The notes: generated from the letters alone by a model not told the origin. A stretch of DNA of 64,000 bases from Vicinamibacteria bacterium (GCA_963668695.2 CAXXLQ010000004.1:3392001-3456000), one strand, 5' to 3'; numbered from the stretch's first letter, positions 1 to 64,000 are shown. Program-made: numbers and translations.

Positions 1-1029
1 CAGCTCTATGGGCCGCCGGGCGCCGCGCTCGGCGACCCGCACCACTGTTGAGGCCGAGACCCCGCCGGTGCGGGCGACCACCGTATAGACACCCGGAAGA
101 TCGGCCACGAACCGCCCGTCCTGCGTGATGAGGCCCGAGGAGGGACCACCCATGCCCATCGCGTCGGTGATCGCCGACACGCTGAACCCGACCGGGACGT
201 CTTCGAGCGTCCCGCCGGCCGCGTCGGTCATCGTCACCTTGAGGTGCGTCACGTCGCCGGTGCGGACGGCGCTCCGGTCCGGAGTGAGTTTCATGTCCGC
301 GACCGGATTCGGCGCCACTTCGAGTGCCATTTCGGCGGTAGCGGCGCCGGCGGTCGCGGTGACCGCCACCGGCCCCGCCGCCCCGAGCGCCAGCACCCCC
401 CGGGTGCGAGTCCGTTCGATGGTCGCCGGCCGGCCGACCGGCATGGCTACCGACTCATCGGAAGAGGCCCAGCTGACTTCGAGCCCTTCCACGAGCGTCC
501 CGGTGTCGTCGAGAGGCTCGGCGCGCACGGTCACCTCGGTGCCCGCGTAGAGCGGCCCCTCAGCGGTCACCGTGAGCGACGCCACCGGGCGCGGCAGGAT
601 GGTGAGCGGGATTCGCTGCTCGAGATAGCCATCGGCCTCCGAGTCCCGCGCCGACGGATCGGGACCGGAGCCCACCACCCGGACCATCACGGCGTAATCG
701 CCGGGACGCCGGGTCGAGACCTCGCCTTCTCGTGACACCTTGAAGATGTTGAACCCCCAGGTGCGCTTCTCCAGGTTCCAGAACTGGCCGTAGAGGGGCA
801 GATAGAGGAGTTCGGCCTCGATCTCGTTGCCCTCCGCATCGAGCACGGCGGCCTCGATCTGCGCCGTCTCGCCGGCGGTCAGGGTGATCTTCTCGGGCGA
901 AACGGTGAGCGAAGCAGGCTTCGGCCCGTTTTCCGATTCGGGTGGCGCCTGCGCGAGCGCACCCGCCGGAAGGAGGAGAACGGCGGCCAGCAGGACCGCC
1001 GAACGCTGAAAGGAAACCGGCAACTGCAT
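1..1029 (-). CDS. Secreted Ig-like (Big_2-type) domain surface protein, runs off the left edge
   Basis: Manual translation from ATG 1029 (TGATG overlap with the ggt stop): MQLPVSFQRSAVLLAAVLLLPAGALAQ signal peptide, then SLTVSPEKITLTAGETAQIEAAVLDAEG and VSWASSDESVA Ig-like motifs; open to position 1. Absent from the ORF track because it has no stop in the window. Confidence 0.75.
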   Translation of the reverse strand, partial: MQLPVSFQRSAVLLAAVLLLPAGALAQAPPESENGPKPASLTVSPEKITLTAGETAQIEAAVLDAEGNEIEAELLYLPLYGQFWNLEKRTWGFNIFKVSREGEVSTRRPGDYAVMVRVVGSGPDPSARDSEADGYLEQRIPLTILPRPVASLTVTAEGPLYAGTEVTVRAEPLDDTGTLVEGLEVSWASSDESVAMPVGRPATIERTRTRGVLALGAAGPVAVTATAGAATAEMALEVAPNPVADMKLTPDRSAVRTGDVTHLKVTMTDAAGGTLEDVPVGFSVSAITDAMGMGGPSSGLITQDGRFVADLPGVYTVVARTGGVSASTVVRVAERGARRPIEL

Positions 1030-2981
1030 CACCACGCCACTCCGTAGTCGTCGCCGTGCTGGCTTGAGCCGCCCCAGAAGGTGCCGTGCTCGCGGTCGAA
1101 CCAGATGGCGTTGATTGGCCCCGAGGTTCGCGGCGCGAAGCGCAGCGAGTAACCCATTCCGATCAGCTCGTTGCGGATCCACTCGGGGACCTGTTGGTTC
1201 AGCAACAAGGAGCCGGGCTCCGACTCATGGGCGCCGAAGGAACTCCTGAGCTGGTAGCTGTTGAAATTCGCGGCCTCGGCGGCTTCCTGCACGTTCATGC
1301 CGAATTCGACGACGTTCAGGAAGAATTGCAGGAGGTTCTGATCCTGGCTGTCTCCGCCCTGGACCGCGAAGGAAAGGAACGGCGCCCCGTCCTTGACGGC
1401 GAGGCTCGGCGTCAGGGTGGCGCGTGGCCGCTTCCCGGGTTCGAGAACGTTGTAGGGGTTCATGGCCGGGTCGAGGACGAAGCTCTGCATCCGCTGGCTG
1501 AGACCGATCCCGGTTTCGCCCGCCAGTACCGCCGGCAGCCAACCGCCGCTCGGGGTCACGGATACCACCCAGCCGGCAGCGTCTGCGGCCTGAATGGAGG
1601 TGGTGCCGGCCAGGAACCCGTCAAGGAACTCCTGGCGCTCCTCTTCGGTGGTCGGGGTCCCCGACGTCCCTGAAAAGCGGTCGAGGTACTCCAGGAACGG
1701 GTTCTCGCCGCCCTGGAAGGGGTATGGATCCCCGGGACCGATCGTGGGATCGTTCCGGTCGCTCCGAATCAACTCCCCGCGGTGCCGGGCGTATTCCTTG
1801 GAGAGCAATCCCTGGATCGGCTCCTCGGGCGGGAAGTAGGGATCGCCGTAGTAGAAGTCGCGATCGGCGAAGGCGAGGCTGATCGCCTGGTAGAGAGTGT
1901 GGATGTAGCGGGAGCTGTTGTAGCCCATCCCCTTGAGATCCAAGGGTTCCACGATGTTGAGCGTCTGGAGCAGCACCGGGCTCTGCACCCAGTGGGTCAG
2001 CTTGTACACCTCGATCCCCTTGTAGTTCGTGGACACCGGCTCCTCGATATGGACCTTCCAGTTGGCGAGGTCCTCGGTGGTGATGAGGCCTCCCTGCTCC
2101 TGAACGCCGCGGGCGAACTCCTCGGCGATGTCTCCCTTGTAGAAGCGGTCATAGGCGGCGTAAATCGCCTCCTCTCGGCTCTTGCCGGCGGCGAGCGCTT
2201 CCGCTTCGGCGTCCACCAGCTTCCGAAGGGTGGCGGCCAGTTCCGGTTGACGGAAATTCTCGCCCGGGGCGGGACCGCCGGCGCTGAACTCGCGATAGTT
2301 CGGGTCGTCGCGGTCCCAGTAGTTGCCGCGCTCCTCCGCGAGGTCTCCCGTGGCGCCGCTGCCGGTGGCATCGCCCCGGTGCGGCAGCAGGGTGCGGGCC
2401 GAGTACGGCCACTCCGCGATCCGGTCGGCTCCCCGCTGAATCGCGCGCGCGGCGGACGCCTCGATGGGATAGCCATCCGCCATCTCGATCGCCGGCGCGA
2501 GCACCTGGGCGAGCGACATGGTTCCGTACTCGGCGAGCATCGTCATGAGGCCGCCGGGAGTTCCCGGAGTCACCGCGGCGAGCGGACCGAGCGAAGGCGG
2601 GTACTCCATCCCCTGCCCACGGAAGAACTCCGGCGTCGCGCCCGTCGGCGCCACTCCGAGGGCGTTGATCCCGATGACCTTCTTCTGTTCGGGATGCCAG
2701 ATCAGCGCCTGGGTCTCGCCGCCCCAGCTCAGGGCGTCGAACATCGTCGCGGTGGCGCCCAGCATGGCGCAGGCGGCGTCCACCGCGTTTCCGCCCTGGC
2801 CGAAGATCATGGCCCCGGCGGTGGCGCCGAGCGGCTTGCCGGTGATCGCCATCCAGTGTTTTCCGTGGAGAACGGGCTTTTGGGGCTGGGCGACGGCGGT
2901 GGTGGCAACGAGGGCCGCCGACAGGAACAGCGAAACGGGCAACGCCCGGACAGGAAAGGAAGTGCGCTTCATGGGACGCAT
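1029..2981 (-). CDS. ggt: Gamma-glutamyltransferase family protein, secreted
   Basis: GGNAVDAACA, GGETQALI, TPGTPGGL, autocleavage GTTSIQAAD, PGKRPRATLTP motifs; signal peptide. Start 2981 or 2972. Confidence 0.92.
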   Translation of the reverse strand: MRPMKRTSFPVRALPVSLFLSAALVATTAVAQPQKPVLHGKHWMAITGKPLGATAGAMIFGQGGNAVDAACAMLGATATMFDALSWGGETQALIWHPEQKKVIGINALGVAPTGATPEFFRGQGMEYPPSLGPLAAVTPGTPGGLMTMLAEYGTMSLAQVLAPAIEMADGYPIEASAARAIQRGADRIAEWPYSARTLLPHRGDATGSGATGDLAEERGNYWDRDDPNYREFSAGGPAPGENFRQPELAATLRKLVDAEAEALAAGKSREEAIYAAYDRFYKGDIAEEFARGVQEQGGLITTEDLANWKVHIEEPVSTNYKGIEVYKLTHWVQSPVLLQTLNIVEPLDLKGMGYNSSRYIHTLYQAISLAFADRDFYYGDPYFPPEEPIQGLLSKEYARHRGELIRSDRNDPTIGPGDPYPFQGGENPFLEYLDRFSGTSGTPTTEEERQEFLDGFLAGTTSIQAADAAGWVVSVTPSGGWLPAVLAGETGIGLSQRMQSFVLDPAMNPYNVLEPGKRPRATLTPSLAVKDGAPFLSFAVQGGDSQDQNLLQFFLNVVEFGMNVQEAAEAANFNSYQLRSSFGAHESEPGSLLLNQQVPEWIRNELIGMGYSLRFAPRTSGPINAIWFDREHGTFWGGSSQHGDDYGVAW

Positions 2982-3149
2982 TGTGCGGCTCCCGGTCCGG
3001 CGAGGCAACGGTGATCGGGCCGCAGACCGTGCGCCTTGTGCGATCGACGGGCTCCCCGTCGCGTGTCAGTGAGTGTTTTTTCGGGGCGAAAGGGCAGACT
3101 GGCCGCCAGGGGCGGACGCGTCGTGGGACGATTGTCAATTACGGCCGTC

Positions 3150-4025
3150 ATGCACAGCGGACAAAGAAAGCGGGCCTCGACGGCAGACCTCGCCGCCGCC
3201 GCCCGCGCCCGGCATCAGCGGGACCGGGTGCGGCTGGTGGACGATCCCTATGCCTTGTCCCTCACCAGCCCTTCGCTGCAGCGGGTCCTTCGCTTTCGGC
3301 CGGCCGCCTGGTTCATGGCGAACTGGGCGCTGCGGGGCCTGAAACCCGTCATCCTCGGATTGTTCATCCGGGCCCGCTACGCGGAACAGGCGGTAGAGGC
3401 GGCCTTCCGGGAAGGCATCCGCCAGTACGTGATCGTCGGCGCCGGACTGGATTCTTTCGCGCTGCGCCGGACCGACCTCGTCCCGCCGCTCCGGGTGTTC
3501 GAGACCGACCGCCCCCATATGCAGGAGGTGAAATTGGAACGCCTCCGGAGCGCCGGGATTCCCCTGCCCTCGGGACTCCACTTCGTCCCGGCCGATCTGG
3601 AACGGGTTTCGGTGATGGATGCCCTGGCGGACTCATCATTCGATCGAGAGAGCCCGGTGATCCTGTCCTTCCTCGGGGTGACCTACTACCTGACTCCGGA
3701 AACGCTCGCGGAGTCCGCCCGGTCCATCGCCGCCGGCGTCGTCCCCGGCTCGCGCCTCGTCCTCGACTACATGCTCGACGAAGCGTCGGCCTGGCCCGAG
3801 CACCGCAGGATGCGGGACCAGCTTGAGGACTACGTGGCCAAACGCGGGGAGCCCATGAAGAGCGAATACAGCGTTGCGGCGATGAGCGAACTGCTGGCGG
3901 ACGCGGGCTTTCGCACTATGGAGGGCGTCACCATGATGGAATTGGCGGAGCGCTACGCCGGGGAACTCGGCCCCCTGCCGTTTGAGACGCCGGGGCTCTT
4001 CGCCTGCGGGCTGTTCGAGAAGTAG
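3150..4025 (+). CDS. Class I SAM-dependent methyltransferase (leucine carboxyl methyltransferase/YktD-like)
   Basis: TADLAAAARA, DDPYA, QYVIVGAGLDSFALR, VFETDRP, LGVTYYL motifs. Confidence 0.88.
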   Translation: MHSGQRKRASTADLAAAARARHQRDRVRLVDDPYALSLTSPSLQRVLRFRPAAWFMANWALRGLKPVILGLFIRARYAEQAVEAAFREGIRQYVIVGAGLDSFALRRTDLVPPLRVFETDRPHMQEVKLERLRSAGIPLPSGLHFVPADLERVSVMDALADSSFDRESPVILSFLGVTYYLTPETLAESARSIAAGVVPGSRLVLDYMLDEASAWPEHRRMRDQLEDYVAKRGEPMKSEYSVAAMSELLADAGFRTMEGVTMMELAERYAGELGPLPFETPGLFACGLFEK

Positions 4026-4029
4026 CCGC

Positions 4030-4134
4030 AGGCCGCGCTCGTTCTCGATCAGCAGTGCGAGTTTCGCTGCGCTGGCGCGCAGCGGTGCCGGTTTGAGGGC
4101 CCCCACCGGGAGAACTGGCGGAGGTCGGCGTCCC
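4030..4134. repeat. REP-like palindromic element carrying one 18-nt micro-insert (4101-4118)
   Basis: Minus strand reads GGGACGCCGACCTCCG[18-mer]GCCCTCAAACCGGCAC-hairpin-CGCACTGCTG, matching elements at 33932 and 45612. Confidence 0.6.
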
Positions 4135-4206
4135 GATGCGTTCCGTTCTTGCCGCGGGTCGGCGGAGTGAGTTCCGCCCGCTCCGCGGGCGGCGGCGCTC
4201 CTTCCC

Positions 4207-6249
4207 CTAGTTCTGGGGTTCGTCCGTGGTCATTTCGTCGGTGATCGCGAAGCGCTCGAACCAGTTGCGGAGGAGGAGCTGCACCCGCAGGAAGTTCGTC
4301 GGGGGGAGGCTGCGGCTGTGCCAGCCGTCGGTCAGCCGCACCATCGCCGTCGGAATCTTCCTCATCTTGAGCGCCCGGTAGTACTGCTCGGTCTGCTCCA
4401 TCGGGGTGCGGAGGTCCTTCTCTCCGGTCATGAGCATCGTCGGGGTGGTGACGTTGCCGACGTACATGAGCGTCGAGCGCCGGAGGTGTTCCTCGGGGTC
4501 GTCCCACGGCATTTTCTCGAAGTTCCGGTACCAGCTCGCCCCGTCGGTCGTCCCCACGAAGCTCAGCCAGTTGGTCACCGGGGCCTTCGAAACCGCCGCC
4601 GTGAAGCGGTCTGTATTACCGACAATCCAGGAGGTCAGCACGCCCCCGCCGCTGCCGCCGTACACGAACAGGTTGCGGTCATCGATATAGCCGCGGGAGA
4701 TGATTTCGTCCACCCCCGCCATCAGGTCGTCGAGATCCTTCCCCGGATAGGCGTTCTTGATCTCGTTGCCGAACGAACTGCCGTAGCCGCTGCTGCCGCG
4801 CGGGTTCGTGTAGAGCACCACGTAACCGTTCGCCGCGTGGTCCTGGTTCTTGAAGTCGAACCCGCTGTGGTACATCGAGTGCGGTCCGCCGTGGATCCGG
4901 AGGATCAGCGGGTACTTGCGCGACGGATCGAAGTCGGGCGGCTTCACGATCCAGCCGTGGATATCGAGGTCGTCCGGGGACTTGTACCAGAGCTCCTCGA
5001 CCTCCCCGAGGCGCACCTCGGCGAGCACGGAAGCGTTCGTGACGTGGAGGGTCGTCAGCTCCTCGGGCGAATCCACCGCGAAGGCCACCAGGTTCCCGGG
5101 GGTGTGGTACGAGCTCACCACCCCCACCGCGGTCCCGTCTTCGCTCACGGTGGAAACCGACAGCATGTGATTCCCGGAGCTGACCGGCCGGACCTCGCCC
5201 TCGACCGGGGCGAAGTAGAGGTTGTTGGTGCCGCGGAGCTGGCCGCCGAAATAGACGCCGCTGCCGTCGGCGGACCAGCCCACGATCCCGGGCCGGCGGC
5301 CCATCTCGGTGGCGATGATCCGCGGGTTGCTCCCGTCGCTCTCCATGACGTAGAGGCCTTCCTCCCGGTAGGTGTCCGTCGTGTGGTCCATCCCGGTGTA
5401 GGCGATCAGGCTGCCATCCGGAGAGGGGACGGGTCCCGAGTCCGGACCGCTGCGGCTCGTGAGGGCCGTGATCCGGCCGGTCGCCACCTCGACCCGGTAG
5501 ATCTCGGATTCGCGCCAGGCGTGTTCCGCGTCCGCCGTTCTCAGCGAGGTGAAGACGATGTCGGCTCCGTCCCCCACGAAGCGGGGGCCGTCGTGGTGGA
5601 AGTCGCCGCTCGTCAACTGGCGCGGCGTTCCACCGTCCGCACTCACCACGAAGATGTGCCGGAAACCGGCCGGGAAATAGCCCTGCCCGTCGCGCCGGTA
5701 GTTGAGGCGGGTGACGATCCGCGGGGGCTTTGTCCATTCGGCGCCTTCGGGCGCCTTCGGCATGTCGATCGCCCAGTCGGGATCGGGCCCCGGATCCACC
5801 ACCGCCCGGAAGGCGATGGATCCGCTGTCCGGCGCCCAGACGAGCTGCGAGGGCGGGCGGTCAAGCCGGGTCACCTGGCTCTCCGCGCCCTCGGCGTCCA
5901 TCCAGCGCACGAAGATCTGGCCGTCGCGGAGGAAGGCGATCCGGGTGCCGTCCGGCGACCAGCGCGGGCTGCCCCCCTCGGTGAGGAACCGGTTTCTCGA
6001 GCCGTCGGCGCCGATCTGCCAGAGCTCGGTCTTCCAGCGATCCTTCATCGCGTCCACGAAGCGCCGCTCGTACACCACGCTCTCCCCGTCCGGGGAGATC
6101 TGCGGGCTCTGGACCGCCTCCCAGGAGAGGTAGTCGGCGAGCTCGAGCGGCCGCATTCCGTCTTGCGCCGCGGCGCCGGCCGCGAAGAGGAGCAGGACCG
6201 CCGCGAGCATCCCGCCAACACGCCAGGTCTTCATTCCGTGGATCCGCAT
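4207..6249 (-). CDS. S9 family prolyl oligopeptidase (dipeptidyl aminopeptidase/acylaminoacyl peptidase)
   Basis: Signal peptide, PD40 propeller repeats (SPDG), IHGGPH, catalytic GGSGGG, TGEKDLRTP Asp and C-terminal His. Confidence 0.93.
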   Translation of the reverse strand: MRIHGMKTWRVGGMLAAVLLLFAAGAAAQDGMRPLELADYLSWEAVQSPQISPDGESVVYERRFVDAMKDRWKTELWQIGADGSRNRFLTEGGSPRWSPDGTRIAFLRDGQIFVRWMDAEGAESQVTRLDRPPSQLVWAPDSGSIAFRAVVDPGPDPDWAIDMPKAPEGAEWTKPPRIVTRLNYRRDGQGYFPAGFRHIFVVSADGGTPRQLTSGDFHHDGPRFVGDGADIVFTSLRTADAEHAWRESEIYRVEVATGRITALTSRSGPDSGPVPSPDGSLIAYTGMDHTTDTYREEGLYVMESDGSNPRIIATEMGRRPGIVGWSADGSGVYFGGQLRGTNNLYFAPVEGEVRPVSSGNHMLSVSTVSEDGTAVGVVSSYHTPGNLVAFAVDSPEELTTLHVTNASVLAEVRLGEVEELWYKSPDDLDIHGWIVKPPDFDPSRKYPLILRIHGGPHSMYHSGFDFKNQDHAANGYVVLYTNPRGSSGYGSSFGNEIKNAYPGKDLDDLMAGVDEIISRGYIDDRNLFVYGGSGGGVLTSWIVGNTDRFTAAVSKAPVTNWLSFVGTTDGASWYRNFEKMPWDDPEEHLRRSTLMYVGNVTTPTMLMTGEKDLRTPMEQTEQYYRALKMRKIPTAMVRLTDGWHSRSLPPTNFLRVQLLLRNWFERFAITDEMTTDEPQN

Positions 6250-6456
6250 TCGGGCACCTCCGTTGGAGCGACGCCGCACCGTAGGGCGCCACCGGGCGAG
6301 TTTACGGGACACGGCCGTTGGATGTCGGGACACCATTGGCCCACGGAAGCCGGCTTTCGAAATCCCGGTGGTTAGTATCGAAGGCGTGCGGCGATGCGGG
6401 GAGTCGTATCTCCAAGCCGGAGTTCGTCCCTGGGGATCGCTGGAGAGGAGACCAAA

Positions 6457-7572
6457 GTGAACCAGAAAACCGCGACAGGTTCTATCTCAAGAGTACGCAT
6501 TGCGTTGCTGCCGGCGCTGGTTTTCGCCCTCGCCGCGGGGTTCGGCTGCTCGCGACCGGCGGTCGAGACGGCGGCGGAGGCCGTCTATCCGGGCGCGTCG
6601 TGGGACCGGATCGCGGATCCCGCCTCCACAGGATTTTCGGCCGAGGCGCTGGACGCGATCCACCCGTACGTGGACGGGATCAACACCTCCGCCGTGATGG
6701 TCGTGGTCGGGGGGCGCGTCCTCTTCGAGCACGGGCCCGTGGATTCGCTCAGCTATCTCGCCTCGGTCCGGAAGAGCATCCTCGCCATGCTTTACGGCCA
6801 CTACGTGGAGGACGGGACGATAGATCTCGAACTCACGCTCGAGGATCTGGGCATGGACGATGTCCAGGGCCTCCTCCCGATCGAGAAACGGGCGCGGGTG
6901 TTGGATCTCGTCACCGCGCGCTCCGGGGTCTATCACCCGGCCTCGAACGCGGGGGACAACCTCGCGGACGCCCCGCCCCGCGGCTCGCAGGAGCCCGGCA
7001 CGTACTACCTGTACAGCAACTGGGACTTCAACGCGGCGGGTGCGGTCTTCGAACAACTTACGGGGCGCAACATCTACGACGCGCTCGAAACCGACCTCGC
7101 GCTCCCCCTCGGATTCGAGGACTGGCACCGGTGGATCCACCGCAAGTCGGGAGACGCGACGCGATCGCACAACCTCGCCTACCACATGACGCTCTCGACC
7201 CGCGACATGGCCCGGATCGGATACCTGATGCTTCGGGGCGGCATTTGGAGGGAGGAGCGTGTGCTTCCGCAGGGATGGGCCGAGCGGATTTCGAGCGTGG
7301 TCACGCCGTCGGAGGAGATGAATCCGGAGAGCCGGCGTGGAGGCGAGTTCGGCTACGGCTACATGTGGTGGGTGTGGGACGGCCCGGCGGTGCCGGAGGG
7401 GTTCGCGGGCGCCTACACCGGACGCGGAGCCTACGGCCAGTTCATCACGGTCATCCCGTCGCTCAACATGGTCGTCGCCCACAAGACGGTGCCGGACGTC
7501 CGCACGTCGTGGGACGACTACATGGGGATCCTCGCCCGCCTCGTCGCCGCCCACTGCGGCGCCGACTGCTGA
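6457..7572 (+). CDS. Serine hydrolase, beta-lactamase class C/NylB-like, probable lipoprotein
   Basis: SVRK (SxxK), YSN, TRDMARIG, YGYMWW, GAYGQ; GTG 6457 follows a GGAGAGGAG RBS; lipobox-like GFGC. Confidence 0.88.
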   Translation: MNQKTATGSISRVRIALLPALVFALAAGFGCSRPAVETAAEAVYPGASWDRIADPASTGFSAEALDAIHPYVDGINTSAVMVVVGGRVLFEHGPVDSLSYLASVRKSILAMLYGHYVEDGTIDLELTLEDLGMDDVQGLLPIEKRARVLDLVTARSGVYHPASNAGDNLADAPPRGSQEPGTYYLYSNWDFNAAGAVFEQLTGRNIYDALETDLALPLGFEDWHRWIHRKSGDATRSHNLAYHMTLSTRDMARIGYLMLRGGIWREERVLPQGWAERISSVVTPSEEMNPESRRGGEFGYGYMWWVWDGPAVPEGFAGAYTGRGAYGQFITVIPSLNMVVAHKTVPDVRTSWDDYMGILARLVAAHCGADC

Positions 7573-7659
7573 CGGTTTTGGCGTAAACAGATCCGAAGGA
7601 GGCCGGAACAGCGAGTGAAGGGACTCCAATAGGTTGACTCAGAGGAGACTCCAGGGCAT

Positions 7660-8084
7660 GTGCTGGATGGGGACAACGTCCGCCACGGACTGAACCGGGA
7701 CCTGGGTTTCACCGAGGCCGACCGCGTGGAAAACATCCGGAGGGTCGCCGAGGTGGCCCGGCTCATGGTGGACGCCGGCCTGATCGTGATCGTCGCTTTC
7801 ATCAGTCCTTTCCGCTCGGAACGAGAGCAGGCCCGAGCCCTGTTCGGACCGGGTGAATTCCGGGAGATCTCGTAGACGCGCCGCTCGCCATCTGTGAAGA
7901 GCGGGATCCAAAGGGCCTCTACGCCCGCGCGAGGAAGGGCGAGGTGAAGAACTTCACCGGGACCAGCAGCCCCTACGAACCCTACGAACCCTACGAACCC
8001 CCCGAACGCCCGGACCTCCGGCTGGATACCAGCACCGAATCACCGGAGCGCTGCGTGGAACGGGTTCTGGAGTCGCTCGGGTAG
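7660..8084 (+). pseudogene. cysC: Adenylyl-sulfate kinase remnant (5' truncated, frameshifted)
   Basis: [27 protein letters not shown], 1-nt deletion near 7870, then [30 protein letters not shown]; no N-terminal P-loop; 9-bp CCCTACGAA x3 at 7971-7997. Confidence 0.85.
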
Positions 8085-8101
8085 GTCGGAAGCGCCGTAA
8101 G

Positions 8102-9394
8102 TCAGGTCACCGGGTTTCGGCGCTGGAAGCGGGGACCTTGGTACTCCTCCCCTGCCAACACCCCCCGAAGCGCTTCGACGGCGTCCCAAACGTCCCGGTA
8201 ACGAACGTAGAGCGGCGCAAACCCGAAACGAAGCAGGTCGGGTTCCCGGAAGTCGCCTACCACCCCCCGCGCGATCAGCGCCTGCATGACCGGGTAGGCA
8301 TCCGGATGGCGGAGCGAAACCTGACTCCCCCGCTCCCGGGCGTCCCGGGGGCTCACCGATGTGACCCCGAACTCCCCGAGCCGTTCGTCGGCCAGGCGGA
8401 GGAAGAGGTCCCCGAGCGCCTCACTTTTGCGGCGCAACGCGTCCATGTCCACGCCTTCGAAGGTGCGGAGCCCCTCGTCGAGTGCGGTCATCGAGAGGAT
8501 CCCCGGAGTTCCGGTCACAAAGCGGCGCATCCCGGACGCCGGCCGGTAGCGTGTTTCGAACGCGAACGGGCTCCGGTGTCCCATCCAGCCGCAGAGCGGT
8601 GTGTCGAGCGTCTGCTGGAACTCACGGGCCACATAGAGGAACCCGGGGGCTCCGGGGCCGCCGTTCAGGTACTTGTACCCGCAGCCCACCGCGAACTCGA
8701 CGCGGTCCTCGTTCAGCCGAAGGGGGAAGGCTCCCACGCTGTGGCTGAGATCCCAGACCAGCGGGACACCCGCCGCGCGGCCGGCCTCGGTGAGCGCGCG
8801 CAGGTCGCGCTTCCGGCCGGTCCGAAAGTCCACCTGGGTCAGGGTCGCGACCGCCACCTCCGGTCCCATGGCCGCCTCGAAGTCATCCGGCGGGACGAGT
8901 TGGAGGCGCGCCCCGCTGTCGCCGAGCAGGTTCGTGAGCCCCTCCGCGATGTAGAGGTCCGTGGGGAAGTTGCTCTCTTCGGCCAGCACCACCTGGCGCG
9001 AACCCGGCCGGCGCAGCAAGGCTGCGAGCAGCTTGAAGAGGTTCAGGGAAACCGAATCGGCGGCGATCACCTCGTCCTCCCCGGCGCCGAGCAGGGGAGC
9101 GATCCGGGCTCCCACCCGCTCGGGCAGACGGAACCAGCCGTGGCGGTTCCAGGAAGCGATCAGGTCCTCTCCCCACTCGCCGGCGATCACCCCCCCAACC
9201 CGGTCGGGAATGGACCTCGAGGGGGGCCCGAGCGAGTTCCCATCCAGGTAGACAACGCCGTCCGGCAGCAGGAACCGCTCGCGAAACCCGGCCAGCGGGT
9301 CGCTTCGGTCCCGTTCCAGCAGATCGTCCCCGGTGAGCGGCCGCGAACCGTCCCCAACGTCGCCGATCACCTCGCCGGTCACCTCGTCGATCAT
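8102..9394 (-). CDS. kynU: Kynureninase
   Basis: YLDGNSLG, WDLSHSVG, GCGYKYLNGGPG (PLP Lys), RGSQVS, GDFREPD. Confidence 0.95.
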   Translation of the reverse strand: MIDEVTGEVIGDVGDGSRPLTGDDLLERDRSDPLAGFRERFLLPDGVVYLDGNSLGPPSRSIPDRVGGVIAGEWGEDLIASWNRHGWFRLPERVGARIAPLLGAGEDEVIAADSVSLNLFKLLAALLRRPGSRQVVLAEESNFPTDLYIAEGLTNLLGDSGARLQLVPPDDFEAAMGPEVAVATLTQVDFRTGRKRDLRALTEAGRAAGVPLVWDLSHSVGAFPLRLNEDRVEFAVGCGYKYLNGGPGAPGFLYVAREFQQTLDTPLCGWMGHRSPFAFETRYRPASGMRRFVTGTPGILSMTALDEGLRTFEGVDMDALRRKSEALGDLFLRLADERLGEFGVTSVSPRDARERGSQVSLRHPDAYPVMQALIARGVVGDFREPDLLRFGFAPLYVRYRDVWDAVEALRGVLAGEEYQGPRFQRRNPVT

Positions 9395-9501
9395 CGGGCG
9401 CCGTCTCCGGCGGGGCAGCCCGGGGCTATAAAACAGGCGCAAGACTCCCGGTTCCGGTCCATCAAGGGATTATTCCGCGAGAACGGCCATCCCGCACTAC
9501 A

Positions 9502-12500
9502 TTGCGCGAACAAGAACCCGCCTTCGAGGAACCGCCACTGACCTCCCTGCTCTCCCGCTTCGACCCCGCGGTTGCCGGCTGGTTCCGAGAGCGTTTCGAA
9601 GCGCCCACCGAACCCCAGGCAAAGGGCTGGCCCGCGATCGCACGGGGAGAAGACGTCCTGATCACCGCGCCTACCGGCTCGGGCAAGACGCTCGCCGCGT
9701 TCCTGTTCGCGCTGGACCGGCTCACCCGGGAGGCCCGCGTCGGACCGCTGGCGGACGAAACGCGCGTCGTCTATGTCTCGCCGCTCAAGGCGCTGAGCGC
9801 CGATATCCGCCGGAATCTCGAAATCCCGCTCGCCGGAATCGCCGCGCGGGCCGCGGCGGCGGGCGATCCCCTTCCCGCGCTCCGCGCCGAACTCCGCACC
9901 GGAGACACGCCTGCCGCTCAGCGGGCCCGGATGACCCGGAAGCCGCCCCACATCCTGGTCACGACGCCGGAATCGCTCTACCTGCTGCTCACCGCCGCCC
10001 GCGGCCGTGAGCTCCTCTCGACCGCGGACACCGTGATCGTGGACGAGATCCACGCGCTGGCGCGCGACAAGCGCGGAAGCCATCTCGCGCTCTCGCTCGA
10101 ACGCCTCGACCGGATCGCAGGGCGCCGCCTGCAGCGCATCGGCCTCTCCGCCACCGTCCGGCCGATATCCGAGGTGGCCGGCTTCCTGAGCCCGCGCACG
10201 CCGGGGGGACCGACCGTCATTGACGTCGGCCACCGCCGGGAACTCGACCTCGCGGTGGAGATTCCGGACAGCGAACTGGGTGCGGTGGCGAGCCACGAGA
10301 TCATGGAGGACATCCGGGACCGGATCGCCACCCTCATCGAGGAACACGACACCACCCTCGTGTTCGTGAATACCCGCCGGATGGCGGAGCGGCTGACCCA
10401 CGATCTGGGCGAACGGCTTCCCGCGGGGGCCGTACTCGCCCATCACGGCAGCCTCGCCCGGGAGTTGCGGCTCGAGGCCGAGCGCCGGCTCCAGACCGGG
10501 GAGGTCCGGGCCATCGTCGCGACAGCCTCCCTCGAGCTCGGGATCGACATCGGTTCGGTGAACCTGGTCTGCCAGCTCGGCTCGCCCCGTTCCATCGCGG
10601 TCGCCCTGCAACGGGTGGGCCGCTCGGGACACTGGCTCGGCGCCACCCCGAAAGGGCGGTTCTTTCCCACCACCCGCGATGAACTGGTCGAGTGTGCGGC
10701 ACTGGTCGCCGCGATGGAGTCGGGAGACCTGGACCGGATCCGCATCCCCCAGGCGCCCCTCGACATCCTCGCCCAGCAGCTCGTGGCGGAAACGGGAGCC
10801 ACGCCCGAGCAGCGGCACGATCTGGACCAGCTGTTCGATTTCGTGCGGTGCGCCTACCCCTACCGGCAACTCGAGCGGACGGTGTTCGACGACCTCGTCG
10901 CCATGCTCTCGGAAGGCATCGCGACCGCGCGCGGACGGCGCGGCGCCTACCTGCACCGGGACACCGTTTCCGGCACGGTGCGCGCCCGCCGGGGCGCCCG
11001 GCTGGCGGCCATCCAGAGCGGCGGAGCGATCCCGGAGACGGCGCAATATCAAGTTGTCGCCGAACCCGACGACCGGATCGTAGGCCAGCTCGACGAGGAC
11101 TTCGCCATCGAGAGCTACCGGGGCGACGTCTTTTTGCTCGGGACCACCGCCTGGCGGATCCGGCGGATCGCCGAAGGACAGGTCCGGGTCGAAGACGCCC
11201 AGGGCGCGGCGCCGACCATTCCCTTCTGGAGGGGAGAAGCGCCGGGCCGGACCCCCGAACTGAGCGTCCGGGTGGCGGAACTCCGCGAACGAGTGGATGA
11301 AAGCCTGCCGGAGAAGGCCCGCGTCGAGCTGAGCGCGGCGTCGCACCTCGACGGCGCCGGCGCCGACCAGCTCATCCGCTATCTCGCCGCCGGCCGGGCC
11401 GCGCTGGGCGCCATGCCGAGCCAGCGCACCGTGGTTGCGGAGCGGTTCTTCGACGAATCGGGCGGGATGCAGCTCGTGATCCACGCTCCCTTCGGGAGCC
11501 GGATCAACCGGGCCTGGGGTCTCGCGCTCCGGAAGCGCTTCTGCCGGTCCTTCAACCTGGAACTCCAGGCGGCGGCAACCGATGACGGCATCGTCATCTC
11601 CCTGACCGACCTGCACTCCTTCCCGCTGGAGTCGGTGTTCTCGTTCCTGAAGCCGGCAACCCTCGAGCCGGTGCTGACCCAGGCGGTTCTGGGCGTACCC
11701 CTGTTCTTCGTGCGCTGGCGCTGGGCCGCATCCCGGGCGCTCGCGGTGCCCCGCCGGCGGTCCGGCAAGCGGGTGCCGCCACCCATCCAGCGGATGCTCA
11801 CCGACGACTTGCTCGCCGCGGTCTTCCCGGACCAGGCCGCCTGCGCCGAAAACCTTGCCGGTGAGGTGCGGATTCCGAAACACCCGCTGGTTGACGAGGC
11901 GATCGCCGATTGCCTCCACGAAGCGTTGGACCTCGAGGGCCTGCGAAAGCTCCTCGAAAACATCCGGAGCGGACGGGTGCGCACGGTGGCGGTGGACACC
12001 CCGGAAGCGTCGCCCTTCGCGGCCGAGATTCTGAACGCCAATCCGTTCGCATTCCTCGATCCGGCGCCCCTGGAGGAGCGCCGCGCCCGGGCCGTCCGGA
12101 TGCGGCGGTCGCTGCCCCCCGAACTCGATTCCGAGGCGGTCCTCGACCCCGAGGCGATCGAGCAGGCAGCGGCGGAAGCGGCGCCGCCGGTCCGGGACGC
12201 GGACGAACTCCACGACGCGCTGCTCACCCTGGGAGCGATGCGGGAGACGCCGGAATGGGCCGGATGGTTCGCCGAGCTCGAAACCGGCCGCCGCGCTACC
12301 GCGTTTTCGGCGAGCGGGGGTCGGCTATGGGTGGCCGTCGAGCGGCTCGGTATCGCCCGAGCAGTCTGGGCCCGCGCGGTCTGGCCGGATGCTCCCCCGC
12401 CCGCGGCCGGCCCGACGGAATCGTCCGGGGTCCCGGACACCCGGGCCGCTGCGGCTGCCGCGATTCTTCGCGGAGTCATGGACTCCTCCGGCCCCATGAC

Positions 12501-13836
12501 CGCACCGGGGCTCGCCGACCGGCTGGCGATCCCCGAGACGACGGTCCAGGCAGCGCTCCAGCTTCTGGAGGCCGAGGGAGTGGTGCTTCAGGGGCGTTTT
12601 TCACACCCCCCGGCGGAAACAGGACCGGTCGAGTGGTGCCACCGGCGGGTGCTGGCCCGCGTCCACCGCCTCACCCTCGCGCGGCTCCGCCGCGAGTCGG
12701 CGCCGGTCAGCGCCGCCGCCTTCCTCGACTTCCTGGCCGGGTGGCAGCACGCGACGGCCGAGACCCGGCTCCACGGGCCGCGCGGGGTCCGGGAGGTGAT
12801 CGCCCAGTTACAGGGGCTCGAAGCGCCGGCGGCGGCCTGGGAGTCACAGATCCTGCCGCTGCGGATCGCCGGATATCGCCGCGACTGGCTCGACGAGAAC
12901 TGCCTTTCGGGCGAGGTGGTGTGGGGACGGACATCCCTTCCGGAAACGTCCCCGAACGGGAGCGCGGCGGCTCGGCTCCCGGCGCGGCCGACCCGAGCGG
13001 CCCCGATCGGACTGCTCCTCCGAAGTGAACTCGGCCGTTGGCTTCGACGCCGGGAGGAGGACCGCGCGGACCGCTCTTCGGCGGCGGGCAAGGTCCTGAA
13101 ACTCCTCGAAGAGGGCGGAGCGCAGTTCTTCGCCGAACTCCAGGCGCGCTCCGGGTTATTGCCCGCGGCCCTCGAGGACGCGCTCTGGGAACTGACCGCC
13201 GGCGGGCGGGTAACCGCGGACGGTTTCGACAACCTGCGCGCGCTCATGGACCCGCGGCGGCGAAGCGCCTACGGGCGTTACCGAAGGCGGAAGGCGCGCT
13301 ACTCGCCGGGCCGCTGGGCGCTCCTGGCGGCGCCCGCTGACGAGGGGGGAGAACCGACCGATCACGAAGCGGTCGCCCGCCAACTCCTCCGGCGCTGGGG
13401 GGTGGTGTTCCGCGACCTGCTGAAGCGGGAGCGGATCGAATCGCGCTGGCGCGACCTCCAACTCGTCCTGCGGCGGCTGGAGATGCGGGGCGAGGTGGTC
13501 GGCGGGCGGTTCGTCACGACCTTCGCCGGAGAGCAGTTCGCCCTGCCCGAGGCCGTTGCCCCACTGCGCCGCGCCGGTCGGGACGGGGGCGAGCCGGGGC
13601 CGAGGCTGACCATCGGCGCCGCCGATCCGCTCAACCTGTCCGGGATCCTGATTCCCGGCCCGCGCGTTCCTGTCACATCGTCGGAGAACCTGGTGCTGCA
13701 AGGGGGCGCCCTGACCCCGGCGGGCAGGGGCCCCATCCACGCGGACTACACCCCGAGCGCACCGTCCGGCCCTCCCGGCTCCGCACCACCATTCGCCAAC
13801 CACGCGGGCCTTCCGCATCCACTCAGCGAGCCTTAA
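9502..13836 (+). CDS. lhr: Lhr-family ATP-dependent DEAD/H helicase (long form)
   Basis: APTGSGKT, YVSPLKAL, TTPESLY, DEIH, HHGSL, ATASLELGIDIG, QRVGRSGH; C-terminal GRFV..FAGEQFA. Start codon uncertain. Confidence 0.93.
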   Translation: MREQEPAFEEPPLTSLLSRFDPAVAGWFRERFEAPTEPQAKGWPAIARGEDVLITAPTGSGKTLAAFLFALDRLTREARVGPLADETRVVYVSPLKALSADIRRNLEIPLAGIAARAAAAGDPLPALRAELRTGDTPAAQRARMTRKPPHILVTTPESLYLLLTAARGRELLSTADTVIVDEIHALARDKRGSHLALSLERLDRIAGRRLQRIGLSATVRPISEVAGFLSPRTPGGPTVIDVGHRRELDLAVEIPDSELGAVASHEIMEDIRDRIATLIEEHDTTLVFVNTRRMAERLTHDLGERLPAGAVLAHHGSLARELRLEAERRLQTGEVRAIVATASLELGIDIGSVNLVCQLGSPRSIAVALQRVGRSGHWLGATPKGRFFPTTRDELVECAALVAAMESGDLDRIRIPQAPLDILAQQLVAETGATPEQRHDLDQLFDFVRCAYPYRQLERTVFDDLVAMLSEGIATARGRRGAYLHRDTVSGTVRARRGARLAAIQSGGAIPETAQYQVVAEPDDRIVGQLDEDFAIESYRGDVFLLGTTAWRIRRIAEGQVRVEDAQGAAPTIPFWRGEAPGRTPELSVRVAELRERVDESLPEKARVELSAASHLDGAGADQLIRYLAAGRAALGAMPSQRTVVAERFFDESGGMQLVIHAPFGSRINRAWGLALRKRFCRSFNLELQAAATDDGIVISLTDLHSFPLESVFSFLKPATLEPVLTQAVLGVPLFFVRWRWAASRALAVPRRRSGKRVPPPIQRMLTDDLLAAVFPDQAACAENLAGEVRIPKHPLVDEAIADCLHEALDLEGLRKLLENIRSGRVRTVAVDTPEASPFAAEILNANPFAFLDPAPLEERRARAVRMRRSLPPELDSEAVLDPEAIEQAAAEAAPPVRDADELHDALLTLGAMRETPEWAGWFAELETGRRATAFSASGGRLWVAVERLGIARAVWARAVWPDAPPPAAGPTESSGVPDTRAAAAAAILRGVMDSSGPMTAPGLADRLAIPETTVQAALQLLEAEGVVLQGRFSHPPAETGPVEWCHRRVLARVHRLTLARLRRESAPVSAAAFLDFLAGWQHATAETRLHGPRGVREVIAQLQGLEAPAAAWESQILPLRIAGYRRDWLDENCLSGEVVWGRTSLPETSPNGSAAARLPARPTRAAPIGLLLRSELGRWLRRREEDRADRSSAAGKVLKLLEEGGAQFFAELQARSGLLPAALEDALWELTAGGRVTADGFDNLRALMDPRRRSAYGRYRRRKARYSPGRWALLAAPADEGGEPTDHEAVARQLLRRWGVVFRDLLKRERIESRWRDLQLVLRRLEMRGEVVGGRFVTTFAGEQFALPEAVAPLRRAGRDGGEPGPRLTIGAADPLNLSGILIPGPRVPVTSSENLVLQGGALTPAGRGPIHADYTPSAPSGPPGSAPPFANHAGLPHPLSEP

Positions 13837-13846
13837 ATATGGTAAT

Positions 13847-14122
13847 ATGGGTCGCGTGAAGACAACGATCGAACTTCCGGACCCGATCCTCCGGCAGGCC
13901 CGGATGCTGGCCGCCGCGCGCGGGACGACTCTGAAACGACTCTTCACCGAAGCCCTTGAGGAGAAACTCCGCGCTGACACCCGGCGGGCCGGAGAATCCC
14001 GGAACAAGCCACCATGGATGGCGGCATTCGGAGAGCTGTCCGACCTGTCAGAAGAGACCCGGCGCATAGAACGCATCATTGAAGATGAGTTCGAACGCCT
14101 GGAACCCGAAGACCTGGATTGA
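13847..14122 (+). CDS. vapB: VapB-like antitoxin
   Basis: VKTTIELPDPILRQARMLAAARGTTLK RHH-like N-terminus; overlaps the PIN gene start. Confidence 0.75.
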   Translation: MGRVKTTIELPDPILRQARMLAAARGTTLKRLFTEALEEKLRADTRRAGESRNKPPWMAAFGELSDLSEETRRIERIIEDEFERLEPEDLD

Positions 14123-14496
14123 TTCTCGACACGAACGCCCTGTCTGCGCTGGCGGACGGGAATTCGGCCGTCGAAGCGCCCATGATGCTGGCGGACCGAT
14201 TAGTGGTTCCCGTCGTTGTGCTGGGCGAATTCGTTTTCGGGATTCGCCAATCCCGCCATCGTGGCCGTTACGAGGACTGGCTTCGCCGAAGGCTCCGCCT
14301 CGTGGACATCGCCGCGGTCAGTTCACGGACAGCCCATCACTACGCCGAAATCCGTCTCGAACTGAAGCGTGCGGGGCGTCCCATCCCGGCGAACGATGTC
14401 TGGATCGCGGCGCTGGCCCGGCAGCATGCGCTGCCGCTGCTCAGCCGCGATACCCATTTCGACGCCGTCCGGGATCTGGAGAGGATTCCTTTCTGA
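14119..14496 (+). CDS. vapC: VapC PIN-domain toxin
   Basis: ILDTN, VLGE, GRPIPANDVWIAALA, LSRDTHFD. Confidence 0.93.
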   Translation: MILDTNALSALADGNSAVEAPMMLADRLVVPVVVLGEFVFGIRQSRHRGRYEDWLRRRLRLVDIAAVSSRTAHHYAEIRLELKRAGRPIPANDVWIAALARQHALPLLSRDTHFDAVRDLERIPF

Positions 14497-14545
14497 CCCA
14501 TCGCGATCCGGCGCCCGCTGATGAGTTGACTGCTACCCTGCGTGG

Positions 14546-14797
14546 ATGAGCCGGGACGGCAAAGACGACCGGATTGACGAAGCCGTGCTGGCGCTCCTCT
14601 ATCTGGGGATTCACGAGCGCGATCCCGGGATGGGGGCGCGCACCTGGAAGTCGTTCGACTGGGACGCGATGGACCGGCTTCACCAGAAGGGTCTGATTTC
14701 CAACCCGGTGAGCAAGGCCAGGTCGGTCGTCTTGACCGAGACAGGTTTGCCCCCGGCGGAGGCGGCGTTTCGGCGACTCTTCGAGGTGGACGGGTGA
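14546..14797 (+). CDS. Small winged-helix-like protein (DUF6429-like)
   Basis: DRIDEAVLALLYL..RTWKSFDWDAMDRLHQKGLISNPVSKARSVVLTETG pattern. Confidence 0.75.
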   Translation: MSRDGKDDRIDEAVLALLYLGIHERDPGMGARTWKSFDWDAMDRLHQKGLISNPVSKARSVVLTETGLPPAEAAFRRLFEVDG

Positions 14798-14928
14798 GCC
14801 CCGCGTCGCATTGAGGTGAGCGAGGCCGCACCGCCTGCTTCCGGTCCCTGCCCCGCTGGTCCCCGTTACCGTGAGGCGGAGGTGGCTACGGACTCCGTGA
14901 TCGGCGCCGGGGCGGTCCGGCCGGTCTC

Positions 14929-16230
14929 GTGCTGACTCGCCGAGGCGCGCCGGGCGGGACGGCGGCAGCACCTCCGGTCGCCGCGGCCGAACGAGCGTTC
15001 CGGGAACGTTACGGGCATCGCCCCGAGACCGTCGCGTTCGCCCCGGGCCGGGTGAACATCATCGGGGAGCACGTCGACTACTGCGGGCTGCCCGTGCTGC
15101 CGGCGGCGCTCGGGCGCGGCGTAGCGCTCGCTTTCGCTCCGCGCGCCGACGACCGGATCCGCTGCTTCAGCACCGAGCCCGGCTTCGGCGAGACCGATTT
15201 CGCCCAGGGGGAGGCGCCGCCCACCGGGTTCGGGCGCTACCTGAGCGCCGCCGCGGTCGGACTCGAAGCAGGCGACTGGACCCCGGCCTCCCACGCCGGC
15301 TTCGACGGGGCGCTCGCCTCCGATCTGCCGGTGGCCGCCGGACTCTCCTCCTCGTCAGCGGTCGTGATCGCGGGAGCGCTCGCAATGCTCACGGTTCGGG
15401 GCCGCCTCACCCCCGGCGCCGCCCTTTCCGGCGACGAAGCGATGCGGCTCGCCCTCGATCTCGCCGAAGCGGAGCACGGGGTGGCCATCCAGGGCGGCGC
15501 CATGGACCAGTCCATCTGCCTGGCTGGAATCCCCGGACACGCGCTCCACATCGCCTTCGAACCACCCGGCTGGAGCCCGGTCCCGGTGGACGCGGGGCGT
15601 TTCCGCTTTCTCGTGGCGTACAGCGGTCAGCGCGCCGACAAGGGTGCGGCCGCGGGCGCCGTCTTCGACGAACGTGTCGGGCAGGCGCGGGAGGCGCTGG
15701 TCCGCGTCCGCGCCCTTCTTCCGGATGCGGACGGCTATCCGGCGCTGCTCGCCAACTATCCCGTGAAGGAACTCCTGTCGCTGGCACAACGCCTGCCCCC
15801 GCCGCTAAGCGGACGCTTTCGGCATGTGGTGACCGAAGCCCGGCGCACCACGGCAGCTCTCAGCCACCTGCGGGACGGCGACGCCATCGCCCTCGGCCAG
15901 GTGTTGAATGCCTCCCACGAAAGCCTCCGTTACGACTACGAGGTGAGCACGCCGGAACTCGATGCCCTGGTGGAGGCGGCGCGCCACGGCGGAGCCCTGG
16001 GCGCCCGGCTGACGGGCGCCGGACTGGGCGGCGCCGTGGTGATCCTCTCCGCTCCCGGCGCCCAAGCCGCCATCCGGGCGTGTCTGACCGAGCGGTACTA
16101 CGCCCCGCGCGGAATCCCGAGTCCCGGAACCACCCACCTGGTGGACGCCACACCCTCCGGACCGGCGGCCCTGCTCCAGGCCGAACTGCGCGCTCCCAGT
16201 TTCCCAGCCACGTCGCTCGCGAAGCTGTAA
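14929..16230 (+). CDS. galK: Galactokinase family (GHMP) kinase
   Basis: APGRVNIIGEHVDY, PVAAGLSSSSA, MDQ, GARLTGAGLGG. Confidence 0.88.
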   Translation: MLTRRGAPGGTAAAPPVAAAERAFRERYGHRPETVAFAPGRVNIIGEHVDYCGLPVLPAALGRGVALAFAPRADDRIRCFSTEPGFGETDFAQGEAPPTGFGRYLSAAAVGLEAGDWTPASHAGFDGALASDLPVAAGLSSSSAVVIAGALAMLTVRGRLTPGAALSGDEAMRLALDLAEAEHGVAIQGGAMDQSICLAGIPGHALHIAFEPPGWSPVPVDAGRFRFLVAYSGQRADKGAAAGAVFDERVGQAREALVRVRALLPDADGYPALLANYPVKELLSLAQRLPPPLSGRFRHVVTEARRTTAALSHLRDGDAIALGQVLNASHESLRYDYEVSTPELDALVEAARHGGALGARLTGAGLGGAVVILSAPGAQAAIRACLTERYYAPRGIPSPGTTHLVDATPSGPAALLQAELRAPSFPATSLAKL

Positions 16231-19200
16231 AGGACCGGAACCAGGAACAGCGTGACCAGGGTGGCGAAAGCGACCCCGCAAGCCAGCGAAACCGCCATCG
16301 GAATGAGCAACGCGGCCTGGTAGCTCCGCTCCAGCAGCAGCGGGGTCACCCCGGCGCAGGTGGTCAGCGAGGTAATGACGATGGCCCGGAAGCGCGCTGG
16401 TCCGGACGCAAGCGCCGCTTCCCGTGCCGAAAGACCCCGAGTTCGGCTCTTGTTGCTGAAATCGAGCATCACGAGAGCATCGTTGACCACGATCCCAATG
16501 AGCGGCGCCATTCCGAAAAAGCTCATCAGATCCAGATTGATTCCCATGATGAAGTGCCCGTACACCGCCCCGGCTAGCCCGAACGGGATCGCGGCCAGGA
16601 TGACGAACGGCTGGGTCCACGAACCGAGCGGTACGGCGAGCAACACAAAGATGAGCATCACGGCCAGGAGCCCGCTGCGTGCGAGGGCCCCCTGGCTTTC
16701 CTCTGCCTCTCCGGCCACCCCGGTGATCCCGAAGTCGTATCCCGCAAAGCGCTCGCGGAGTTCGGGAAACACTCCATTGCGGGCGCCCGCGATGACGGCG
16801 TCGGGAGTCGCAACGCGGCCGTCAACACTGGCGAGAACGGTGACAGCCCGCGATGAATCCACCCGGCGGATGACGGATTGTCCGCTCGCCCGGGAGACCT
16901 CAGCGATCTCGCCAAGCGAGGTCACGCGGCCGTCCGGCCGGCGTACCGGCAGTTCCGCCATTCCCGGAACACCCCCGGAATCGGCCCGCGGGTAGCGGAG
17001 GACGACCCGAATCTCGTCGCGGCCCCGGTGGTACCGCGCAATCTCCTCGCCATGAAACGCCTGCCGGAGCTGGCGGCCCACCATCCCGGCATCGATTCCG
17101 GTTCCGGCTCCTCCGGGTCGAACCCGAGCCACCAGTCCCGGCGCCATTCCCTCGAAATCGTCGAGAACGAGCGTCACTCCCGGGATTTCCCCGAGCCCGG
17201 CCTGGAGCGCCTCCGACGCCGCCACCAGCCCATCGAAGTCGGGACCGCGGATCCTGATGGACACATCCGCCGGCTGGCCGAACGCATCGCTGATCACGGA
17301 CACCTCGGCGTCCAGCGGCTCCGACCGAACATGCTCCCGCACCCGATCCGCAACGCTACGGGTCGACAACCCCGCGCGGTCCTCCTGGGGGCTGAGACGC
17401 CACACGATCTGGCCTATCGCCGCCCCCACCCCACCGGACTGCCCACCGAACGACTCCCCGACACCGATCGGGAAACGCTGTCCCACCAGAACCACCCGGT
17501 GGCGCTGCACGTCCCCCCCGGATTCCTCAAGGATTTCTTCGCGCACCTCGTCCACCGCGACGTTTAGCGAGGCAATGACCTTGCGGGTGGCGTCCGAAGT
17601 CGCCGACGCCGGCAGCGTGACCTGCAGGATGACGATGTTGTTGTCCATGGGCGAGTTCGTCACCACCGGCACCCAACCCCCCGCCGTCAAACCGAAGGCG
17701 AGGGACAGCGCGAAGACGCCCGCCGCCAGCGTCGCGAGCCGGTTACTGAGCGCCCACCGCAGCGCTGGCCGGTAGACCATCGCCACGATCCAGTCGAAAC
17801 CCGACTGGACCGTGCCGCGGATCCGGGCGAGTCGGCGGCTCGGACGCACGGCCAAGCCGCCGTGCGCCAGGTGATGCGGGAGGATCAGGGCGGCTTCCAG
17901 GAGGGAGAACGCCAAAATGGGAAGCACCATGCGCGGCACGTCGCCGATCAGTTCGCCGTAAACGCCCGGAATTCCAAGGAGCGGGGCAAACGCGGCCATC
18001 GTGGTCAGCACGCCGAACGCCGCCGGGAAGAAGACCCGCCGGGTGCCCCGAATAGCTGCCTCTTCCACGTTCTCGCCGCCGCCCTCCATCCGTCGCTGAA
18101 CGTTTTCGCCGACCACGATCGCATCGTCCACCACGATGCCGAGGGCCATGATGAACCCGAACATGCTGATCAGGTTCACCGTGACCCCGAGCCAGGGCAT
18201 CAACAGGAAGGCGCCGAAGAAGGGTGAACGGAAGTCCGGCGGCAGTCCAGACCGCAAGGCGGGTCGAGAGAGTGAAGAAGAGAACCAGGAAGATGAGACC
18301 CAGACCGGAAATCCCGTTCCGGATCATGAGGTCCAGACGGTCCTGGAAGTCCTCGGACGCGAAGTACCAGGGCGTCGCCTGGATGCCTTCCGGAAGCTGG
18401 ATTCCCCGGATGACTTCGCGCGCCCTCTCGGTGGTCTCCGCAAGCCGGCCGCTTTCTCTGAGGCTCACGGTCAGGAATACCGCGGGTTCGCCGTCCATCC
18501 AGGCTTCCCGATCCGCCGCATCCAGGCCGTCGGTCACGATCCCCACCTCAGCCAGGCGGGCAGTTCCGCCACCCGGGACCGCAATGAGCGGGATCCGCCC
18601 GAAGTCTTCAGCGTTAATCGCGGCCCCTTCGGTTCTCAGGCTGAGCTCGTGCGAGCCGCTGCGCGCCGTTCCGGCAGGAATCTCCGCGGAACCCGACCGC
18701 ACGGCAGCCGCCACCCGATCGAAAGTCAGCCCGAAGCGCGTCAGGTTCTCCTCGGGGATCTCGATCGTCAGTTCCCGGTCCCACCCGGTCAGGCGCTCCA
18801 CACTGGATACCCCGCGAACTGCGGCGACGGCATCCTGGACCCTGCGGGCCGCCTCGTGAAGGTCCCGTTCGCCGGCTACCCCGTGCACGGCGATCCGGAA
18901 GATCTCCCGGTTCTCGGCGATTTCGGATACCACGGGATCCTCCGCCTCGGCCGGGAGGGTGGTGAGCGATCCCACGCGCTCGCGCACCCGGTCCCCGATG
19001 CGGCGGATGTCCGCCCCGGCTTCCAGAACGAGCGTCAGCGCCGCGGCCTCATCCACGGCGAGGCCGGTCGTTTCGCGAACGCCCTCAATCCCCCGGAGCG
19101 CTTCTTCCAGCAGGAGCAGCACGCGCGATTCGACCACTTCGGCTTCGGCTCCCGGCAACACGACCCGCACCACGACGGCGGGGGAAGACGTCTCCGGAAG

Positions 19201-19344
19201 GAGTTCGTGCGGAACTCCGCCGAGGGCGATGTAGCCGGCCAGACAGACCCCGAAGAAGATCAGGTTCGCAGCGACCCGGTTCCGCACGAATCAGGCGATC
19301 ACTCCGGTGGAACGACCGCTGCCAGCGGCGGTGGTTTGAACCAT
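16098..19344 (-). pseudogene. AcrB/AcrD/AcrF RND efflux permease, disrupted
   Basis: ATG 19344 MVQTT..GVIA*FVRNRVAAN with in-frame TGA at 19291-19293 where Trp is typical; +1 frameshift at 18222-18224; C-terminal part has GIVVDDAIVVGEN and RFRAIVITSLTT. Confidence 0.85.
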
Positions 19345-19351
19345 GGGGCCG

Positions 19352-20542
19352 CTAGCAGCCCGACCCGGGAGGTCCCTCACCGGCCGCCCCGCGCGCTTCC
19401 ATGACCCGCACCCGCATCCCTTCGGCGACCATCGAAGGAGGAGAGATCACGAGCCGCTCCCCATCCGCGAGACCGGAGCGCACCCAGAGAGCGGCATCGC
19501 CGGCCGGCCAGAAAGCGTCCACCTCGCGAACCCGGATCCGGTCCTCGGCGTCCACGATGAGGACGGTGCCGTCAGCGCGGAACGCGCTCCGCGGCACCAC
19601 CGCCACCTCCGCGAACTCCTTTCCCTCGATCTCGACCCGCACGAACATGCCTGCCACCAGCGGCGGCCGGCCATCAGCAGTTTCCCGGTAAGGGTGGGGC
19701 ACTTCGATCACCGCGGGAAAGAACCGGGTCGCCGGATCCACTTCACCCTCCATCCGGGTGAGTCGCCCTTCCCAGGTCCACCGTTCAGCCGCCGTCGGTG
19801 GGCCGAGGGTCGCCGTCACGCGCGCCGCAGGCCCCGGTCCAACCGCTCCCCGAAACGGCAGATCCACAAGGGGAAGGGCCGCGTCCGGCAGCGAAACGCG
19901 CACCTCGGACACGTCCAGAGAAAGCAACTCCAGAAGCGGCGCGCCGGGGGTGACACATTCTCCAACCTCGGCGTTCCGAGAGGCAATCAGACCGGCATGC
20001 GGAGCCAGGATCTCCGTGTTCTTCAGATCCTCCTCGGCTCGTTCGAGCGCCGCCCGGGCGGCGCTGGCTGCCTCTTCGGCCGCCGCCAGTTGCGGGAGCC
20101 GAAGCGCCAGGGGATCGGGGGCCATCCCCGCCCCGTCCCATTCCGACCGAGCCAGGTCCGCACCTGCCCGCTCCCTCAGCACCCGCAGTTCCGCCTCGGC
20201 AGCGGCGCTCCGCGCCTGCGCGAGAGCCTGCTCGTAGGGAGCGCGCCGGATCCGGAACAGGGGAGCTTCCGCGGCAACCTGCGCCCCGATTCGGAGAGCG
20301 TCCGCCGCCTAGATCACCTCTCCGGCCGTCTGGGCGGAGACGGTGGTCCGCTTCGCCGGGCGGGCGGTGCCGTCGGCGCTGACCACGACCCGATGCGCCC
20401 CCAGTTCCACCGTCTGCACGTGGACCTCCGTCAGGGGCGTCTCGATTTCCTGCGCCTCCGGCTCCGGCCCGAGAGCTACCAGGATCGCGACGGTCGCAAC
20501 GGATAGCAGCAGGATCGGAACGAAGAGAAAGCGTCGAAGCAT
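19352..20542 (-). pseudogene. RND periplasmic adaptor (MFP) with in-frame stop
   Basis: ORFs 20309-20542 and 19352-20182 are in the same frame, separated by one TAG at 20309-20311 (GEVI*AADAL); IlAPHAGLI and PLVAGMFVRVEIEG MFP motifs. Confidence 0.85.
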
Positions 20543-20773
20543 CAGCGCGACCTCATTGGGACCCCGTCCGCACGACCGCTCCCCAGATCATGCGAATCAG
20601 GCCGCTGGCTGCCCCCATGACGGAAGCAGAGTGTATTGCCAAGCGGAAGCCGCCGATCGGTTCATGGGGACGCGGGCTGGCTGCGGTGCGCACGCGCGGA
20701 CGGGACCGGACGACCGCCGTCTACTGTTCCGTCGAACTCAGCCGCCGATGTCATCCCTGCACCACCCCGGAGA

Positions 20774-21619
20774 ATGAGTCCGTTGCGTTTGTGGGCGCTG
20801 TCGGACCTGCATATATCCCATCCGGCGAACCGGGAAGCGCTTGAGAGCTTTCCCGCGCATCCCGAAGACTGGCTCGTCCTGGCGGGGGACATCACGGATG
20901 GGGCCCGGCACCTCGACTGGCTGCTGGGGCACCTCACCCCAAAGTTTCGTCAGATCGTCTGGGCCCCCGGAAACCACGAGCTCTGGACTCTTCCGGACAC
21001 TGCCCCTCCACTGCGGGGCGTCGCTCTTTATGAGCGGCTCGTCGAGATAGCCCACGCGCACGGCGCGCTTACCCCCGAAGACCCCTACCCGATTGTCGAG
21101 CACCGCGACGGGAGGATCATGATCGCGCCGCTGTTCCTGCTCTACGACTACAGCTTTCGGCCGCGGCACGTTCCGCGCCATCAGGTCGTTCGCTGGGCCC
21201 ACGAGACCGGCGCCGTCTGCACGGACGAATACGTGCTGCATCCCGACCCCTTCCCGGATCGGGACTCCTGGTGCGCCGCGCGCTGCGAATCCACCTTCGC
21301 ACGGCTCGCCGCATGTCCGGCGGAAATCCCGAAAGTGCTGATCAATCACTTCCCCCTCGAAGAGGAACACGCCGTGCTCCCCCGCGTTCCCCGCTTTACC
21401 CCCTGGTGCGGAACACAGCGGACGCACGGTTGGCACCGGCGCTTCAACGCCTGCGCGGTGGTGTACGGGCACCTGCATATCCGGGGAATTCATTGGCTGG
21501 ACGGGGTGCCCTTTCAGGAGGTATCGCTCGGCTACCCAAACCAGTGGGACCGAGCGCGGGGGGTCGGCGCCTACCTGCGCGAGGTGACCCTGGCGTCTCG
21601 AAGTCCCGCTCCCCGATGA
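20774..21619 (+). CDS. Calcineurin-like metallophosphoesterase, PptH (Rv2795c)-like phosphopantetheinyl hydrolase
   Basis: LWALSDLH, WLVLAGD, WAPGNHELWT, PLFLLYDYSFRP, VLINHFPL, VYGHLH, VSLGYP; ATGA-coupled to a PPTase. Confidence 0.85.
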   Translation: MSPLRLWALSDLHISHPANREALESFPAHPEDWLVLAGDITDGARHLDWLLGHLTPKFRQIVWAPGNHELWTLPDTAPPLRGVALYERLVEIAHAHGALTPEDPYPIVEHRDGRIMIAPLFLLYDYSFRPRHVPRHQVVRWAHETGAVCTDEYVLHPDPFPDRDSWCAARCESTFARLAACPAEIPKVLINHFPLEEEHAVLPRVPRFTPWCGTQRTHGWHRRFNACAVVYGHLHIRGIHWLDGVPFQEVSLGYPNQWDRARGVGAYLREVTLASRSPAPR

Positions 21620-22353
21620 CAGTCCTGGACGATCCGTGGTGGAGCCCCTGGCGCGAGGCCGACGGCTCGCTCATCCTGCATGTGGACCTCCGGCCTGATC
21701 AGGGAAGGGAGGCGCGGGCTCTGGATCTGCTCGACGACGAAGAACGGCGGCGATGGGACCGATTCCTGGTGCAACGCGCCGGGCGCCAGTACTCTCTATG
21801 CCGGGCGGCCCTTCGGATCAATCTGTGCGAGCGGCTGGGGTGCCGGAACCGTGAACTCTCCTTCGGCTATCTCGAACACGGCAAGCCGTTCGCCAAAGTG
21901 AACGGGGCGCCCTCGCCCATCAGTTTCAATGTGAGCCACAGTGGCATGCACGGCCTGATCGCCTTCGCGGAGCACGATGATCTCGGAGTCGACCTGGAAG
22001 AACGCGCTCCCGGCAGGAATTTCGACGGCATCGCGAGCAGCGTTTACGGTCCGGCCGAACGGCGCGCCCTCTCAGCGGCCGCCGGACGCGAGAAGGCGGA
22101 TCTGTTCTACAGGCTGTGGAGCTTGAAGGAGGCTTTGATCAAGGCCCTCGGCACCGGGTTTTCTCTGAATCCGTCCCGCTTCGAGGTGCCCCGGCCGATG
22201 CTCGAGGGCGGGCGGTCCGGCGAGTTCCGCTTCCCGCACAGGCCGTCCGATTCCTTCTGGCTGGAGGACCTGGGAGAACCCCGGTTCGCAGCCGCGCGCG
22301 CCTACCGGTTGCCGGCGCCCGACGTTGTACCGAGCGGTTTCAGCGCGAGCTGA
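21616..22353 (+). CDS. Sfp-type 4'-phosphopantetheinyl transferase
   Basis: HGKP, FNVSHSG, LGVDLE, WSLKEALIKALGTG. Confidence 0.92.
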   Translation: MTVLDDPWWSPWREADGSLILHVDLRPDQGREARALDLLDDEERRRWDRFLVQRAGRQYSLCRAALRINLCERLGCRNRELSFGYLEHGKPFAKVNGAPSPISFNVSHSGMHGLIAFAEHDDLGVDLEERAPGRNFDGIASSVYGPAERRALSAAAGREKADLFYRLWSLKEALIKALGTGFSLNPSRFEVPRPMLEGGRSGEFRFPHRPSDSFWLEDLGEPRFAAARAYRLPAPDVVPSGFSAS

Positions 22354-23245
22354 AACCGGTCCGGCGGAGGAAATCCACCGTCAGCCTGGCGCATTCCTCC
22401 GGCTTCTCGAGTTGCGCGAGATGGGTGGTCCCGGGAAGGAACTCGTAGTCGACGGACTTCGAACGGCTCAGATCGCAAGCCGGAAGAAAGTAGTGTTTGA
22501 GAGACGGGTCCGCTCCGATCACCTTCACCGGCAACGGTAGGGAATCCGGGTCCACCATACGGGAGAAGCCAGATATCGACGCCAGGATCTTCGCTTCGTA
22601 CTCGGGCGGACACCGAAGCTCACAGCCGTCCGCCGCGGACCGGAGCGTCGTCCGGGCCATCAACCGGGGCACGTCGGGGAGGACACGGGCGAGTGCCGGC
22701 TGAGCGTTCATCAGGTCGATGAATTCCTGCTGGTTCCGGAACCGGGACGCACGGATCCGGGTTCGCGCTGCCGCCTGGTGACAGGCAAGTTCGAAAACTC
22801 GCTGTCCGACTCCAGCCTGGAACAAGGGCGGGTCGAAAAGAACCAGCGCCGCATACGAGGCGCCGAGGGAAGGTGCCAAGGCGGCTGCCAGACAGGAAAC
22901 GGAGTGGTAGATGCCGGCTCTCGGCCGGACTCCGAAGGCACGGTCTACTACCCGGCCGACGGCCTCCAGATCACAGCAGAAGGTCGGAAGGCTGTGCCGC
23001 GCCAGATCTCCCGACGGGTTCGCCCCATGATTCCGAAGGTCGAACACAATGACGTCAAACTCGTCCAGCAGAAGCGACCAGAACGGGTAGTAGAGGTCGA
23101 TAGCGAGCCCGTTGCCGTGGCTCATCAGCAGCCGGGCGCCATCGGGATTCCCGTATCGGCGGACCGGCACCGCAACGCCGCCCTCCAGCTTCGCTTCGGC
23201 GGTGGAAATCGCCCCGGGCGGGGCCAGCGAGGCGGGATCACGCAT
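22340..23245 (-). CDS. Alpha/beta hydrolase
   Basis: SHGNG, FDLRNHG, nucleophile elbow YHSVS, LFDPP, GTTHLAQLEKP. Confidence 0.85.
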   Translation of the reverse strand: MRDPASLAPPGAISTAEAKLEGGVAVPVRRYGNPDGARLLMSHGNGLAIDLYYPFWSLLLDEFDVIVFDLRNHGANPSGDLARHSLPTFCCDLEAVGRVVDRAFGVRPRAGIYHSVSCLAAALAPSLGASYAALVLFDPPLFQAGVGQRVFELACHQAAARTRIRASRFRNQQEFIDLMNAQPALARVLPDVPRLMARTTLRSAADGCELRCPPEYEAKILASISGFSRMVDPDSLPLPVKVIGADPSLKHYFLPACDLSRSKSVDYEFLPGTTHLAQLEKPEECARLTVDFLRRTGFSSR

Positions 23246-23341
23246 GAGGCTCTCGACTCTTGATCGGGGCCGCCGGCTGCGTGGTCGGAATTCCCGCCCC
23301 GGAGGCGGGGATTCCCGCGCCTCCGGAAGGGGGTCAGAGCG

Positions 23342-25426
23342 TCAGTTCCCCTTGTCCTCCGGCAAGGCCAGAGCCACGTAGGACTCCGGCACCCGGCCGC
23401 GCTGACCGGTCTGCACCACGATGTACTGCCGGCCATCGTGCTTGTAGGTCATCATCCCGTACATCCCGATCGCCGGAAGCTCGACGCTGCCGACCTTCTC
23501 GCCAGTCAGCTTGTTGTGGGCATTCAGGACTCGCGGACCCGACATGCCCTCGGTGGTGAGCAGAAGGTCACCGCTCACCATGAGGATCGAGCGCCCCTGC
23601 CCGCCGGCCTTGGAAAGATCCTTCCCCTGAAGCGCCGGATGGTTCTTGATCCGGTCGTTCGGCTCGCCGATCGGGATCCACCAGAGGTGTTCCCCGGTGT
23701 TCATGTCGATCGCGGTGACCCGGCTGTAGGGCGGCTTGTAGATGGGCAGCCCCTCCGGACCCGGTACCCCGATGGTCCGGAAGTTGACCCAGTCGGAGAC
23801 GGTCTCGCCGATAGTGGTGCACTTTCCGCTCGGGGAGGTGCAGTCGTGCACCGACTGATCGGCGTCCACCCCCGGCTGCACCACCCGCCCCGAGCACGAC
23901 GGCCCGGAGGACTGGTAGAGGATGCCGGTGGACGCATCGAGTGCCGCCGGATGGGTGATGTTCACTCCGGCGGTGCTGCCGCAGGCGACCCAGCCCTTGT
24001 TCTCCTCGAATCCCTTCGGGATCGGGGGCGTGTAGGGACCGCCGACCAGATACTCGGAAACGATCTCCATGGCCTGCTGCCGGAGTTCCGGGGTGTAGTC
24101 GATCAGGTTGTCCTCGCTGAGATCCAGCGGCTCGAGCGGCGCCGGCAGCGTCGGGACCGGCTGGGTGGGTGAAAGCTTCTCGCCCGGCACCATGGACTGC
24201 GGAACCTCCTGCTCCTCGATCGGCCACACCGGCTCGCCGGTCTCCCGGTTGAAAGCGAAGGTGTAACCCTGCTTGGTGGTCTGGATGGCCATGGGAACCT
24301 TCTCGCCGTTCACCGTCACGTCCGCCAGGATCGGGACGTTCGGGAGGTCGTAGTTCCAGATCGGATGGTGGGTGGTCTGGAAGTGCCAGACGCGCTCCCC
24401 GGTCTCGGTGTTCAGCGCGATGACGCTGGTGCCGAAGAGGTTGTTTCCGGGGCGGAAGCCGCCGTAGAAATCAATCGTGGGCGCGTTTGTCGGGATGTAG
24501 ACGATGTTGCGGTCGAGATCGGCCGACAAGGGGGCCCAGGAGGAGACGTCGCCCGTCCATTGCCAGGCATCGCTCTCCCAGGTGTCCATCCCGAAGGCGT
24601 CCTCGGACTGCGGGATGACGTGGAACTTCCACTTGAAGGCGCCGGTCTTCACGTCGTAGGCGAGGATGTCGCCGGGGATGTTCTCAATCCGGGTCTGGTG
24701 GTAGCCCTGCGCGTGCGAGTTCCCGATGACGATGGTGCCGTTCACCACGATGGGCGGCGAGGAACTCGTGATGTAGCCGATGGAAGGAGGAAGTCCCTCG
24801 GCGGGGTCGTAGTTGAGGCCGCGGTCGGCGATCAGGTCGGCGACCAGATCCACGACGCCCGTCTTCGGGAACCCCGGGATCGGAACCGGCTTCCCGAAGC
24901 CTTCGAGATGCTCGCCGGTCTGCCCGTCGAACGCGTGCAGGAAGAACCCGGGCGAGACCACGTAGATCACCAGCCGCCCGTCCATCTCCGCGTAAGCGAC
25001 CCCCTTCCCGTAACTCGAACGCATGGATTCCTGAAAGCGTCGCGTATCCGGCTCGCTGTAGGTCCACAGCGTCTCTCCCGTAGCCGGATCCATCGACACG
25101 ACGGTGCGCCGATAACCTACGACCGAGTAGAGCTTCCCGTTGATGTAGCTCGGGGTAGCCTTCGAGAGGTAGCTCGGCTTCGGCCCGTAGTTGTCGCCCC
25201 GCCACATCCAGGCGACTTCCAGGTCGCCGAAGTTGTCCGCATTGATGTCGTTAAGCGGCGAGGAGCGGGTTCCCCAGGCGTCTCCGCTCTGGTAGCGCCA
25301 TTCCCCTTCGGGCATGTCGCGGTTCTGCGCCACGAGGGGCGCCGCCAGCAGCAGCGCGACCGCCAGGATGCCGGCGATCTGCGCCGGGCTTTTCCAAGGC
25401 GCAGAGAGATGGCTCATTCGGGTCAT
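23342..25426 (-). CDS. PQQ-binding beta-propeller protein (quinoprotein glucose dehydrogenase-like)
   Basis: ATG 25426 after a GGAGG RBS; signal peptide; SPLNDINADN, ITSSSPPIV, WHFQTTHHPIWNYD, TKQG, KPPYSRVTAIDMNTGE, YKHDGRQYIV. Confidence 0.88.
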   Translation of the reverse strand: MTRMSHLSAPWKSPAQIAGILAVALLLAAPLVAQNRDMPEGEWRYQSGDAWGTRSSPLNDINADNFGDLEVAWMWRGDNYGPKPSYLSKATPSYINGKLYSVVGYRRTVVSMDPATGETLWTYSEPDTRRFQESMRSSYGKGVAYAEMDGRLVIYVVSPGFFLHAFDGQTGEHLEGFGKPVPIPGFPKTGVVDLVADLIADRGLNYDPAEGLPPSIGYITSSSPPIVVNGTIVIGNSHAQGYHQTRIENIPGDILAYDVKTGAFKWKFHVIPQSEDAFGMDTWESDAWQWTGDVSSWAPLSADLDRNIVYIPTNAPTIDFYGGFRPGNNLFGTSVIALNTETGERVWHFQTTHHPIWNYDLPNVPILADVTVNGEKVPMAIQTTKQGYTFAFNRETGEPVWPIEEQEVPQSMVPGEKLSPTQPVPTLPAPLEPLDLSEDNLIDYTPELRQQAMEIVSEYLVGGPYTPPIPKGFEENKGWVACGSTAGVNITHPAALDASTGILYQSSGPSCSGRVVQPGVDADQSVHDCTSPSGKCTTIGETVSDWVNFRTIGVPGPEGLPIYKPPYSRVTAIDMNTGEHLWWIPIGEPNDRIKNHPALQGKDLSKAGGQGRSILMVSGDLLLTTEGMSGPRVLNAHNKLTGEKVGSVELPAIGMYGMMTYKHDGRQYIVVQTGQRGRVPESYVALALPEDKGN

Positions 25427-25628
25427 CTGGAACCTCCAGTGATTGGGGAAGCGGCTAATCGTAAGGCTTTCCACGGCCGGTTGGCATCGCCGAAGCGAGG
25501 CGAACATGCGGAACGGCGGCCTCTGGCCGGCACGGTCGCCTGCAAGGGACCAAATCAGCGCCAAGACCCCCGAAAACCACGGGTGTCCACCTGCTACGTC
25601 CGCGGATGTTGGAGCGTTCCATGGGCTA

Positions 25629-25846
25629 GCAGCCTGTGGTGAAACCCAGGCGGCGTTCGAGCGGCGATCCATCCCGGCTGAACCACTCCGCTTCGCTCCG
25701 TTCTGCGTTGCGTTTCGGTCGAAATACACCCGGGCCAGTTCTCCCGGTGGGGGCTCCTCCCTCACGCGCCTTGTCAGCCGGGCGCCTCGCCCCCACCGGG
25801 AGAACTGGCCGCTCTCGGCGCTCACCCGGATCCCACCACAGGCTGC
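25629..25846 (+). mobile_element. MITE family 1, copy A (218 bp; 18-mer at sites 2 and 4)
   Basis: Ends GCAGCCTGTGGTG...CACCACAGGCTGC, flanked by TA on both sides; supplies part of the TAG stop of the adjacent gene. Confidence 0.85.
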
Positions 25847-27915
25847 TAGCGCAGAACGTCCAGCAGATTCGAATGATCGTCCGTCCACAGATAGCGCTCG
25901 TGGGGTTCGGCGGCGTCCCCCGTCCACGGTTCCGCCCGTCCCAGCACGCTCGGATCGGTGATGAAGTCGGTGTTCAGGGTGAGCAGGACCCAGGTCGCGG
26001 TGTAGCGGAAACGTTCCGGTTCCGGGTCGCTGACCATCAACAGCGACAGGAAGTCGAGCTGGAGCGACTGAGCCCGGATCACGGGAGCGAGGTCCACGTG
26101 CCGGTTCGAAATGTGGACGGCAATCGTGCCGCCCGGGGCAAGGCGGCTCTGGTACAGCTCGAAAGCCTCGGCCGTCAGCAGATGGACCGGGATGGCGTCC
26201 CCGGCAAAGGCGTCGAGCACGATCACGTCGAACGCCGGTTCCCCCTCCTGCTGTTCCCTCAGCAGACTCAGTCGGCCGTCGCCGAGCACGACCTCGACAT
26301 CCACCGGCGTATCGGTGAGGAAGGTGAAGAAGTCGCGCGCCGCGCTCACCACCTGAGGGTCGATCTCGTAGAAGCGGAACAGGTCGCCCCTTCGCCCATG
26401 AACGAGTATCGACCCGGTTCCCAATCCGACCACCGCCACCCGGAGGGGCTGGACCAGCCGCCGCTTCGGGTGCCGGTTCAGCACCGCCTCGATGCCGGTG
26501 CCCTCGTAGTAGTAGAGGGTGGGCTCCATGCGGCGTCCGGGAGCGAACCACTGGGAACCGTGCGCGATCCCGCCGTGCCACATGTCGCGGCGCCACTCCG
26601 GGGTGCCCGGGTAAGCCTCCATCACCCGTACGACCCCGAAGAAGTTCCGCGTGGCGGAGAGCGGACGCCGGTGCTCGAGCGCGCTGATCGCGATGACGAT
26701 TCCGAGAGTTGCCGCCGGGACCAGCTTCCACCGCAGGGCCCGGGCTCTCTCGGCGGACGGCCTGCCGACAAGGAAGGCAACCCCCACCGCCAGGACGAGG
26801 GCGAGCGGATACTCCCAGACGTTCGGGAACAGCAACGGACTCCCGAGCGACGCCGCGAGCCCCCCGAGAGCTCCGCCCGCCGTCATCGAGAGATAAAAGC
26901 CCGTGAGGCGGGACGGAACGGGCTTCCTCCGCGCGATCTCCCCATGGACGATCCAGCAACCGATGAACAGGAAGGAGAGCGCCGCAGCAGCGTGTGCGAT
27001 CAAAGCGCTGTCGAGGCCGTAGGTGATGTCCTGGAACCACACGAAGAGGCACGCCGCCACCGAAACGAGTAACAACGGAGGGAGGACGCGGCGGGGGTAC
27101 GGGTTTCCCCCGCGGAACGCCAGGATGAAGGTGAGCAGATAGATGGCGAGTGGAGCGATCCAGAGGAACGGGACCGCCGCCACGTCCCGGGTCAGATGGG
27201 TAGTAACCGCCACCAGCGCCAGCGAGCCGACCGCGGCCAGCAGGAACACCGAAACGTGAAATCCCTGGGCTCCGCGAGGCTCGGGCCGCAAGGCGCCCAC
27301 CGGGGTCCGCGCCGAGAAGAAACCGGCGAGAGTCGTTACGAGGGCGAGCAGAAGGAATCCCCCCGACCACAACTCCGCCTGTCCGGCGAGTCCGACAAGC
27401 GGTTCGAGCAGCAGCGGGTAGCTGGCGAGACCGATGAGGGAGCCCGCGTTCGAGAGCGCGTAGAACCGGTACACGTCGGGCGCCGGCGCTTCGCCCGCTC
27501 CCGGACCGCCGGCGCGCGCCAGCCATACCGAGACCAGCGGAGTGGTTGCGGCGAGCGCGAAGAAGGCGGGCCCAAGGGTGACGAGGAGCGTGAGGAGGAT
27601 CCAGCCCGCCGGAGCCTCCCCGCCCGCGGGAGCCCAGTCGGGTCCGGGGATCGGCGGAAGACAGAACAGGGCGGCCAGACCCAGAACGAGTGCGTGGACC
27701 GCCACCTGAATCCGCGGAGGGAACCGGGTAGCCAGCAGATGCGCGTAGAGATATCCGCCCAGGAGGACTGCCTGGAAGAAGAAGAGCGCCACGGCCCAGA
27801 CCATGGGCGCCCCCCCGTACCAGGGAAGCAGGCTCCGCGCTGCCAGCGGCTGCACGACGAAAAGCAGCAGCGCGCCCAGGAAGACCGCGGCGCCGGAGAT
27901 CCAGATTCTGCTCAC
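25846..27915 (-). CDS. Fused membrane domain/spermidine synthase-like SAM-binding protein
   Basis: LLFVVQP, PWYGGAPMVW, YALSNAGS, RNFFGVVRV, VVGLGTG, YEIDP, GDGRLSL, LDAFAGDAIPVHLLT, WTDDHSNL. Confidence 0.88.
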   Translation of the reverse strand: MSRIWISGAAVFLGALLLFVVQPLAARSLLPWYGGAPMVWAVALFFFQAVLLGGYLYAHLLATRFPPRIQVAVHALVLGLAALFCLPPIPGPDWAPAGGEAPAGWILLTLLVTLGPAFFALAATTPLVSVWLARAGGPGAGEAPAPDVYRFYALSNAGSLIGLASYPLLLEPLVGLAGQAELWSGGFLLLALVTTLAGFFSARTPVGALRPEPRGAQGFHVSVFLLAAVGSLALVAVTTHLTRDVAAVPFLWIAPLAIYLLTFILAFRGGNPYPRRVLPPLLLVSVAACLFVWFQDITYGLDSALIAHAAAALSFLFIGCWIVHGEIARRKPVPSRLTGFYLSMTAGGALGGLAASLGSPLLFPNVWEYPLALVLAVGVAFLVGRPSAERARALRWKLVPAATLGIVIAISALEHRRPLSATRNFFGVVRVMEAYPGTPEWRRDMWHGGIAHGSQWFAPGRRMEPTLYYYEGTGIEAVLNRHPKRRLVQPLRVAVVGLGTGSILVHGRRGDLFRFYEIDPQVVSAARDFFTFLTDTPVDVEVVLGDGRLSLLREQQEGEPAFDVIVLDAFAGDAIPVHLLTAEAFELYQSRLAPGGTIAVHISNRHVDLAPVIRAQSLQLDFLSLLMVSDPEPERFRYTATWVLLTLNTDFITDPSVLGRAEPWTGDAAEPHERYLWTDDHSNLLDVLR

Positions 27916-27951
27916 GAGAGGCGGGGGGGCTTGTTACGATAAGCGGCCATC

Positions 27952-28542
27952 ATGAAGAAACGCCGACCGCATTCTCCGCAAGGTCCCTCCGGAACCGGAA
28001 AGGCAGCGGCTCCGCCGCCGGTTACCGGTCCGGCAACCGCCAAAAAGGGCTGGGGCGCCGCGCCGTACCTCGCGATCGGTTTGCTCGCAGTAGGCGCCGC
28101 GGTGTTCTTCGTCGCGGCCTTCGAGGACACCACCGTGGAGAGCGAACTGCAGCCGGCCTCGGACCTGTCCGCCGCCGCCTATGACCTGGGCGGTCAGGTC
28201 GCCAAGCCGTTTCCCTACTACGACTCGGTCGAGGAGGCGCGCCCCTTCCCGGTGACGCTTCCGCCCAACACCTATACCAACGAAACGCTGCAGACGACCT
28301 ACGCGATCGCCAAGGAGATTCCCGAAGTGCTGGTCCAGTTGCCGTGTCTTTGCGGTTGTCACGGCGCTTCGGAGAATCACGGAAGCCTGCTCGACTGCTA
28401 CGTGGACAACCACGCGGCCACTTGAAGCACCTGCCTCCAGGAGGTCCTCCTGGCCCAGCAGATGCACGAAGACGGAGCGAGTCCCGACGAAATCCGCGAA
28501 GCGATCTACGAGCACGAGTTCACAGACATCCCCCTGCGTTAG
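27952..28542 (+). CDS. PCYCGC/CYCXC-like membrane-anchored metal-binding protein, probable selenoprotein (UGA 28423-28425 = Sec), 196 aa
   Basis: PCLCGCH..HGSLLDCYVDNHAAT-U-STCLQEVL..GASPDEIREAI; TGA falls at the first Cys of the family CxxC; 38 further codons to TAG 28540-28542; hairpin just downstream. Confidence 0.8.
28431..28461 (+). promoter_or_regulatory. Putative bacterial SECIS element
   Basis: CTGC-CT-CCAGGAG-GTC-CTCCTGG-CCCA-GCAG: 7-bp upper stem with a G-initiated loop about 19 nt after the UGA. Confidence 0.65.
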
Positions 28543-28614
28543 CGCGCCGAACGGTTCCCTGACGGAACCGCACTCCCGGGCTTTGTCCGCAGGCTGTTCT
28601 AGGTCCGCAGGCTG

Positions 28615-29082
28615 CTAGCGCTCGCGCCAGAAGAGGGGATTCGGGCGGTAGCGCGGGAATGCCCAGGGGAGGTCCTCCATTACCGGCTCGGAGGATGCCT
28701 CCGCCGCCGCTTTGTTTCCCGCTGAACTCGGGGCCCGTGTTCCGTGGTTTTGTTCGAGGTAGTCGAGAACCTTTTCCTGGACTTCGGGCTCGAGCGGCGG
28801 CATTCCCATGCCGAGCATCAGGTCGAGAACCTGTTCCCACTGCTCCCGGTTGAGGTTCGCAGACCTGATGTAGCTGTCGTCATGACAAAAGAGACAGCTC
28901 TCTTCGATGAGCGCCAGGCCCTCATCCGTTGCCGCACGGTCCGCGGCCTGGTTGCCGGGTTCCGGGGAAGTGCCGGTCTCGCCGCCGAAAAGCGCAAACG
29001 CGCTGGGCGGTAGCAGAAGCAGGCCCGCAAGCAGCGAAGCCCGCGTCTCAGAGCGCGGTGACCGCAATCCTGTGCATCGCAT
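28615..29082 (-). CDS. Monoheme cytochrome c, SorB-like partner of the sulfite dehydrogenase
   Basis: Signal-like hydrophobic stretch, CLFCH, WEQVLDLM..GM, VLDYL; directly downstream of a SorA-like gene. Confidence 0.78.
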   Translation of the reverse strand: MRCTGLRSPRSETRASLLAGLLLLPPSAFALFGGETGTSPEPGNQAADRAATDEGLALIEESCLFCHDDSYIRSANLNREQWEQVLDLMLGMGMPPLEPEVQEKVLDYLEQNHGTRAPSSAGNKAAAEASSEPVMEDLPWAFPRYRPNPLFWRER

Positions 29083-30247
29083 TGTTCAAGTAGCCCCTCG
29101 GGTTCCAGCCGGGGACGACCATGGGTTGCTGACGTCCCCGGTGATCCGTGGCCCGCGCCCAGATCTCGTAGTGACCCGGGATGTCGAAGGCCACCGAGCC
29201 TTCGAAACGCTGCCACGCGAACGCGTTTTCTGGTTCCTCGAGCTGACACTCCAGCCAGGTCGCTCCAAAGTCGGCGCTTAGATGCATGGCGTTCACCGGG
29301 CCGTCGCCCGCCCATGCCCAGCCGCGTACCGCGAGCGGGCTCGCGGCGGAATGCCGCACCCCGGTTTCGGGACGGGTGATGATGGACTTGACCGGCATCG
29401 GGCCGATGATCTCCATGTCCTCCTCGGGGACCTCGGTCCCCGGGGCCACCGGATAGCGGGGCACGCGGTAGGAAAACCCCGTCATCTTGGGTCCGTCGTG
29501 CACCTGATCGCGGACCCAGAGTCGCCGCAGCCACTTGCCGCTCGCCGAGGCGGGGAAGCCCGGAGCGACCACGCGGAGCGGGAATCCGTGGTGGGGCGGC
29601 AGCGGTTCGCCGTTCATTTCCCAAGCCAGCAGGGTGGAGTCGTCCATCGCCTTGGATACCGGGACCCCCCGCGAAATCGGAATCTCGTCGGGATTTCCGC
29701 TCAGGTGGGGATCCTCCCCGTAGTAGGCGACGTAGACGGCGGTGTCGAGCACCCCGGCAGCGCCCAGCACATCGCGCAGACGCACCCCGGTATAGCGCGC
29801 ACAACCCACGGCGCCGAGCCACCATTGGTTTCCGGACGCTCCCGGCTGAAAGGCCGCCCTCCCGTTGCCCGCGCACTCGAGGACGAGAGCCCGGGTTACG
29901 TTTTCGAATCTCGATCGCAGGTCGGCGAGCGAGAATTCCAACGCGTTTCCGACCTCGCCATCGATCCGGAGCGACCAACCCTCCAGGCTTCCGGAGAGCG
30001 CCCGCTCCGGCAGGCTTCCGTTGTTTCGTACGAAGTGTTTGTCGTTGGGCGTGTGACGCGGATCGAGGTCGGCGACCAGGGTCTCGGCGTTCACCGGCCG
30101 CTCGCTCAGAATCCGGAGGCCGCGCTTCCCGAAGACCGTGCCACCGGTCTGGGCGGCAACGCCCTCCAGGGCCAGGGCGCTCGCGCCGGCAGCCACCGGG
30201 ACCGACCCGAGGAACCGCCGTCTCGACAGGAGATGGACAGGTTTCAT
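29048..30247 (-). CDS. Tat-exported sulfite oxidase family molybdoprotein (SorA-like)
   Basis: SRRRFL Tat motif; HFVRNNG, LECAGNGR (Moco Cys), MNGEPLPPHHGFPLRVVAPG, WNPRGYLNN. Confidence 0.92.
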   Translation of the reverse strand: MKPVHLLSRRRFLGSVPVAAGASALALEGVAAQTGGTVFGKRGLRILSERPVNAETLVADLDPRHTPNDKHFVRNNGSLPERALSGSLEGWSLRIDGEVGNALEFSLADLRSRFENVTRALVLECAGNGRAAFQPGASGNQWWLGAVGCARYTGVRLRDVLGAAGVLDTAVYVAYYGEDPHLSGNPDEIPISRGVPVSKAMDDSTLLAWEMNGEPLPPHHGFPLRVVAPGFPASASGKWLRRLWVRDQVHDGPKMTGFSYRVPRYPVAPGTEVPEEDMEIIGPMPVKSIITRPETGVRHSAASPLAVRGWAWAGDGPVNAMHLSADFGATWLECQLEEPENAFAWQRFEGSVAFDIPGHYEIWARATDHRGRQQPMVVPGWNPRGYLNNAMHRIAVTAL

Positions 30248-30637
30248 GGGCGGGAGATGCTATCCGACCTGCCGCCGCCGGAGGACCCTTTTCCGCATGC
30301 CGCAGATGCCCGCGGACGGCCGGTACCAAGCTGCAATTCGTGCCATTTTGCTAGACTGCGTGCCGGTGCGCCTCGTCGAGGCGTTTGGGGTGCCCGGATG
30401 CAGTCCCGGTTTCCCGGTTGTTGCCGCTCCTGCCGGCTAGCGGGGCGGGACCGGTCGAAATGGCGGGTTCTGGTCTTTTTCTTGCTTGTTTGACCGCGCG
30501 TCGCTATGGCGGCCCGGCGAAAACCACCCCCTGCCGGGGAGTTCACAAACCGCTCGCCCCGACGGTACCCACTGACGGTTCCCATTGGCGGACGGGCTGC
30601 GCCGCAACCTCTTCCGACAGCTTGAACGTCTTCTCCC

Positions 30638-31204
30638 ATGAACACCCCGCCACCCGGCCGCAACTCCGCCGACGCCAGGACAGCGGGGGAGGTGTACCTG
30701 GAGAATGCGCGCTTCGAGTTTCGACGGCTGCGCCGCCTGGCCGAAGCAGCGATCGCGCAGGCGCCGGACGATGCGGCGCTCCATCACCGACTGTCGGAGG
30801 ACACCAACTCCATCGGAATCCTGATGCGCCATCTGGCCGGCAACCTTCGGTCTCGCTGGACGGACTTTCTGACCACCGACGGCGAAAAACCGAATCGAAA
30901 TCGCGAGTCTGAATTCGAGCCCTGCGACCATCTGAGCAGGGACGACCTGCTCGCCGAGTGGAACCAGGCGTTCGCGCTGCTGGAGGAGGTCCTGTCCGAA
31001 ATCCAGCCCGCGGACCTCGGGAAAAGCGTCCGCATCCGCGGCGAGGCGTTTCTCGTTCAGGAGGCCATTCAGCGGCAGGTTGCCCACCTTGCCTACCACA
31101 CCGGCCAGATCGTTCTGCTGGCCCGCGCGACCACTCAGGAATGGAGTTCGCTTTCCATTCCACGCGGAGCGAGCCCCGACTTCCGGAGGCGGCACAAGAA
31201 ATGA
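30638..31204 (+). CDS. DinB superfamily protein (DUF1572-like)
   Basis: NSIGILMRHLAGNLRSRWTDFLTTDGEKPNRNRESEF, HLAYHTGQIV. Confidence 0.85.
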   Translation: MNTPPPGRNSADARTAGEVYLENARFEFRRLRRLAEAAIAQAPDDAALHHRLSEDTNSIGILMRHLAGNLRSRWTDFLTTDGEKPNRNRESEFEPCDHLSRDDLLAEWNQAFALLEEVLSEIQPADLGKSVRIRGEAFLVQEAIQRQVAHLAYHTGQIVLLARATTQEWSSLSIPRGASPDFRRRHKK

Positions 31205-31842
31205 CTTTTCCGGACTTGAACACTCCCATCCCGGTCCGCCGCGCGCTTCTCGCGGCCCTCGTTCTCCTCGCCGGCGGTTGCGCCGGCACGAACCGGCCGG
31301 CGGCGACGCCTCCGGACCTTGCCGAGGTCGGTGAGGCTTCGTGGTACGGCATCGAGGAGCGGGGTCGGCCGACCGCCAGCGGAGAGCCGATGGACCCGGG
31401 CGCGCTGACCGCCGCCCATCGCACCCTGCCGTTCGGCACGATCGTGGAAGTCACGACCGTCGAGACCGGCGCCGCCGTCCAGGTGCGGATCAATGACCGA
31501 GGCCCCTTCGTTCGCTCCCGGGTGATCGACCTGTCCCACGAGGCGGCGCGCCGCCTCGGCATCCTGCGGGAAGGGGTGGCCCAGGTGCGGTTGACCGTTG
31601 CGAATATCCCCCCCCGAACACCCTTCACCGTACAGGTTGCCGCTTTTGGCCGACGCCAGGCCGCCGAGAGGTTCTCCGAAAAGCTCAGGGCGGATGGGTA
31701 TTCAGGAGTCGAGATAACTCCCGGAGACGGGGTTCACCGGGTCCGGGTGGGACGCTTCATGAAGCGGTCGGACGCCGAACTGACCGCACGCGCGCTGAAG
31801 GGCAACGGCTACGACGCCCTCGTGGTCCAGGTCCGGCTCTAA
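31201..31842 (+). CDS. rlpA: Septal ring lytic transglycosylase RlpA family lipoprotein with SPOR domain
   Basis: Lipobox LAGGC, GEASWYG, TAAHRTLPFGT, VRINDRGPF, VQVAAF SPOR. Confidence 0.92.
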   Translation: MTFPDLNTPIPVRRALLAALVLLAGGCAGTNRPAATPPDLAEVGEASWYGIEERGRPTASGEPMDPGALTAAHRTLPFGTIVEVTTVETGAAVQVRINDRGPFVRSRVIDLSHEAARRLGILREGVAQVRLTVANIPPRTPFTVQVAAFGRRQAAERFSEKLRADGYSGVEITPGDGVHRVRVGRFMKRSDAELTARALKGNGYDALVVQVRL

Positions 31843-31878
31843 TCCTTTCGAAAGCCCCCGCCATCCGCACGGTGCTTA

Positions 31879-32059
31879 ACAGCCGGTGGCGAAACCCACG
31901 TGAGCGCCGAGACGGGCGAGGCGCCCGGCTGACAAGGCGCGCGAGGGAGGAATACCGGGTGTATTTCGACCGAAGCGCAACGCAGAGCCCCGCGAAGCGG
32001 GGCGGTTCAGGCGGGATGCATCGCCCGTCGAACGCCGCGTGGGTTTTGCCACAGGTTGT
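31879..32059 (-). mobile_element. MITE family 1, copy B (181 bp, empty form)
   Basis: About 20-bp terminal inverted repeats, TA flanks, no 18-mer; tandem with copy C through a shared TA. Confidence 0.85.
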
Positions 32060-32061
32060 TA

Positions 32062-32217
32062 ACAGCCTGTGGCGAAACCCAGGCGGCCCAGTTCTCCCGG
32101 TGGGGGCTCCTCCCTCACGCGCCTTGCCAGCCGGACCCCCACCGGGAGAACTGGGCCTCGCCCCCACCGGGAGGACTGGCCGGTCTCGGCGCTCACCCGG
32201 GTTCCACCACAGGCTGT
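32062..32217 (+). mobile_element. MITE family 1, copy C (156 bp; three 18-mers, 80-bp internal deletion)
   Basis: Same ends; the segment between sites 1 and 2 is absent, leaving a single 18-mer at the junction. Confidence 0.8.
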
Positions 32218-32219
32218 TA

Positions 32220-32432
32220 GGGCTGTTGGCAGCCGGTGGCGAAACCCTGAAGGCAACCATCCGCGGCGCGTAGCGCCGCGGGGGTGGGGTGTGGGGAGGG
32301 GTGTCCCCTCCCCACCGGAGACGGCGGAGCGAATCGCCCACCAACCCGTGGGGAAAGCGCCCCGCCCGCACCCAAACCGCCAGATTCGGCGCACGGGACG
32401 CCCGGCGCGTGCGGGGTGCTTTCGCCACGGGC
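32220..32432. repeat. Second MITE-like element with related ends but different interior
   Basis: GCCGGTGGCGAAACCC...GCTTTCGCCACGGGC followed by TA; internal hairpin GTGGGGAGGGG-TGT-CCCCTCCCCAC. Confidence 0.55.
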
Positions 32433-33013
32433 TACTGCCAGGCCGCCGGCGCGATGAGCACCTCGATTTCCTCCTCGGCAACGGTGGCGTCGCTTGTTTC
32501 GAGTCGCGCCCGCACCAACCAGCGAAAACGGCCCTCGAAGGACCGATAGGAAAAACGGGCGTCCTCGGGGATCGGGAGCTCCGAGGTGACCTCCCACTGG
32601 CCCCCGGCCGGCAGTGACTCGCCGCGGCAGAGCTCATGATCCAGCGACAGCACCTTCCGGCTCGCCCCCTGCGCGTCACGCTGCTCGGCGGTCAGCGTCA
32701 CCCGGACCTCCTTGATCTCGACCGGCCGCCTTGTCACGATGCGAACCGCGCAGCGGATCGCTCCACCTGGCACGGCCGCTTCGCTGAGGCCAAGATCACA
32801 AACCGAAAACGGGTGCCACCCCAGAAACCACACGGTCGCGCCCGCTGAGCGAATGACGAAAAAAGCCACCAGGAGGCCACCGAGCAGCCAGGGCAGCGTC
32901 CAGTTGTAAAAGGTCGCAAGGTGGACAAAGAAGAGCGCCCCCAAAACGGTGCCGGAAAGCGAGAGCAGCGAGCGCCGCTTGTCGCGGGCGATGAGCGAAG
33001 TCCAGACGAGCAT
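32432..33013 (-). CDS. Hypothetical membrane-anchored protein with a C-terminal beta-rich domain
   Basis: Two N-terminal hydrophobic helices, coding-like composition. Confidence 0.6.
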   Translation of the reverse strand: MLVWTSLIARDKRRSLLSLSGTVLGALFFVHLATFYNWTLPWLLGGLLVAFFVIRSAGATVWFLGWHPFSVCDLGLSEAAVPGGAIRCAVRIVTRRPVEIKEVRVTLTAEQRDAQGASRKVLSLDHELCRGESLPAGGQWEVTSELPIPEDARFSYRSFEGRFRWLVRARLETSDATVAEEEIEVLIAPAAWQ

Positions 33014-33046
33014 GGCCGGCCGTCAGCTTCCCGAGAGGACCAGCTT

Positions 33047-33916
33047 GTGCAGCCGGTGAAACGGAGCGCGGACGGCACGCCGGATTCTAGGCCCCGCGTT
33101 CTCGTCGTCGGACACCTGACCGAGGATCTGACTCGTCAAGGGCCGCGGCTCGGCGGCGCCGCCGCCTACGCGGGGCTGCTGGCCCACCGGTTCGGTGGCC
33201 GGGTCACGATCCTGACCGCGGCCGACGCGGCGTTTCCGTACCTCGAAGGTTTCGCCGGAATCGCCATTCACCGGGTGCCCTCCCGGGACCGGACCCGGTT
33301 CGAAAACCGCTACCGGGCAAACGGCGCGCGGGAACAGACGATCCTGAGCCGCGCGGCGGTCATCCCGGAAACACAAATCCGCCGCGCGGTGGGAGAACTT
33401 CCGCCCGGATCGGCGGTCCTCTACTGCCCAGTCGCCGATGAACTCGGCGGTGCCGGCCCCCTGCCCCGCCCGCACGGAGCGCGCGCCCTCGCCGGAGCCG
33501 CTCTCCAGGGTTTGCTGCGTCGCTGGGACAACAAAGGACGAGTTTCCATCCGTTGGTCGCCGGAAATCATCGAGAGACTCTCGGATCTCGACTTCGTGTC
33601 CGTTTCCGAAACGGAGTTTCCGGAAGGAACCGACCTCCCGCTCCCCATCGTGGCCGTGACCCGGGGCCGCCACGGGACGGTGCTTTGTCGTCCGGGACGC
33701 CCGGCCACGGAGGTTCCCGCTGTCTCCGCCGTCGAGGTGGACCCCACGGGGGCGGGTGACGTGTTCGCCGCGGCGCTGCTGATCGGGCTGTGGAACCAAA
33801 GGCCGGTCCACCAAGCCGCCCAACTCGCAGCCGCCGCGGCGGCGATCAGCGTCGAGTCGCCGGGAACCGAGGGAATCCCGACGCTCGACGAAGCAACCGC
33901 CCGGATCAGCGCGTGA
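33047..33916 (+). CDS. PfkB family carbohydrate kinase
   Basis: VVGHLTED, LGGAAAYAG, VTRGRHG, EVDPTGAGDVFAAA. Start uncertain. Confidence 0.88.
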   Translation: MQPVKRSADGTPDSRPRVLVVGHLTEDLTRQGPRLGGAAAYAGLLAHRFGGRVTILTAADAAFPYLEGFAGIAIHRVPSRDRTRFENRYRANGAREQTILSRAAVIPETQIRRAVGELPPGSAVLYCPVADELGGAGPLPRPHGARALAGAALQGLLRRWDNKGRVSIRWSPEIIERLSDLDFVSVSETEFPEGTDLPLPIVAVTRGRHGTVLCRPGRPATEVPAVSAVEVDPTGAGDVFAAALLIGLWNQRPVHQAAQLAAAAAAISVESPGTEGIPTLDEATARISA

Positions 33917-34083
33917 GCAGCGGGATGGCGTGGGAACGCCGGCCTTCAGGCCGGCACCGCCCGCCGAAAGGCGGGCGAGAGCACGCGCTGCCGACGTGCG
34001 TGAGGCGCGCCAATGCCGGAAACGGACAGCGTCACCGTTGCGGGTGGCTGAGCCGGGCTATCGCGTGAGCAACGGGATGGCGT
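33910..34083. repeat. REP-like element (33932-33977) bracketed by a 22-bp direct repeat
   Basis: CGCGTGAGCAGCGGGATGGCGT (33910-33931) and CGCGTGAGCAACGGGATGGCGT (34062-34083); REP GGGAACGCCGGCCTTCAGGCCGGCAC plus hairpin GCCCGCC-GAAA-GGCGGGC. Confidence 0.75.
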
Positions 34084-34732
34084 CCGGACTCACCCGCGCC
34101 CCGGTTACCCGCCAGGCCCAGATCCCACGTCGCTGAAACAGGATGTCAGCCCAGAGCGGATCCTCGTCCGGGGGATCGTTCTGGACTCCCAGCCGAACGG
34201 CGAAGTCGTTCCACCCCTCGTAGCCGGCGCTCACCGATACCCCGCCCACCCGGTCGGACTCCTGCTGCGCTTCCCCGCCGAGATCGAGGAAGGCCGACCA
34301 TCCTTTCGCGGCGGAGGGGCCCTCGCGGAGCGCCCGGTCCACCCCCTCGGGGGTCGCGAACCGGTCAATCATCGCCTCGCCCACGGCGACTGCGAGTTGC
34401 CCCCCCAGATCAGGCGCCGGCTCGGGGGTTTCGGATCCCCCGTCTTCCAACTCGGCGCTTCGCCGGCTCTCGGCCCGTTGCGAGGCTCCGACCGTGCGGC
34501 GCAACTCGCTCTTGAGATTCTCCCGAACCGCTTCGAAGTCCACGAAGTCGTGGAGAGTGTCCGCATCCCCGAGGGCGACCGCCTCGCGGATGCGCCAGGC
34601 CGCGAAGTAGGGGCCCAGATAGATGCTGGCGCCGAGGCCCAGGAAAACCGCCCAGCCAAGGAGCAGATAAAGACGCCGGCGGCTCACTTGGACAATACTA
34701 ACGGCCGGGAATCCCTCGGGTTCCCGAAACAA
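34058..34732 (-). CDS. DUF2939-like membrane-anchored protein
   Basis: TM helix, then PYFAAWRIREAV..DADTLHDFVDFEAVRENLKSEL, MIDRFATPEG, WRVT. Confidence 0.7.
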   Translation of the reverse strand: MFREPEGFPAVSIVQVSRRRLYLLLGWAVFLGLGASIYLGPYFAAWRIREAVALGDADTLHDFVDFEAVRENLKSELRRTVGASQRAESRRSAELEDGGSETPEPAPDLGGQLAVAVGEAMIDRFATPEGVDRALREGPSAAKGWSAFLDLGGEAQQESDRVGGVSVSAGYEGWNDFAVRLGVQNDPPDEDPLWADILFQRRGIWAWRVTGARVSPDAIPLLTR

Positions 34733-34761
34733 CCGCCCCGGATCCGGGGCCCCGGGAAACA

Positions 34762-35727
34762 GTGGGAAAACTCGTCGCTCCTCCGGTCGAATCGGCCGAG
34801 TCCTCCGTCCATTTCGCCCTGGACGGAGGCGTCTTCGGCGGCCTTACCGAAGCCCATCTGCAACACGCCATTTCGCCCCGTGAGTTGGCGGGCTTCCAGC
34901 GGGATGGCTACCTCGTCATTCCGAACGCGCTCGGCAAGGGTGAGTTGGCCCGTCTCCTCGAGGCAGTGGACCGCCTCGATGAACGGGAGCGCGGGCGCCT
35001 GGAACTCGCTCCGGGCGACATGATGTCCCGCTTCTGTGTCATTCGCTTCGACCCGGCGTTCCTCGAACTCGTCAGTTGGGTTTGGACGTTTCCCAAGGTG
35101 TGGGGCATCCTCGGCTGGAACATCCAGCTCTACATCTCGCATCTGGTGGTGTACCCGCCGGAAACCTGGGGCGGCCAACAGTGTCGGGCGCCTGTCTGGC
35201 ACCAGGACAGTGGCCGTCCGGTCCTGGAGTTGGAGCGCCCCGCTCCCCGGCTCTCGGTGAAGGTTGCCTATTGGCTCACCGACACGCACGGCGGAGGCCG
35301 CGGCGCCATGGAGGTGATTCCGGGGAGCCACCGGCTCGACGCGCCGCCACCCGAGTGCGACGATCCGGAATGGGATGGCCGGTTCCTGCTGGAGGCGTCC
35401 CCCGGCGACGCGGTCATCTTCGACCGCCGGCTCTGGCACCGTCACGGCAAGAACACCTCCGACGTGGTGCGCAAGGCCCTTTTCTTCGGGTACAGCTACC
35501 GGTGGCTCCGGGCGCTCGACTACTCGGCGATGCCGGAAGCGCTGCTTGAGCGCTGCGATCCGGTCCTCCGGCAGCTCCTTGGAGACGGCCTTACGGAAGT
35601 GGGGTGGTACCAACCGCAGCCCGAAGACGTGCCGCTTCGATCCTGGCTTGCCGCCCGCGTGGGCGAAGAGGGGCTCTGGCAACCTCCCTCCTCCCAGCCA
35701 CAGCAGGAACTGGGGTCCCGGGAGTGA
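34762..35727 (+). CDS. Phytanoyl-CoA dioxygenase (PhyH) family Fe/2OG oxygenase
   Basis: [17 protein letters not shown] (HxD), [20 protein letters not shown]. Confidence 0.88.
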
Positions 35728-36176
35728 TCGGGGCGCGGGGGGCGCTGGCCGCCATCGCCCTCGGTTCGGCGTTCGCCCTGGCTTCGATGGCCGGTGTCCC
35801 GCCCGCCCCACAAGCGGAACCGAGCGCCGAACCCCTCTCGGTGGGAGAGCTGCGGGATCGGGCTCGAGAAATCCTCGCCGGAGTCCAGGAACGCGAGGTT
35901 CCTCTATCGGTGGCCCGTCGACAGATCGAACAGCTCCTGCGCGACCTGAAAGCGCTGGGCGAAGCGGAAGGCTGGAGCCCGGTGAACCGCCGCCTCGAAA
36001 TGACGATCGCCCGGCCCGAGGACCTCCGCCCCACCGTCACCGAGGAATGTCCCCTCTTCTTCGAGGAGGAGCTCATCCAGCTCTGCCCGCTCGACCAGTC
36101 CCGTTCGGAAATCTGGGGCAACCAGGTGCTGGTCTGCGAGTTCGCCTGCGCCCCGGAATCAGATCCGGCCCGGTGA
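35724..36176 (+). CDS. Hypothetical secreted protein with a Cys-containing C-terminus
   Basis: GTGA overlaps on both sides; signal peptide; four Cys in the C-terminal region. Confidence 0.6.
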
Positions 36177-37744
36177 CTGTGCGGTCCGGGCGGTCGCGCC
36201 GCACCCTGCGGCCGCTCTACCGGCCCAAAGACGCACCGGGAGGCGAAGAGCGGACCGGCGTACCGGGCGTCCCACCCTTCACCCGCGGAATCCGCACCGG
36301 CGGGTACCGCGATCGGCTCTGGACTATGCGCCAGTACGCGGGCTACGCCACTGCGGCCGAATCCAACCGCCGCTACCGGTATCTGCTCGAAAGCGGACAG
36401 ACGGGCCTGTCGGTGGCCTTCGATCTGCCCACCCAGATCGGCTACGACTCCGACCACCCGCTGGCGGCGGGTGAAGTGGGCCGCGTCGGGGTCGCCATCG
36501 ATTCCCTCGATGACATGGAAACGCTCTTCCGAGGCATCGCTCTCGACGGCGTTTCGACCTCGATGACGATCAACGCGACGGCTCCCATTCTGGTCGCGCT
36601 CTACGTGGCGGCGGCCCGGCGCCAGGGAGTGCCGCTTTCGAAGATCGCCGGAACCGTCCAGAACGACATCCTCAAGGAGTACGCGGCACGGGGCACCTGG
36701 ATCTATCCGCCCGAGCCGTCCATGCGGCTCGCCACCGACCTCATCGAGTGGAGCCGCCGGGAGTTGCCACGCTTCCAGCCAGTGAGCGTGAGCGGGTATC
36801 ACATGCGGGAAGCCGGCTGCACCGCAGCGCAGGAGGTGGGTTTCACACTGGCCAACGGCCTCGCCTACGTCCAGTGGACCGTGGAACGGGGTCTGTCGGT
36901 GGACGAGGTGGCAACCCGCGTTTCCTTCTTTTTCAACGCCCACCGGGACTTCCTGGAGGAGGTCGCCAAGTTCCGCGCGGCCCGCCGCCTCTGGGCGCGG
37001 CTTCTGCAAGAGCGTTTCGGCTCCGAGAGCCCGAGGGCCCAGATGCTGCGGTTCCACGCCCAGACCGCGGGGTCCACCCTGACGGCCCTCGAACCCCAGG
37101 TGAATGTGGTCCGCACCACCCTGGAAGCTCTCGCCGCGGTGCTCGGCGGGACGCAATCGCTTCATACGAACGCGCTCGACGAGGCACTGGGGCTTCCGAC
37201 CGAGGAAACGGCCGAACTAGCGCTCCGCACCCAGCAGGTGATCGCCTTCGAGAGCGGGGTGGCGGCGACGGCCGATCCGCTCGGCGGCTCGTGGGCCATC
37301 GAGGCGCTGACCGACCAGATCGAGGCGGAGGCGCTCGACTGGATCGAGCAGGTGGACCGGTTGGGCGGCGCGGTTGCGGCCATCAGGGCGGGTTTCGTTC
37401 AGGCGCGCATCCAGGAAGCCGCCTACACCTACCAGCAGGACGTGGAAGCCGGCGACGAAATCGTCGTGGGGGTAAACCGATTCCGGCAGGAGGGAGAGCG
37501 AAGCCGCGTCGAACCGTTCGAACTGGATGCGGAAACGGAAACCTCCCAGGTCGAACGGGTGCGGCGGGTGCGCGCCCGCAGAGAGGCGACGGAGGTGGAC
37601 CGCACGCTTCGGGAGGTCCGCCAAGTGGCCGCCGAAGGAGGCAACCTGATGCCCGCCATTCTGGCCGCGGTTTCGGCGATGGCCACCGTCGGGGAGATCA
37701 GCGACGCGCTGAGGGCCGTCTTCGGCGAGCACCGGGGCAACTGA
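36173..37744 (+). CDS. Methylmalonyl-CoA mutase, substrate-binding (large) subunit
   Basis: [15 protein letters not shown] (Tyr specificity residue), [38 protein letters not shown]; no B12-binding domain. Confidence 0.93.
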
Positions 37745-37748
37745 TCCG

Positions 37749-38369
37749 GTGCCCGAACCGGTGGCGCCCTCTTTCGGCGAGATCCTGGCCGCCGGGCGTT
37801 ACTCCGACTTTCGGGAGCGGCTCCGCGGAAGCGGCTGCACGCGCTGCGGGCTCGCGGCAGGCAGGACCCACATCGTGGTGGACCGCGGGAATCCGGAGGC
37901 CGCCATCCTCGCGGTCGGAGAAGCGCCCGGGGCTTCCGAGGACGCCCGAGGCATCGCATTCTCTGGACGCGCCGGGAAGATGCTGGACGAACTCTTCCGA
38001 GGCGCCGGCCTCTCGACCGACGAACACCTGTTCATCGTGAATGTGGTGAAGTGCCGCCCGCCCCGCAACCGAGCGCCGCACGCCGAGGAAGCCGCCCGCT
38101 GCCGGCCATTTCTGGAGCGGCAACTCGCCCTCTCACCGGCTCGAATCATCGCGCTCATGGGGGCCACCGCACTACGCCATTTCGCCCCGGAACGCGCGAA
38201 GGGGCCGCTCGGCGCTCAGGTGGGCCGTTTCTTCCGCCTGCCGACCTGGCCTGACCGCGATTTCGTCACGCTCTACCACCCGGCCGCGATCCTGTACAAC
38301 CGGTCGCTGGAGGCGCGTGCGCGGGAGCATGTCCGAGCGCTGGCGGCCCGAATCCAGAGCAGCCGCTGA
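37749..38369 (+). CDS. Uracil-DNA glycosylase, family 4 (4Fe-4S)
   Basis: CTRC, VGEAPG, GRAGKML, NVVKCRPP.NR, YHPAA. Confidence 0.92.
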   Translation: MPEPVAPSFGEILAAGRYSDFRERLRGSGCTRCGLAAGRTHIVVDRGNPEAAILAVGEAPGASEDARGIAFSGRAGKMLDELFRGAGLSTDEHLFIVNVVKCRPPRNRAPHAEEAARCRPFLERQLALSPARIIALMGATALRHFAPERAKGPLGAQVGRFFRLPTWPDRDFVTLYHPAAILYNRSLEARAREHVRALAARIQSSR

Positions 38370-38396
38370 TGGCCCGGCTGATGGCCCGGATCCCTA

Positions 38397-38668
38397 ACAG
38401 CCGGTGGTGAAACCCACGTGAGCGCCGAGGCTGGCCAGTTCTCCCGGTGGGGGCGAGGCCCAGTTCTCCCGGTGGGGCCAGTTCTCCCGGTGGGGGCCCG
38501 GCTGACAAGGCGCGTGAGGGAGGAGCCCCCACCGGGAGAACTGGCCCGGGTGTATTTCGACCGAAACGCAACGCAGAACGCAGCGAAGCGGAGTGGTTCA
38601 GCCGGGATGGATCGCCGGTCGAGCCCCCACCGGGAGAACTGGGCCGCGTGGGTTTTGCCACAGGCTGC
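38397..38668 (-). mobile_element. MITE family 1, copy F (272 bp; five 18-mers)
   Basis: Same ends, TA flanks; length 181+4x18+19. Confidence 0.85.
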
Positions 38669-38731
38669 TAACTCCGCTCGCGGATGTTCCCGGTCACGCT
38701 GCCGACCCGGGACGAGGTGTACTGATCGATG

Positions 38732-38752
38732 ATATATCTCAATGAGATATAT
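38732..38752. promoter_or_regulatory. Putative VapBC autoregulatory operator
   Basis: Perfect AT-rich inverted repeat ATATATCTCA-A-TGAGATATAT just upstream of vapB. Confidence 0.7.
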
Positions 38753-38768
38753 TTTCTGGGAGAGGGTC

Positions 38769-39026
38769 ATGGCACAAACCGCGAAGCTGTTCTGGTCCGG
38801 GCGTTCGCAAGCGGTGCGCCTGCCGAAGTCGTTCCGGATGGAAGGGAGCGAAGTGCGGATCCGGCGTCAAGGCCGCACGGTGATCCTCGAGCCGATCGCA
38901 GAAGACTGGGCGTGGCTTGACGCCATCGGCGGCGCCTTCTCCGACGATTTTTTCGCTGAGGGACGACAGCAACCTGACGAACAGGAACGACCCGCTCTGG
39001 ACACCCTGTTTAACAGCCGGTGGTGA
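38769..39026 (+). CDS. vapB: VapB/VagC AbrB-type antitoxin (C-terminus altered by MITE)
   Basis: MAQTAKLFWSGRSQAVRLPKSFR..EVRIRRQG..VILEP. Confidence 0.92.
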   Translation: MAQTAKLFWSGRSQAVRLPKSFRMEGSEVRIRRQGRTVILEPIAEDWAWLDAIGGAFSDDFFAEGRQQPDEQERPALDTLFNSRW

Positions 39027-39193
39027 AACCCGCGCGGCGTTCGAGCGGCGATCCATCCCGCCTGAACCGCGCCGCTTTGCGGCGCTCTGCGTTGCGTTTC
39101 GGTCGAAATACACTCGGTATTCCTCCCTCACGCGCCTTGTCAGCCGGGCGCCTCACCGCTCTCGGCGCTCACCCGGGTTCCACCACAGGCTGT
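39013..39193 (+). mobile_element. MITE family 1, copy D (181 bp, empty form)
   Basis: ACAGCCGGTGGTGAAACCC...CACCACAGGCTGT, TA flanks. Confidence 0.85.
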
Positions 39194-39195
39194 TA

Positions 39196-39448
39196 ACAGC
39201 CGGTGGTGAAACCCACGCGGCCCAGTTCTCCCGGTGGGGGCTCGGCCGGCGATCCATCCCGGTTGAACCGCGTCGCTTCGCGCCGCTCATCGTTGCGTTT
39301 CGGTCGAAATACACCCGGGCCAGTTCTCCCGGTAGGGGCTCCTCCCTCACGCGCCTTGTCAGCCGGGCCCCCACCGGGAGAACTGGCCCCACCGGGAGAA
39401 CTGGGCCTCACCGGCCTCGGCGCTCACCCGGGTTTCACCACAGGCTGT
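39196..39448 (+). mobile_element. MITE family 1, copy E (253 bp; four 18-mers)
   Basis: Same ends; length 181+4x18. Confidence 0.85.
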
Positions 39449-39454
39449 TAGCTG

Positions 39455-39886
39455 ATGCGGTACCTGCTCGACACCAACGCCTGCATCGCCCTGCTGAACC
39501 GAAGCGATCCCGGTCTGGAAGCGCGCGTTCGCCGCCAACGGGTGGCGGACATCGGTCTGCCCGCCCCGGTGGCGTACGAGCTGTACTACGGCGCTTTCAA
39601 GAGTGGCCGCCCGGACGAGAACCTCGCGCGGCTCGACAGCGTCGGGCTGGAAATCGTCCCCTTCGATGCAGCCGACGCCCGATCGGCGGGAGCCGTCCGG
39701 GCCGGACTGGAACGCTCTGGACGCCCGATCGGTCCGTACGACGTCCTCATCGCCGGCCAGGCCCGCGCCAGAGGGTTGGTGCTCATAACAGCCAACATGC
39801 GGGAATTCCTCCGGGTTGACGGCCTGGACTGCGAGGACTGGTCCGACCCGGGGACCGGCAACACCCGCACCACATCCGACCGGTAG
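39455..39886 (+). CDS. vapC: VapC PIN-domain toxin
   Basis: YLLDTN, ELYYGA, GRPIGPYDVLIAGQA, LITANMREFLRVDGL..EDW. Confidence 0.93.
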   Translation: MRYLLDTNACIALLNRSDPGLEARVRRQRVADIGLPAPVAYELYYGAFKSGRPDENLARLDSVGLEIVPFDAADARSAGAVRAGLERSGRPIGPYDVLIAGQARARGLVLITANMREFLRVDGLDCEDWSDPGTGNTRTTSDR

Positions 39887-39931
39887 CCCGCCCGCCTCCG
39901 GCGAGCGGTGCCGGTGTGAAGACGGCGGTCC

Positions 39932-40663
39932 CTACCCCTGGAACAAGGAGGGCTGCCCGCGGAGTTCGCGGATGACGTCCCAGTTCCAGCTCAGGCGGGT
40001 TTCGGCCGGCAGCCTGCCGGTCCGGTGGTGGTAGGAACGGAGAAAGCGCTCGGTGGCCGCGTTGACGTAGCCGCCTCCCCTTACTTCTCCGTACTCGGCG
40101 ACGTAGTTCTCCATGATGGTTTCGAGCAGCGCATCCCGGCGGTCTTTCGCGATCACGCTCGCGGCAGCAACCGCCACGTGATGCGACTCGCCGTCGTCCA
40201 TCGCCTCCAGGTGGGGATAGCGCTGGCGAAGCGCTTCGAAGAGCCGGCGCCCGTCGGCCACCACGCGGCGGACCGGACCGGCTTCTCTCAGGATTTCATC
40301 GGCGGCCCGCCGTTCGAGGACGTTGAGGTCCCCGGCCTCGGCGTAGCGGTCCACCTCGGCGGCATCCAGCACCCGGACGCCGATGCACTCGGCGAGCCGC
40401 TCGATGTGCGAAGTCAGCGCGCGTCGATGGGTGCGGGCGGCGTCTCCCGCTCCGAACTGTTTGGAGTCGCGGACCCCCAGCCGGGTGAGGGCTCCGGCCT
40501 TCAGGGGATCGAGCGCGACGCCCGCCACCACCATCGGTCCGAGCGCCGCGCCCCGCCCCGCCTCGTCGAGGCCCAGCACCCAGCGATCCCGACGGGCGGG
40601 CTGCGAGTCAGGAGGCATGAACTGCGGAGCGGGATATCCCCGGGTGGGTTCTTGCGGCCTCAC
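39932..40663 (-). CDS. rnhB: Ribonuclease HII
   Basis: GLDEAGRG..LGPMVV, VRDSK, VAAASVIAK..RD. Start may be the later Met (MPPDSQ). Confidence 0.88.
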   Translation of the reverse strand: MRPQEPTRGYPAPQFMPPDSQPARRDRWVLGLDEAGRGAALGPMVVAGVALDPLKAGALTRLGVRDSKQFGAGDAARTHRRALTSHIERLAECIGVRVLDAAEVDRYAEAGDLNVLERRAADEILREAGPVRRVVADGRRLFEALRQRYPHLEAMDDGESHHVAVAAASVIAKDRRDALLETIMENYVAEYGEVRGGGYVNAATERFLRSYHHRTGRLPAETRLSWNWDVIRELRGQPSLFQG

Positions 40664-40698
40664 GGACCCGCCAGCCGGAATAGAGTTCCTTACGTAGC

Positions 40699-42174
40699 AT
40701 GAAGCATCAGCGCATCAGATTTCCGCGTGGCGAGGGCCGCTACAACGTTGTAATCATCGGGGCGGGCACGGCCGGTCTCGTGACCGCCGCGGGCACCGCG
40801 GGACTCGGAGGACGGGTTGCTCTGGTGGAGGCCGCCAAAATGGGTGGTGATTGTCTCAATTACGGGTGCGTTCCTTCCAAGGCGCTCGTTTCCACCTCGA
40901 AACTGATCCAGGGCATCCGCGACGCCGAATCCCACGGGCTCGACGCCATGGAGCCTCGTTTCCGGTTCGAGCGGGTCTTCGAGCACATGCGCGAACGCCG
41001 CGCCCAGATCGCTCCCAACGATTCCGTGGAGCGGTTCACCGGGCTCGGAGTGGACGTCTTTGAGGCGCGCGCCCGGTTCGCGAGCCCGCACGAAGTGGAA
41101 CTCGACGACGGAACCCGCCTCGAAGGCGCCCATTTCGTGATCGCCACGGGCACGAAGCCCTTCGTGCCGCCGATCCCTGGCCTCGAAGGCGTCCCCTTCC
41201 TCACCAACGAGACCTTCTTCGACGAGCAGGAGAATGCGCCGGAATCGCTGATCGTGCTCGGCGGCGGACCCATCGGTTGCGAGATGGGTCAGGTGATGAG
41301 CCGGCTCGGAGTCCGGGTCACCATCCTCACCGACGTCCGCCGCCTTCTCCCCCGCGACGACCACGAGGCCTCCGCGGTCGTGCACGACGCCTTCACCGAA
41401 GAAGGCATCGAAATCGTCACCGGGTGCCGGGTGGGCTCCTTCCGGCAGGAGGCGAGCGGCGCGATCACCGCGGAGATGGACGGCGACTGCGGGCCGCGGA
41501 CCGTCACCGCATCCCGGGTGCTGGTCGCCACCGGCCGCTCGCCGAACGTAGCGAACCTCGGGCTCGAGGCCGCCGGAGTGCGCTACGACGCCCGCGGCGG
41601 CGTTCCGGCGGACGCTTCGCTGCGCACGAACGTCCGCCACATCTACGCCTGCGGCGACGTGACCGGCCCATACCGTTTCACCCACACCGCCGACTACCAG
41701 GCGCGGCTCGTAGTGCGGAACATCCTCCTCCCCGCTCCCCTGCCCCGGGCGAAGGCCGACTACCGCTACGTCCCCTGGGTCACCTACGTGGACCCCGAGG
41801 TCGCTCACTTCGGCCTCCGCGAGGAGGACGCCGGCTCGCAGGGCATCGCGGTGGACGTCCACCGGCACCAGAACGACGATCTCGATCGCGCGATCACCGA
41901 ATCGGCGACGCGGGGCTTCGTGAAGGTCCTGACCCGGAAGGGAAAGGACGAAATCCTCGGCGCCACCGTCTGCGCGCCCCGGGCGGGCGAAGTCCTCCAC
42001 GAAATCATGGTCGCCGCGAAGCACGGAGTGGGCCTCGCGGCGCTTTCCTCGACCATCCACGGCTATCCCACCTGGGCGCAGGCCGCTCAGCGGGTGGCGG
42101 ACGCCTACCAGCGCACGCGGCTCACTCCCCGCGCGAAAGCCATCTTCGAGTGGCTCTACCGGAGGCGGCGATGA
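40699..42174 (+). CDS. Pyridine nucleotide-disulfide oxidoreductase (mercuric reductase/Lpd-like family)
   Basis: GAGTAG, GGDCLNYGCVPSK redox disulfide, GGGPIG, FTHTA, IHGYPT; lacks the MerA C-terminal Cys pair. Confidence 0.9.
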   Translation: MKHQRIRFPRGEGRYNVVIIGAGTAGLVTAAGTAGLGGRVALVEAAKMGGDCLNYGCVPSKALVSTSKLIQGIRDAESHGLDAMEPRFRFERVFEHMRERRAQIAPNDSVERFTGLGVDVFEARARFASPHEVELDDGTRLEGAHFVIATGTKPFVPPIPGLEGVPFLTNETFFDEQENAPESLIVLGGGPIGCEMGQVMSRLGVRVTILTDVRRLLPRDDHEASAVVHDAFTEEGIEIVTGCRVGSFRQEASGAITAEMDGDCGPRTVTASRVLVATGRSPNVANLGLEAAGVRYDARGGVPADASLRTNVRHIYACGDVTGPYRFTHTADYQARLVVRNILLPAPLPRAKADYRYVPWVTYVDPEVAHFGLREEDAGSQGIAVDVHRHQNDDLDRAITESATRGFVKVLTRKGKDEILGATVCAPRAGEVLHEIMVAAKHGVGLAALSSTIHGYPTWAQAAQRVADAYQRTRLTPRAKAIFEWLYRRRR

Positions 42175-42848
42175 GCAAAACCCTCAAGTTAGGCGCGATC
42201 CTCGTCCTGATCGTGGCCCTCGTGGTGATCTTCCCGTTCGGCGAGTGGATCCAGGCAGGAGCCGAATGGGCCCGGGGACAGGGCACTCTGGGTCTGGTGG
42301 TGTTCGCGGCGCTCTACGCAGTCGCCACGGTGTTCGCGGTCCCGGGATCGGCGCTGACGCTGATCGCCGGAGGCGCCTTCGGCGTCGCCTCCGGGACGGT
42401 CGCGGTCTGGTTCGGGGCCACGGCAGGACTCGCGCTCGGCTTCCTCGTCGCCCGGGGGCTGGCCCGGGACCGGGTCGCCCGGTGGCTCTCGACCAAACCG
42501 TCCTTCGCCGCCGTGGACCGGGCGGTGGCCGCCGAGGGCTGGAAGATCGTCTTCCTCACCCGCCTCACGCCGGTCTTCCCCTTCACCGTCCTGAACTACG
42601 CCTACGGGCTGACCGGGGTGGGTTTTGCCAGCTACCTGATCGCGTCGGCGATCGGGATTCTTCCCGGAACCCTGCTCTACATCTATCTCGGGAGCAGCGT
42701 CGCCCGCACCGTCTCCGGCGAATCGGACCCTCTGGAACTGCTGTTCCGGGGACTGGGGCTGGCCGCCTTCGTGGTGGTCACGATCCTGATCACCCGGACC
42801 GCCCGGCGGGCGCTCCGGGAAGCCGGGGTGGGGTCCGACAAATCCTGA
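42171..42848 (+). CDS. TVP38/TMEM64 (DedA/VTT) membrane protein
   Basis: VPGSALTLIAGGAFG, LTRLTPVFPFTVLNYAYGLT, GILPGT; ATGA-coupled. Confidence 0.9.
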   Translation: MSKTLKLGAILVLIVALVVIFPFGEWIQAGAEWARGQGTLGLVVFAALYAVATVFAVPGSALTLIAGGAFGVASGTVAVWFGATAGLALGFLVARGLARDRVARWLSTKPSFAAVDRAVAAEGWKIVFLTRLTPVFPFTVLNYAYGLTGVGFASYLIASAIGILPGTLLYIYLGSSVARTVSGESDPLELLFRGLGLAAFVVVTILITRTARRALREAGVGSDKS

Positions 42849-42852
42849 GGAC

Positions 42853-45612
42853 ATGACCATCCGGAACCGCCTGCTGCTCGCGACCGCGGCGGTTCTTCTC
42901 GTCAACTCGGGGTACCTCATCGCCGCCCAAGGGGCGAATCTCTTCCACGCGGCGCAGATCCTGCTGCACCCGGTGCTCGGCATCGCGGCGCTGAAGCTGA
43001 TGCTCTGGTGCTGGAAGAGCGTCGGCCCGGCGCTCCGCCGCGATCCGCTTCGCAGCTGGTTCTGGATCTCCGGGAGCCTTTTGGCACTTACCGGTGCCGG
43101 GCTCTTCATCTTCGGATCCGCACCCGCGACCCGGCCCCTGCTCTACGCGCACCTGGCCAGCGCCGCCGGGTTCACGGTTCTCCTCGTCTCGCGGCGCGTG
43201 CTTCTCGCCCCGCTCCTGCTGGCAGCGGCGATTCCCGTCGGGGCGCTCCTCCGGCCGGTGCTACCCGATCGCGGACCGGTGCTGAACGCCGGCCTGCCCC
43301 CTGCAACCATGGCCGGCGAGGCGATGGGCGGCACGGACGGGCCGTTTTTCCCCTCGTCGGCGGAGACGGAGCACGGCGGGCTCATCCCCGAGGAGTTCTT
43401 CCTCGAGAGCGACAAGTGCGGCCGCTGCCACGGCGACATCACCCACCAGTGGAGCGAGTCCGCCCACCGCTTCGCCTCCTTCAACAACCCCTGGTACCGG
43501 CGCTCCATCGAGTACATGCAAAGCGTGGTGGGGGTGACGCCCTCCAAGTGGTGCGCCGGCTGCCATGACCCCGCGTTGCTCTTCAGCGGCCAGATGGATC
43601 GGCCGGTCGCCGAGATCGTGGACCGCCCCTCCGCGAGCGCCGGACTCGGCTGCGTTTCCTGCCACGCGATCACCCGGGTGAAGGACACCATGGGGAACGC
43701 CGGCTTCGTCATCGAATACCCCGAGATGCACGACCTCGCGGCTTCCGAAGACCCGCTGATCCGGACGCTCCACGATCTCGTGCTCCACCTCGACCCCGAA
43801 CCGCACCGGCAGGCGTTCCTGAGACCGCTCCACACCGGCGACAGCTCGGCGTTCTGCTCCACCTGCCACAAGGTGCATCTGGACCAACCCGTCAACGATT
43901 ACCGCTGGCTCCGGGGTTTCAACAGCTACGACAACTGGCAGGCGAGCGGGGTCTCGGGAGACGGCGCGCGCTCGTTTTACTACCCCGAGACTCCGAAGAC
44001 CTGCGCCGACTGCCACATGCCGCCGGTCGCCGGAGAGGACCCGGCGGCGCGGAACGGCCTGCTCCGCTCGCACCGCTTCGCCGCCGCAAACACCGCGCTC
44101 CCGACCCACTTCGGGCTCGACGAGCAGCTCCAGGCCGTTCGGGATTTCCTGCGCGCCGGACAGGTGACGGTGGACATCTTCGGTCTCGTGCGCGACGACG
44201 AGGGGGAAGCGGCGGGGTCGGAAACCCTCCCCGGCGGCGCCGACCCGCTGGCGCTCGCCTCCACCTTCGCGGTCGGCGAGGAAGCGGCAACGCCTGCCGG
44301 ACGTTATGCCCCTTCGGGGCCGCTCGGCGAGTTGAGCGCGCCGCTTGACGAGGCGCTTCCAGCGCTCGTCCCGGGCGAGACGGTGCGGGTGGATGTGGTG
44401 GTGCGGACCCGCAACGTCGGCCACTTCTTCCCGAGCGGCACGATCGATGCCCAGGAGGTCTGGCTCGAGTTCCGCGCCGAGGACGCTGCCGGGCGACCCT
44501 TCTTCTGGAGCGGGTTCACCGGTGAGGCCGGCGAGGCGGCGGACGCCCCGGTGGACGGTTCCGCCCACTTCCTGCGTTCGCTGCTCCTCGACGCCCACGG
44601 CAACCCGATCAACAAACGAAACGCCTGGTCGGCGCGGAGCGTGCTCTACGTCTCCGTGATTCCTCCGGGCGCCGCCCACACCGTGCGCTACCGGCTGCGG
44701 GTTCCCGAAGAAGTCGAGGGGCCGGTGACCCTCACCGCCCGGCTCAACTACCGGAAGTTCGACTGGTGGCACACCCAGTGGACCTTCCGGGGCGAACTCG
44801 ACGAAAGCGGCGAGGTCGCGTCCGCCTACGACGACCGGGCGGTCCACTTCGACGAGGCAGTCCCGGTCCCGGATGTGCCGATCGTCGAGATGGCGGTGGC
44901 CTCGCTACGGCTCCCCGTGGCTGCCGAAGCCTCCCCCGCATCCGTAGCCGCCCCGGGCGATCTCGCCCGGGCGCTTCGCTTCAACGACTACGGCATCGGG
45001 ATGCTGCTCCAGGGCGATCTCCGAGCCGCCGAAGCGGCCTTTTCCACGGTGGCCCGGCTCGCTCCCGAGTACGCAGACGCTCCGGTGAACATCGCGCGCG
45101 TCCGCCTGCGGGAGGGGGATCCCGAAGGGGCCCTCGAAGCGCTCGAAACGGCGCTCGGGCTCGCCCCGGCGCTCCCCCGCGCCCTCTTCTTCCGGGCGAT
45201 GGCGCTGAAGGCGCTCGGCCGCTACGACGAGGCGCTCGCCGACCTGCGGGCGGTGCAGGAGACGTATCCCCGGGACCGGGTCGCGAACAACCAGGTCGGC
45301 CGGCTGCTCTTCCTGAGGCGCGAGTACGCCGAGGCGGTCTCCGTGCTCGAGAAGACGCTGGCCATCGATCCCGAGGATCTCGAGGCCCACTACAACCTGA
45401 TGCTCGCCTCGCAGGGACTTCGGGACGCCGAGCGCGCGGCCCGTCACCGCGAGCTCTATCTGCGCTTCAAGGCCGACGAGGCCTCGCAGTTCGTGACCGG
45501 GGAGTACCGCCGGACCCACCCGGAAGACAACAACGAGCGTCTCCCCATCCACGAACATCGAAACGGGCTTGGCCCGCTAGTACCCCTGCACGAGGAGCGG
45601 CGCGGCAGGTAG
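42853..45612 (+). CDS. Membrane-anchored pentaheme cytochrome c with C-terminal TPR repeats
   Basis: N-terminal TM helices; CGRCH, CAGCH, CVSCH, CSTCH, CADCH; GHFFPSG; TPR helices. Confidence 0.85.
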   Translation: MTIRNRLLLATAAVLLVNSGYLIAAQGANLFHAAQILLHPVLGIAALKLMLWCWKSVGPALRRDPLRSWFWISGSLLALTGAGLFIFGSAPATRPLLYAHLASAAGFTVLLVSRRVLLAPLLLAAAIPVGALLRPVLPDRGPVLNAGLPPATMAGEAMGGTDGPFFPSSAETEHGGLIPEEFFLESDKCGRCHGDITHQWSESAHRFASFNNPWYRRSIEYMQSVVGVTPSKWCAGCHDPALLFSGQMDRPVAEIVDRPSASAGLGCVSCHAITRVKDTMGNAGFVIEYPEMHDLAASEDPLIRTLHDLVLHLDPEPHRQAFLRPLHTGDSSAFCSTCHKVHLDQPVNDYRWLRGFNSYDNWQASGVSGDGARSFYYPETPKTCADCHMPPVAGEDPAARNGLLRSHRFAAANTALPTHFGLDEQLQAVRDFLRAGQVTVDIFGLVRDDEGEAAGSETLPGGADPLALASTFAVGEEAATPAGRYAPSGPLGELSAPLDEALPALVPGETVRVDVVVRTRNVGHFFPSGTIDAQEVWLEFRAEDAAGRPFFWSGFTGEAGEAADAPVDGSAHFLRSLLLDAHGNPINKRNAWSARSVLYVSVIPPGAAHTVRYRLRVPEEVEGPVTLTARLNYRKFDWWHTQWTFRGELDESGEVASAYDDRAVHFDEAVPVPDVPIVEMAVASLRLPVAAEASPASVAAPGDLARALRFNDYGIGMLLQGDLRAAEAAFSTVARLAPEYADAPVNIARVRLREGDPEGALEALETALGLAPALPRALFFRAMALKALGRYDEALADLRAVQETYPRDRVANNQVGRLLFLRREYAEAVSVLEKTLAIDPEDLEAHYNLMLASQGLRDAERAARHRELYLRFKADEASQFVTGEYRRTHPEDNNERLPIHEHRNGLGPLVPLHEERRGR

Positions 45613-45851
45613 GGGAGCGCCGACCTCCGGTCGGCATGGTGGTGCGCAGGCACAGGAACGCCGACTCTGGTCGGCACAGCCCGCCGGAGGCGGGCGAGAG
45701 GCGCACTGCTGCTGTCGCCCATGGCGCAGACCGGGGTAAGTGTCACCGCGCACATTCGCGGAGTACGGGGGTCGCGCCATCCAGGCACCGGGCGACTCTC
45801 CTCTCGCGGCCCTGTCGGGCCGCGGTGCCGACCAGAGGTCCCGGCGTTCCC
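45612..45851. repeat. REPIN-like element with inverted REP ends
   Basis: GGGAGCGCCGACCTCCGGTCGGCA and GGAACGCCGACTCTGGTCGGCAC at left, GTGCCGACCAGAGGTCCCGGCGTTCC at right; related to 33932 and 4030 elements. Confidence 0.65.
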
Positions 45852-45954
45852 TGACCGGCGCGCCATCACACCGACCAGATGACGGCGCGGCATCCGGAGA
45901 ACGGGCGTCTTCTGGACCGAGGGGGATGAGATGTCCGGGCTAGGATTTGTCGTC

Positions 45955-46068
45955 ATGTCCGTTGAGATTGCCCGAGTCGAAGACCCCGACGAGTATCTGT
46001 GCGCTGTCGAGGACACGATGCACGAGTGGAATTCGAAGGAAGACGAGATCGCCTGGCGTGACCTTTGA
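45955..46068 (+). pseudogene. Remnant of an AbrB/MazE-type antitoxin C-terminus plus the first codons of a PemK/MazF toxin
   Basis: MSVEIARVEDPDEYLCAVEDTMHEWNSKEDEIAWRDL* with overlapping GTG ACC TTT GAT (MTFD); resembles EW.S.EDE.AYRDL / MTF TA junctions. Confidence 0.55.
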
Positions 46069-46126
46069 TGCGCGGGAAGTCGGGCGAGGACCACCACGGA
46101 ACTCGCCGTCTTGGCGGGGTGACGCC

Positions 46127-47791
46127 GTGGGATCGGGAGCTATCAGGCGCGCTGGGACGCTGCTCGCCGCGTTCGCCCTCGCTGGAACCGGAGCCGCGCA
46201 GGAGACGCGCTTCGTCGAGGTGACGGAGGCGGCCGGGATCCGCTTCGTCCACGAGAACGGAGCCTTCGGCGAGAAGTACCTCCCGGAGACGATGGGCAGC
46301 GGGGTGGCTTTCTTCGACGCCGACGGCGACGCCGACCAGGACCTCCTCTTCGTGAACAGCCGGCGCTGGCCCGGACACCGCAGCGCTCCCGAACCCACCG
46401 CGGCGCTCTACCGGAACCGCGGCGACGGAACCTTCGAGGACGCGACCGCCGGCTCGGGGCTCGACACCCCGTTCTACGGCATCGGGGCGGCCATCGCCGA
46501 CTACGACGCCGACGGGGACCAGGACATCTATCTGACCGCGCTCGGGCCGAACCGCCTGCTGGAAAACACCGGCGACGGGGTTTTTCGGGAAGCCCCGCAT
46601 GCGGCGTCGGTCGCCCATCCGGGCTTTTCGAGCGGCGCCACCTGGTTCGACGCCGACGGCGACGGGGACCTCGACCTCTTCCTCCTCAACTACGTGGAGT
46701 GGTCCATCGAGGAGGACATCTTCTGCGCCCTCGACGGCGTCAACAAGAGCTACTGCACCCCGGAGTCGTATAACGGGGCAAGCGCCGTCCTCTACCGGAA
46801 CGACGGACCTGAAGGCTTCACCGACGTCACCCAGGCGGCCGGCCTCTTCAACCCGCGTGGCAAGGGCCTCGGGGTGGCGGTTCTCGACTTCGACGGCGAC
46901 GGGTTCTCCGACCTGGCAGTGGCGAACGACACCCAGCCCAACTACCTCTACCGGAACCTCGGAGACGGCCGGTTCGAGGACGCCGGGGTGTTCGCCGGCA
47001 TCGCTTTCGCCGAGAACGGCGCCGCCCGCGGGGCCATGGGCATCGACGCTTCCGACTACGACGGCGACGGCCAAACCGACCTCGTCATCGGCAACTTCTC
47101 GAACGAGATGGTCTCGCTCTATCACAACGAAGGAGTCGGTTTCTTCATCGACCAGGCGCCGGTGTCGGAGATCGGGAGGAACAGCCTGCTCACCCTGGCT
47201 TTTGGGGCCTTCTTCTTCGACTACGACCTCGACGGCCGCCAGGACATCTTCGTCGCCAACGGACACGTCGAGAACGACATCGCCGACGTCCAGCAAAGGG
47301 TCGCCTACCGGCAGCCTCCCCATCTGTTCCGAAACCGGGGAGACGGCGGTTTCGACGAGGTGACCGCCGCCTCCCCGGATCTCGCGCGTCCGATGGTGGC
47401 CCGCGGAGCGGCATTCGGCGACATCGACGGCGACGGCGACCCCGACCTGGTCCTCAGCGAGAACGGCGGCCCCGCGCGCCTCTTCCGCAACGACGGAGGG
47501 GAGCGGAACGGCTGGATTGGCTTCCGGCTTCGGGGAGAAAATTCGAACCGGGACGGAATCGGTGCGAAGATCACGCTCGTCATCGAAGATGGCGGGATGA
47601 CCCGCATCGAGACCCGCGTCGTGAAGAGCGCCACCGGCTACGCCTCCCAGAACCAGCTCGCCGCGATCTTCGGCCTGGGACCGGTCGGGCGCGCCGTCTC
47701 CGCGCGCGTGGTCTGGCCTTCGGGCGCCCGGAGCGAAATCGAGGCGCCGGCGATTCGGCAGATGCTCCTCGTGGAGGAACCTCCGTCATGA
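46127..47791 (+). CDS. CRTAC1 family protein (FG-GAP/VCBS repeats plus ASPIC/UnbV domain)
   Basis: ETMGSGVAFFDADGDADQD, repeated DxDGDGxxD, NRDGIGAKI, GYASQ, VVWPSG. Confidence 0.9.
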   Translation: MGSGAIRRAGTLLAAFALAGTGAAQETRFVEVTEAAGIRFVHENGAFGEKYLPETMGSGVAFFDADGDADQDLLFVNSRRWPGHRSAPEPTAALYRNRGDGTFEDATAGSGLDTPFYGIGAAIADYDADGDQDIYLTALGPNRLLENTGDGVFREAPHAASVAHPGFSSGATWFDADGDGDLDLFLLNYVEWSIEEDIFCALDGVNKSYCTPESYNGASAVLYRNDGPEGFTDVTQAAGLFNPRGKGLGVAVLDFDGDGFSDLAVANDTQPNYLYRNLGDGRFEDAGVFAGIAFAENGAARGAMGIDASDYDGDGQTDLVIGNFSNEMVSLYHNEGVGFFIDQAPVSEIGRNSLLTLAFGAFFFDYDLDGRQDIFVANGHVENDIADVQQRVAYRQPPHLFRNRGDGGFDEVTAASPDLARPMVARGAAFGDIDGDGDPDLVLSENGGPARLFRNDGGERNGWIGFRLRGENSNRDGIGAKITLVIEDGGMTRIETRVVKSATGYASQNQLAAIFGLGPVGRAVSARVVWPSGARSEIEAPAIRQMLLVEEPPS

Positions 47792-49803
47792 GGTTCACCT
47801 TCTCCTGTGCGGTGGCCGCCGTGTTGGCCGCGCTCGGATTCTTCGCCACCTCCGCGGGCGCCCCGCCGAGTGCGGCAGCCGCGGCGCAGGTGGAACAGCC
47901 GGCGCGGCCGCCGCTGTCCGAGCAGCCGGCGATGATGGTCGGGTCCGGTCAGTGCGTGCTCTGTCATGAACAGTCGCATGAGGACTGGATCTCCTCCCGC
48001 CACTCGAAGATGGTGCAGCCGGCCCGCCCTGGCCAGGTACGGGGCGACTTCTCTCAGGAGCGACTCACCCTCCGCGGCGAGGACTACCGGATCCGGAGGG
48101 TCGGGTCCAAGTACTTCATCACCGAGCCCTTCTTCACCGGCGAGCCGGTGGAGCACCAGGTGGACTACACCCTGGGTAACCGGCGCATCCAGCACTACCT
48201 GACGACGCTTGAGGACGGCCGGGTCATCGTGCTGCCCCCGACGTGGGACGTGCTCCGGCGCGAGTGGTTCCATAACCTCGAGATCGCAGCCCCGGACCAG
48301 CGCGAGGGCGTCATCCCGGTGCAGCTCTGGAACAAGAACTGCTTCGGCTGCCACGTCAGCGACCAGGTAAAGGGCTTTCGCCCGGGCGAAAACCGCTATG
48401 ACACCACCTGGCTGGACTTCGGCACCACCTGCGAGCGCTGCCACGGACCGGGCAGCCGGCACGTGGACAAGTACACGAACCTCGACGTCTACGGCGACGA
48501 TCCCGAACTCCACATCGTGCTGCAGACCCGGCTGGACCATCAGACGAACTCGATGGTCTGCGCGCAGTGCCACTCCTTCCGCGACCAGATGGCCTTCGGA
48601 TTCGCGGCAGGGGACAACTACTTCGACTTCTTCTTCCCGCTGCTGGAGTACACCCAGGAACCCTCCGAGGACCCCACCTGGTATCCCGACGGGAAGACCC
48701 GGCGCTTTTCCACGAACGCGCTCGGGATCTGGCAGAGCGAATGCTTCGTCGAGGGCGGAGCGACGTGTACCGGGTGCCACCTCGATCCACACCGGCCGGA
48801 CATCGAGCGGAACGAACAGCTCCTCCCGACGAACAACAGCCTCTGCACCGGGTGCCACGAGGCCATCGGCGCCGACCTGACAGCGCACACCTTCCACCCG
48901 GCGGCGAGCGAGGGCAGCTCCTGTGTCGAGTGCCACATGCCGCGCAGCGTGACGAGCATCCGGGCCAAGATGCGCGACCACAGCATCTCGATCCCATCGT
49001 CGCGCAACACCGCCCGGTTCGGGGTCCCAAACGCCTGCAACGAGTGCCACGCCGCCGAGAGCCCCGAGTGGGCGACCGCCAGGATGGACGAGTGGTGGGG
49101 CGAAACGCCGCGCCGCCGGAAGATCGAACGGCGCGCCGAGGCGTACTCCGGGGCGCGCGAACTCAGCCGCGAGGCACTTGATCAGTTGCTCGCGATCTCC
49201 ACGGACGAAGGAGAGGGCCCGGTGAACCGGGCGAACGCCGCCGGTCATCTGGGCCGCTATCTGGCGGATCCGGAGACCCGCGATCCCGCCATTCAGGCGC
49301 TGCTCGCCGCCTCCGGGGATTCCCATCCCCTGGTGCGCGCGGTCGCGTCTCTGAAGCTCGGCGAAAGCGAAAACACCGGATCACTTGAGATCCGCGACGC
49401 CCTGGTGGCCCGCGTTCAGGACGAGCGCCGGTCGGTACGGATGAACGCCGCGATTTCACTCCTCAACCTCGGGATCCAGACGCTGCCGGACGAGGCGGAG
49501 AACAGCTTCGAGCTGGCGAAGCGCCTCCACGCGATCCGGGGCAACTTCTTCGCCGACGATGCTCCCCAGCAGCTCAACCTCGGGAGGCTTCACGTTCTCG
49601 ACGGGAATCCCGCGGCAGCCGGACGCGCGTTCGAGCAGAGCTACAACCTCGACCCCGAACAGCCGGGGGTCCGCTTCTTCATGGCGGTCACCCGTCTCTC
49701 CCAGCAGCGTTTCCCGGAAGCCCGCGAACTGCTGCGGGCGGTTCCCGCCGAAGATCCCTTCGCCCAGGAAGCCGCCAACCTGCTCCGCCAACTCGAACCC
49801 TGA
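47788..49803 (+). CDS. Secreted octaheme cytochrome c with HEAT/TPR C-terminus
   Basis: CVLCH, CFGCH, CERCH, CAQCH, CTGCH x2, CVECH, CNECH; signal peptide; HEAT-like and TPR helices; ATGA-coupled. Confidence 0.87.
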   Translation: MRFTFSCAVAAVLAALGFFATSAGAPPSAAAAAQVEQPARPPLSEQPAMMVGSGQCVLCHEQSHEDWISSRHSKMVQPARPGQVRGDFSQERLTLRGEDYRIRRVGSKYFITEPFFTGEPVEHQVDYTLGNRRIQHYLTTLEDGRVIVLPPTWDVLRREWFHNLEIAAPDQREGVIPVQLWNKNCFGCHVSDQVKGFRPGENRYDTTWLDFGTTCERCHGPGSRHVDKYTNLDVYGDDPELHIVLQTRLDHQTNSMVCAQCHSFRDQMAFGFAAGDNYFDFFFPLLEYTQEPSEDPTWYPDGKTRRFSTNALGIWQSECFVEGGATCTGCHLDPHRPDIERNEQLLPTNNSLCTGCHEAIGADLTAHTFHPAASEGSSCVECHMPRSVTSIRAKMRDHSISIPSSRNTARFGVPNACNECHAAESPEWATARMDEWWGETPRRRKIERRAEAYSGARELSREALDQLLAISTDEGEGPVNRANAAGHLGRYLADPETRDPAIQALLAASGDSHPLVRAVASLKLGESENTGSLEIRDALVARVQDERRSVRMNAAISLLNLGIQTLPDEAENSFELAKRLHAIRGNFFADDAPQQLNLGRLHVLDGNPAAAGRAFEQSYNLDPEQPGVRFFMAVTRLSQQRFPEARELLRAVPAEDPFAQEAANLLRQLEP

Positions 49804-49920
49804 GCGGCAGTTCGGAACAACCGCCCCGCGTCGGGGCGGCGAGGCCTCCGCGCTGTTCGCGACGTCGAGCTACGGGAACCGAGCGCGCGCAGCGGCGGAC
49901 CCGAATGCTCGCAGAGAGTT

Positions 49921-52900
49921 CTATTCAGGCCCCGAAACGGCGATCGTCAACCCGTTCGAGAGCCACTTGCCGTTCGCCGTGCAGATGGCGCCCGAGGCAT
50001 CGCAGGCGCGGCCCGCCGGCAACACCAGTTCCACATCGGCGTCCGACTCCGGTTGCACATGGATATACCAACTCAGGTTCGACGGCGGCGACTGGCGCCC
50101 CGCGTTCGTTACCCGGCCCCCGGTCACCTGGAAGGCCGAGTCCCTCACCGTCACGTAACTCAGGGACACCTCTTCGCTGAAGTGAAGCTCGAAAATGAAG
50201 ACGCTGCTCCCGTCGTGCCCCGCCGGCACGCCCTCGACCCGGGCCGTGAGCGGCGTCGCCGGAGGCCCCTGAACGGTGATCGTCAGCCCACTCGAGAGCC
50301 GCGTGCCGTTCGCCGTGCAGATGGCGCCCGAGGCATCGCAGGCGCGGCCCGCCGGCAACACCAGTTCCACATCGGCGCCCGCATCCGGTTGCACATGGAT
50401 ATACCAACTCAGGTTCGACGGCGGCGACTGGCGCCCCGCGTTCGTTACCCGGCCCCCGGTCACCTCGAAGGCCGAGTCCCTCACCGTGACGTAACTCAGG
50501 GACACCTCTTCGCTGAAGTGAAGCTCGAAAATGAAGATGCTGCTCCCGTCGTGCCTCGCCGGCACTCCCTCGATCCACGCGGTGAGCGGCGTCGACCCCC
50601 GGACCGTGACCGCCACCTCGTCTTCGGCATACAACCCGGCCGCGTCCGTCACCCGCAGCGTGAACCGCAACGTCTCGTCCTGCGACAGATTCGCGGGCGC
50701 CGTGAAGCTCGTCGCCGCCGCCGACGCCGCCGAAAGGGTCACCGTCGTACCACCGGTCTGCGTCCATCCATACGTCAGGGTGTCGTCCGCGTCGGGATCC
50801 GTGCCAGTGCCGCTCAGAGCCACCGTCGCGCCGCCTTCGACGTCCTCCTGATCGGCGCCCGCGTCCGCCACCGGCGCCTCGTTCCGGGACCCCCGGACCG
50901 TGACCGCCACCTCGTCTTCGGCATACAACCCGGCCGCGTCCGTCACCCGCAGCGCGAACCGCAACGTCTCGTCCTGCGACAGATTCGCGGGCGCCGTGAA
51001 GCTCGTCGCCGCCGCCGCCGACGACGAAAGGGTCACCGTCGTACCACCGGTCTGCGTCCATCCATACGTCAGGGTGTCGTCCGCGTCGGGATCCGTGCCG
51101 GTGCCGCTCAGGGCCACCGTCGCGCCGCCTTCGACGTCCTCCTGATCGGCGGCCGCGTCCGTCACCGGCGCCTCGTTCCGGTTCGACAGCGTCACGCTGA
51201 TGTCCGCCGATGCGCTCCGCGCGCCGTCGCTTACCTGGACGGAAACCTCGTACGTTCCATCCCCGTTTGCATCATCCGGCGACTCGAAGTCCTTCGGCGC
51301 GCCGAAGACCAACGCACCCTCCGCGGTCATTTCAAAATGTGCGCCGTCCGGGCTGGTCCCGGAAGGGAGTGACCAGGACAACTCGGCGGTCGCCGCCTCC
51401 TCGCTCACGCTGAGCGTTGCCACGGCCGTCTCCCCCTCTTGTACCGAGAAGGGACCCGGGGTAATCTCCCAGCCGGCTCCCCGGAGCGTTGCACAGACCC
51501 GCGGCAGCATGGTCCACAAGTGCCCTTCGCCGAATCTCGCGGTAAAGGCGCCTTCTCCGTAGTAGGGCTGAGCGGCGGCGATGGCGGCAAGGGAGGCCCG
51601 GCCTCCATAGCCGAAGTGCAGGCGGTACAACTGGATCAACTCATCCTCCGCCGTCGCCTCCCCCACCGGGTACACCAGGTGGTCCTCCGCCCTGCGGGCA
51701 CCCCCCCTCTCGCCGTCCCGAAGATCCGCGTTGGAGACGCTGCGATACAGCCGCCTGACGGCCGCATGGGTCTCCCAGAGATCATGGACAATGAGGAAGA
51801 CGAGGATTTCTCCAAAATGCGCATCCTGGTAGTTGTAATTCGGGTAGGTGGCACCGCTGAGCCAGGATCCCACCGCGCTGCCGACCGACCGCAACTCGTT
51901 GGCGAAGACACCGATCGTATGGTCGTGGGCATCCATGAAACTCCTCTGAGCATCTCCGCCTGCATCACTTGAGCACACGGTGTTCTCGGCGAATTCGGCG
52001 TAGTCCTCTCGCGCCTTCAATCGCTCGAACAGCACCTCCGCGTGGCGCAGCGCCAGCACCAGGCTGGCTTCCTCTACCGGCCCCGTGTAGGGGTGGGCCG
52101 GGGAGCTTTCCTCGAAGTACCTCTTGTAGCCGTAGTAGAAAACCGAGGCCGAGAAGTCGAGCGGGGTGATCCTCGGGTTGTTCGAATAGGCGGCCCGGTA
52201 GTTGTTCTCCGCGTTGGCGAGCAGTTCGTCCGGCTCATAGGATCCCTCGGTCCCGCCCCACCTGAAGTAGCCGCCCCAGAGCGGTTTGCTCAGGGAGCCA
52301 TGGCAGGACTGGCATACCGCCGGCTGCGCAATCTCCGGGGTGGGGTTCGAAAAATCGATTTCACCGGCAATCCACGTCCGGTCGTCCGCCTGCTGCAGGA
52401 ACTCGACGGACTCTCCAAAGGGATGCGGCGTATCCGGATTCGTGGGCCACGAAAAGACGAACCTGCCGTCCGCACCCCAGGCGATGATCCTGGGATGCTC
52501 TTCGGTGATGGCTTCCGGAGCCAACGCCTCCGATCGGTACACCATGACGAAACGTTCCTGGTGCAGGGCGGGGAGGGCGTTGATGAACTCCTCTACGCTG
52601 GTGATGGAGTGCCGATCCAGGAAGCGCAGGAGCCGCGCGTGCGGTCCGGAATTGTCCGGCGGGTCGCCGCTCGCCTGGAAGCCGTCCAATCGCGACAGCT
52701 CGTCGAACAGGCCTTCGGGAAGCGACGTAAAGCGGTTGTCATCAAGGCTCAAATCTTCGAGGAGGAACAGTTGATCGAAGATGCCCACCGGGAGTCCTTC
52801 CAGCAGGTTTCCGTCCAGACGAAGGATCTCCAGCAGGTACAGTTCATCGAATACTCCCCGCGGAAGCGAAGTAAGCAGGTTGTGGGACAGATCGAGAGAC

Positions 52901-53142
52901 TTGAGGCGAACGAGACCGTCGAAGTCATCCGCGCGCAGGGTCGCGATGTCCTGATCGCCGAGATCCAATGCGGTGATCTCCCGCATGTCGCGCACGGTGA
53001 GTTGCGCGCAGTTGTCGCCGCCGCTCGCCGCCACGATCGCATCCCGTACCTGAACCGTGCGGTCGCACACGTTGACGCTCTGGGCCGCCGCCTCGCGCGC
53101 CGCGGGTCCCCAAAGAAGACCCGCGCCCAACCCCACCCACAT
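49921..53142 (-). CDS. Large surface protein: LRR, CxxCH domain, cadherin, 2x PKD/REJ-like, 2x C-terminal Ig-like repeats
   Basis: LxxLxLxxNxLxxLP repeats; CQSCH; KDFESPDDANGDGTYEVSVQVSDG; near-identical 294-bp and 336-bp tandem duplications. Start uncertain (53142 to 53268). Confidence 0.85.
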   Translation of the reverse strand: MWVGLGAGLLWGPAAREAAAQSVNVCDRTVQVRDAIVAASGGDNCAQLTVRDMREITALDLGDQDIATLRADDFDGLVRLKSLDLSHNLLTSLPRGVFDELYLLEILRLDGNLLEGLPVGIFDQLFLLEDLSLDDNRFTSLPEGLFDELSRLDGFQASGDPPDNSGPHARLLRFLDRHSITSVEEFINALPALHQERFVMVYRSEALAPEAITEEHPRIIAWGADGRFVFSWPTNPDTPHPFGESVEFLQQADDRTWIAGEIDFSNPTPEIAQPAVCQSCHGSLSKPLWGGYFRWGGTEGSYEPDELLANAENNYRAAYSNNPRITPLDFSASVFYYGYKRYFEESSPAHPYTGPVEEASLVLALRHAEVLFERLKAREDYAEFAENTVCSSDAGGDAQRSFMDAHDHTIGVFANELRSVGSAVGSWLSGATYPNYNYQDAHFGEILVFLIVHDLWETHAAVRRLYRSVSNADLRDGERGGARRAEDHLVYPVGEATAEDELIQLYRLHFGYGGRASLAAIAAAQPYYGEGAFTARFGEGHLWTMLPRVCATLRGAGWEITPGPFSVQEGETAVATLSVSEEAATAELSWSLPSGTSPDGAHFEMTAEGALVFGAPKDFESPDDANGDGTYEVSVQVSDGARSASADISVTLSNRNEAPVTDAAADQEDVEGGATVALSGTGTDPDADDTLTYGWTQTGGTTVTLSSSAAAATSFTAPANLSQDETLRFALRVTDAAGLYAEDEVAVTVRGSRNEAPVADAGADQEDVEGGATVALSGTGTDPDADDTLTYGWTQTGGTTVTLSAASAAATSFTAPANLSQDETLRFTLRVTDAAGLYAEDEVAVTVRGSTPLTAWIEGVPARHDGSSIFIFELHFSEEVSLSYVTVRDSAFEVTGGRVTNAGRQSPPSNLSWYIHVQPDAGADVELVLPAGRACDASGAICTANGTRLSSGLTITVQGPPATPLTARVEGVPAGHDGSSVFIFELHFSEEVSLSYVTVRDSAFQVTGGRVTNAGRQSPPSNLSWYIHVQPESDADVELVLPAGRACDASGAICTANGKWLSNGLTIAVSGPE

Positions 53143-53561
53143 GGGGACTGCCGGCAAGGCCTTCGAGAGCCCTTCAAACCAGCTTGAAAGGCCAGGGTAA
53201 CAACTTGCGAGTGACAGTTGTAACGTCGTGATTTTTGGCGTCTTGCACTTCGCATACCCATATCGCATGAGGTACTAGTAGTCGTAACCGGCATCTCGCG
53301 CAACTCAAATCCCGTCTTGGGATACACGGATCACGGAAGTCGGAGCTGGGGACGGCCGCAGTGGAAAGCGTTCCGCGCTTCTCGGTCCACGGGTTCGGGA
53401 ACATTTCCGGGAGGCGGACCGGCAATCTTCGGCCACCGGTCCAGGGTGCCAGACGGACCGAGACCCCGCCCGGAAGACGTCAGGAAGACGTCAGGACCTC
53501 ACCCCCAAGCGGCTCGAGCCGCCGAGAAAGCGAGGATCCAACCGCCGCGCGCGCGTCCGGC

Positions 53562-56500
53562 CTATCGCTCGCTCCCGTCGGGAGCGACGGGGCGTATCTC
53601 GGACAGCAAGTGGCCGCGCACCACGACGCCGTACGAGGGGCCGTGAAACACGTACCGGCTCCGGTCGGCCTGCAGGCTCAGCATCCAGCGCGAGCCGACC
53701 TTCATCCGGCTGCCGAGGCGGAAGCTCTTCGTACCTGATGGCGAATAGACGAACCCACCGAACGGAATCACCATCGCGCCGCCCCTCAGGGTTTCGAAGC
53801 CGTACCCGATTTCCGCCTCGTGGCGGCCCCGGACCGCGCCCGGGAAATAGTCCCCGGCCCCGGTATCGGACCAGAGGCGCTGGACGGTGCTCGCGGCCGC
53901 GCCGTGCGCGGAGTTCACCTGGACGGCCAATCCCAGGTAATCGGGCCCCGGGTCGAGGCGAACGGACCCGCCGATCCCCCACTCCCGATAGCGGTCGTCC
54001 TGGTGGGACACCAGGGAACGGCCCGTCACCTCCATGAACAACCCGCGGTCGCGGTTGCGGTACCGGAGCCCGGACGCAACTTCGAGACCCCGTCCGGATT
54101 CGGCGTCGCCTTCGTCCTGGCGGAAGCCCGCCTCGACCAGTGGGGAGAAGTCTCCGCCCCAGATGGAGGCGAGCCGGAAGGAACCTTCCACCATCAGCCG
54201 CGTTCTCTGGGCTTCGGCGATGGAACCCCGGCGGACGTCCGTCGGGTCGGACTCCAGTTCGACCCAGAAGATGTCGGACTTCACCGCCAGACCGAGCCCC
54301 GGAAGGAGAACCGGTAGATCGCCGCGCCCCCCGAAGGCCCACATCCGCATGTGCAGGTCCGTATCCTGTTCGCTCCCCGAGATGCGGAGCGTGCCCGAGC
54401 CGATGCCTCCGAGGCCCCAGACCCGGAGCCACTCGGCCAGCGAAACGTGCAGGTAGGGATGGGCGCTGCCCAAAACGCTCCAGATCTTCCCCATCCGCTC
54501 CGACTGGACCTCCGTGCCGGCAACGTGGAAGTCGCCGGTCCCCACACTTCCGGCAAGTGCGAGTCCGGCAGTCAGCGCACCGCTCTGGACATCGAATCCG
54601 GTCGTTACGTTGAACACCTCACCGCTCAGGCCCACTCCCGGATCGAGGCCGTCGAACTCCGTATACGAACCCCGGCCCCAGGCGGTCCAGCGTCCAGTGA
54701 AACCACCGTCTGGCGGTTGCTCTTCCTCGCTCTGGTACACGAACGACGCCCCGGAGAGGATCCGTCCCGCGTCGAACCCGAGGGACGCGTGTTCAGCGCT
54801 GCCGGGAGACGCCTCCATCCAATTGGGCATCCCCCGGCGGTAGCGCTCGGCACCGCCGAACGCGAGACTCGAGCGGAGGGGATCGGATCCCAGGAGGAAA
54901 TGGGAGCCCGGACCATCCATGTTCGCGAAGCGGTCTCCCACGGCATCCACGACCTGGCTCGCCACCGTGCGGCCGAAGCGGGAGACCCAGGCGTCGGCCA
55001 CGATGGCGTTGTCGTCGTCGTCGACGATCACGGCCGTCGCCTCGACGGCCGGCCAGGTGGGTTCGCGCGGATTCGTCAGGCTGAGCCGGAAGTCCTCGTC
55101 CACCTCGTCCATGGTGTCGTTCACGATCTTGATCGCGAGGGTGTCCCGGGTCTCACCGGGCTCGAAGGTCAGGGTTCCGGTCCGTCCGTCGTAGTCCGAA
55201 CCGGCCGTCGCCGTCCCGTCCACCGTCCGGTAGTCCCAGGTGATCCGCTTCGCGGAAATGGTGTCGAGCGTCACCACGAACTCCATGCCGCCGGACCGCT
55301 CGGCCACCGTGACGTCCGGCACCAGCGGCTGGGGCTCGGCGTCGTCGTCCTCGATCGTCCCGATGGCGAGGAGGTCTCCCGCCACCGCGTAGCGGGGCCG
55401 GCTCAGCACCATTTCGACGGTCTCGTGCTCCTCGTCAAGCGAGTCGTCGACGATCGTCACCCAGATCGTCTCCCCGGCGCTCCCCGGCGGGATCGTCAGC
55501 GTTCCCGACGCGGGCCGGTAGTCGGTGTCCGCCGTAGCGGATACTCCCCGCGTCGCGTAGTCCACGCTGACCGTCCGCCCGCTGTCGGAGGCCAGGAAGA
55601 CCAGGAAACCGAGGCGGCCGTCGCCCTCCGGAGCGCTGGCGTCACCGATCAGGAGCGCAGGTTCGTCGTCGTCGTCGTCGATCGTCCCGATCGCCGCGGT
55701 TCGGGCAAGTCCGGCTCCCTCCGCCTCGCTGAACTCGATGGCGAAGGTTTCGTCATGCTCGTCGAGCCGATCGGTCAGGAGAGCCACTTCGATCTTTCCC
55801 GACCGCGCGCCGGCCGGAATCGTCAGGGTGCCGCTGGACGCCGTGTAGTCGGCTCCGGCGGTCGCGGTGCGGTCCGCGGTCCTCCAGCGCACGCTCACGG
55901 CGCTGGTGCTGACACCGGACAGGTCCACCGTGAACACCATGCGGCCGGCGCCCTCGGCTGCGCGGGCATTGCGGGGCAGCAACTCCAGGCCGCCGCCGCC
56001 CGCGGAGCGGGTTCCGGCGGTGCCGCCGCCGCCGCCGCCGCCGCCGCCACCGCCGCCGCCACCGCCACCGCCGCCGCCACCGCCGCCACCGCCGCCACCA
56101 TCGCTGGCCGCGATGGTGATGGTCGCGGGATCCACGGGGAGCGCCGGACTTGATGTCTGATCGATCCCCTGAACCTCCAGGGTTTCGGCGGGTTCGGCAT
56201 CGGCGTCGTCCACTACGGTCAGAGTGAAGGTCGCGGCGCCGGACAGCGAGTTAGCGAAAATCGTCAGGGTCGTGACCCCCGACACGGTGTAGTCGTCGTC
56301 CACCTTCGCCGTCCGTTCCACGACCGACAGAGCCACCGTGGTCGGAGAGGTGAGGGCGGCGCCTCCGGTGAATGTCGCCGTGACCTCCACCGCCTGCGAT
56401 CCCGCGCTCTCGCTGAACTGCGAAGGCTGAACGGTGAGGTCGATTCCGGTCGGCGGACCGTCGTCGTCCACGATGGTGACCGTGAACGAAGCGGGAGAGA

Positions 56501-57797
56501 GCGGCAGACCGGAACTCGATGCCCTCACAATCACGGTCTCGTCGGGATCCTCGTCCATCGTGTCGTTCACGGGAGTAATGGTCACCCTCGCGGTAGCGCT
56601 CGTCTGCGACGCGCCGATGGTCAGGGAAGCCCCGGAAGCGGTGTAGTCCGCACTCGTCGCCGTCCCATTCTCCACCGAGAGGTTCACGGTCGTCGCCTGC
56701 CCAAGAAGCGGCGCGCCATTCAGCGTCGCCTTGACCGTTAACTGCTGTTGCCCGCCTCCCTCGCGGACGGAGTCCGGGTCGATGGACAGGTTGACCGCGG
56801 TCGATTCGCGGTCATTGTCCGTGACCCTCACCGTAACGAGGGTCGATCGCGACCCCGTTGTACCCGCCGCCGCTCGCGCTGTGGGTCAGGGTTACGGCGT
56901 CGTCCGGCATCGGCGTCCGGATCTTCGCCAGCCTCCACGGTCACCGGCTGCGGGACAGTCCAGTTCTCGGTCGTGAAGGTCAGGCTCCGCTTGTTGGCGG
57001 TGACGTCCCCCGACTGCCCCGAAACACTGATCATCACGGTCCCGGTCCGGCCGGCTGTTGAGCACCACGTCGTAAGTGTCGCTACCCCCCTCGTCCACGG
57101 TCAGCGCGGTGGGTGACACCCTCACCCCCGGGTCATTCGAGGACTCTCCCGATCTCTGATCGAAATCGCACAGTGGATTCCGTTGCCCTCCCCCCGGATC
57201 ATCGTCCAGGATACAGAGATGCGCAGGTTCCGGATCCCCGTCTGCGCACACGGTTGTGCCATCGCAGATATTCGGGTCCGTCAACTGGAACGATTCCACC
57301 GTGAACGTCTCATCCGGCTCCGCCGTCGCGTCATCCATCGTGTCCACGCCGCACTGGGCGCTGCCGCTCCCGGGCTCAAACACGTGGGTGGCGGAGTTAA
57401 CCGCCGTGTAGTCCTGACCGGCGGTGGCCGTCGCATCCCTGGTCCTCCAACCAATCGCCACGGACTCCTCGCAGTGGACGGACAAGGTCATGCTGAAGAG
57501 GTTCGGCCCCCGTCCGCCACCTTGTTCGGACCTGGACGACGGGGCGACATACACCCGGAGCGGATTGAAATCGAAGTAAACCCGGTCGTCGTCGTCCCAG
57601 TTGTCCGGGTTGCAGGCTCGCCGCTCGCTCACGTCCACCGGCCCAAGGGTGTCGCTCGCCAGGCACGCGCCGTGTGTGAATCTCGAGTCGTTTTGCGCCG
57701 CCGCCGGTGCGGCGAGCAGGGCGAGCCCGAGCGTCACCAAGGTCCCGGCGGCGAGGCCGGGCGGCGCCGGTCGACGGCCGCCCTTCACGATGCCCAT
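53562..57797 (-). pseudogene. Calx-beta repeat surface protein with autotransporter-like C-terminal barrel, three +1 frameshifts (about 1410 aa when corrected)
   Basis: Signal peptide; multiple TATAGxDY Calx-beta motifs; WVSRFGRTVASQVV and GFRQDEGDAESGRGLEV barrel motifs; extra bases near 57047, 56904 and 56841. May be an intact gene with sequencing errors. Confidence 0.8.
56022..56099. repeat. Trinucleotide microsatellite encoding 26 consecutive Gly
   Basis: (GCC/ACC)n on the + strand, in frame in the Calx-beta protein. Confidence 0.9.
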
Positions 57798-58141
57798 CTG
57801 TCCCCGCAATCACCGGTATCGCAGCCGATGGCCACGTGGAGCGCCGCGCAGACCTTCTCAAGCTCCTCGTCCCCAAGACGGCCGACGGCCTCGCCCAGCC
57901 GGAAGCGCGAAACGGTCATCACCGCGTCCATGTTCACTGCGCCCGGGGCTTCAAGCCCGAAATCCTTGCCAAGCGTCACTTCCGAGGGCAATCCCCGGAT
58001 GACGGTCGTGACCGGCGCGACCATGATGCCGCGCAGGAAGGGAATCGCTCCGTTCCGCGCCAGCACCACGACCAACCGTCCCGCGTCGCCCCCGTCGGCG
58101 GGGTAGGAGCGCACGTCGCCGCGGCGGATGCGCCGCATCAC
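57785..58141 (-). CDS. PemK/MazF family toxin
   Basis: IRRGDV, VVVLAR, MVAPVTTVIRGLPSEVTLG, VNMD, LEKVCAALHVA. Confidence 0.85.
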   Translation of the reverse strand: MMRRIRRGDVRSYPADGGDAGRLVVVLARNGAIPFLRGIMVAPVTTVIRGLPSEVTLGKDFGLEAPGAVNMDAVMTVSRFRLGEAVGRLGDEELEKVCAALHVAIGCDTGDCGDRWAS

Positions 58142-58389
58142 TTCCTGCCCTCGGGCGGCTCGGACGGCCAGTCACCGTCCTCTTCCCACTCCGCCCACTC
58201 GGGATCCGCACCGCCGTTGTCGCCGTAGGCCCGCGCGTACTGCTCGTCAATCCGGCGCTCCCGCTCGCGGCGGAGGTATTCACGCGCCAACTGGCGCAGC
58301 AGCGCCGAACGACCGATCGCTTTCACCTTGTCGTCGGCGTCCAGATCGTTGAGCAGGTCTTCCTCGAAGGTGATCTGTATGGCCTTCAT
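58138..58389 (-). CDS. Ribbon-helix-helix (CopG-like) antitoxin
   Basis: MKAIQITFEEDLLNDLD..GRSALLR..DEQYARAY; overlaps the toxin start. Confidence 0.85.
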   Translation of the reverse strand: MKAIQITFEEDLLNDLDADDKVKAIGRSALLRQLAREYLRRERERRIDEQYARAYGDNGGADPEWAEWEEDGDWPSEPPEGRK

Positions 58390-58932
58390 CCAGCCAACCT
58401 ATCACATCGATTATCCAGTGTTCAAGTGATACTTGAATCCATATCCGTGACCTATCTGCGCACCTGTCTGCGCAATGGATACAGAGAACGACACCGGGGA
58501 TCACCATGACACTCGGCCAGGGCCTTCCCGTGTCAAGAAGGACGGCGTCCGGCAACGCCCTCAGTGCGCAGTCCGGAGGCGGCTCGGTCGCGAGCGGACA
58601 GCGACGGGCTCACCCTGCGATCAACTTCGGTTCGTGGGATCCAGGGTCCCGGATCATCCCGGGCGACAGCAGACCGGAAGGTGATTCCGCGAAGCACCCC
58701 CACGCGACGGCTCCCGCCTTCATCTGGGGAAGAGTGTCCGCAGGTGTTTCACTTTCGACGCTCAACACAAATCTCACACCCGAAGGCACACGCTATGGCG
58801 CACATCCTCCGGCGAACGGGCCAGGTCCCAAGACGCACCAAAGGCCTGACCCCTGGTCGAGGACTCCCACCCCAGCAGAACAGGACACGGCGCCGGGGCC
58901 GGGCGGGTGGCTACCCGGCCGGCGCGCCTGCG

Positions 58933-59430
58933 CTAGCCGAGAGCCGCCTGCAGGTGCATTTTGCCGAAGTGGATCGTCAGTACCGGCTTGCCGACGAAGT
59001 CCCCGCTTCCGGCGGTGATGTCGATCAACATGTGGTCGGCGGTCCCCATCTGGTCGGAGAAGCGGGAGTCCAGCTTCATGACCTTGCTCATGTCGGGCAT
59101 CTCGCCCCGGGGGATCCGGCCCTCGTGGAGCGCCATCGTCCAGGAACCGTCGTCGCCCATGAGAACCCCGATGGTGTATTCGCCGGCGGCGATCGTCATG
59201 TCGCCCGCCATGACATCGGCGGAAACGTTCAAGCGCGGGCCCCGGGGGCTGACGAAAGTGCCTGCCTCGATGGCCGTCACGTGGTCCATGTTGGCGTCGG
59301 TGGAGTTGTAGGACACCGACACCTCCACCTCGCCAATGGTGGTGGACACGGTCTTGTTGAAATGGGGATGGGCGAAGGCCAACGCGGAAACGGCGAGGGC
59401 AGCAAGCGTCCAGGAAGCGATACGGATCAT
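58933..59430 (-). CDS. Secreted DUF2911-like protein
   Basis: Signal peptide; VSVSY, DVMAGDMTIAAGEYTI..WTM pattern; GGAGAAGAGG RBS. Confidence 0.6.
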   Translation of the reverse strand: MIRIASWTLAALAVSALAFAHPHFNKTVSTTIGEVEVSVSYNSTDANMDHVTAIEAGTFVSPRGPRLNVSADVMAGDMTIAAGEYTIGVLMGDDGSWTMALHEGRIPRGEMPDMSKVMKLDSRFSDQMGTADHMLIDITAGSGDFVGKPVLTIHFGKMHLQAALG

Positions 59431-59561
59431 GATCCTCTTCTCCAATATGGGAAAACGGGTCGCCGATGCGGCCCGGATGTGGAGCCGACATTCTAGGGCA
59501 CGGCGTCTGCCGGGAGCAGGCCCCACCGGGAGCCTCCCGGCCTAGCTACCGGTCCTGTCGC

Positions 59562-60779
59562 TCAGGCGGCGCGGGGGAAGTCCCGGCGCCACTCCCGTGC
59601 GACCTCGACGACCTGGTCCACATCCGCCTCGTTGTTGTGGATGAAGCAGCTGAAGCGAAGTACCGCGCGCCGCACCGAGAAGACCACCCCGGCGGCCACC
59701 AGGCGTGCCCGCAGCGCTTCGAGGGCCGGATCGCTCACCTTTCGCTCACCCTGGCGACCAAGGGTCCCCACCGTAACGATGTGCGAAATCTCGGGCACCG
59801 GAGAACCGCTGGTCAGCGGCAACCCCAACTCGTGGAGCCCGCGCGCGAGGCGTTGCGAAAGCTCCAAGGAGCGCCGCTCGATCGCGGCGGCGCCGAACTC
59901 CTCGAGCATGGCGAGCGCGGCATCAATGGCCACCGCACCGAGATAGTTGTAGTTGCCGAGATCAAAGCGCCGGGCGCCCGGCGCGTAGGGGATGTCGGCA
60001 CCCGGCAACGAGGTCTCGGTGGCCTTGCTGGCGTCGAAGACCACTCCGTGGCGGCCGAGGGCAGCCGGTTTGAGCGCTTCAGCTACTCCCCGCCGGCAGT
60101 AGAGGAATCCGGTGCCATAGAACGCGGAGAGCGCCTTCTGGGTGGCCACCGCGAGCACGTCGGCGCCCATCCGGTCCACGTCGGTCTTGAGCACGCCGAC
60201 CGATTGGGCCGCATCAACGACCAGGAACGCTCCGTGTCGGTCGCGGGCCTCCTTGAGGGGCTCCAGATTTGCGATGAATCCCGGGGAATACGACACCTTG
60301 GCCGCCGCGATGACCCGGGTGCGCGGTCCGACCGCCTCCGCCATCCGGACCGACGGCAGCCGTCCACCTTCCGCCGGCACCGCCTTGAGCCGCACTCCCC
60401 GGCGGAGCGCCAGGTTCCGCCAGGGCAGCACGTTCGCCGGATGCTCGAGGTCCGGGCAATAGACCACCTCGTCGCCGTCCCCCCAGTCGAGCGAGCCGAG
60501 AAAGAGGTTGATGCCATCGGTGACGTTCCGGGTCCAGGCGACCTCGTCGGGGTGGGCCCCGATCCAGTGAGCGAACCGGGAGCGGCCCCGCTCCACGGTA
60601 TTGAATAGTTCATCCTTGTTGGGTCCCCCCTCCATCGCACCGTCCAGGTACCAGTCGCAGACTTCGCGCACCGGGCGAGCGAGCAGGTTGCGCACCGCCA
60701 CGTCCAGATAGGGGCGAAGCGGAGCGCCCGGATAGAGGGCGCGCGCAGCCCGGATGGATTCGTTGTCAGGAAGGGACAC
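59562..60779 (-). CDS. Aminotransferase class V fold PLP enzyme
   Basis: NVTDGIN, LEHPANVLPW, VDAAQSVG, ATQKAL (PLP Lys); no SufS-type RxGHHC catalytic Cys. Confidence 0.88.
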   Translation of the reverse strand: MSLPDNESIRAARALYPGAPLRPYLDVAVRNLLARPVREVCDWYLDGAMEGGPNKDELFNTVERGRSRFAHWIGAHPDEVAWTRNVTDGINLFLGSLDWGDGDEVVYCPDLEHPANVLPWRNLALRRGVRLKAVPAEGGRLPSVRMAEAVGPRTRVIAAAKVSYSPGFIANLEPLKEARDRHGAFLVVDAAQSVGVLKTDVDRMGADVLAVATQKALSAFYGTGFLYCRRGVAEALKPAALGRHGVVFDASKATETSLPGADIPYAPGARRFDLGNYNYLGAVAIDAALAMLEEFGAAAIERRSLELSQRLARGLHELGLPLTSGSPVPEISHIVTVGTLGRQGERKVSDPALEALRARLVAAGVVFSVRRAVLRFSCFIHNNEADVDQVVEVAREWRRDFPRAA

Positions 60780-61989
60780 CGGAGGACTCCTGTTTCTTGC
60801 GTGGGGCTACGACCATGGTTCCCACCAGATCCCCCATGATGTTGGCCGTCGTGGTCGGCATGTCCACGAGGCGGTAGACGCCGGCCACCAGCACGCCGAT
60901 TTCCAGCGGCAGGCCGAAGGCGCTAAGAAGCAGAAACTGGTTCACGACCCCGCCGTTCGGAACGCCCGGAGCGGCGGCGGCGAGCAGCCCGCCGAGGGCG
61001 ATCAGGATCAGGATCTCCCCCACGCTGAAGGACACCCCGACCGTCTGGGCAGTGAACAGCACGATCCCGGACAGCAGCACCGCGCTGCCGTTCTTGTTGA
61101 ACTGGGCGCCGAGAGGCAGGGTGAGAGCATAGGTCGAGCGGGGCAACCCCATCTTCTCGGCGGCATTCAGCGAAGCGCCGAGGCTCGCGAGGCTGCTGCA
61201 GGTGGAGATCGTGGTCGTCCACACGGTCGCCGTTCGCCGCAGGAACGACAGCGGGGACGTTCCGGCGAGAAACCGCAGGACGGCGAAATAAAGAGCGAAG
61301 AGCGCGAGATGCGCGATCCAGATGGCACCAATATATACACCGAGCGGGCCGAAAATGGAGCTTCCGTATTCGCCGACGCTGGCGGCGGCAAGCGCCGCGA
61401 CCCCGAGCGGCCCGAACCACAGCACCCCGGCGACCAGTTGTCGGAGGAGGGCGGTCCCCGAAGCGAAAAACCGCGCGATGTCCGCGCGACGACCCTCGTC
61501 GAGACCCCACGCCGCGAAACCGACCATCAGGCCGAGCACCACCACGGCGGTAATCCGGTCGTCCACAAAAACCCCGAGGGCATTGTCGGGAACGAGCGCG
61601 AACAGGAAGTCCTCGAAACCGGGCACGGCCGCGGGCCCGGCTTCGCCGCCGCTCGCTGCCGAACGGGCCAGGCTCGCACCGGGACGCAGGAGGCCGACCA
61701 CGGTCAGTGAGATGAGGTGGGCCGCCACCGTCGTCGCAAGAAAGAAGGTGCCGATCCGCAGCATGAGCCCACTCACCCGTCCGGACGCTCCCGAAGACGC
61801 CAGCGCCGCGATGAGGTTGAAGAAGACCAGGGGAACGGCAACGAGCGTCAGCAGACGAATGAAGATGTCGCCGAGGAAGGCCACGCGGGTCGCGCTTTCA
61901 CCAAAGACCACTCCGGCGGCGGCGCCCACCCCCATGCCGATCAGCATCAGGTTGCCGAGCGACGGGAGGCGGCGGCGCGCGGCGGTCAT
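60766..61989 (-). CDS. Dicarboxylate/amino acid:cation symporter (DAACS)
   Basis: LGDIFIRLL, STCSSLASL, PLGAQFNKNGSA, APGVPNGG, DMPTTTANIMGD. Confidence 0.9.
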   Translation of the reverse strand: MTAARRRLPSLGNLMLIGMGVGAAAGVVFGESATRVAFLGDIFIRLLTLVAVPLVFFNLIAALASSGASGRVSGLMLRIGTFFLATTVAAHLISLTVVGLLRPGASLARSAASGGEAGPAAVPGFEDFLFALVPDNALGVFVDDRITAVVVLGLMVGFAAWGLDEGRRADIARFFASGTALLRQLVAGVLWFGPLGVAALAAASVGEYGSSIFGPLGVYIGAIWIAHLALFALYFAVLRFLAGTSPLSFLRRTATVWTTTISTCSSLASLGASLNAAEKMGLPRSTYALTLPLGAQFNKNGSAVLLSGIVLFTAQTVGVSFSVGEILILIALGGLLAAAAPGVPNGGVVNQFLLLSAFGLPLEIGVLVAGVYRLVDMPTTTANIMGDLVGTMVVAPRKKQESSGVPS

Positions 61990-62103
61990 GGCCGCACCGT
62001 ATCAGCGGATGCTGTCGATTCGGCGGGGGAAGTCGGCGCGCTCCCGTATCATCCGGCTCCGCGCGGCCGCGCATCGCGGGTCGCCAACCCAAGGAGTCAG
62101 TCC

Positions 62104-64000
62104 ATGAGTCTTCGCGCCCTTCGCTTTCCCCTGCTGCTTCCCCTGCTGCTGGCCGTCGGCAGCCTCCTCGCCGCCGCCGCTGCGGCCCAGGACGAAACCC
62201 GCCAGGTGAACGGCCTGAGCGCCCCGGCCGAAGTCCTCACCGATCGCTGGGGGCTCGACCACATCTACGCCGACAGCGAGGAAGACCTGTTCTTCATCCA
62301 GGGCTACCGCGCCGCCGAGAACCGCCTGTTCCAATTCGAAATGTGGCGGCGGCAGGCGACGGGAACCGTCGCGGCCATTCTGGGGCCTTCGGAACTCCAG
62401 CGGGACATCGGAATCCGACTCCACATGTTCCGGAAGGACATGGGGGAGGAGATGCGCTGGTACCACCCGCAGGGGGACAAGATCATCCCGGCGTTCGTCC
62501 GCGGCATCAACGCCGCGGTGGAACGCGCCCGGCAAGACCCCGATTCCCTGCCCCTCGAATTCCGACTGCTGGGCATCCTCCCCGAGCCCTGGACCGAGGA
62601 AGTCGTGATCTCCCGCCACCAGGGCCTCCTCTCGAACGTAACCCAGGAGCTGAACTACGGGATGGCGGTCGCCGCGATGGGGGCCGAGGCGCTGATGGAC
62701 ATCGACTGGTTCCGTCCCGGCGTGCCCCAACTCGAACTCGACCCGGCGATTGACGGGTCGCTCCTGAAGCGCGAAATCCTGGACATCTATCGCGCTTTCC
62801 GGGGCCCGGTGATCTTCAAGCCGGAGCAGATCGCCGCCGAGTACCGGAACGAGGACGCCGAACGGCTCGCACTCCTTCGGGAAATCCCTTCCGAACTGAG
62901 TCTGGTGGACCTCGGCGAACATATCGGCTCGAACAACTGGGTGGCGCACGGCGAGCGGACCTGGACCGGCCTTCCGCTCATCGTGAACGATCCGCACCGC
63001 ACCATCGTCGCGCCCTCGCTCCGCTATTTCGTCCATCTGGAGGCGCCGGGCTGGAGCGTCATCGGCGGCGGCGAACCGGTCCTTCCGGGTCTCTCCATTG
63101 GACATAACGAGAAGGGCGGCTGGGGACTGACGGTCTTCGGACAAGACAACGAAGACCTGATGGTCTACGACACCAACCCGAGCGACCCGAACCAGTACCG
63201 CTACCTCGGGGAATGGGAGTCCATGACCGTCCGCACCGAGGCCATCGAGGTCAAGGGAGCGGCCGACCACGAAGCGACGCTGAAATACACCCGCCACGGC
63301 CCGGTGCTGTACGAAGACGCGGAGAACAACAAGGCCTATGCGCTGCGCGCCGCCTGGCTCGAAATCGGGAATTCTCCCTACCTCGCCAGCCTGCGGATGG
63401 ACCAGGCCCAGACCTGGGAGGAATTCGTCGAGGCCAACAATTACAGCGGCATTCCGGCCGAGAACATGATCTGGGGCGACGTGGACGGGAACATCGGCTA
63501 CCAGGCGGTGGGCATCTCCCCGATCCGGAGCGCCAAGTGGAGCGGTCTGGTCCCGGTACCCGGCGACGGACGCTACGAGTGGTCGGGGTACCTCCCGATC
63601 AAGGCGCTCCCCTCGGTGAAGAACCCCGAAAAGGGCTTCTGGGGCACCGCGAACAACCTCATGGCGCCCGCGGTGGCCTCGCACTATCCGCATCCGGAAG
63701 CGCTCCACTTCACGTGGGGCGACGAAATACGGGCCCTCCGGGTGGACGAGCTGATGCGGAACGGCCGGCGCCACACCGTCCAGGACATGATGGCCTACCA
63801 GCACGACGAGCTCAGTGTGGTGGCGCGAAACCTTGTCCCGCTGCTGATGCTCGCCGAGCCGCCGGAGAGCCCGGCAAAGGCCGCGCTGGCCGATTGGGAC
63901 TTCGTCATGGACAAGGCGTCGGTGGCGGCGACCATCTATCTGCACTTCGAACGGCGGGTTTCGGAGGCGATGCGGGAGCGCTTCATCCCCGAAGCGGCCC
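62104..64000 (+). CDS. Penicillin acylase family (peptidase S45) protein, runs off the right edge
   Basis: Manual translation: signal peptide, DRWGLDHIYA, RLFQFEMWRR, GSNNW (Ntn Ser), NDPHR, IGHNE, YTRHGPV. Confidence 0.93.
   Translation, partial: MSLRALRFPLLLPLLLAVGSLLAAAAAAQDETRQVNGLSAPAEVLTDRWGLDHIYADSEEDLFFIQGYRAAENRLFQFEMWRRQATGTVAAILGPSELQRDIGIRLHMFRKDMGEEMRWYHPQGDKIIPAFVRGINAAVERARQDPDSLPLEFRLLGILPEPWTEEVVISRHQGLLSNVTQELNYGMAVAAMGAEALMDIDWFRPGVPQLELDPAIDGSLLKREILDIYRAFRGPVIFKPEQIAAEYRNEDAERLALLREIPSELSLVDLGEHIGSNNWVAHGERTWTGLPLIVNDPHRTIVAPSLRYFVHLEAPGWSVIGGGEPVLPGLSIGHNEKGGWGLTVFGQDNEDLMVYDTNPSDPNQYRYLGEWESMTVRTEAIEVKGAADHEATLKYTRHGPVLYEDAENNKAYALRAAWLEIGNSPYLASLRMDQAQTWEEFVEANNYSGIPAENMIWGDVDGNIGYQAVGISPIRSAKWSGLVPVPGDGRYEWSGYLPIKALPSVKNPEKGFWGTANNLMAPAVASHYPHPEALHFTWGDEIRALRVDELMRNGRRHTVQDMMAYQHDELSVVARNLVPLLMLAEPPESPAKAALADWDFVMDKASVAATIYLHFERRVSEAMRERFIPEAA

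Follow-up and report, generated by a model that had tools for sequence, protein, structure and literature searches.

The SDRs of the Nostocaceae, reportedly introduced by Elhai and colleagues in 2008 (Genome Res 18:1484), are said to be very short, dispersed repeats of high copy number. To our knowledge, the SDRs of Nostoc are the sole described parallel for elements as small as the one presented here; they have stayed unexplained since 2008 and were taken to be limited to one cyanobacterial family, and we know of no accepted way in which so small a unit moves. Modular mosaic repeats are represented by the BIMEs of Escherichia coli and the BOX elements of pneumococcus. The SDR precedent is cited in the available text of PMC5861425, PMC3116915 and PMC2884548, and the first of these, in that text, found no SDR-like repeat outside the Nostocaceae. 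REP sequences and REPINs with RAYT are treated in the accessible part of Bertels and Rainey 2011 (PMC3116915).

Here we analyze an 18-nt unit (the 18-mer) in a window of 64,000 nt, the whole stretch of DNA under study, from a member of the Vicinamibacteria. Fifteen matches with at most 2 mismatches are found in this 64-kb window against a chance expectation of 0.02 (0 of 100 shuffles reach 15). An earlier account made from the sequence alone (the sequence-only reading) had listed the same copies, and their coordinates, strands and mismatch counts are all reproduced; by reading, four MITE copies hold 14 of them, and the remaining one, at 4101, is in a REP-type hairpin. The features are listed below, with the fill sites of the MITE lettered A to E.

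4085..4135, minus strand: REP-type element hosting the 4101 copy, by sequence reading; hairpin disrupted (fold z +1.44)
4101..4118, minus strand: exact 18-mer in the REP-type hairpin (≤2-mismatch match search)
25627..25849, plus strand: MITE copy, sites C and E filled, ends approximate
25735..25752, plus strand: 18-mer at site C, junction CCGGG[18]GCTCC
25791..25808, minus strand: 18-mer at site E, junction matching the site E type
32060..32219, plus strand: deletion-derived MITE by sequence reading, ends approximate; one 18-mer joins the left flank of site A to the right flank of site C, with D (single) and E filled
32088..32105, plus strand: 18-mer at the A/C fusion point
32137..32154, minus strand: 18-mer filling site D singly, linked GT (plus-strand GGAC)
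32162..32179, minus strand: 18-mer at site E, 1 mismatch (T/C variant, position 6)
38395..38670, minus strand: MITE copy with E, D (double), C and A filled, ends approximate
38435..38452, plus strand: 18-mer at site E
38460..38495, plus strand: exact head-to-tail 18-mer dimer at site D, then GC
38527..38544, minus strand: 18-mer at site C
38625..38642, minus strand: 18-mer at site A
39011..39195, plus strand: empty MITE copy, the reference
39194..39450, plus strand: MITE copy with A, C and D (double) filled
39222..39239, plus strand: 18-mer at site A
39320..39337, plus strand: 18-mer at site C, 1 mismatch
39369..39404, minus strand: exact head-to-tail 18-mer dimer at site D

At 4101 the genome under study (G000) carries the 18-mer plus 9 donor-flank bases in place of 2 bases, the 9 extra bases being typical of a different REP type; in the relatives G004 and G008 the orthologous REP is a simple hairpin that lacks the 18-mer. 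The sequence-only reading was to be given up if, among other things, this copy proved to be a MITE fragment, which, given the empty orthologues, it does not. The MITEs of the window also differ between genomes: G001 shares the A/C fusion of 32060..32219 and has a MITE in the opposite orientation at the place of 38395..38670, and the empty copy at 39011..39195 is not in the orthologous spacer of G001, G004 and G008. The latter folds with -45.2 kcal/mol (z -2.6), and the copy at 38395..38670 with -101.5 kcal/mol (z -9.6; A pairs with E and C with D); in the copy at 25627..25849 the C and E units pair in a 20-bp stem (-29 kcal/mol, z -6.9). A single unit lacks palindromic structure (-1.7 kcal/mol, z -0.09, with 89 of 200 shuffles folding equally well) and itself has neither TIRs nor a target-site duplication. 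Within MITEs the 18-mer makes long perfect hairpins, and it seeds deletions and tandem arrays.

Genome-wide the 18-mer is found 1,631 times at ≤2 mismatches and amounts to 0.73% of the non-duplicated chromosome. The 1525 units of the 18-nt core per 3.78 Mb agree with the definition of an SDR (under about 30 nt and high copy number). Exact copies (1198) are followed by 265 with 1 mismatch, 62 with 2 and about 36 over control in the next class, a steep spectrum from which it follows that copies are young or constrained. As noticed before, the unit is mostly followed by GC (directly 3' in 1137 of 1383 arrays); upstream G[G/C] is preferred, and head-to-tail dimers and arrays reach 5 units. Both strands are used equally, and no replication-strand bias of the copies was found, so that a lagging-strand mechanism is not supported. 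The 18-mer forms the unvarying core of a cassette of 20-22 nt, mostly [18]+GC: a very small dispersed repeat without coding capacity and among the smallest mobile-looking DNA units known. Exact copies occur in every one of the 15 further genomes from the genus and in 4 of the family's 6 other genera (MAGs of Vicinamibacteria, a large number of them sponge-derived), with 1 to 1566 copies among relatives.

Most copies sit in larger repeats. MITE matches contain or adjoin 1269 of the 1631 copies, and the 183-bp host element has the properties of a MITE (terminal inverted repeats of 20 nt and a target-site duplication, the element being preceded by T in 178 and followed by A in 163 of the 287 full copies). 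The quantised lengths seen in the window hold throughout these 287 copies (183, 201/202, 219/220, 237/238, 255/256 and 273/274 nt), and occupancy is indeed not nested, with 42 patterns; the four sites counted earlier become five main fixed sites (A-E). In addition, 84 REP hairpins hold the 18-mer between their arms (about 200 are empty), and the unit occurs in 71-bp and 44-bp tandem arrays. These observations show that the approximately 1,500 copies are mostly present through riding in the 183-bp MITE, in REP hairpins and in tandem sub-repeats.

Nonetheless, the unit also enters new sites. The RND transporter gene (PF00873) has an exact in-frame gain of 18 nt in G000 and G001 that is absent in 8 of 10 aligned genus genomes, and mfd holds an exact in-frame 18-mer in G012 and a decayed 12-nt remnant in G010, with 17 of 19 aligned loci lacking it. 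Given these in-frame gains against orthologues without them, de novo insertion is real. Two REPs are likewise filled in G000 and plain in G004 and G008, so that the presence/absence at corresponding sites that marks SDR mobility is seen at the RND gene, mfd and two REPs. As judged from aligned sequences, this shows that the 18-mer arrived de novo at many unrelated places, in MITEs and REP hairpins as well as in frame within coding genes. Six cases (MITE sites A, B, C and D, RND, mfd) show a net gain of exactly 18 nt although the replaced bases differ. A discrete unit in unrelated hosts is upheld: across the genus these hosts are five sites of the MITE, REPs of several types and three genes. 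The remark that no copy lies in coding DNA is right for the window but wrong in general (mfd, RND gene). Among the 362 non-MITE copies genes remain rare hosts, with 2 candidate loci. The gene insertions add hexapeptides to conserved proteins (mfd, RND pump). DNA uptake sequences (DUS/USS) arise via point mutation and lie to a large share within genes; this class was rejected for the 18-mer, of which the copies are 18-nt insertions with only those 2 candidate gene loci.

From the short, exact nature of the word and the long-read MAGs among the records one might suspect adapter or barcode sequence or an error of assembly. The word, however, recurs in numerous MAGs that represent different species and were made with different assemblers; conserved genes carry it in frame, in G000 and G001 alike, and contigs from the runs of two further studies reproduce the flanks of the window MITEs with 100% identity. 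Given the many independently assembled MAGs and the in-frame gene copies, an adapter origin is excluded, and for an artefact of any kind we see practically no chance.

The junctions tell how copies multiply. Each filled MITE site has its own fixed junction. Site D (GAGGC^GCCCGG) is the sole clean +18 site of the MITE, without target duplication and with exact head-to-tail dimers, as had been described; elsewhere in the MITE the unit takes the place of 1-3 target bases. The base linked to site D is specific for the allele: GT in 65 of 69 singles, GC in 121 of 121 doubles and GC in 307 of 310 empty copies, which leaves just 4/69 singles followed by GC. Repeated writing at this site is thereby not supported, since single and double alleles each have their own linked base, and the pattern fits few origins plus gene conversion. 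Empty and filled MITE alleles share flanking haplotypes. That both states coexist, as claimed before, is borne out at orthologous positions and between co-assembled strain variants; the latter provide three exact +/-18 differences with a switch of the linked base in each (all three at one MITE site, in a MAG with 9.3% contamination). Between near-identical strains no insertion into unique DNA was caught. Nor is a constant inserted oligomer, as had been supposed, supported: the piece includes 1-9 donor-flank bases that vary by lineage, G000 having [18]GC in repeats and RND gene alike, and G010 and G012 sharing unusual A[18]GGC flanks between both gene insertions and the MITE site. From the donor-flank bases at the junctions and the linked SNP of each allele it follows that most copies result from MITE/REP amplification and gene conversion.

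We therefore favor an explanation that combines a cassette core with hitch-hiking, gene conversion and patch-copying, and judge the prospects of its being right as a whole to be evenly balanced. The occupancy combinations would result from gene conversion among >500 MITE copies, in which one or two filled alleles per site arose and were then shuffled. New sites might be created when a break at a G/C-rich spot (often a hairpin) is repaired via a short patch from a resident copy, and such a patch would bring along a few donor-flank bases and replace 0-4 target bases. Short-patch copying from resident copies is the most likely source of new sites. Exactness across genera goes beyond patch copying; a factor acting in trans, rapid turnover or exchange among symbionts that share a host could account for it.

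Some observations run against repair: the exact 18-nt core is sharply bounded in at least five genera although the host repeats differ, the net +18 in six cases looks more precise than repair, and gene conversion tracts would need to be very short. The ends of the 18-mer may be set by something sequence-specific. One could therefore argue for a dedicated enzyme (a recombinase, nuclease-ligase or similar, outside the families searched) that excises or copies the 18-mer into G/C-rich or hairpin sites, the unit being a non-autonomous micro-transposon. This would account for a core that stays exact across genera while hosts diverge, the precise gain at six sites, the dimers and arrays up to 5 units, the flank preference (G[G/C] before, GC after) and the small number of decayed copies. 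The sequence-only reading had likewise proposed an enzyme that writes a fixed oligomer, an idea for which no support was obtained. Profile searches of G000 (completeness 91.7%), however, yield 0 matches for RT (PF00078) and 0 for RAYT/IS200 (PF01797, with control matches in 6 of 14 genomes); the genome carries only one IS110, and no master copy or IS end bearing the 18-mer was found. Donor-flank carry-over with lineage-specific flanks and the lack of strand bias also speak against a dedicated enzyme, and a frequent writer would produce the clean site D single followed by GC, which is nearly absent. We consider such an enzyme unlikely, though a serious candidate. RT-templated addition (retron, DGR, telomerase-like) was rejected, with no PF00078 match.

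The 18-mer had also been suggested as a possible scar of an IS110-type element. This was rejected: the IS110 ends (two subfamilies, 17 copies read) do not resemble the 18-mer, which is an IS target instead. One subfamily is inserted inside the 18-mer in 6/6 copies read (3 of 10 matches in G014 and 3 of 5 in G009, none in G000), with a CC core duplicated on both sides, and the split 18-mer rejoins exactly on removal of the IS; independent IS copies in sister species use the same position of the word. A second subfamily sits in REP hairpins exactly at the position used by the 18-mer. It might be argued that the 18-mer is a minimal IS110-type bridge-recombinase substrate moved in trans, either a donor-junction-sized mini-element or a half-site by-product. 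Besides this target use, the genomes richest in the 18-mer carry IS110, a net +18 with 2 adjacent changed bases recalls a 2-nt core exchange, and single-stranded circles and half-match recombination are described for IS621 in the available text of 10.64898/2026.08.31.748434. However, IS ends and 18-mer have no sequence in common, the flanking bases (CC left, GC right) are not a duplicated core, the single-contig G019 has 70 copies and no IS110 match, and a circle of 18-20 nt is far under any known donor size. This origin appears very improbable. The broader proposal, a sequence-specific and possibly RNA-guided recombinase (IS110-type or still unknown) that recognizes only 18-20 bases and moves them in trans into hairpins and, in frame, into genes, would make the 18-mer the smallest mobile unit yet in bacteria; we give it a low but not negligible probability.

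Alternatively the 18-mer could be a selected functional word that binds a protein, signals DNA uptake or serves as a hairpin module in RNA; its abundance and exactness would then reflect selection, with mobility only incidental. Its exact conservation across the family, the equal use of both strands, the many inverted pairs (148 doublets spaced 49 nt, with stems of 18-20 bp) and the location beside GC-rich hairpins are in line with this; in P. putida such hairpins assist IS110 target choice, according to the accessible part of 10.64898/2026.03.19.712850. Selection, however, does not make 18-nt insertions in mfd and the RND gene, copies range from 1 to 1566 among relatives, and a search of Rfam with the 18-mer matched no family. 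Mirrored MITE sites, moreover, are not specifically coupled (odds ratio 1.9 for A-E and 2.5 for C-D, against 5.8 for A-C). We regard a functional word as improbable.

The 18-mer repeats account for breaks in short-read assemblies of these symbionts. With its many copies the 18-mer also provides bridge-RNA recombinases with a natural landing site, which makes it of practical interest for the study of their target choice.

Compared with known systems, the 18-mer shares with REPs and REPINs the hundreds to thousands of short extragenic copies, the hairpin-forming inverted doublets and the targeting by IS110-family elements, as far as the consulted part of that literature describes them; it differs in not being palindromic, in lacking a RAYT gene and in inserting into other repeats and genes. 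With BIMEs and BOX elements (the latter named in the available text of PMC10969869) it has in common short modules in variable number and order within a longer intergenic repeat, including internal tandem repetition, whereas in the present case a single module, always identical, fills five positions of one element, in either orientation, and also stands alone in unique DNA. Rickettsia palindromic elements, in that same text, enter unrelated genes in frame and add a peptide without breaking them, but measure about 150 bp with a hairpin, against 18 nt (6 residues) and rare gene insertions here. The REP-targeting IS110/IS1111 elements IS621 and ISPpu10, in the accessible parts of PMC11208160 and 10.64898/2026.03.19.712850, enter an abundant intergenic repeat site-specifically by a GC-rich stem-loop, with a 2-nt core at both junctions; such an IS uses the 18-mer and is not its maker, nor does the 18-mer derive from IS ends.

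The earlier statement that no such element has been described holds only in part, as the SDRs of the Nostocaceae are a close precedent. Like them, the 18-mer is about 20 nt long, of high copy number, dispersed and sometimes tandem; it is present or absent at matching sites, nested in MITE-like hairpin repeats, and without protein or inverted ends. It differs in phylum (Acidobacteriota), in an apparently unrelated sequence and in length (18 nt against 21-27 nt); the in-frame gene insertions, the junction bases linked to alleles and the role as target of IS110 may be features beyond those of SDRs. Overall, the 18-mer works like an SDR, but we do not file it as a member; its host is a sponge-associated acidobacterium. 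It is a second, independent case, in which empty and filled sites are cleanly distinguished, junctions follow fixed rules, strains are polymorphic and copy number within one family runs from 0 to about 1,500.

All 15 copies of the 18-mer listed for the window by the sequence-only reading were recovered with identical coordinates and strands (up to two mismatches; 0.02 expected by chance). Their location in hairpin repeats likewise holds as the sequence reads: fourteen are spread over four copies of the same MITE, the copy at 4101 belongs to a REP-type hairpin, and one more MITE copy (39011-39195) has no unit. In the window's own genome (G000, with the window at C4:3392001-3456000; 4.10 Mb, 67.5% G+C, four contigs) 1,631 copies were counted when two mismatches were allowed (1,288 exact; 829 on one strand against 802 on the other), a count inflated by ~300 kb of assembly present twice at 97.6-99.7% identity (contigs C1, C3 and C4:13629-148038 versus C4:3783325-3913787). 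These doubled stretches are apparently either strain variants assembled together or untrimmed circular overlap (the contamination figure is 9.3%) and are usable as natural allele pairs. The non-duplicated 3.78 Mb gave 1198, 265, 62, 46, 182 and 880 matches at 0, 1, 2, 3, 4 and 5 mismatches, against 0, 0, 0, 10, 117 and 858 for the 18-mer read backwards, which leaves about 1,525 units (0.73% of the DNA), very few of them decayed. A T to C variant at unit position 6, common in G000 (11% of copies), is also present in other genera and thus represents a polymorphism common to several of them.

Most units (1,269 of the 1,631) lie within or beside MITE matches, and 362 elsewhere. The MITE is 183 bp long with inverted ends of ~20 nt, of which 1,055 were found; T precedes 178 of 287 copies and A follows 163 of 287, which suggests an IS630/Tc1-like TA target. 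Among four IS630-type DDE_3 matches, the two loci examined as a possible parent transposon (L252 and L253, with the frameshifted pair L254/L255 outside the check) are not bounded by MITE ends, and no match of the MITEs to a known RNA family was found. The stepwise lengths described for the window extend genome-wide (287 full copies of 183 to 274 nt, in steps of 18 or 19 nt), as does the non-nested occupancy (42 patterns, with 69 copies empty). With units stripped and copies aligned, the sites indeed proved to be fixed, but five stand out rather than the four proposed, each with one fixed filled form; about a dozen more units occupy odd positions.

Unit sites of the MITE in G000 ([18] denotes one unit).
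Site A: filled in 123 copies; empty GGC-GT-TCG, filled GGC-[18]GC-TCG
Site B: filled in 26 copies; empty GCG-GC-GCGG, filled GCG-[18]GG-GCGG
Site C: filled in 132 copies; empty CGG-TAT-TCC, filled CGG-G[18]GC-TCC
Site D: 185 units; empty GAGGC-GCCCGG, filled as a clean +18
Site E: filled in 95 copies; empty CGG-N-GAGG, filled CGG-[18]GC-GAGG (+19)

Arrays are mostly single (1,248), with 131 double, two triple, one of four units and one of five. They are preceded by GG (674), GC (584) or CG (104), and GC follows directly in 1,137 of 1,383 arrays, in line with the earlier remark that it nearly always does. Outside the MITE, the flanks of 1,383 arrays sort into 53 classes, 38 of which have a single member. 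Among the hosts here are REP hairpins of several types (a unit lies between the arms in 84 REPs, against ~200 with a plain 7-8-nt loop). Tandem arrays of 71 bp, of up to six units, combine the MITE left end with one 18-mer (G000:C4:3582737-3583092; L229:3500-3800 and 5700-6100); some 18-mers in them have internal deletions of 4 nt or larger. No master copy linked to an IS end or a gene was seen among the 53 context clusters, nor was one found in low-copy relatives. In other genera the 18-mer is exact and its hosts are different.

Hosts of the 18-mer in genomes of other genera.
G019: other MITE positions
G016 and G023: other REP loops
G018: 44-bp arrays

At one locus of G023 (L184, contig C64, ~1440-1520) a full 18-mer is preceded by five head-to-tail repeats of a 13-nt stretch of the unit and followed by a GCGGG run; the short repeats look like slippage between CCGG words.

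The 18-mer truly inserts, as is seen in four comparisons with a clean empty site. An AcrB-family transporter (RND) gene (PF00873; C4:394435) has gained exactly 18 nt in frame, or six residues, in G000 and its relative G001; eight of ten aligned genus genomes are without the insert and have two bases in place of [18]+GC, and in six further unaligned ones the match is as long as in the empty form. The mfd gene carries an in-frame unit in G012 and a decayed 12-nt remnant in G010, and is empty in the other 17 of 19 aligned loci (nine more, from other genera, were left out of the alignment). For the REP at window 4101 the comparison covers two relatives, G004 and G008 (without G001), both of which have a plain hairpin, and in G000 two bases of the REP are replaced by the unit and nine more. 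Finally, the REP at ~C4:2105911, just past a stop codon, is plain in the same two relatives, and G000 has [18]+GC replacing one T. The earlier statement that no copies lie in coding DNA is right for the window itself, though not more widely: the G000 coding screen flags three of the 362 non-MITE copies, representing two loci (one weak), so that such copies are rare, not nil. A further case, coaBC in G010, was dropped; the word is in frame there, but in a variable loop where no clean empty site can be defined.

No target duplication fits the junctions, as had been noted for site D; models with GC, GCC or GGCC repeats, worked by hand, do not work for site D, site A or the RND gene. In the doubled stretches 41 of 47 unit clusters could be anchored, of which 31 are identical and 10 different. 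Six of the latter, with lengths at most 60 nt apart, were aligned (the four left unaligned differ by more than 160 nt). Three are exact 18-nt differences at site D (empty/single twice, double/single once), one is a 15-nt deletion within a unit, and two are tandem duplications (16 and 50 bp) of REP sequence around a unit. All three site D changes come with a switch of a linked base, which follows the allele genome-wide:

Bases following site D, by allele.
Empty: GC 307, GT 3
Single: GT 65, GC 4
Double: GC 121

This joint switch argues for allele copying between MITEs and against fresh insertion. Since filled and empty alleles share their neighbouring haplotypes, only short tracts can have been copied. 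Slippage was rejected as the source of the 18-nt differences, because site D reads as free of microhomology.

The window MITEs themselves have turned over relative to G001, G004 and G008, so that no 18-mer event can be read from them; Logan contigs of public runs stop at these MITEs and none spans one. At 38395-38670 G000 and G001 (L155) carry MITEs of opposite orientation and different occupancy in the same intergenic place, reflecting either an inversion between the ends or separate insertions into one TA. At 38769-39886 two MITEs separate a MazE/AbrB-type antitoxin gene (PF04014) from a PIN-domain toxin gene (PF01850), the first providing the antitoxin's last codons and stop; the spacing is only ~60 nt in G004 and G008, and G001 has one shortened MITE. 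Another partial MITE end, together with a G-rich palindrome (GGGGTGT...CCCCTCCCCACC) from another repeat family, is found at 32226-32320, next to a MITE.

A single unit shows no folding (z -0.09). Units in opposite orientation form stems of 18-20 bp, with which the folding energy of the MITE goes from -45 to -101 kcal/mol. Nonetheless, structure-preserving paired insertion was rejected: the mirrored sites show no special coupling, A-E and C-D being no more coupled than A-C. Direct units in one MITE mark deletions (window 32060-32219 and G001).

None of the enzymes suggested before is supported as a source. An HUH reaction is not borne out, as no Y1/RAYT gene was found in G000 and unit orientation shows no replication-strand bias (331/315, 233/252, 68/62, 20/14, 37/51); nor is RT-templated addition, as a reverse transcriptase gene was not found there. 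The ends of the two IS110 subfamilies read are unrelated to the 18-mer, contrary to the idea of an IS110 scar. The single IS110 of G000 (C4:482100-483880, L095; outside the window) sits in a REP hairpin, on its loop side, directly after GGAACGCCGG; its relatives in G008 and G004 use the same position, which in other REPs is held by the 18-mer. In G004, two of the copies have an 18-mer variant 8 nt away. Each of the six copies read of a second IS110 subfamily (1,740 bp in G014, 1,552 bp in G009) is inserted within the 18-mer and bordered by CC at either end (three of ten matches in G014 and three of five in G009; L217-L222, e.g. L217:1728-3467). The flanks rejoin to the exact 18-mer, so that the unit is a target of IS110 and not its scar. 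Short words in the 250-nt leader appear to match both target halves, as would be expected of a bridge RNA; a match of the leader to a known RNA family was not found. Of 28 family genomes, 11 gave an IS110 match, and G019, with its 70 units, gave none.

With up to one mismatch, the 18-mer occurs in all 15 other genus genomes (8 to 776 copies, against 1,566 in G000) and in four of six other genera of the family (1 to 259 copies), counts in which repeats may be missing as many assemblies are draft; none was present in two sister families (16 genomes). Carriers include MAGs labelled 'Candidatus Marinacidobacterium', Vicinamibacteria and Acidobacteria, and public runs containing the window stretch are mostly labelled sponge metagenome. 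Presence across species, studies and assemblers, and in frame within genes, excludes an adapter or other artefact. Four unrelated high-G+C records hold lone matches, which look like chance. So does the one lone match in a viral collection, on a contig without the usual flanks, and a phage origin was rejected.

The flanks bear on how new sites arise. In G010 and G012 both gene insertions and the MITE site read A[18]GGC, a left flank rare elsewhere; in G000 repeats and RND gene read [18]GC, and the nine extra bases at window 4101 match the right flank of another unit-holding REP type. Such a lineage-specific signature is predicted by copying from resident copies. We favour, with moderate confidence, short-patch copying of a resident copy at a break as the origin of new sites. 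Ranked second, and in our view rather unlikely, is that some sequence-specific enzyme moves the 18-mer, in favour of which one can cite the exactness and sharp limits of the 18-nt core and a net gain that is, time and again, 18 nt to the base. Most of the 18-mer's numbers are owed to its carriers, and its occupancy patterns probably to exchange between them.

No account of the 18-mer was found in the literature on Marinacidobacterium, sponge Acidobacteria with MITEs and sponge Vicinamibacteria. As an IS110 target it resembles the REPs that are targeted by IS621 and ISPpu10 (PMC11208160; 10.64898/2026.03.19.712850). Its nearest precedent is found in the small dispersed repeats (SDRs) of Nostocaceae, which are known elements with a mechanism left unexplained.
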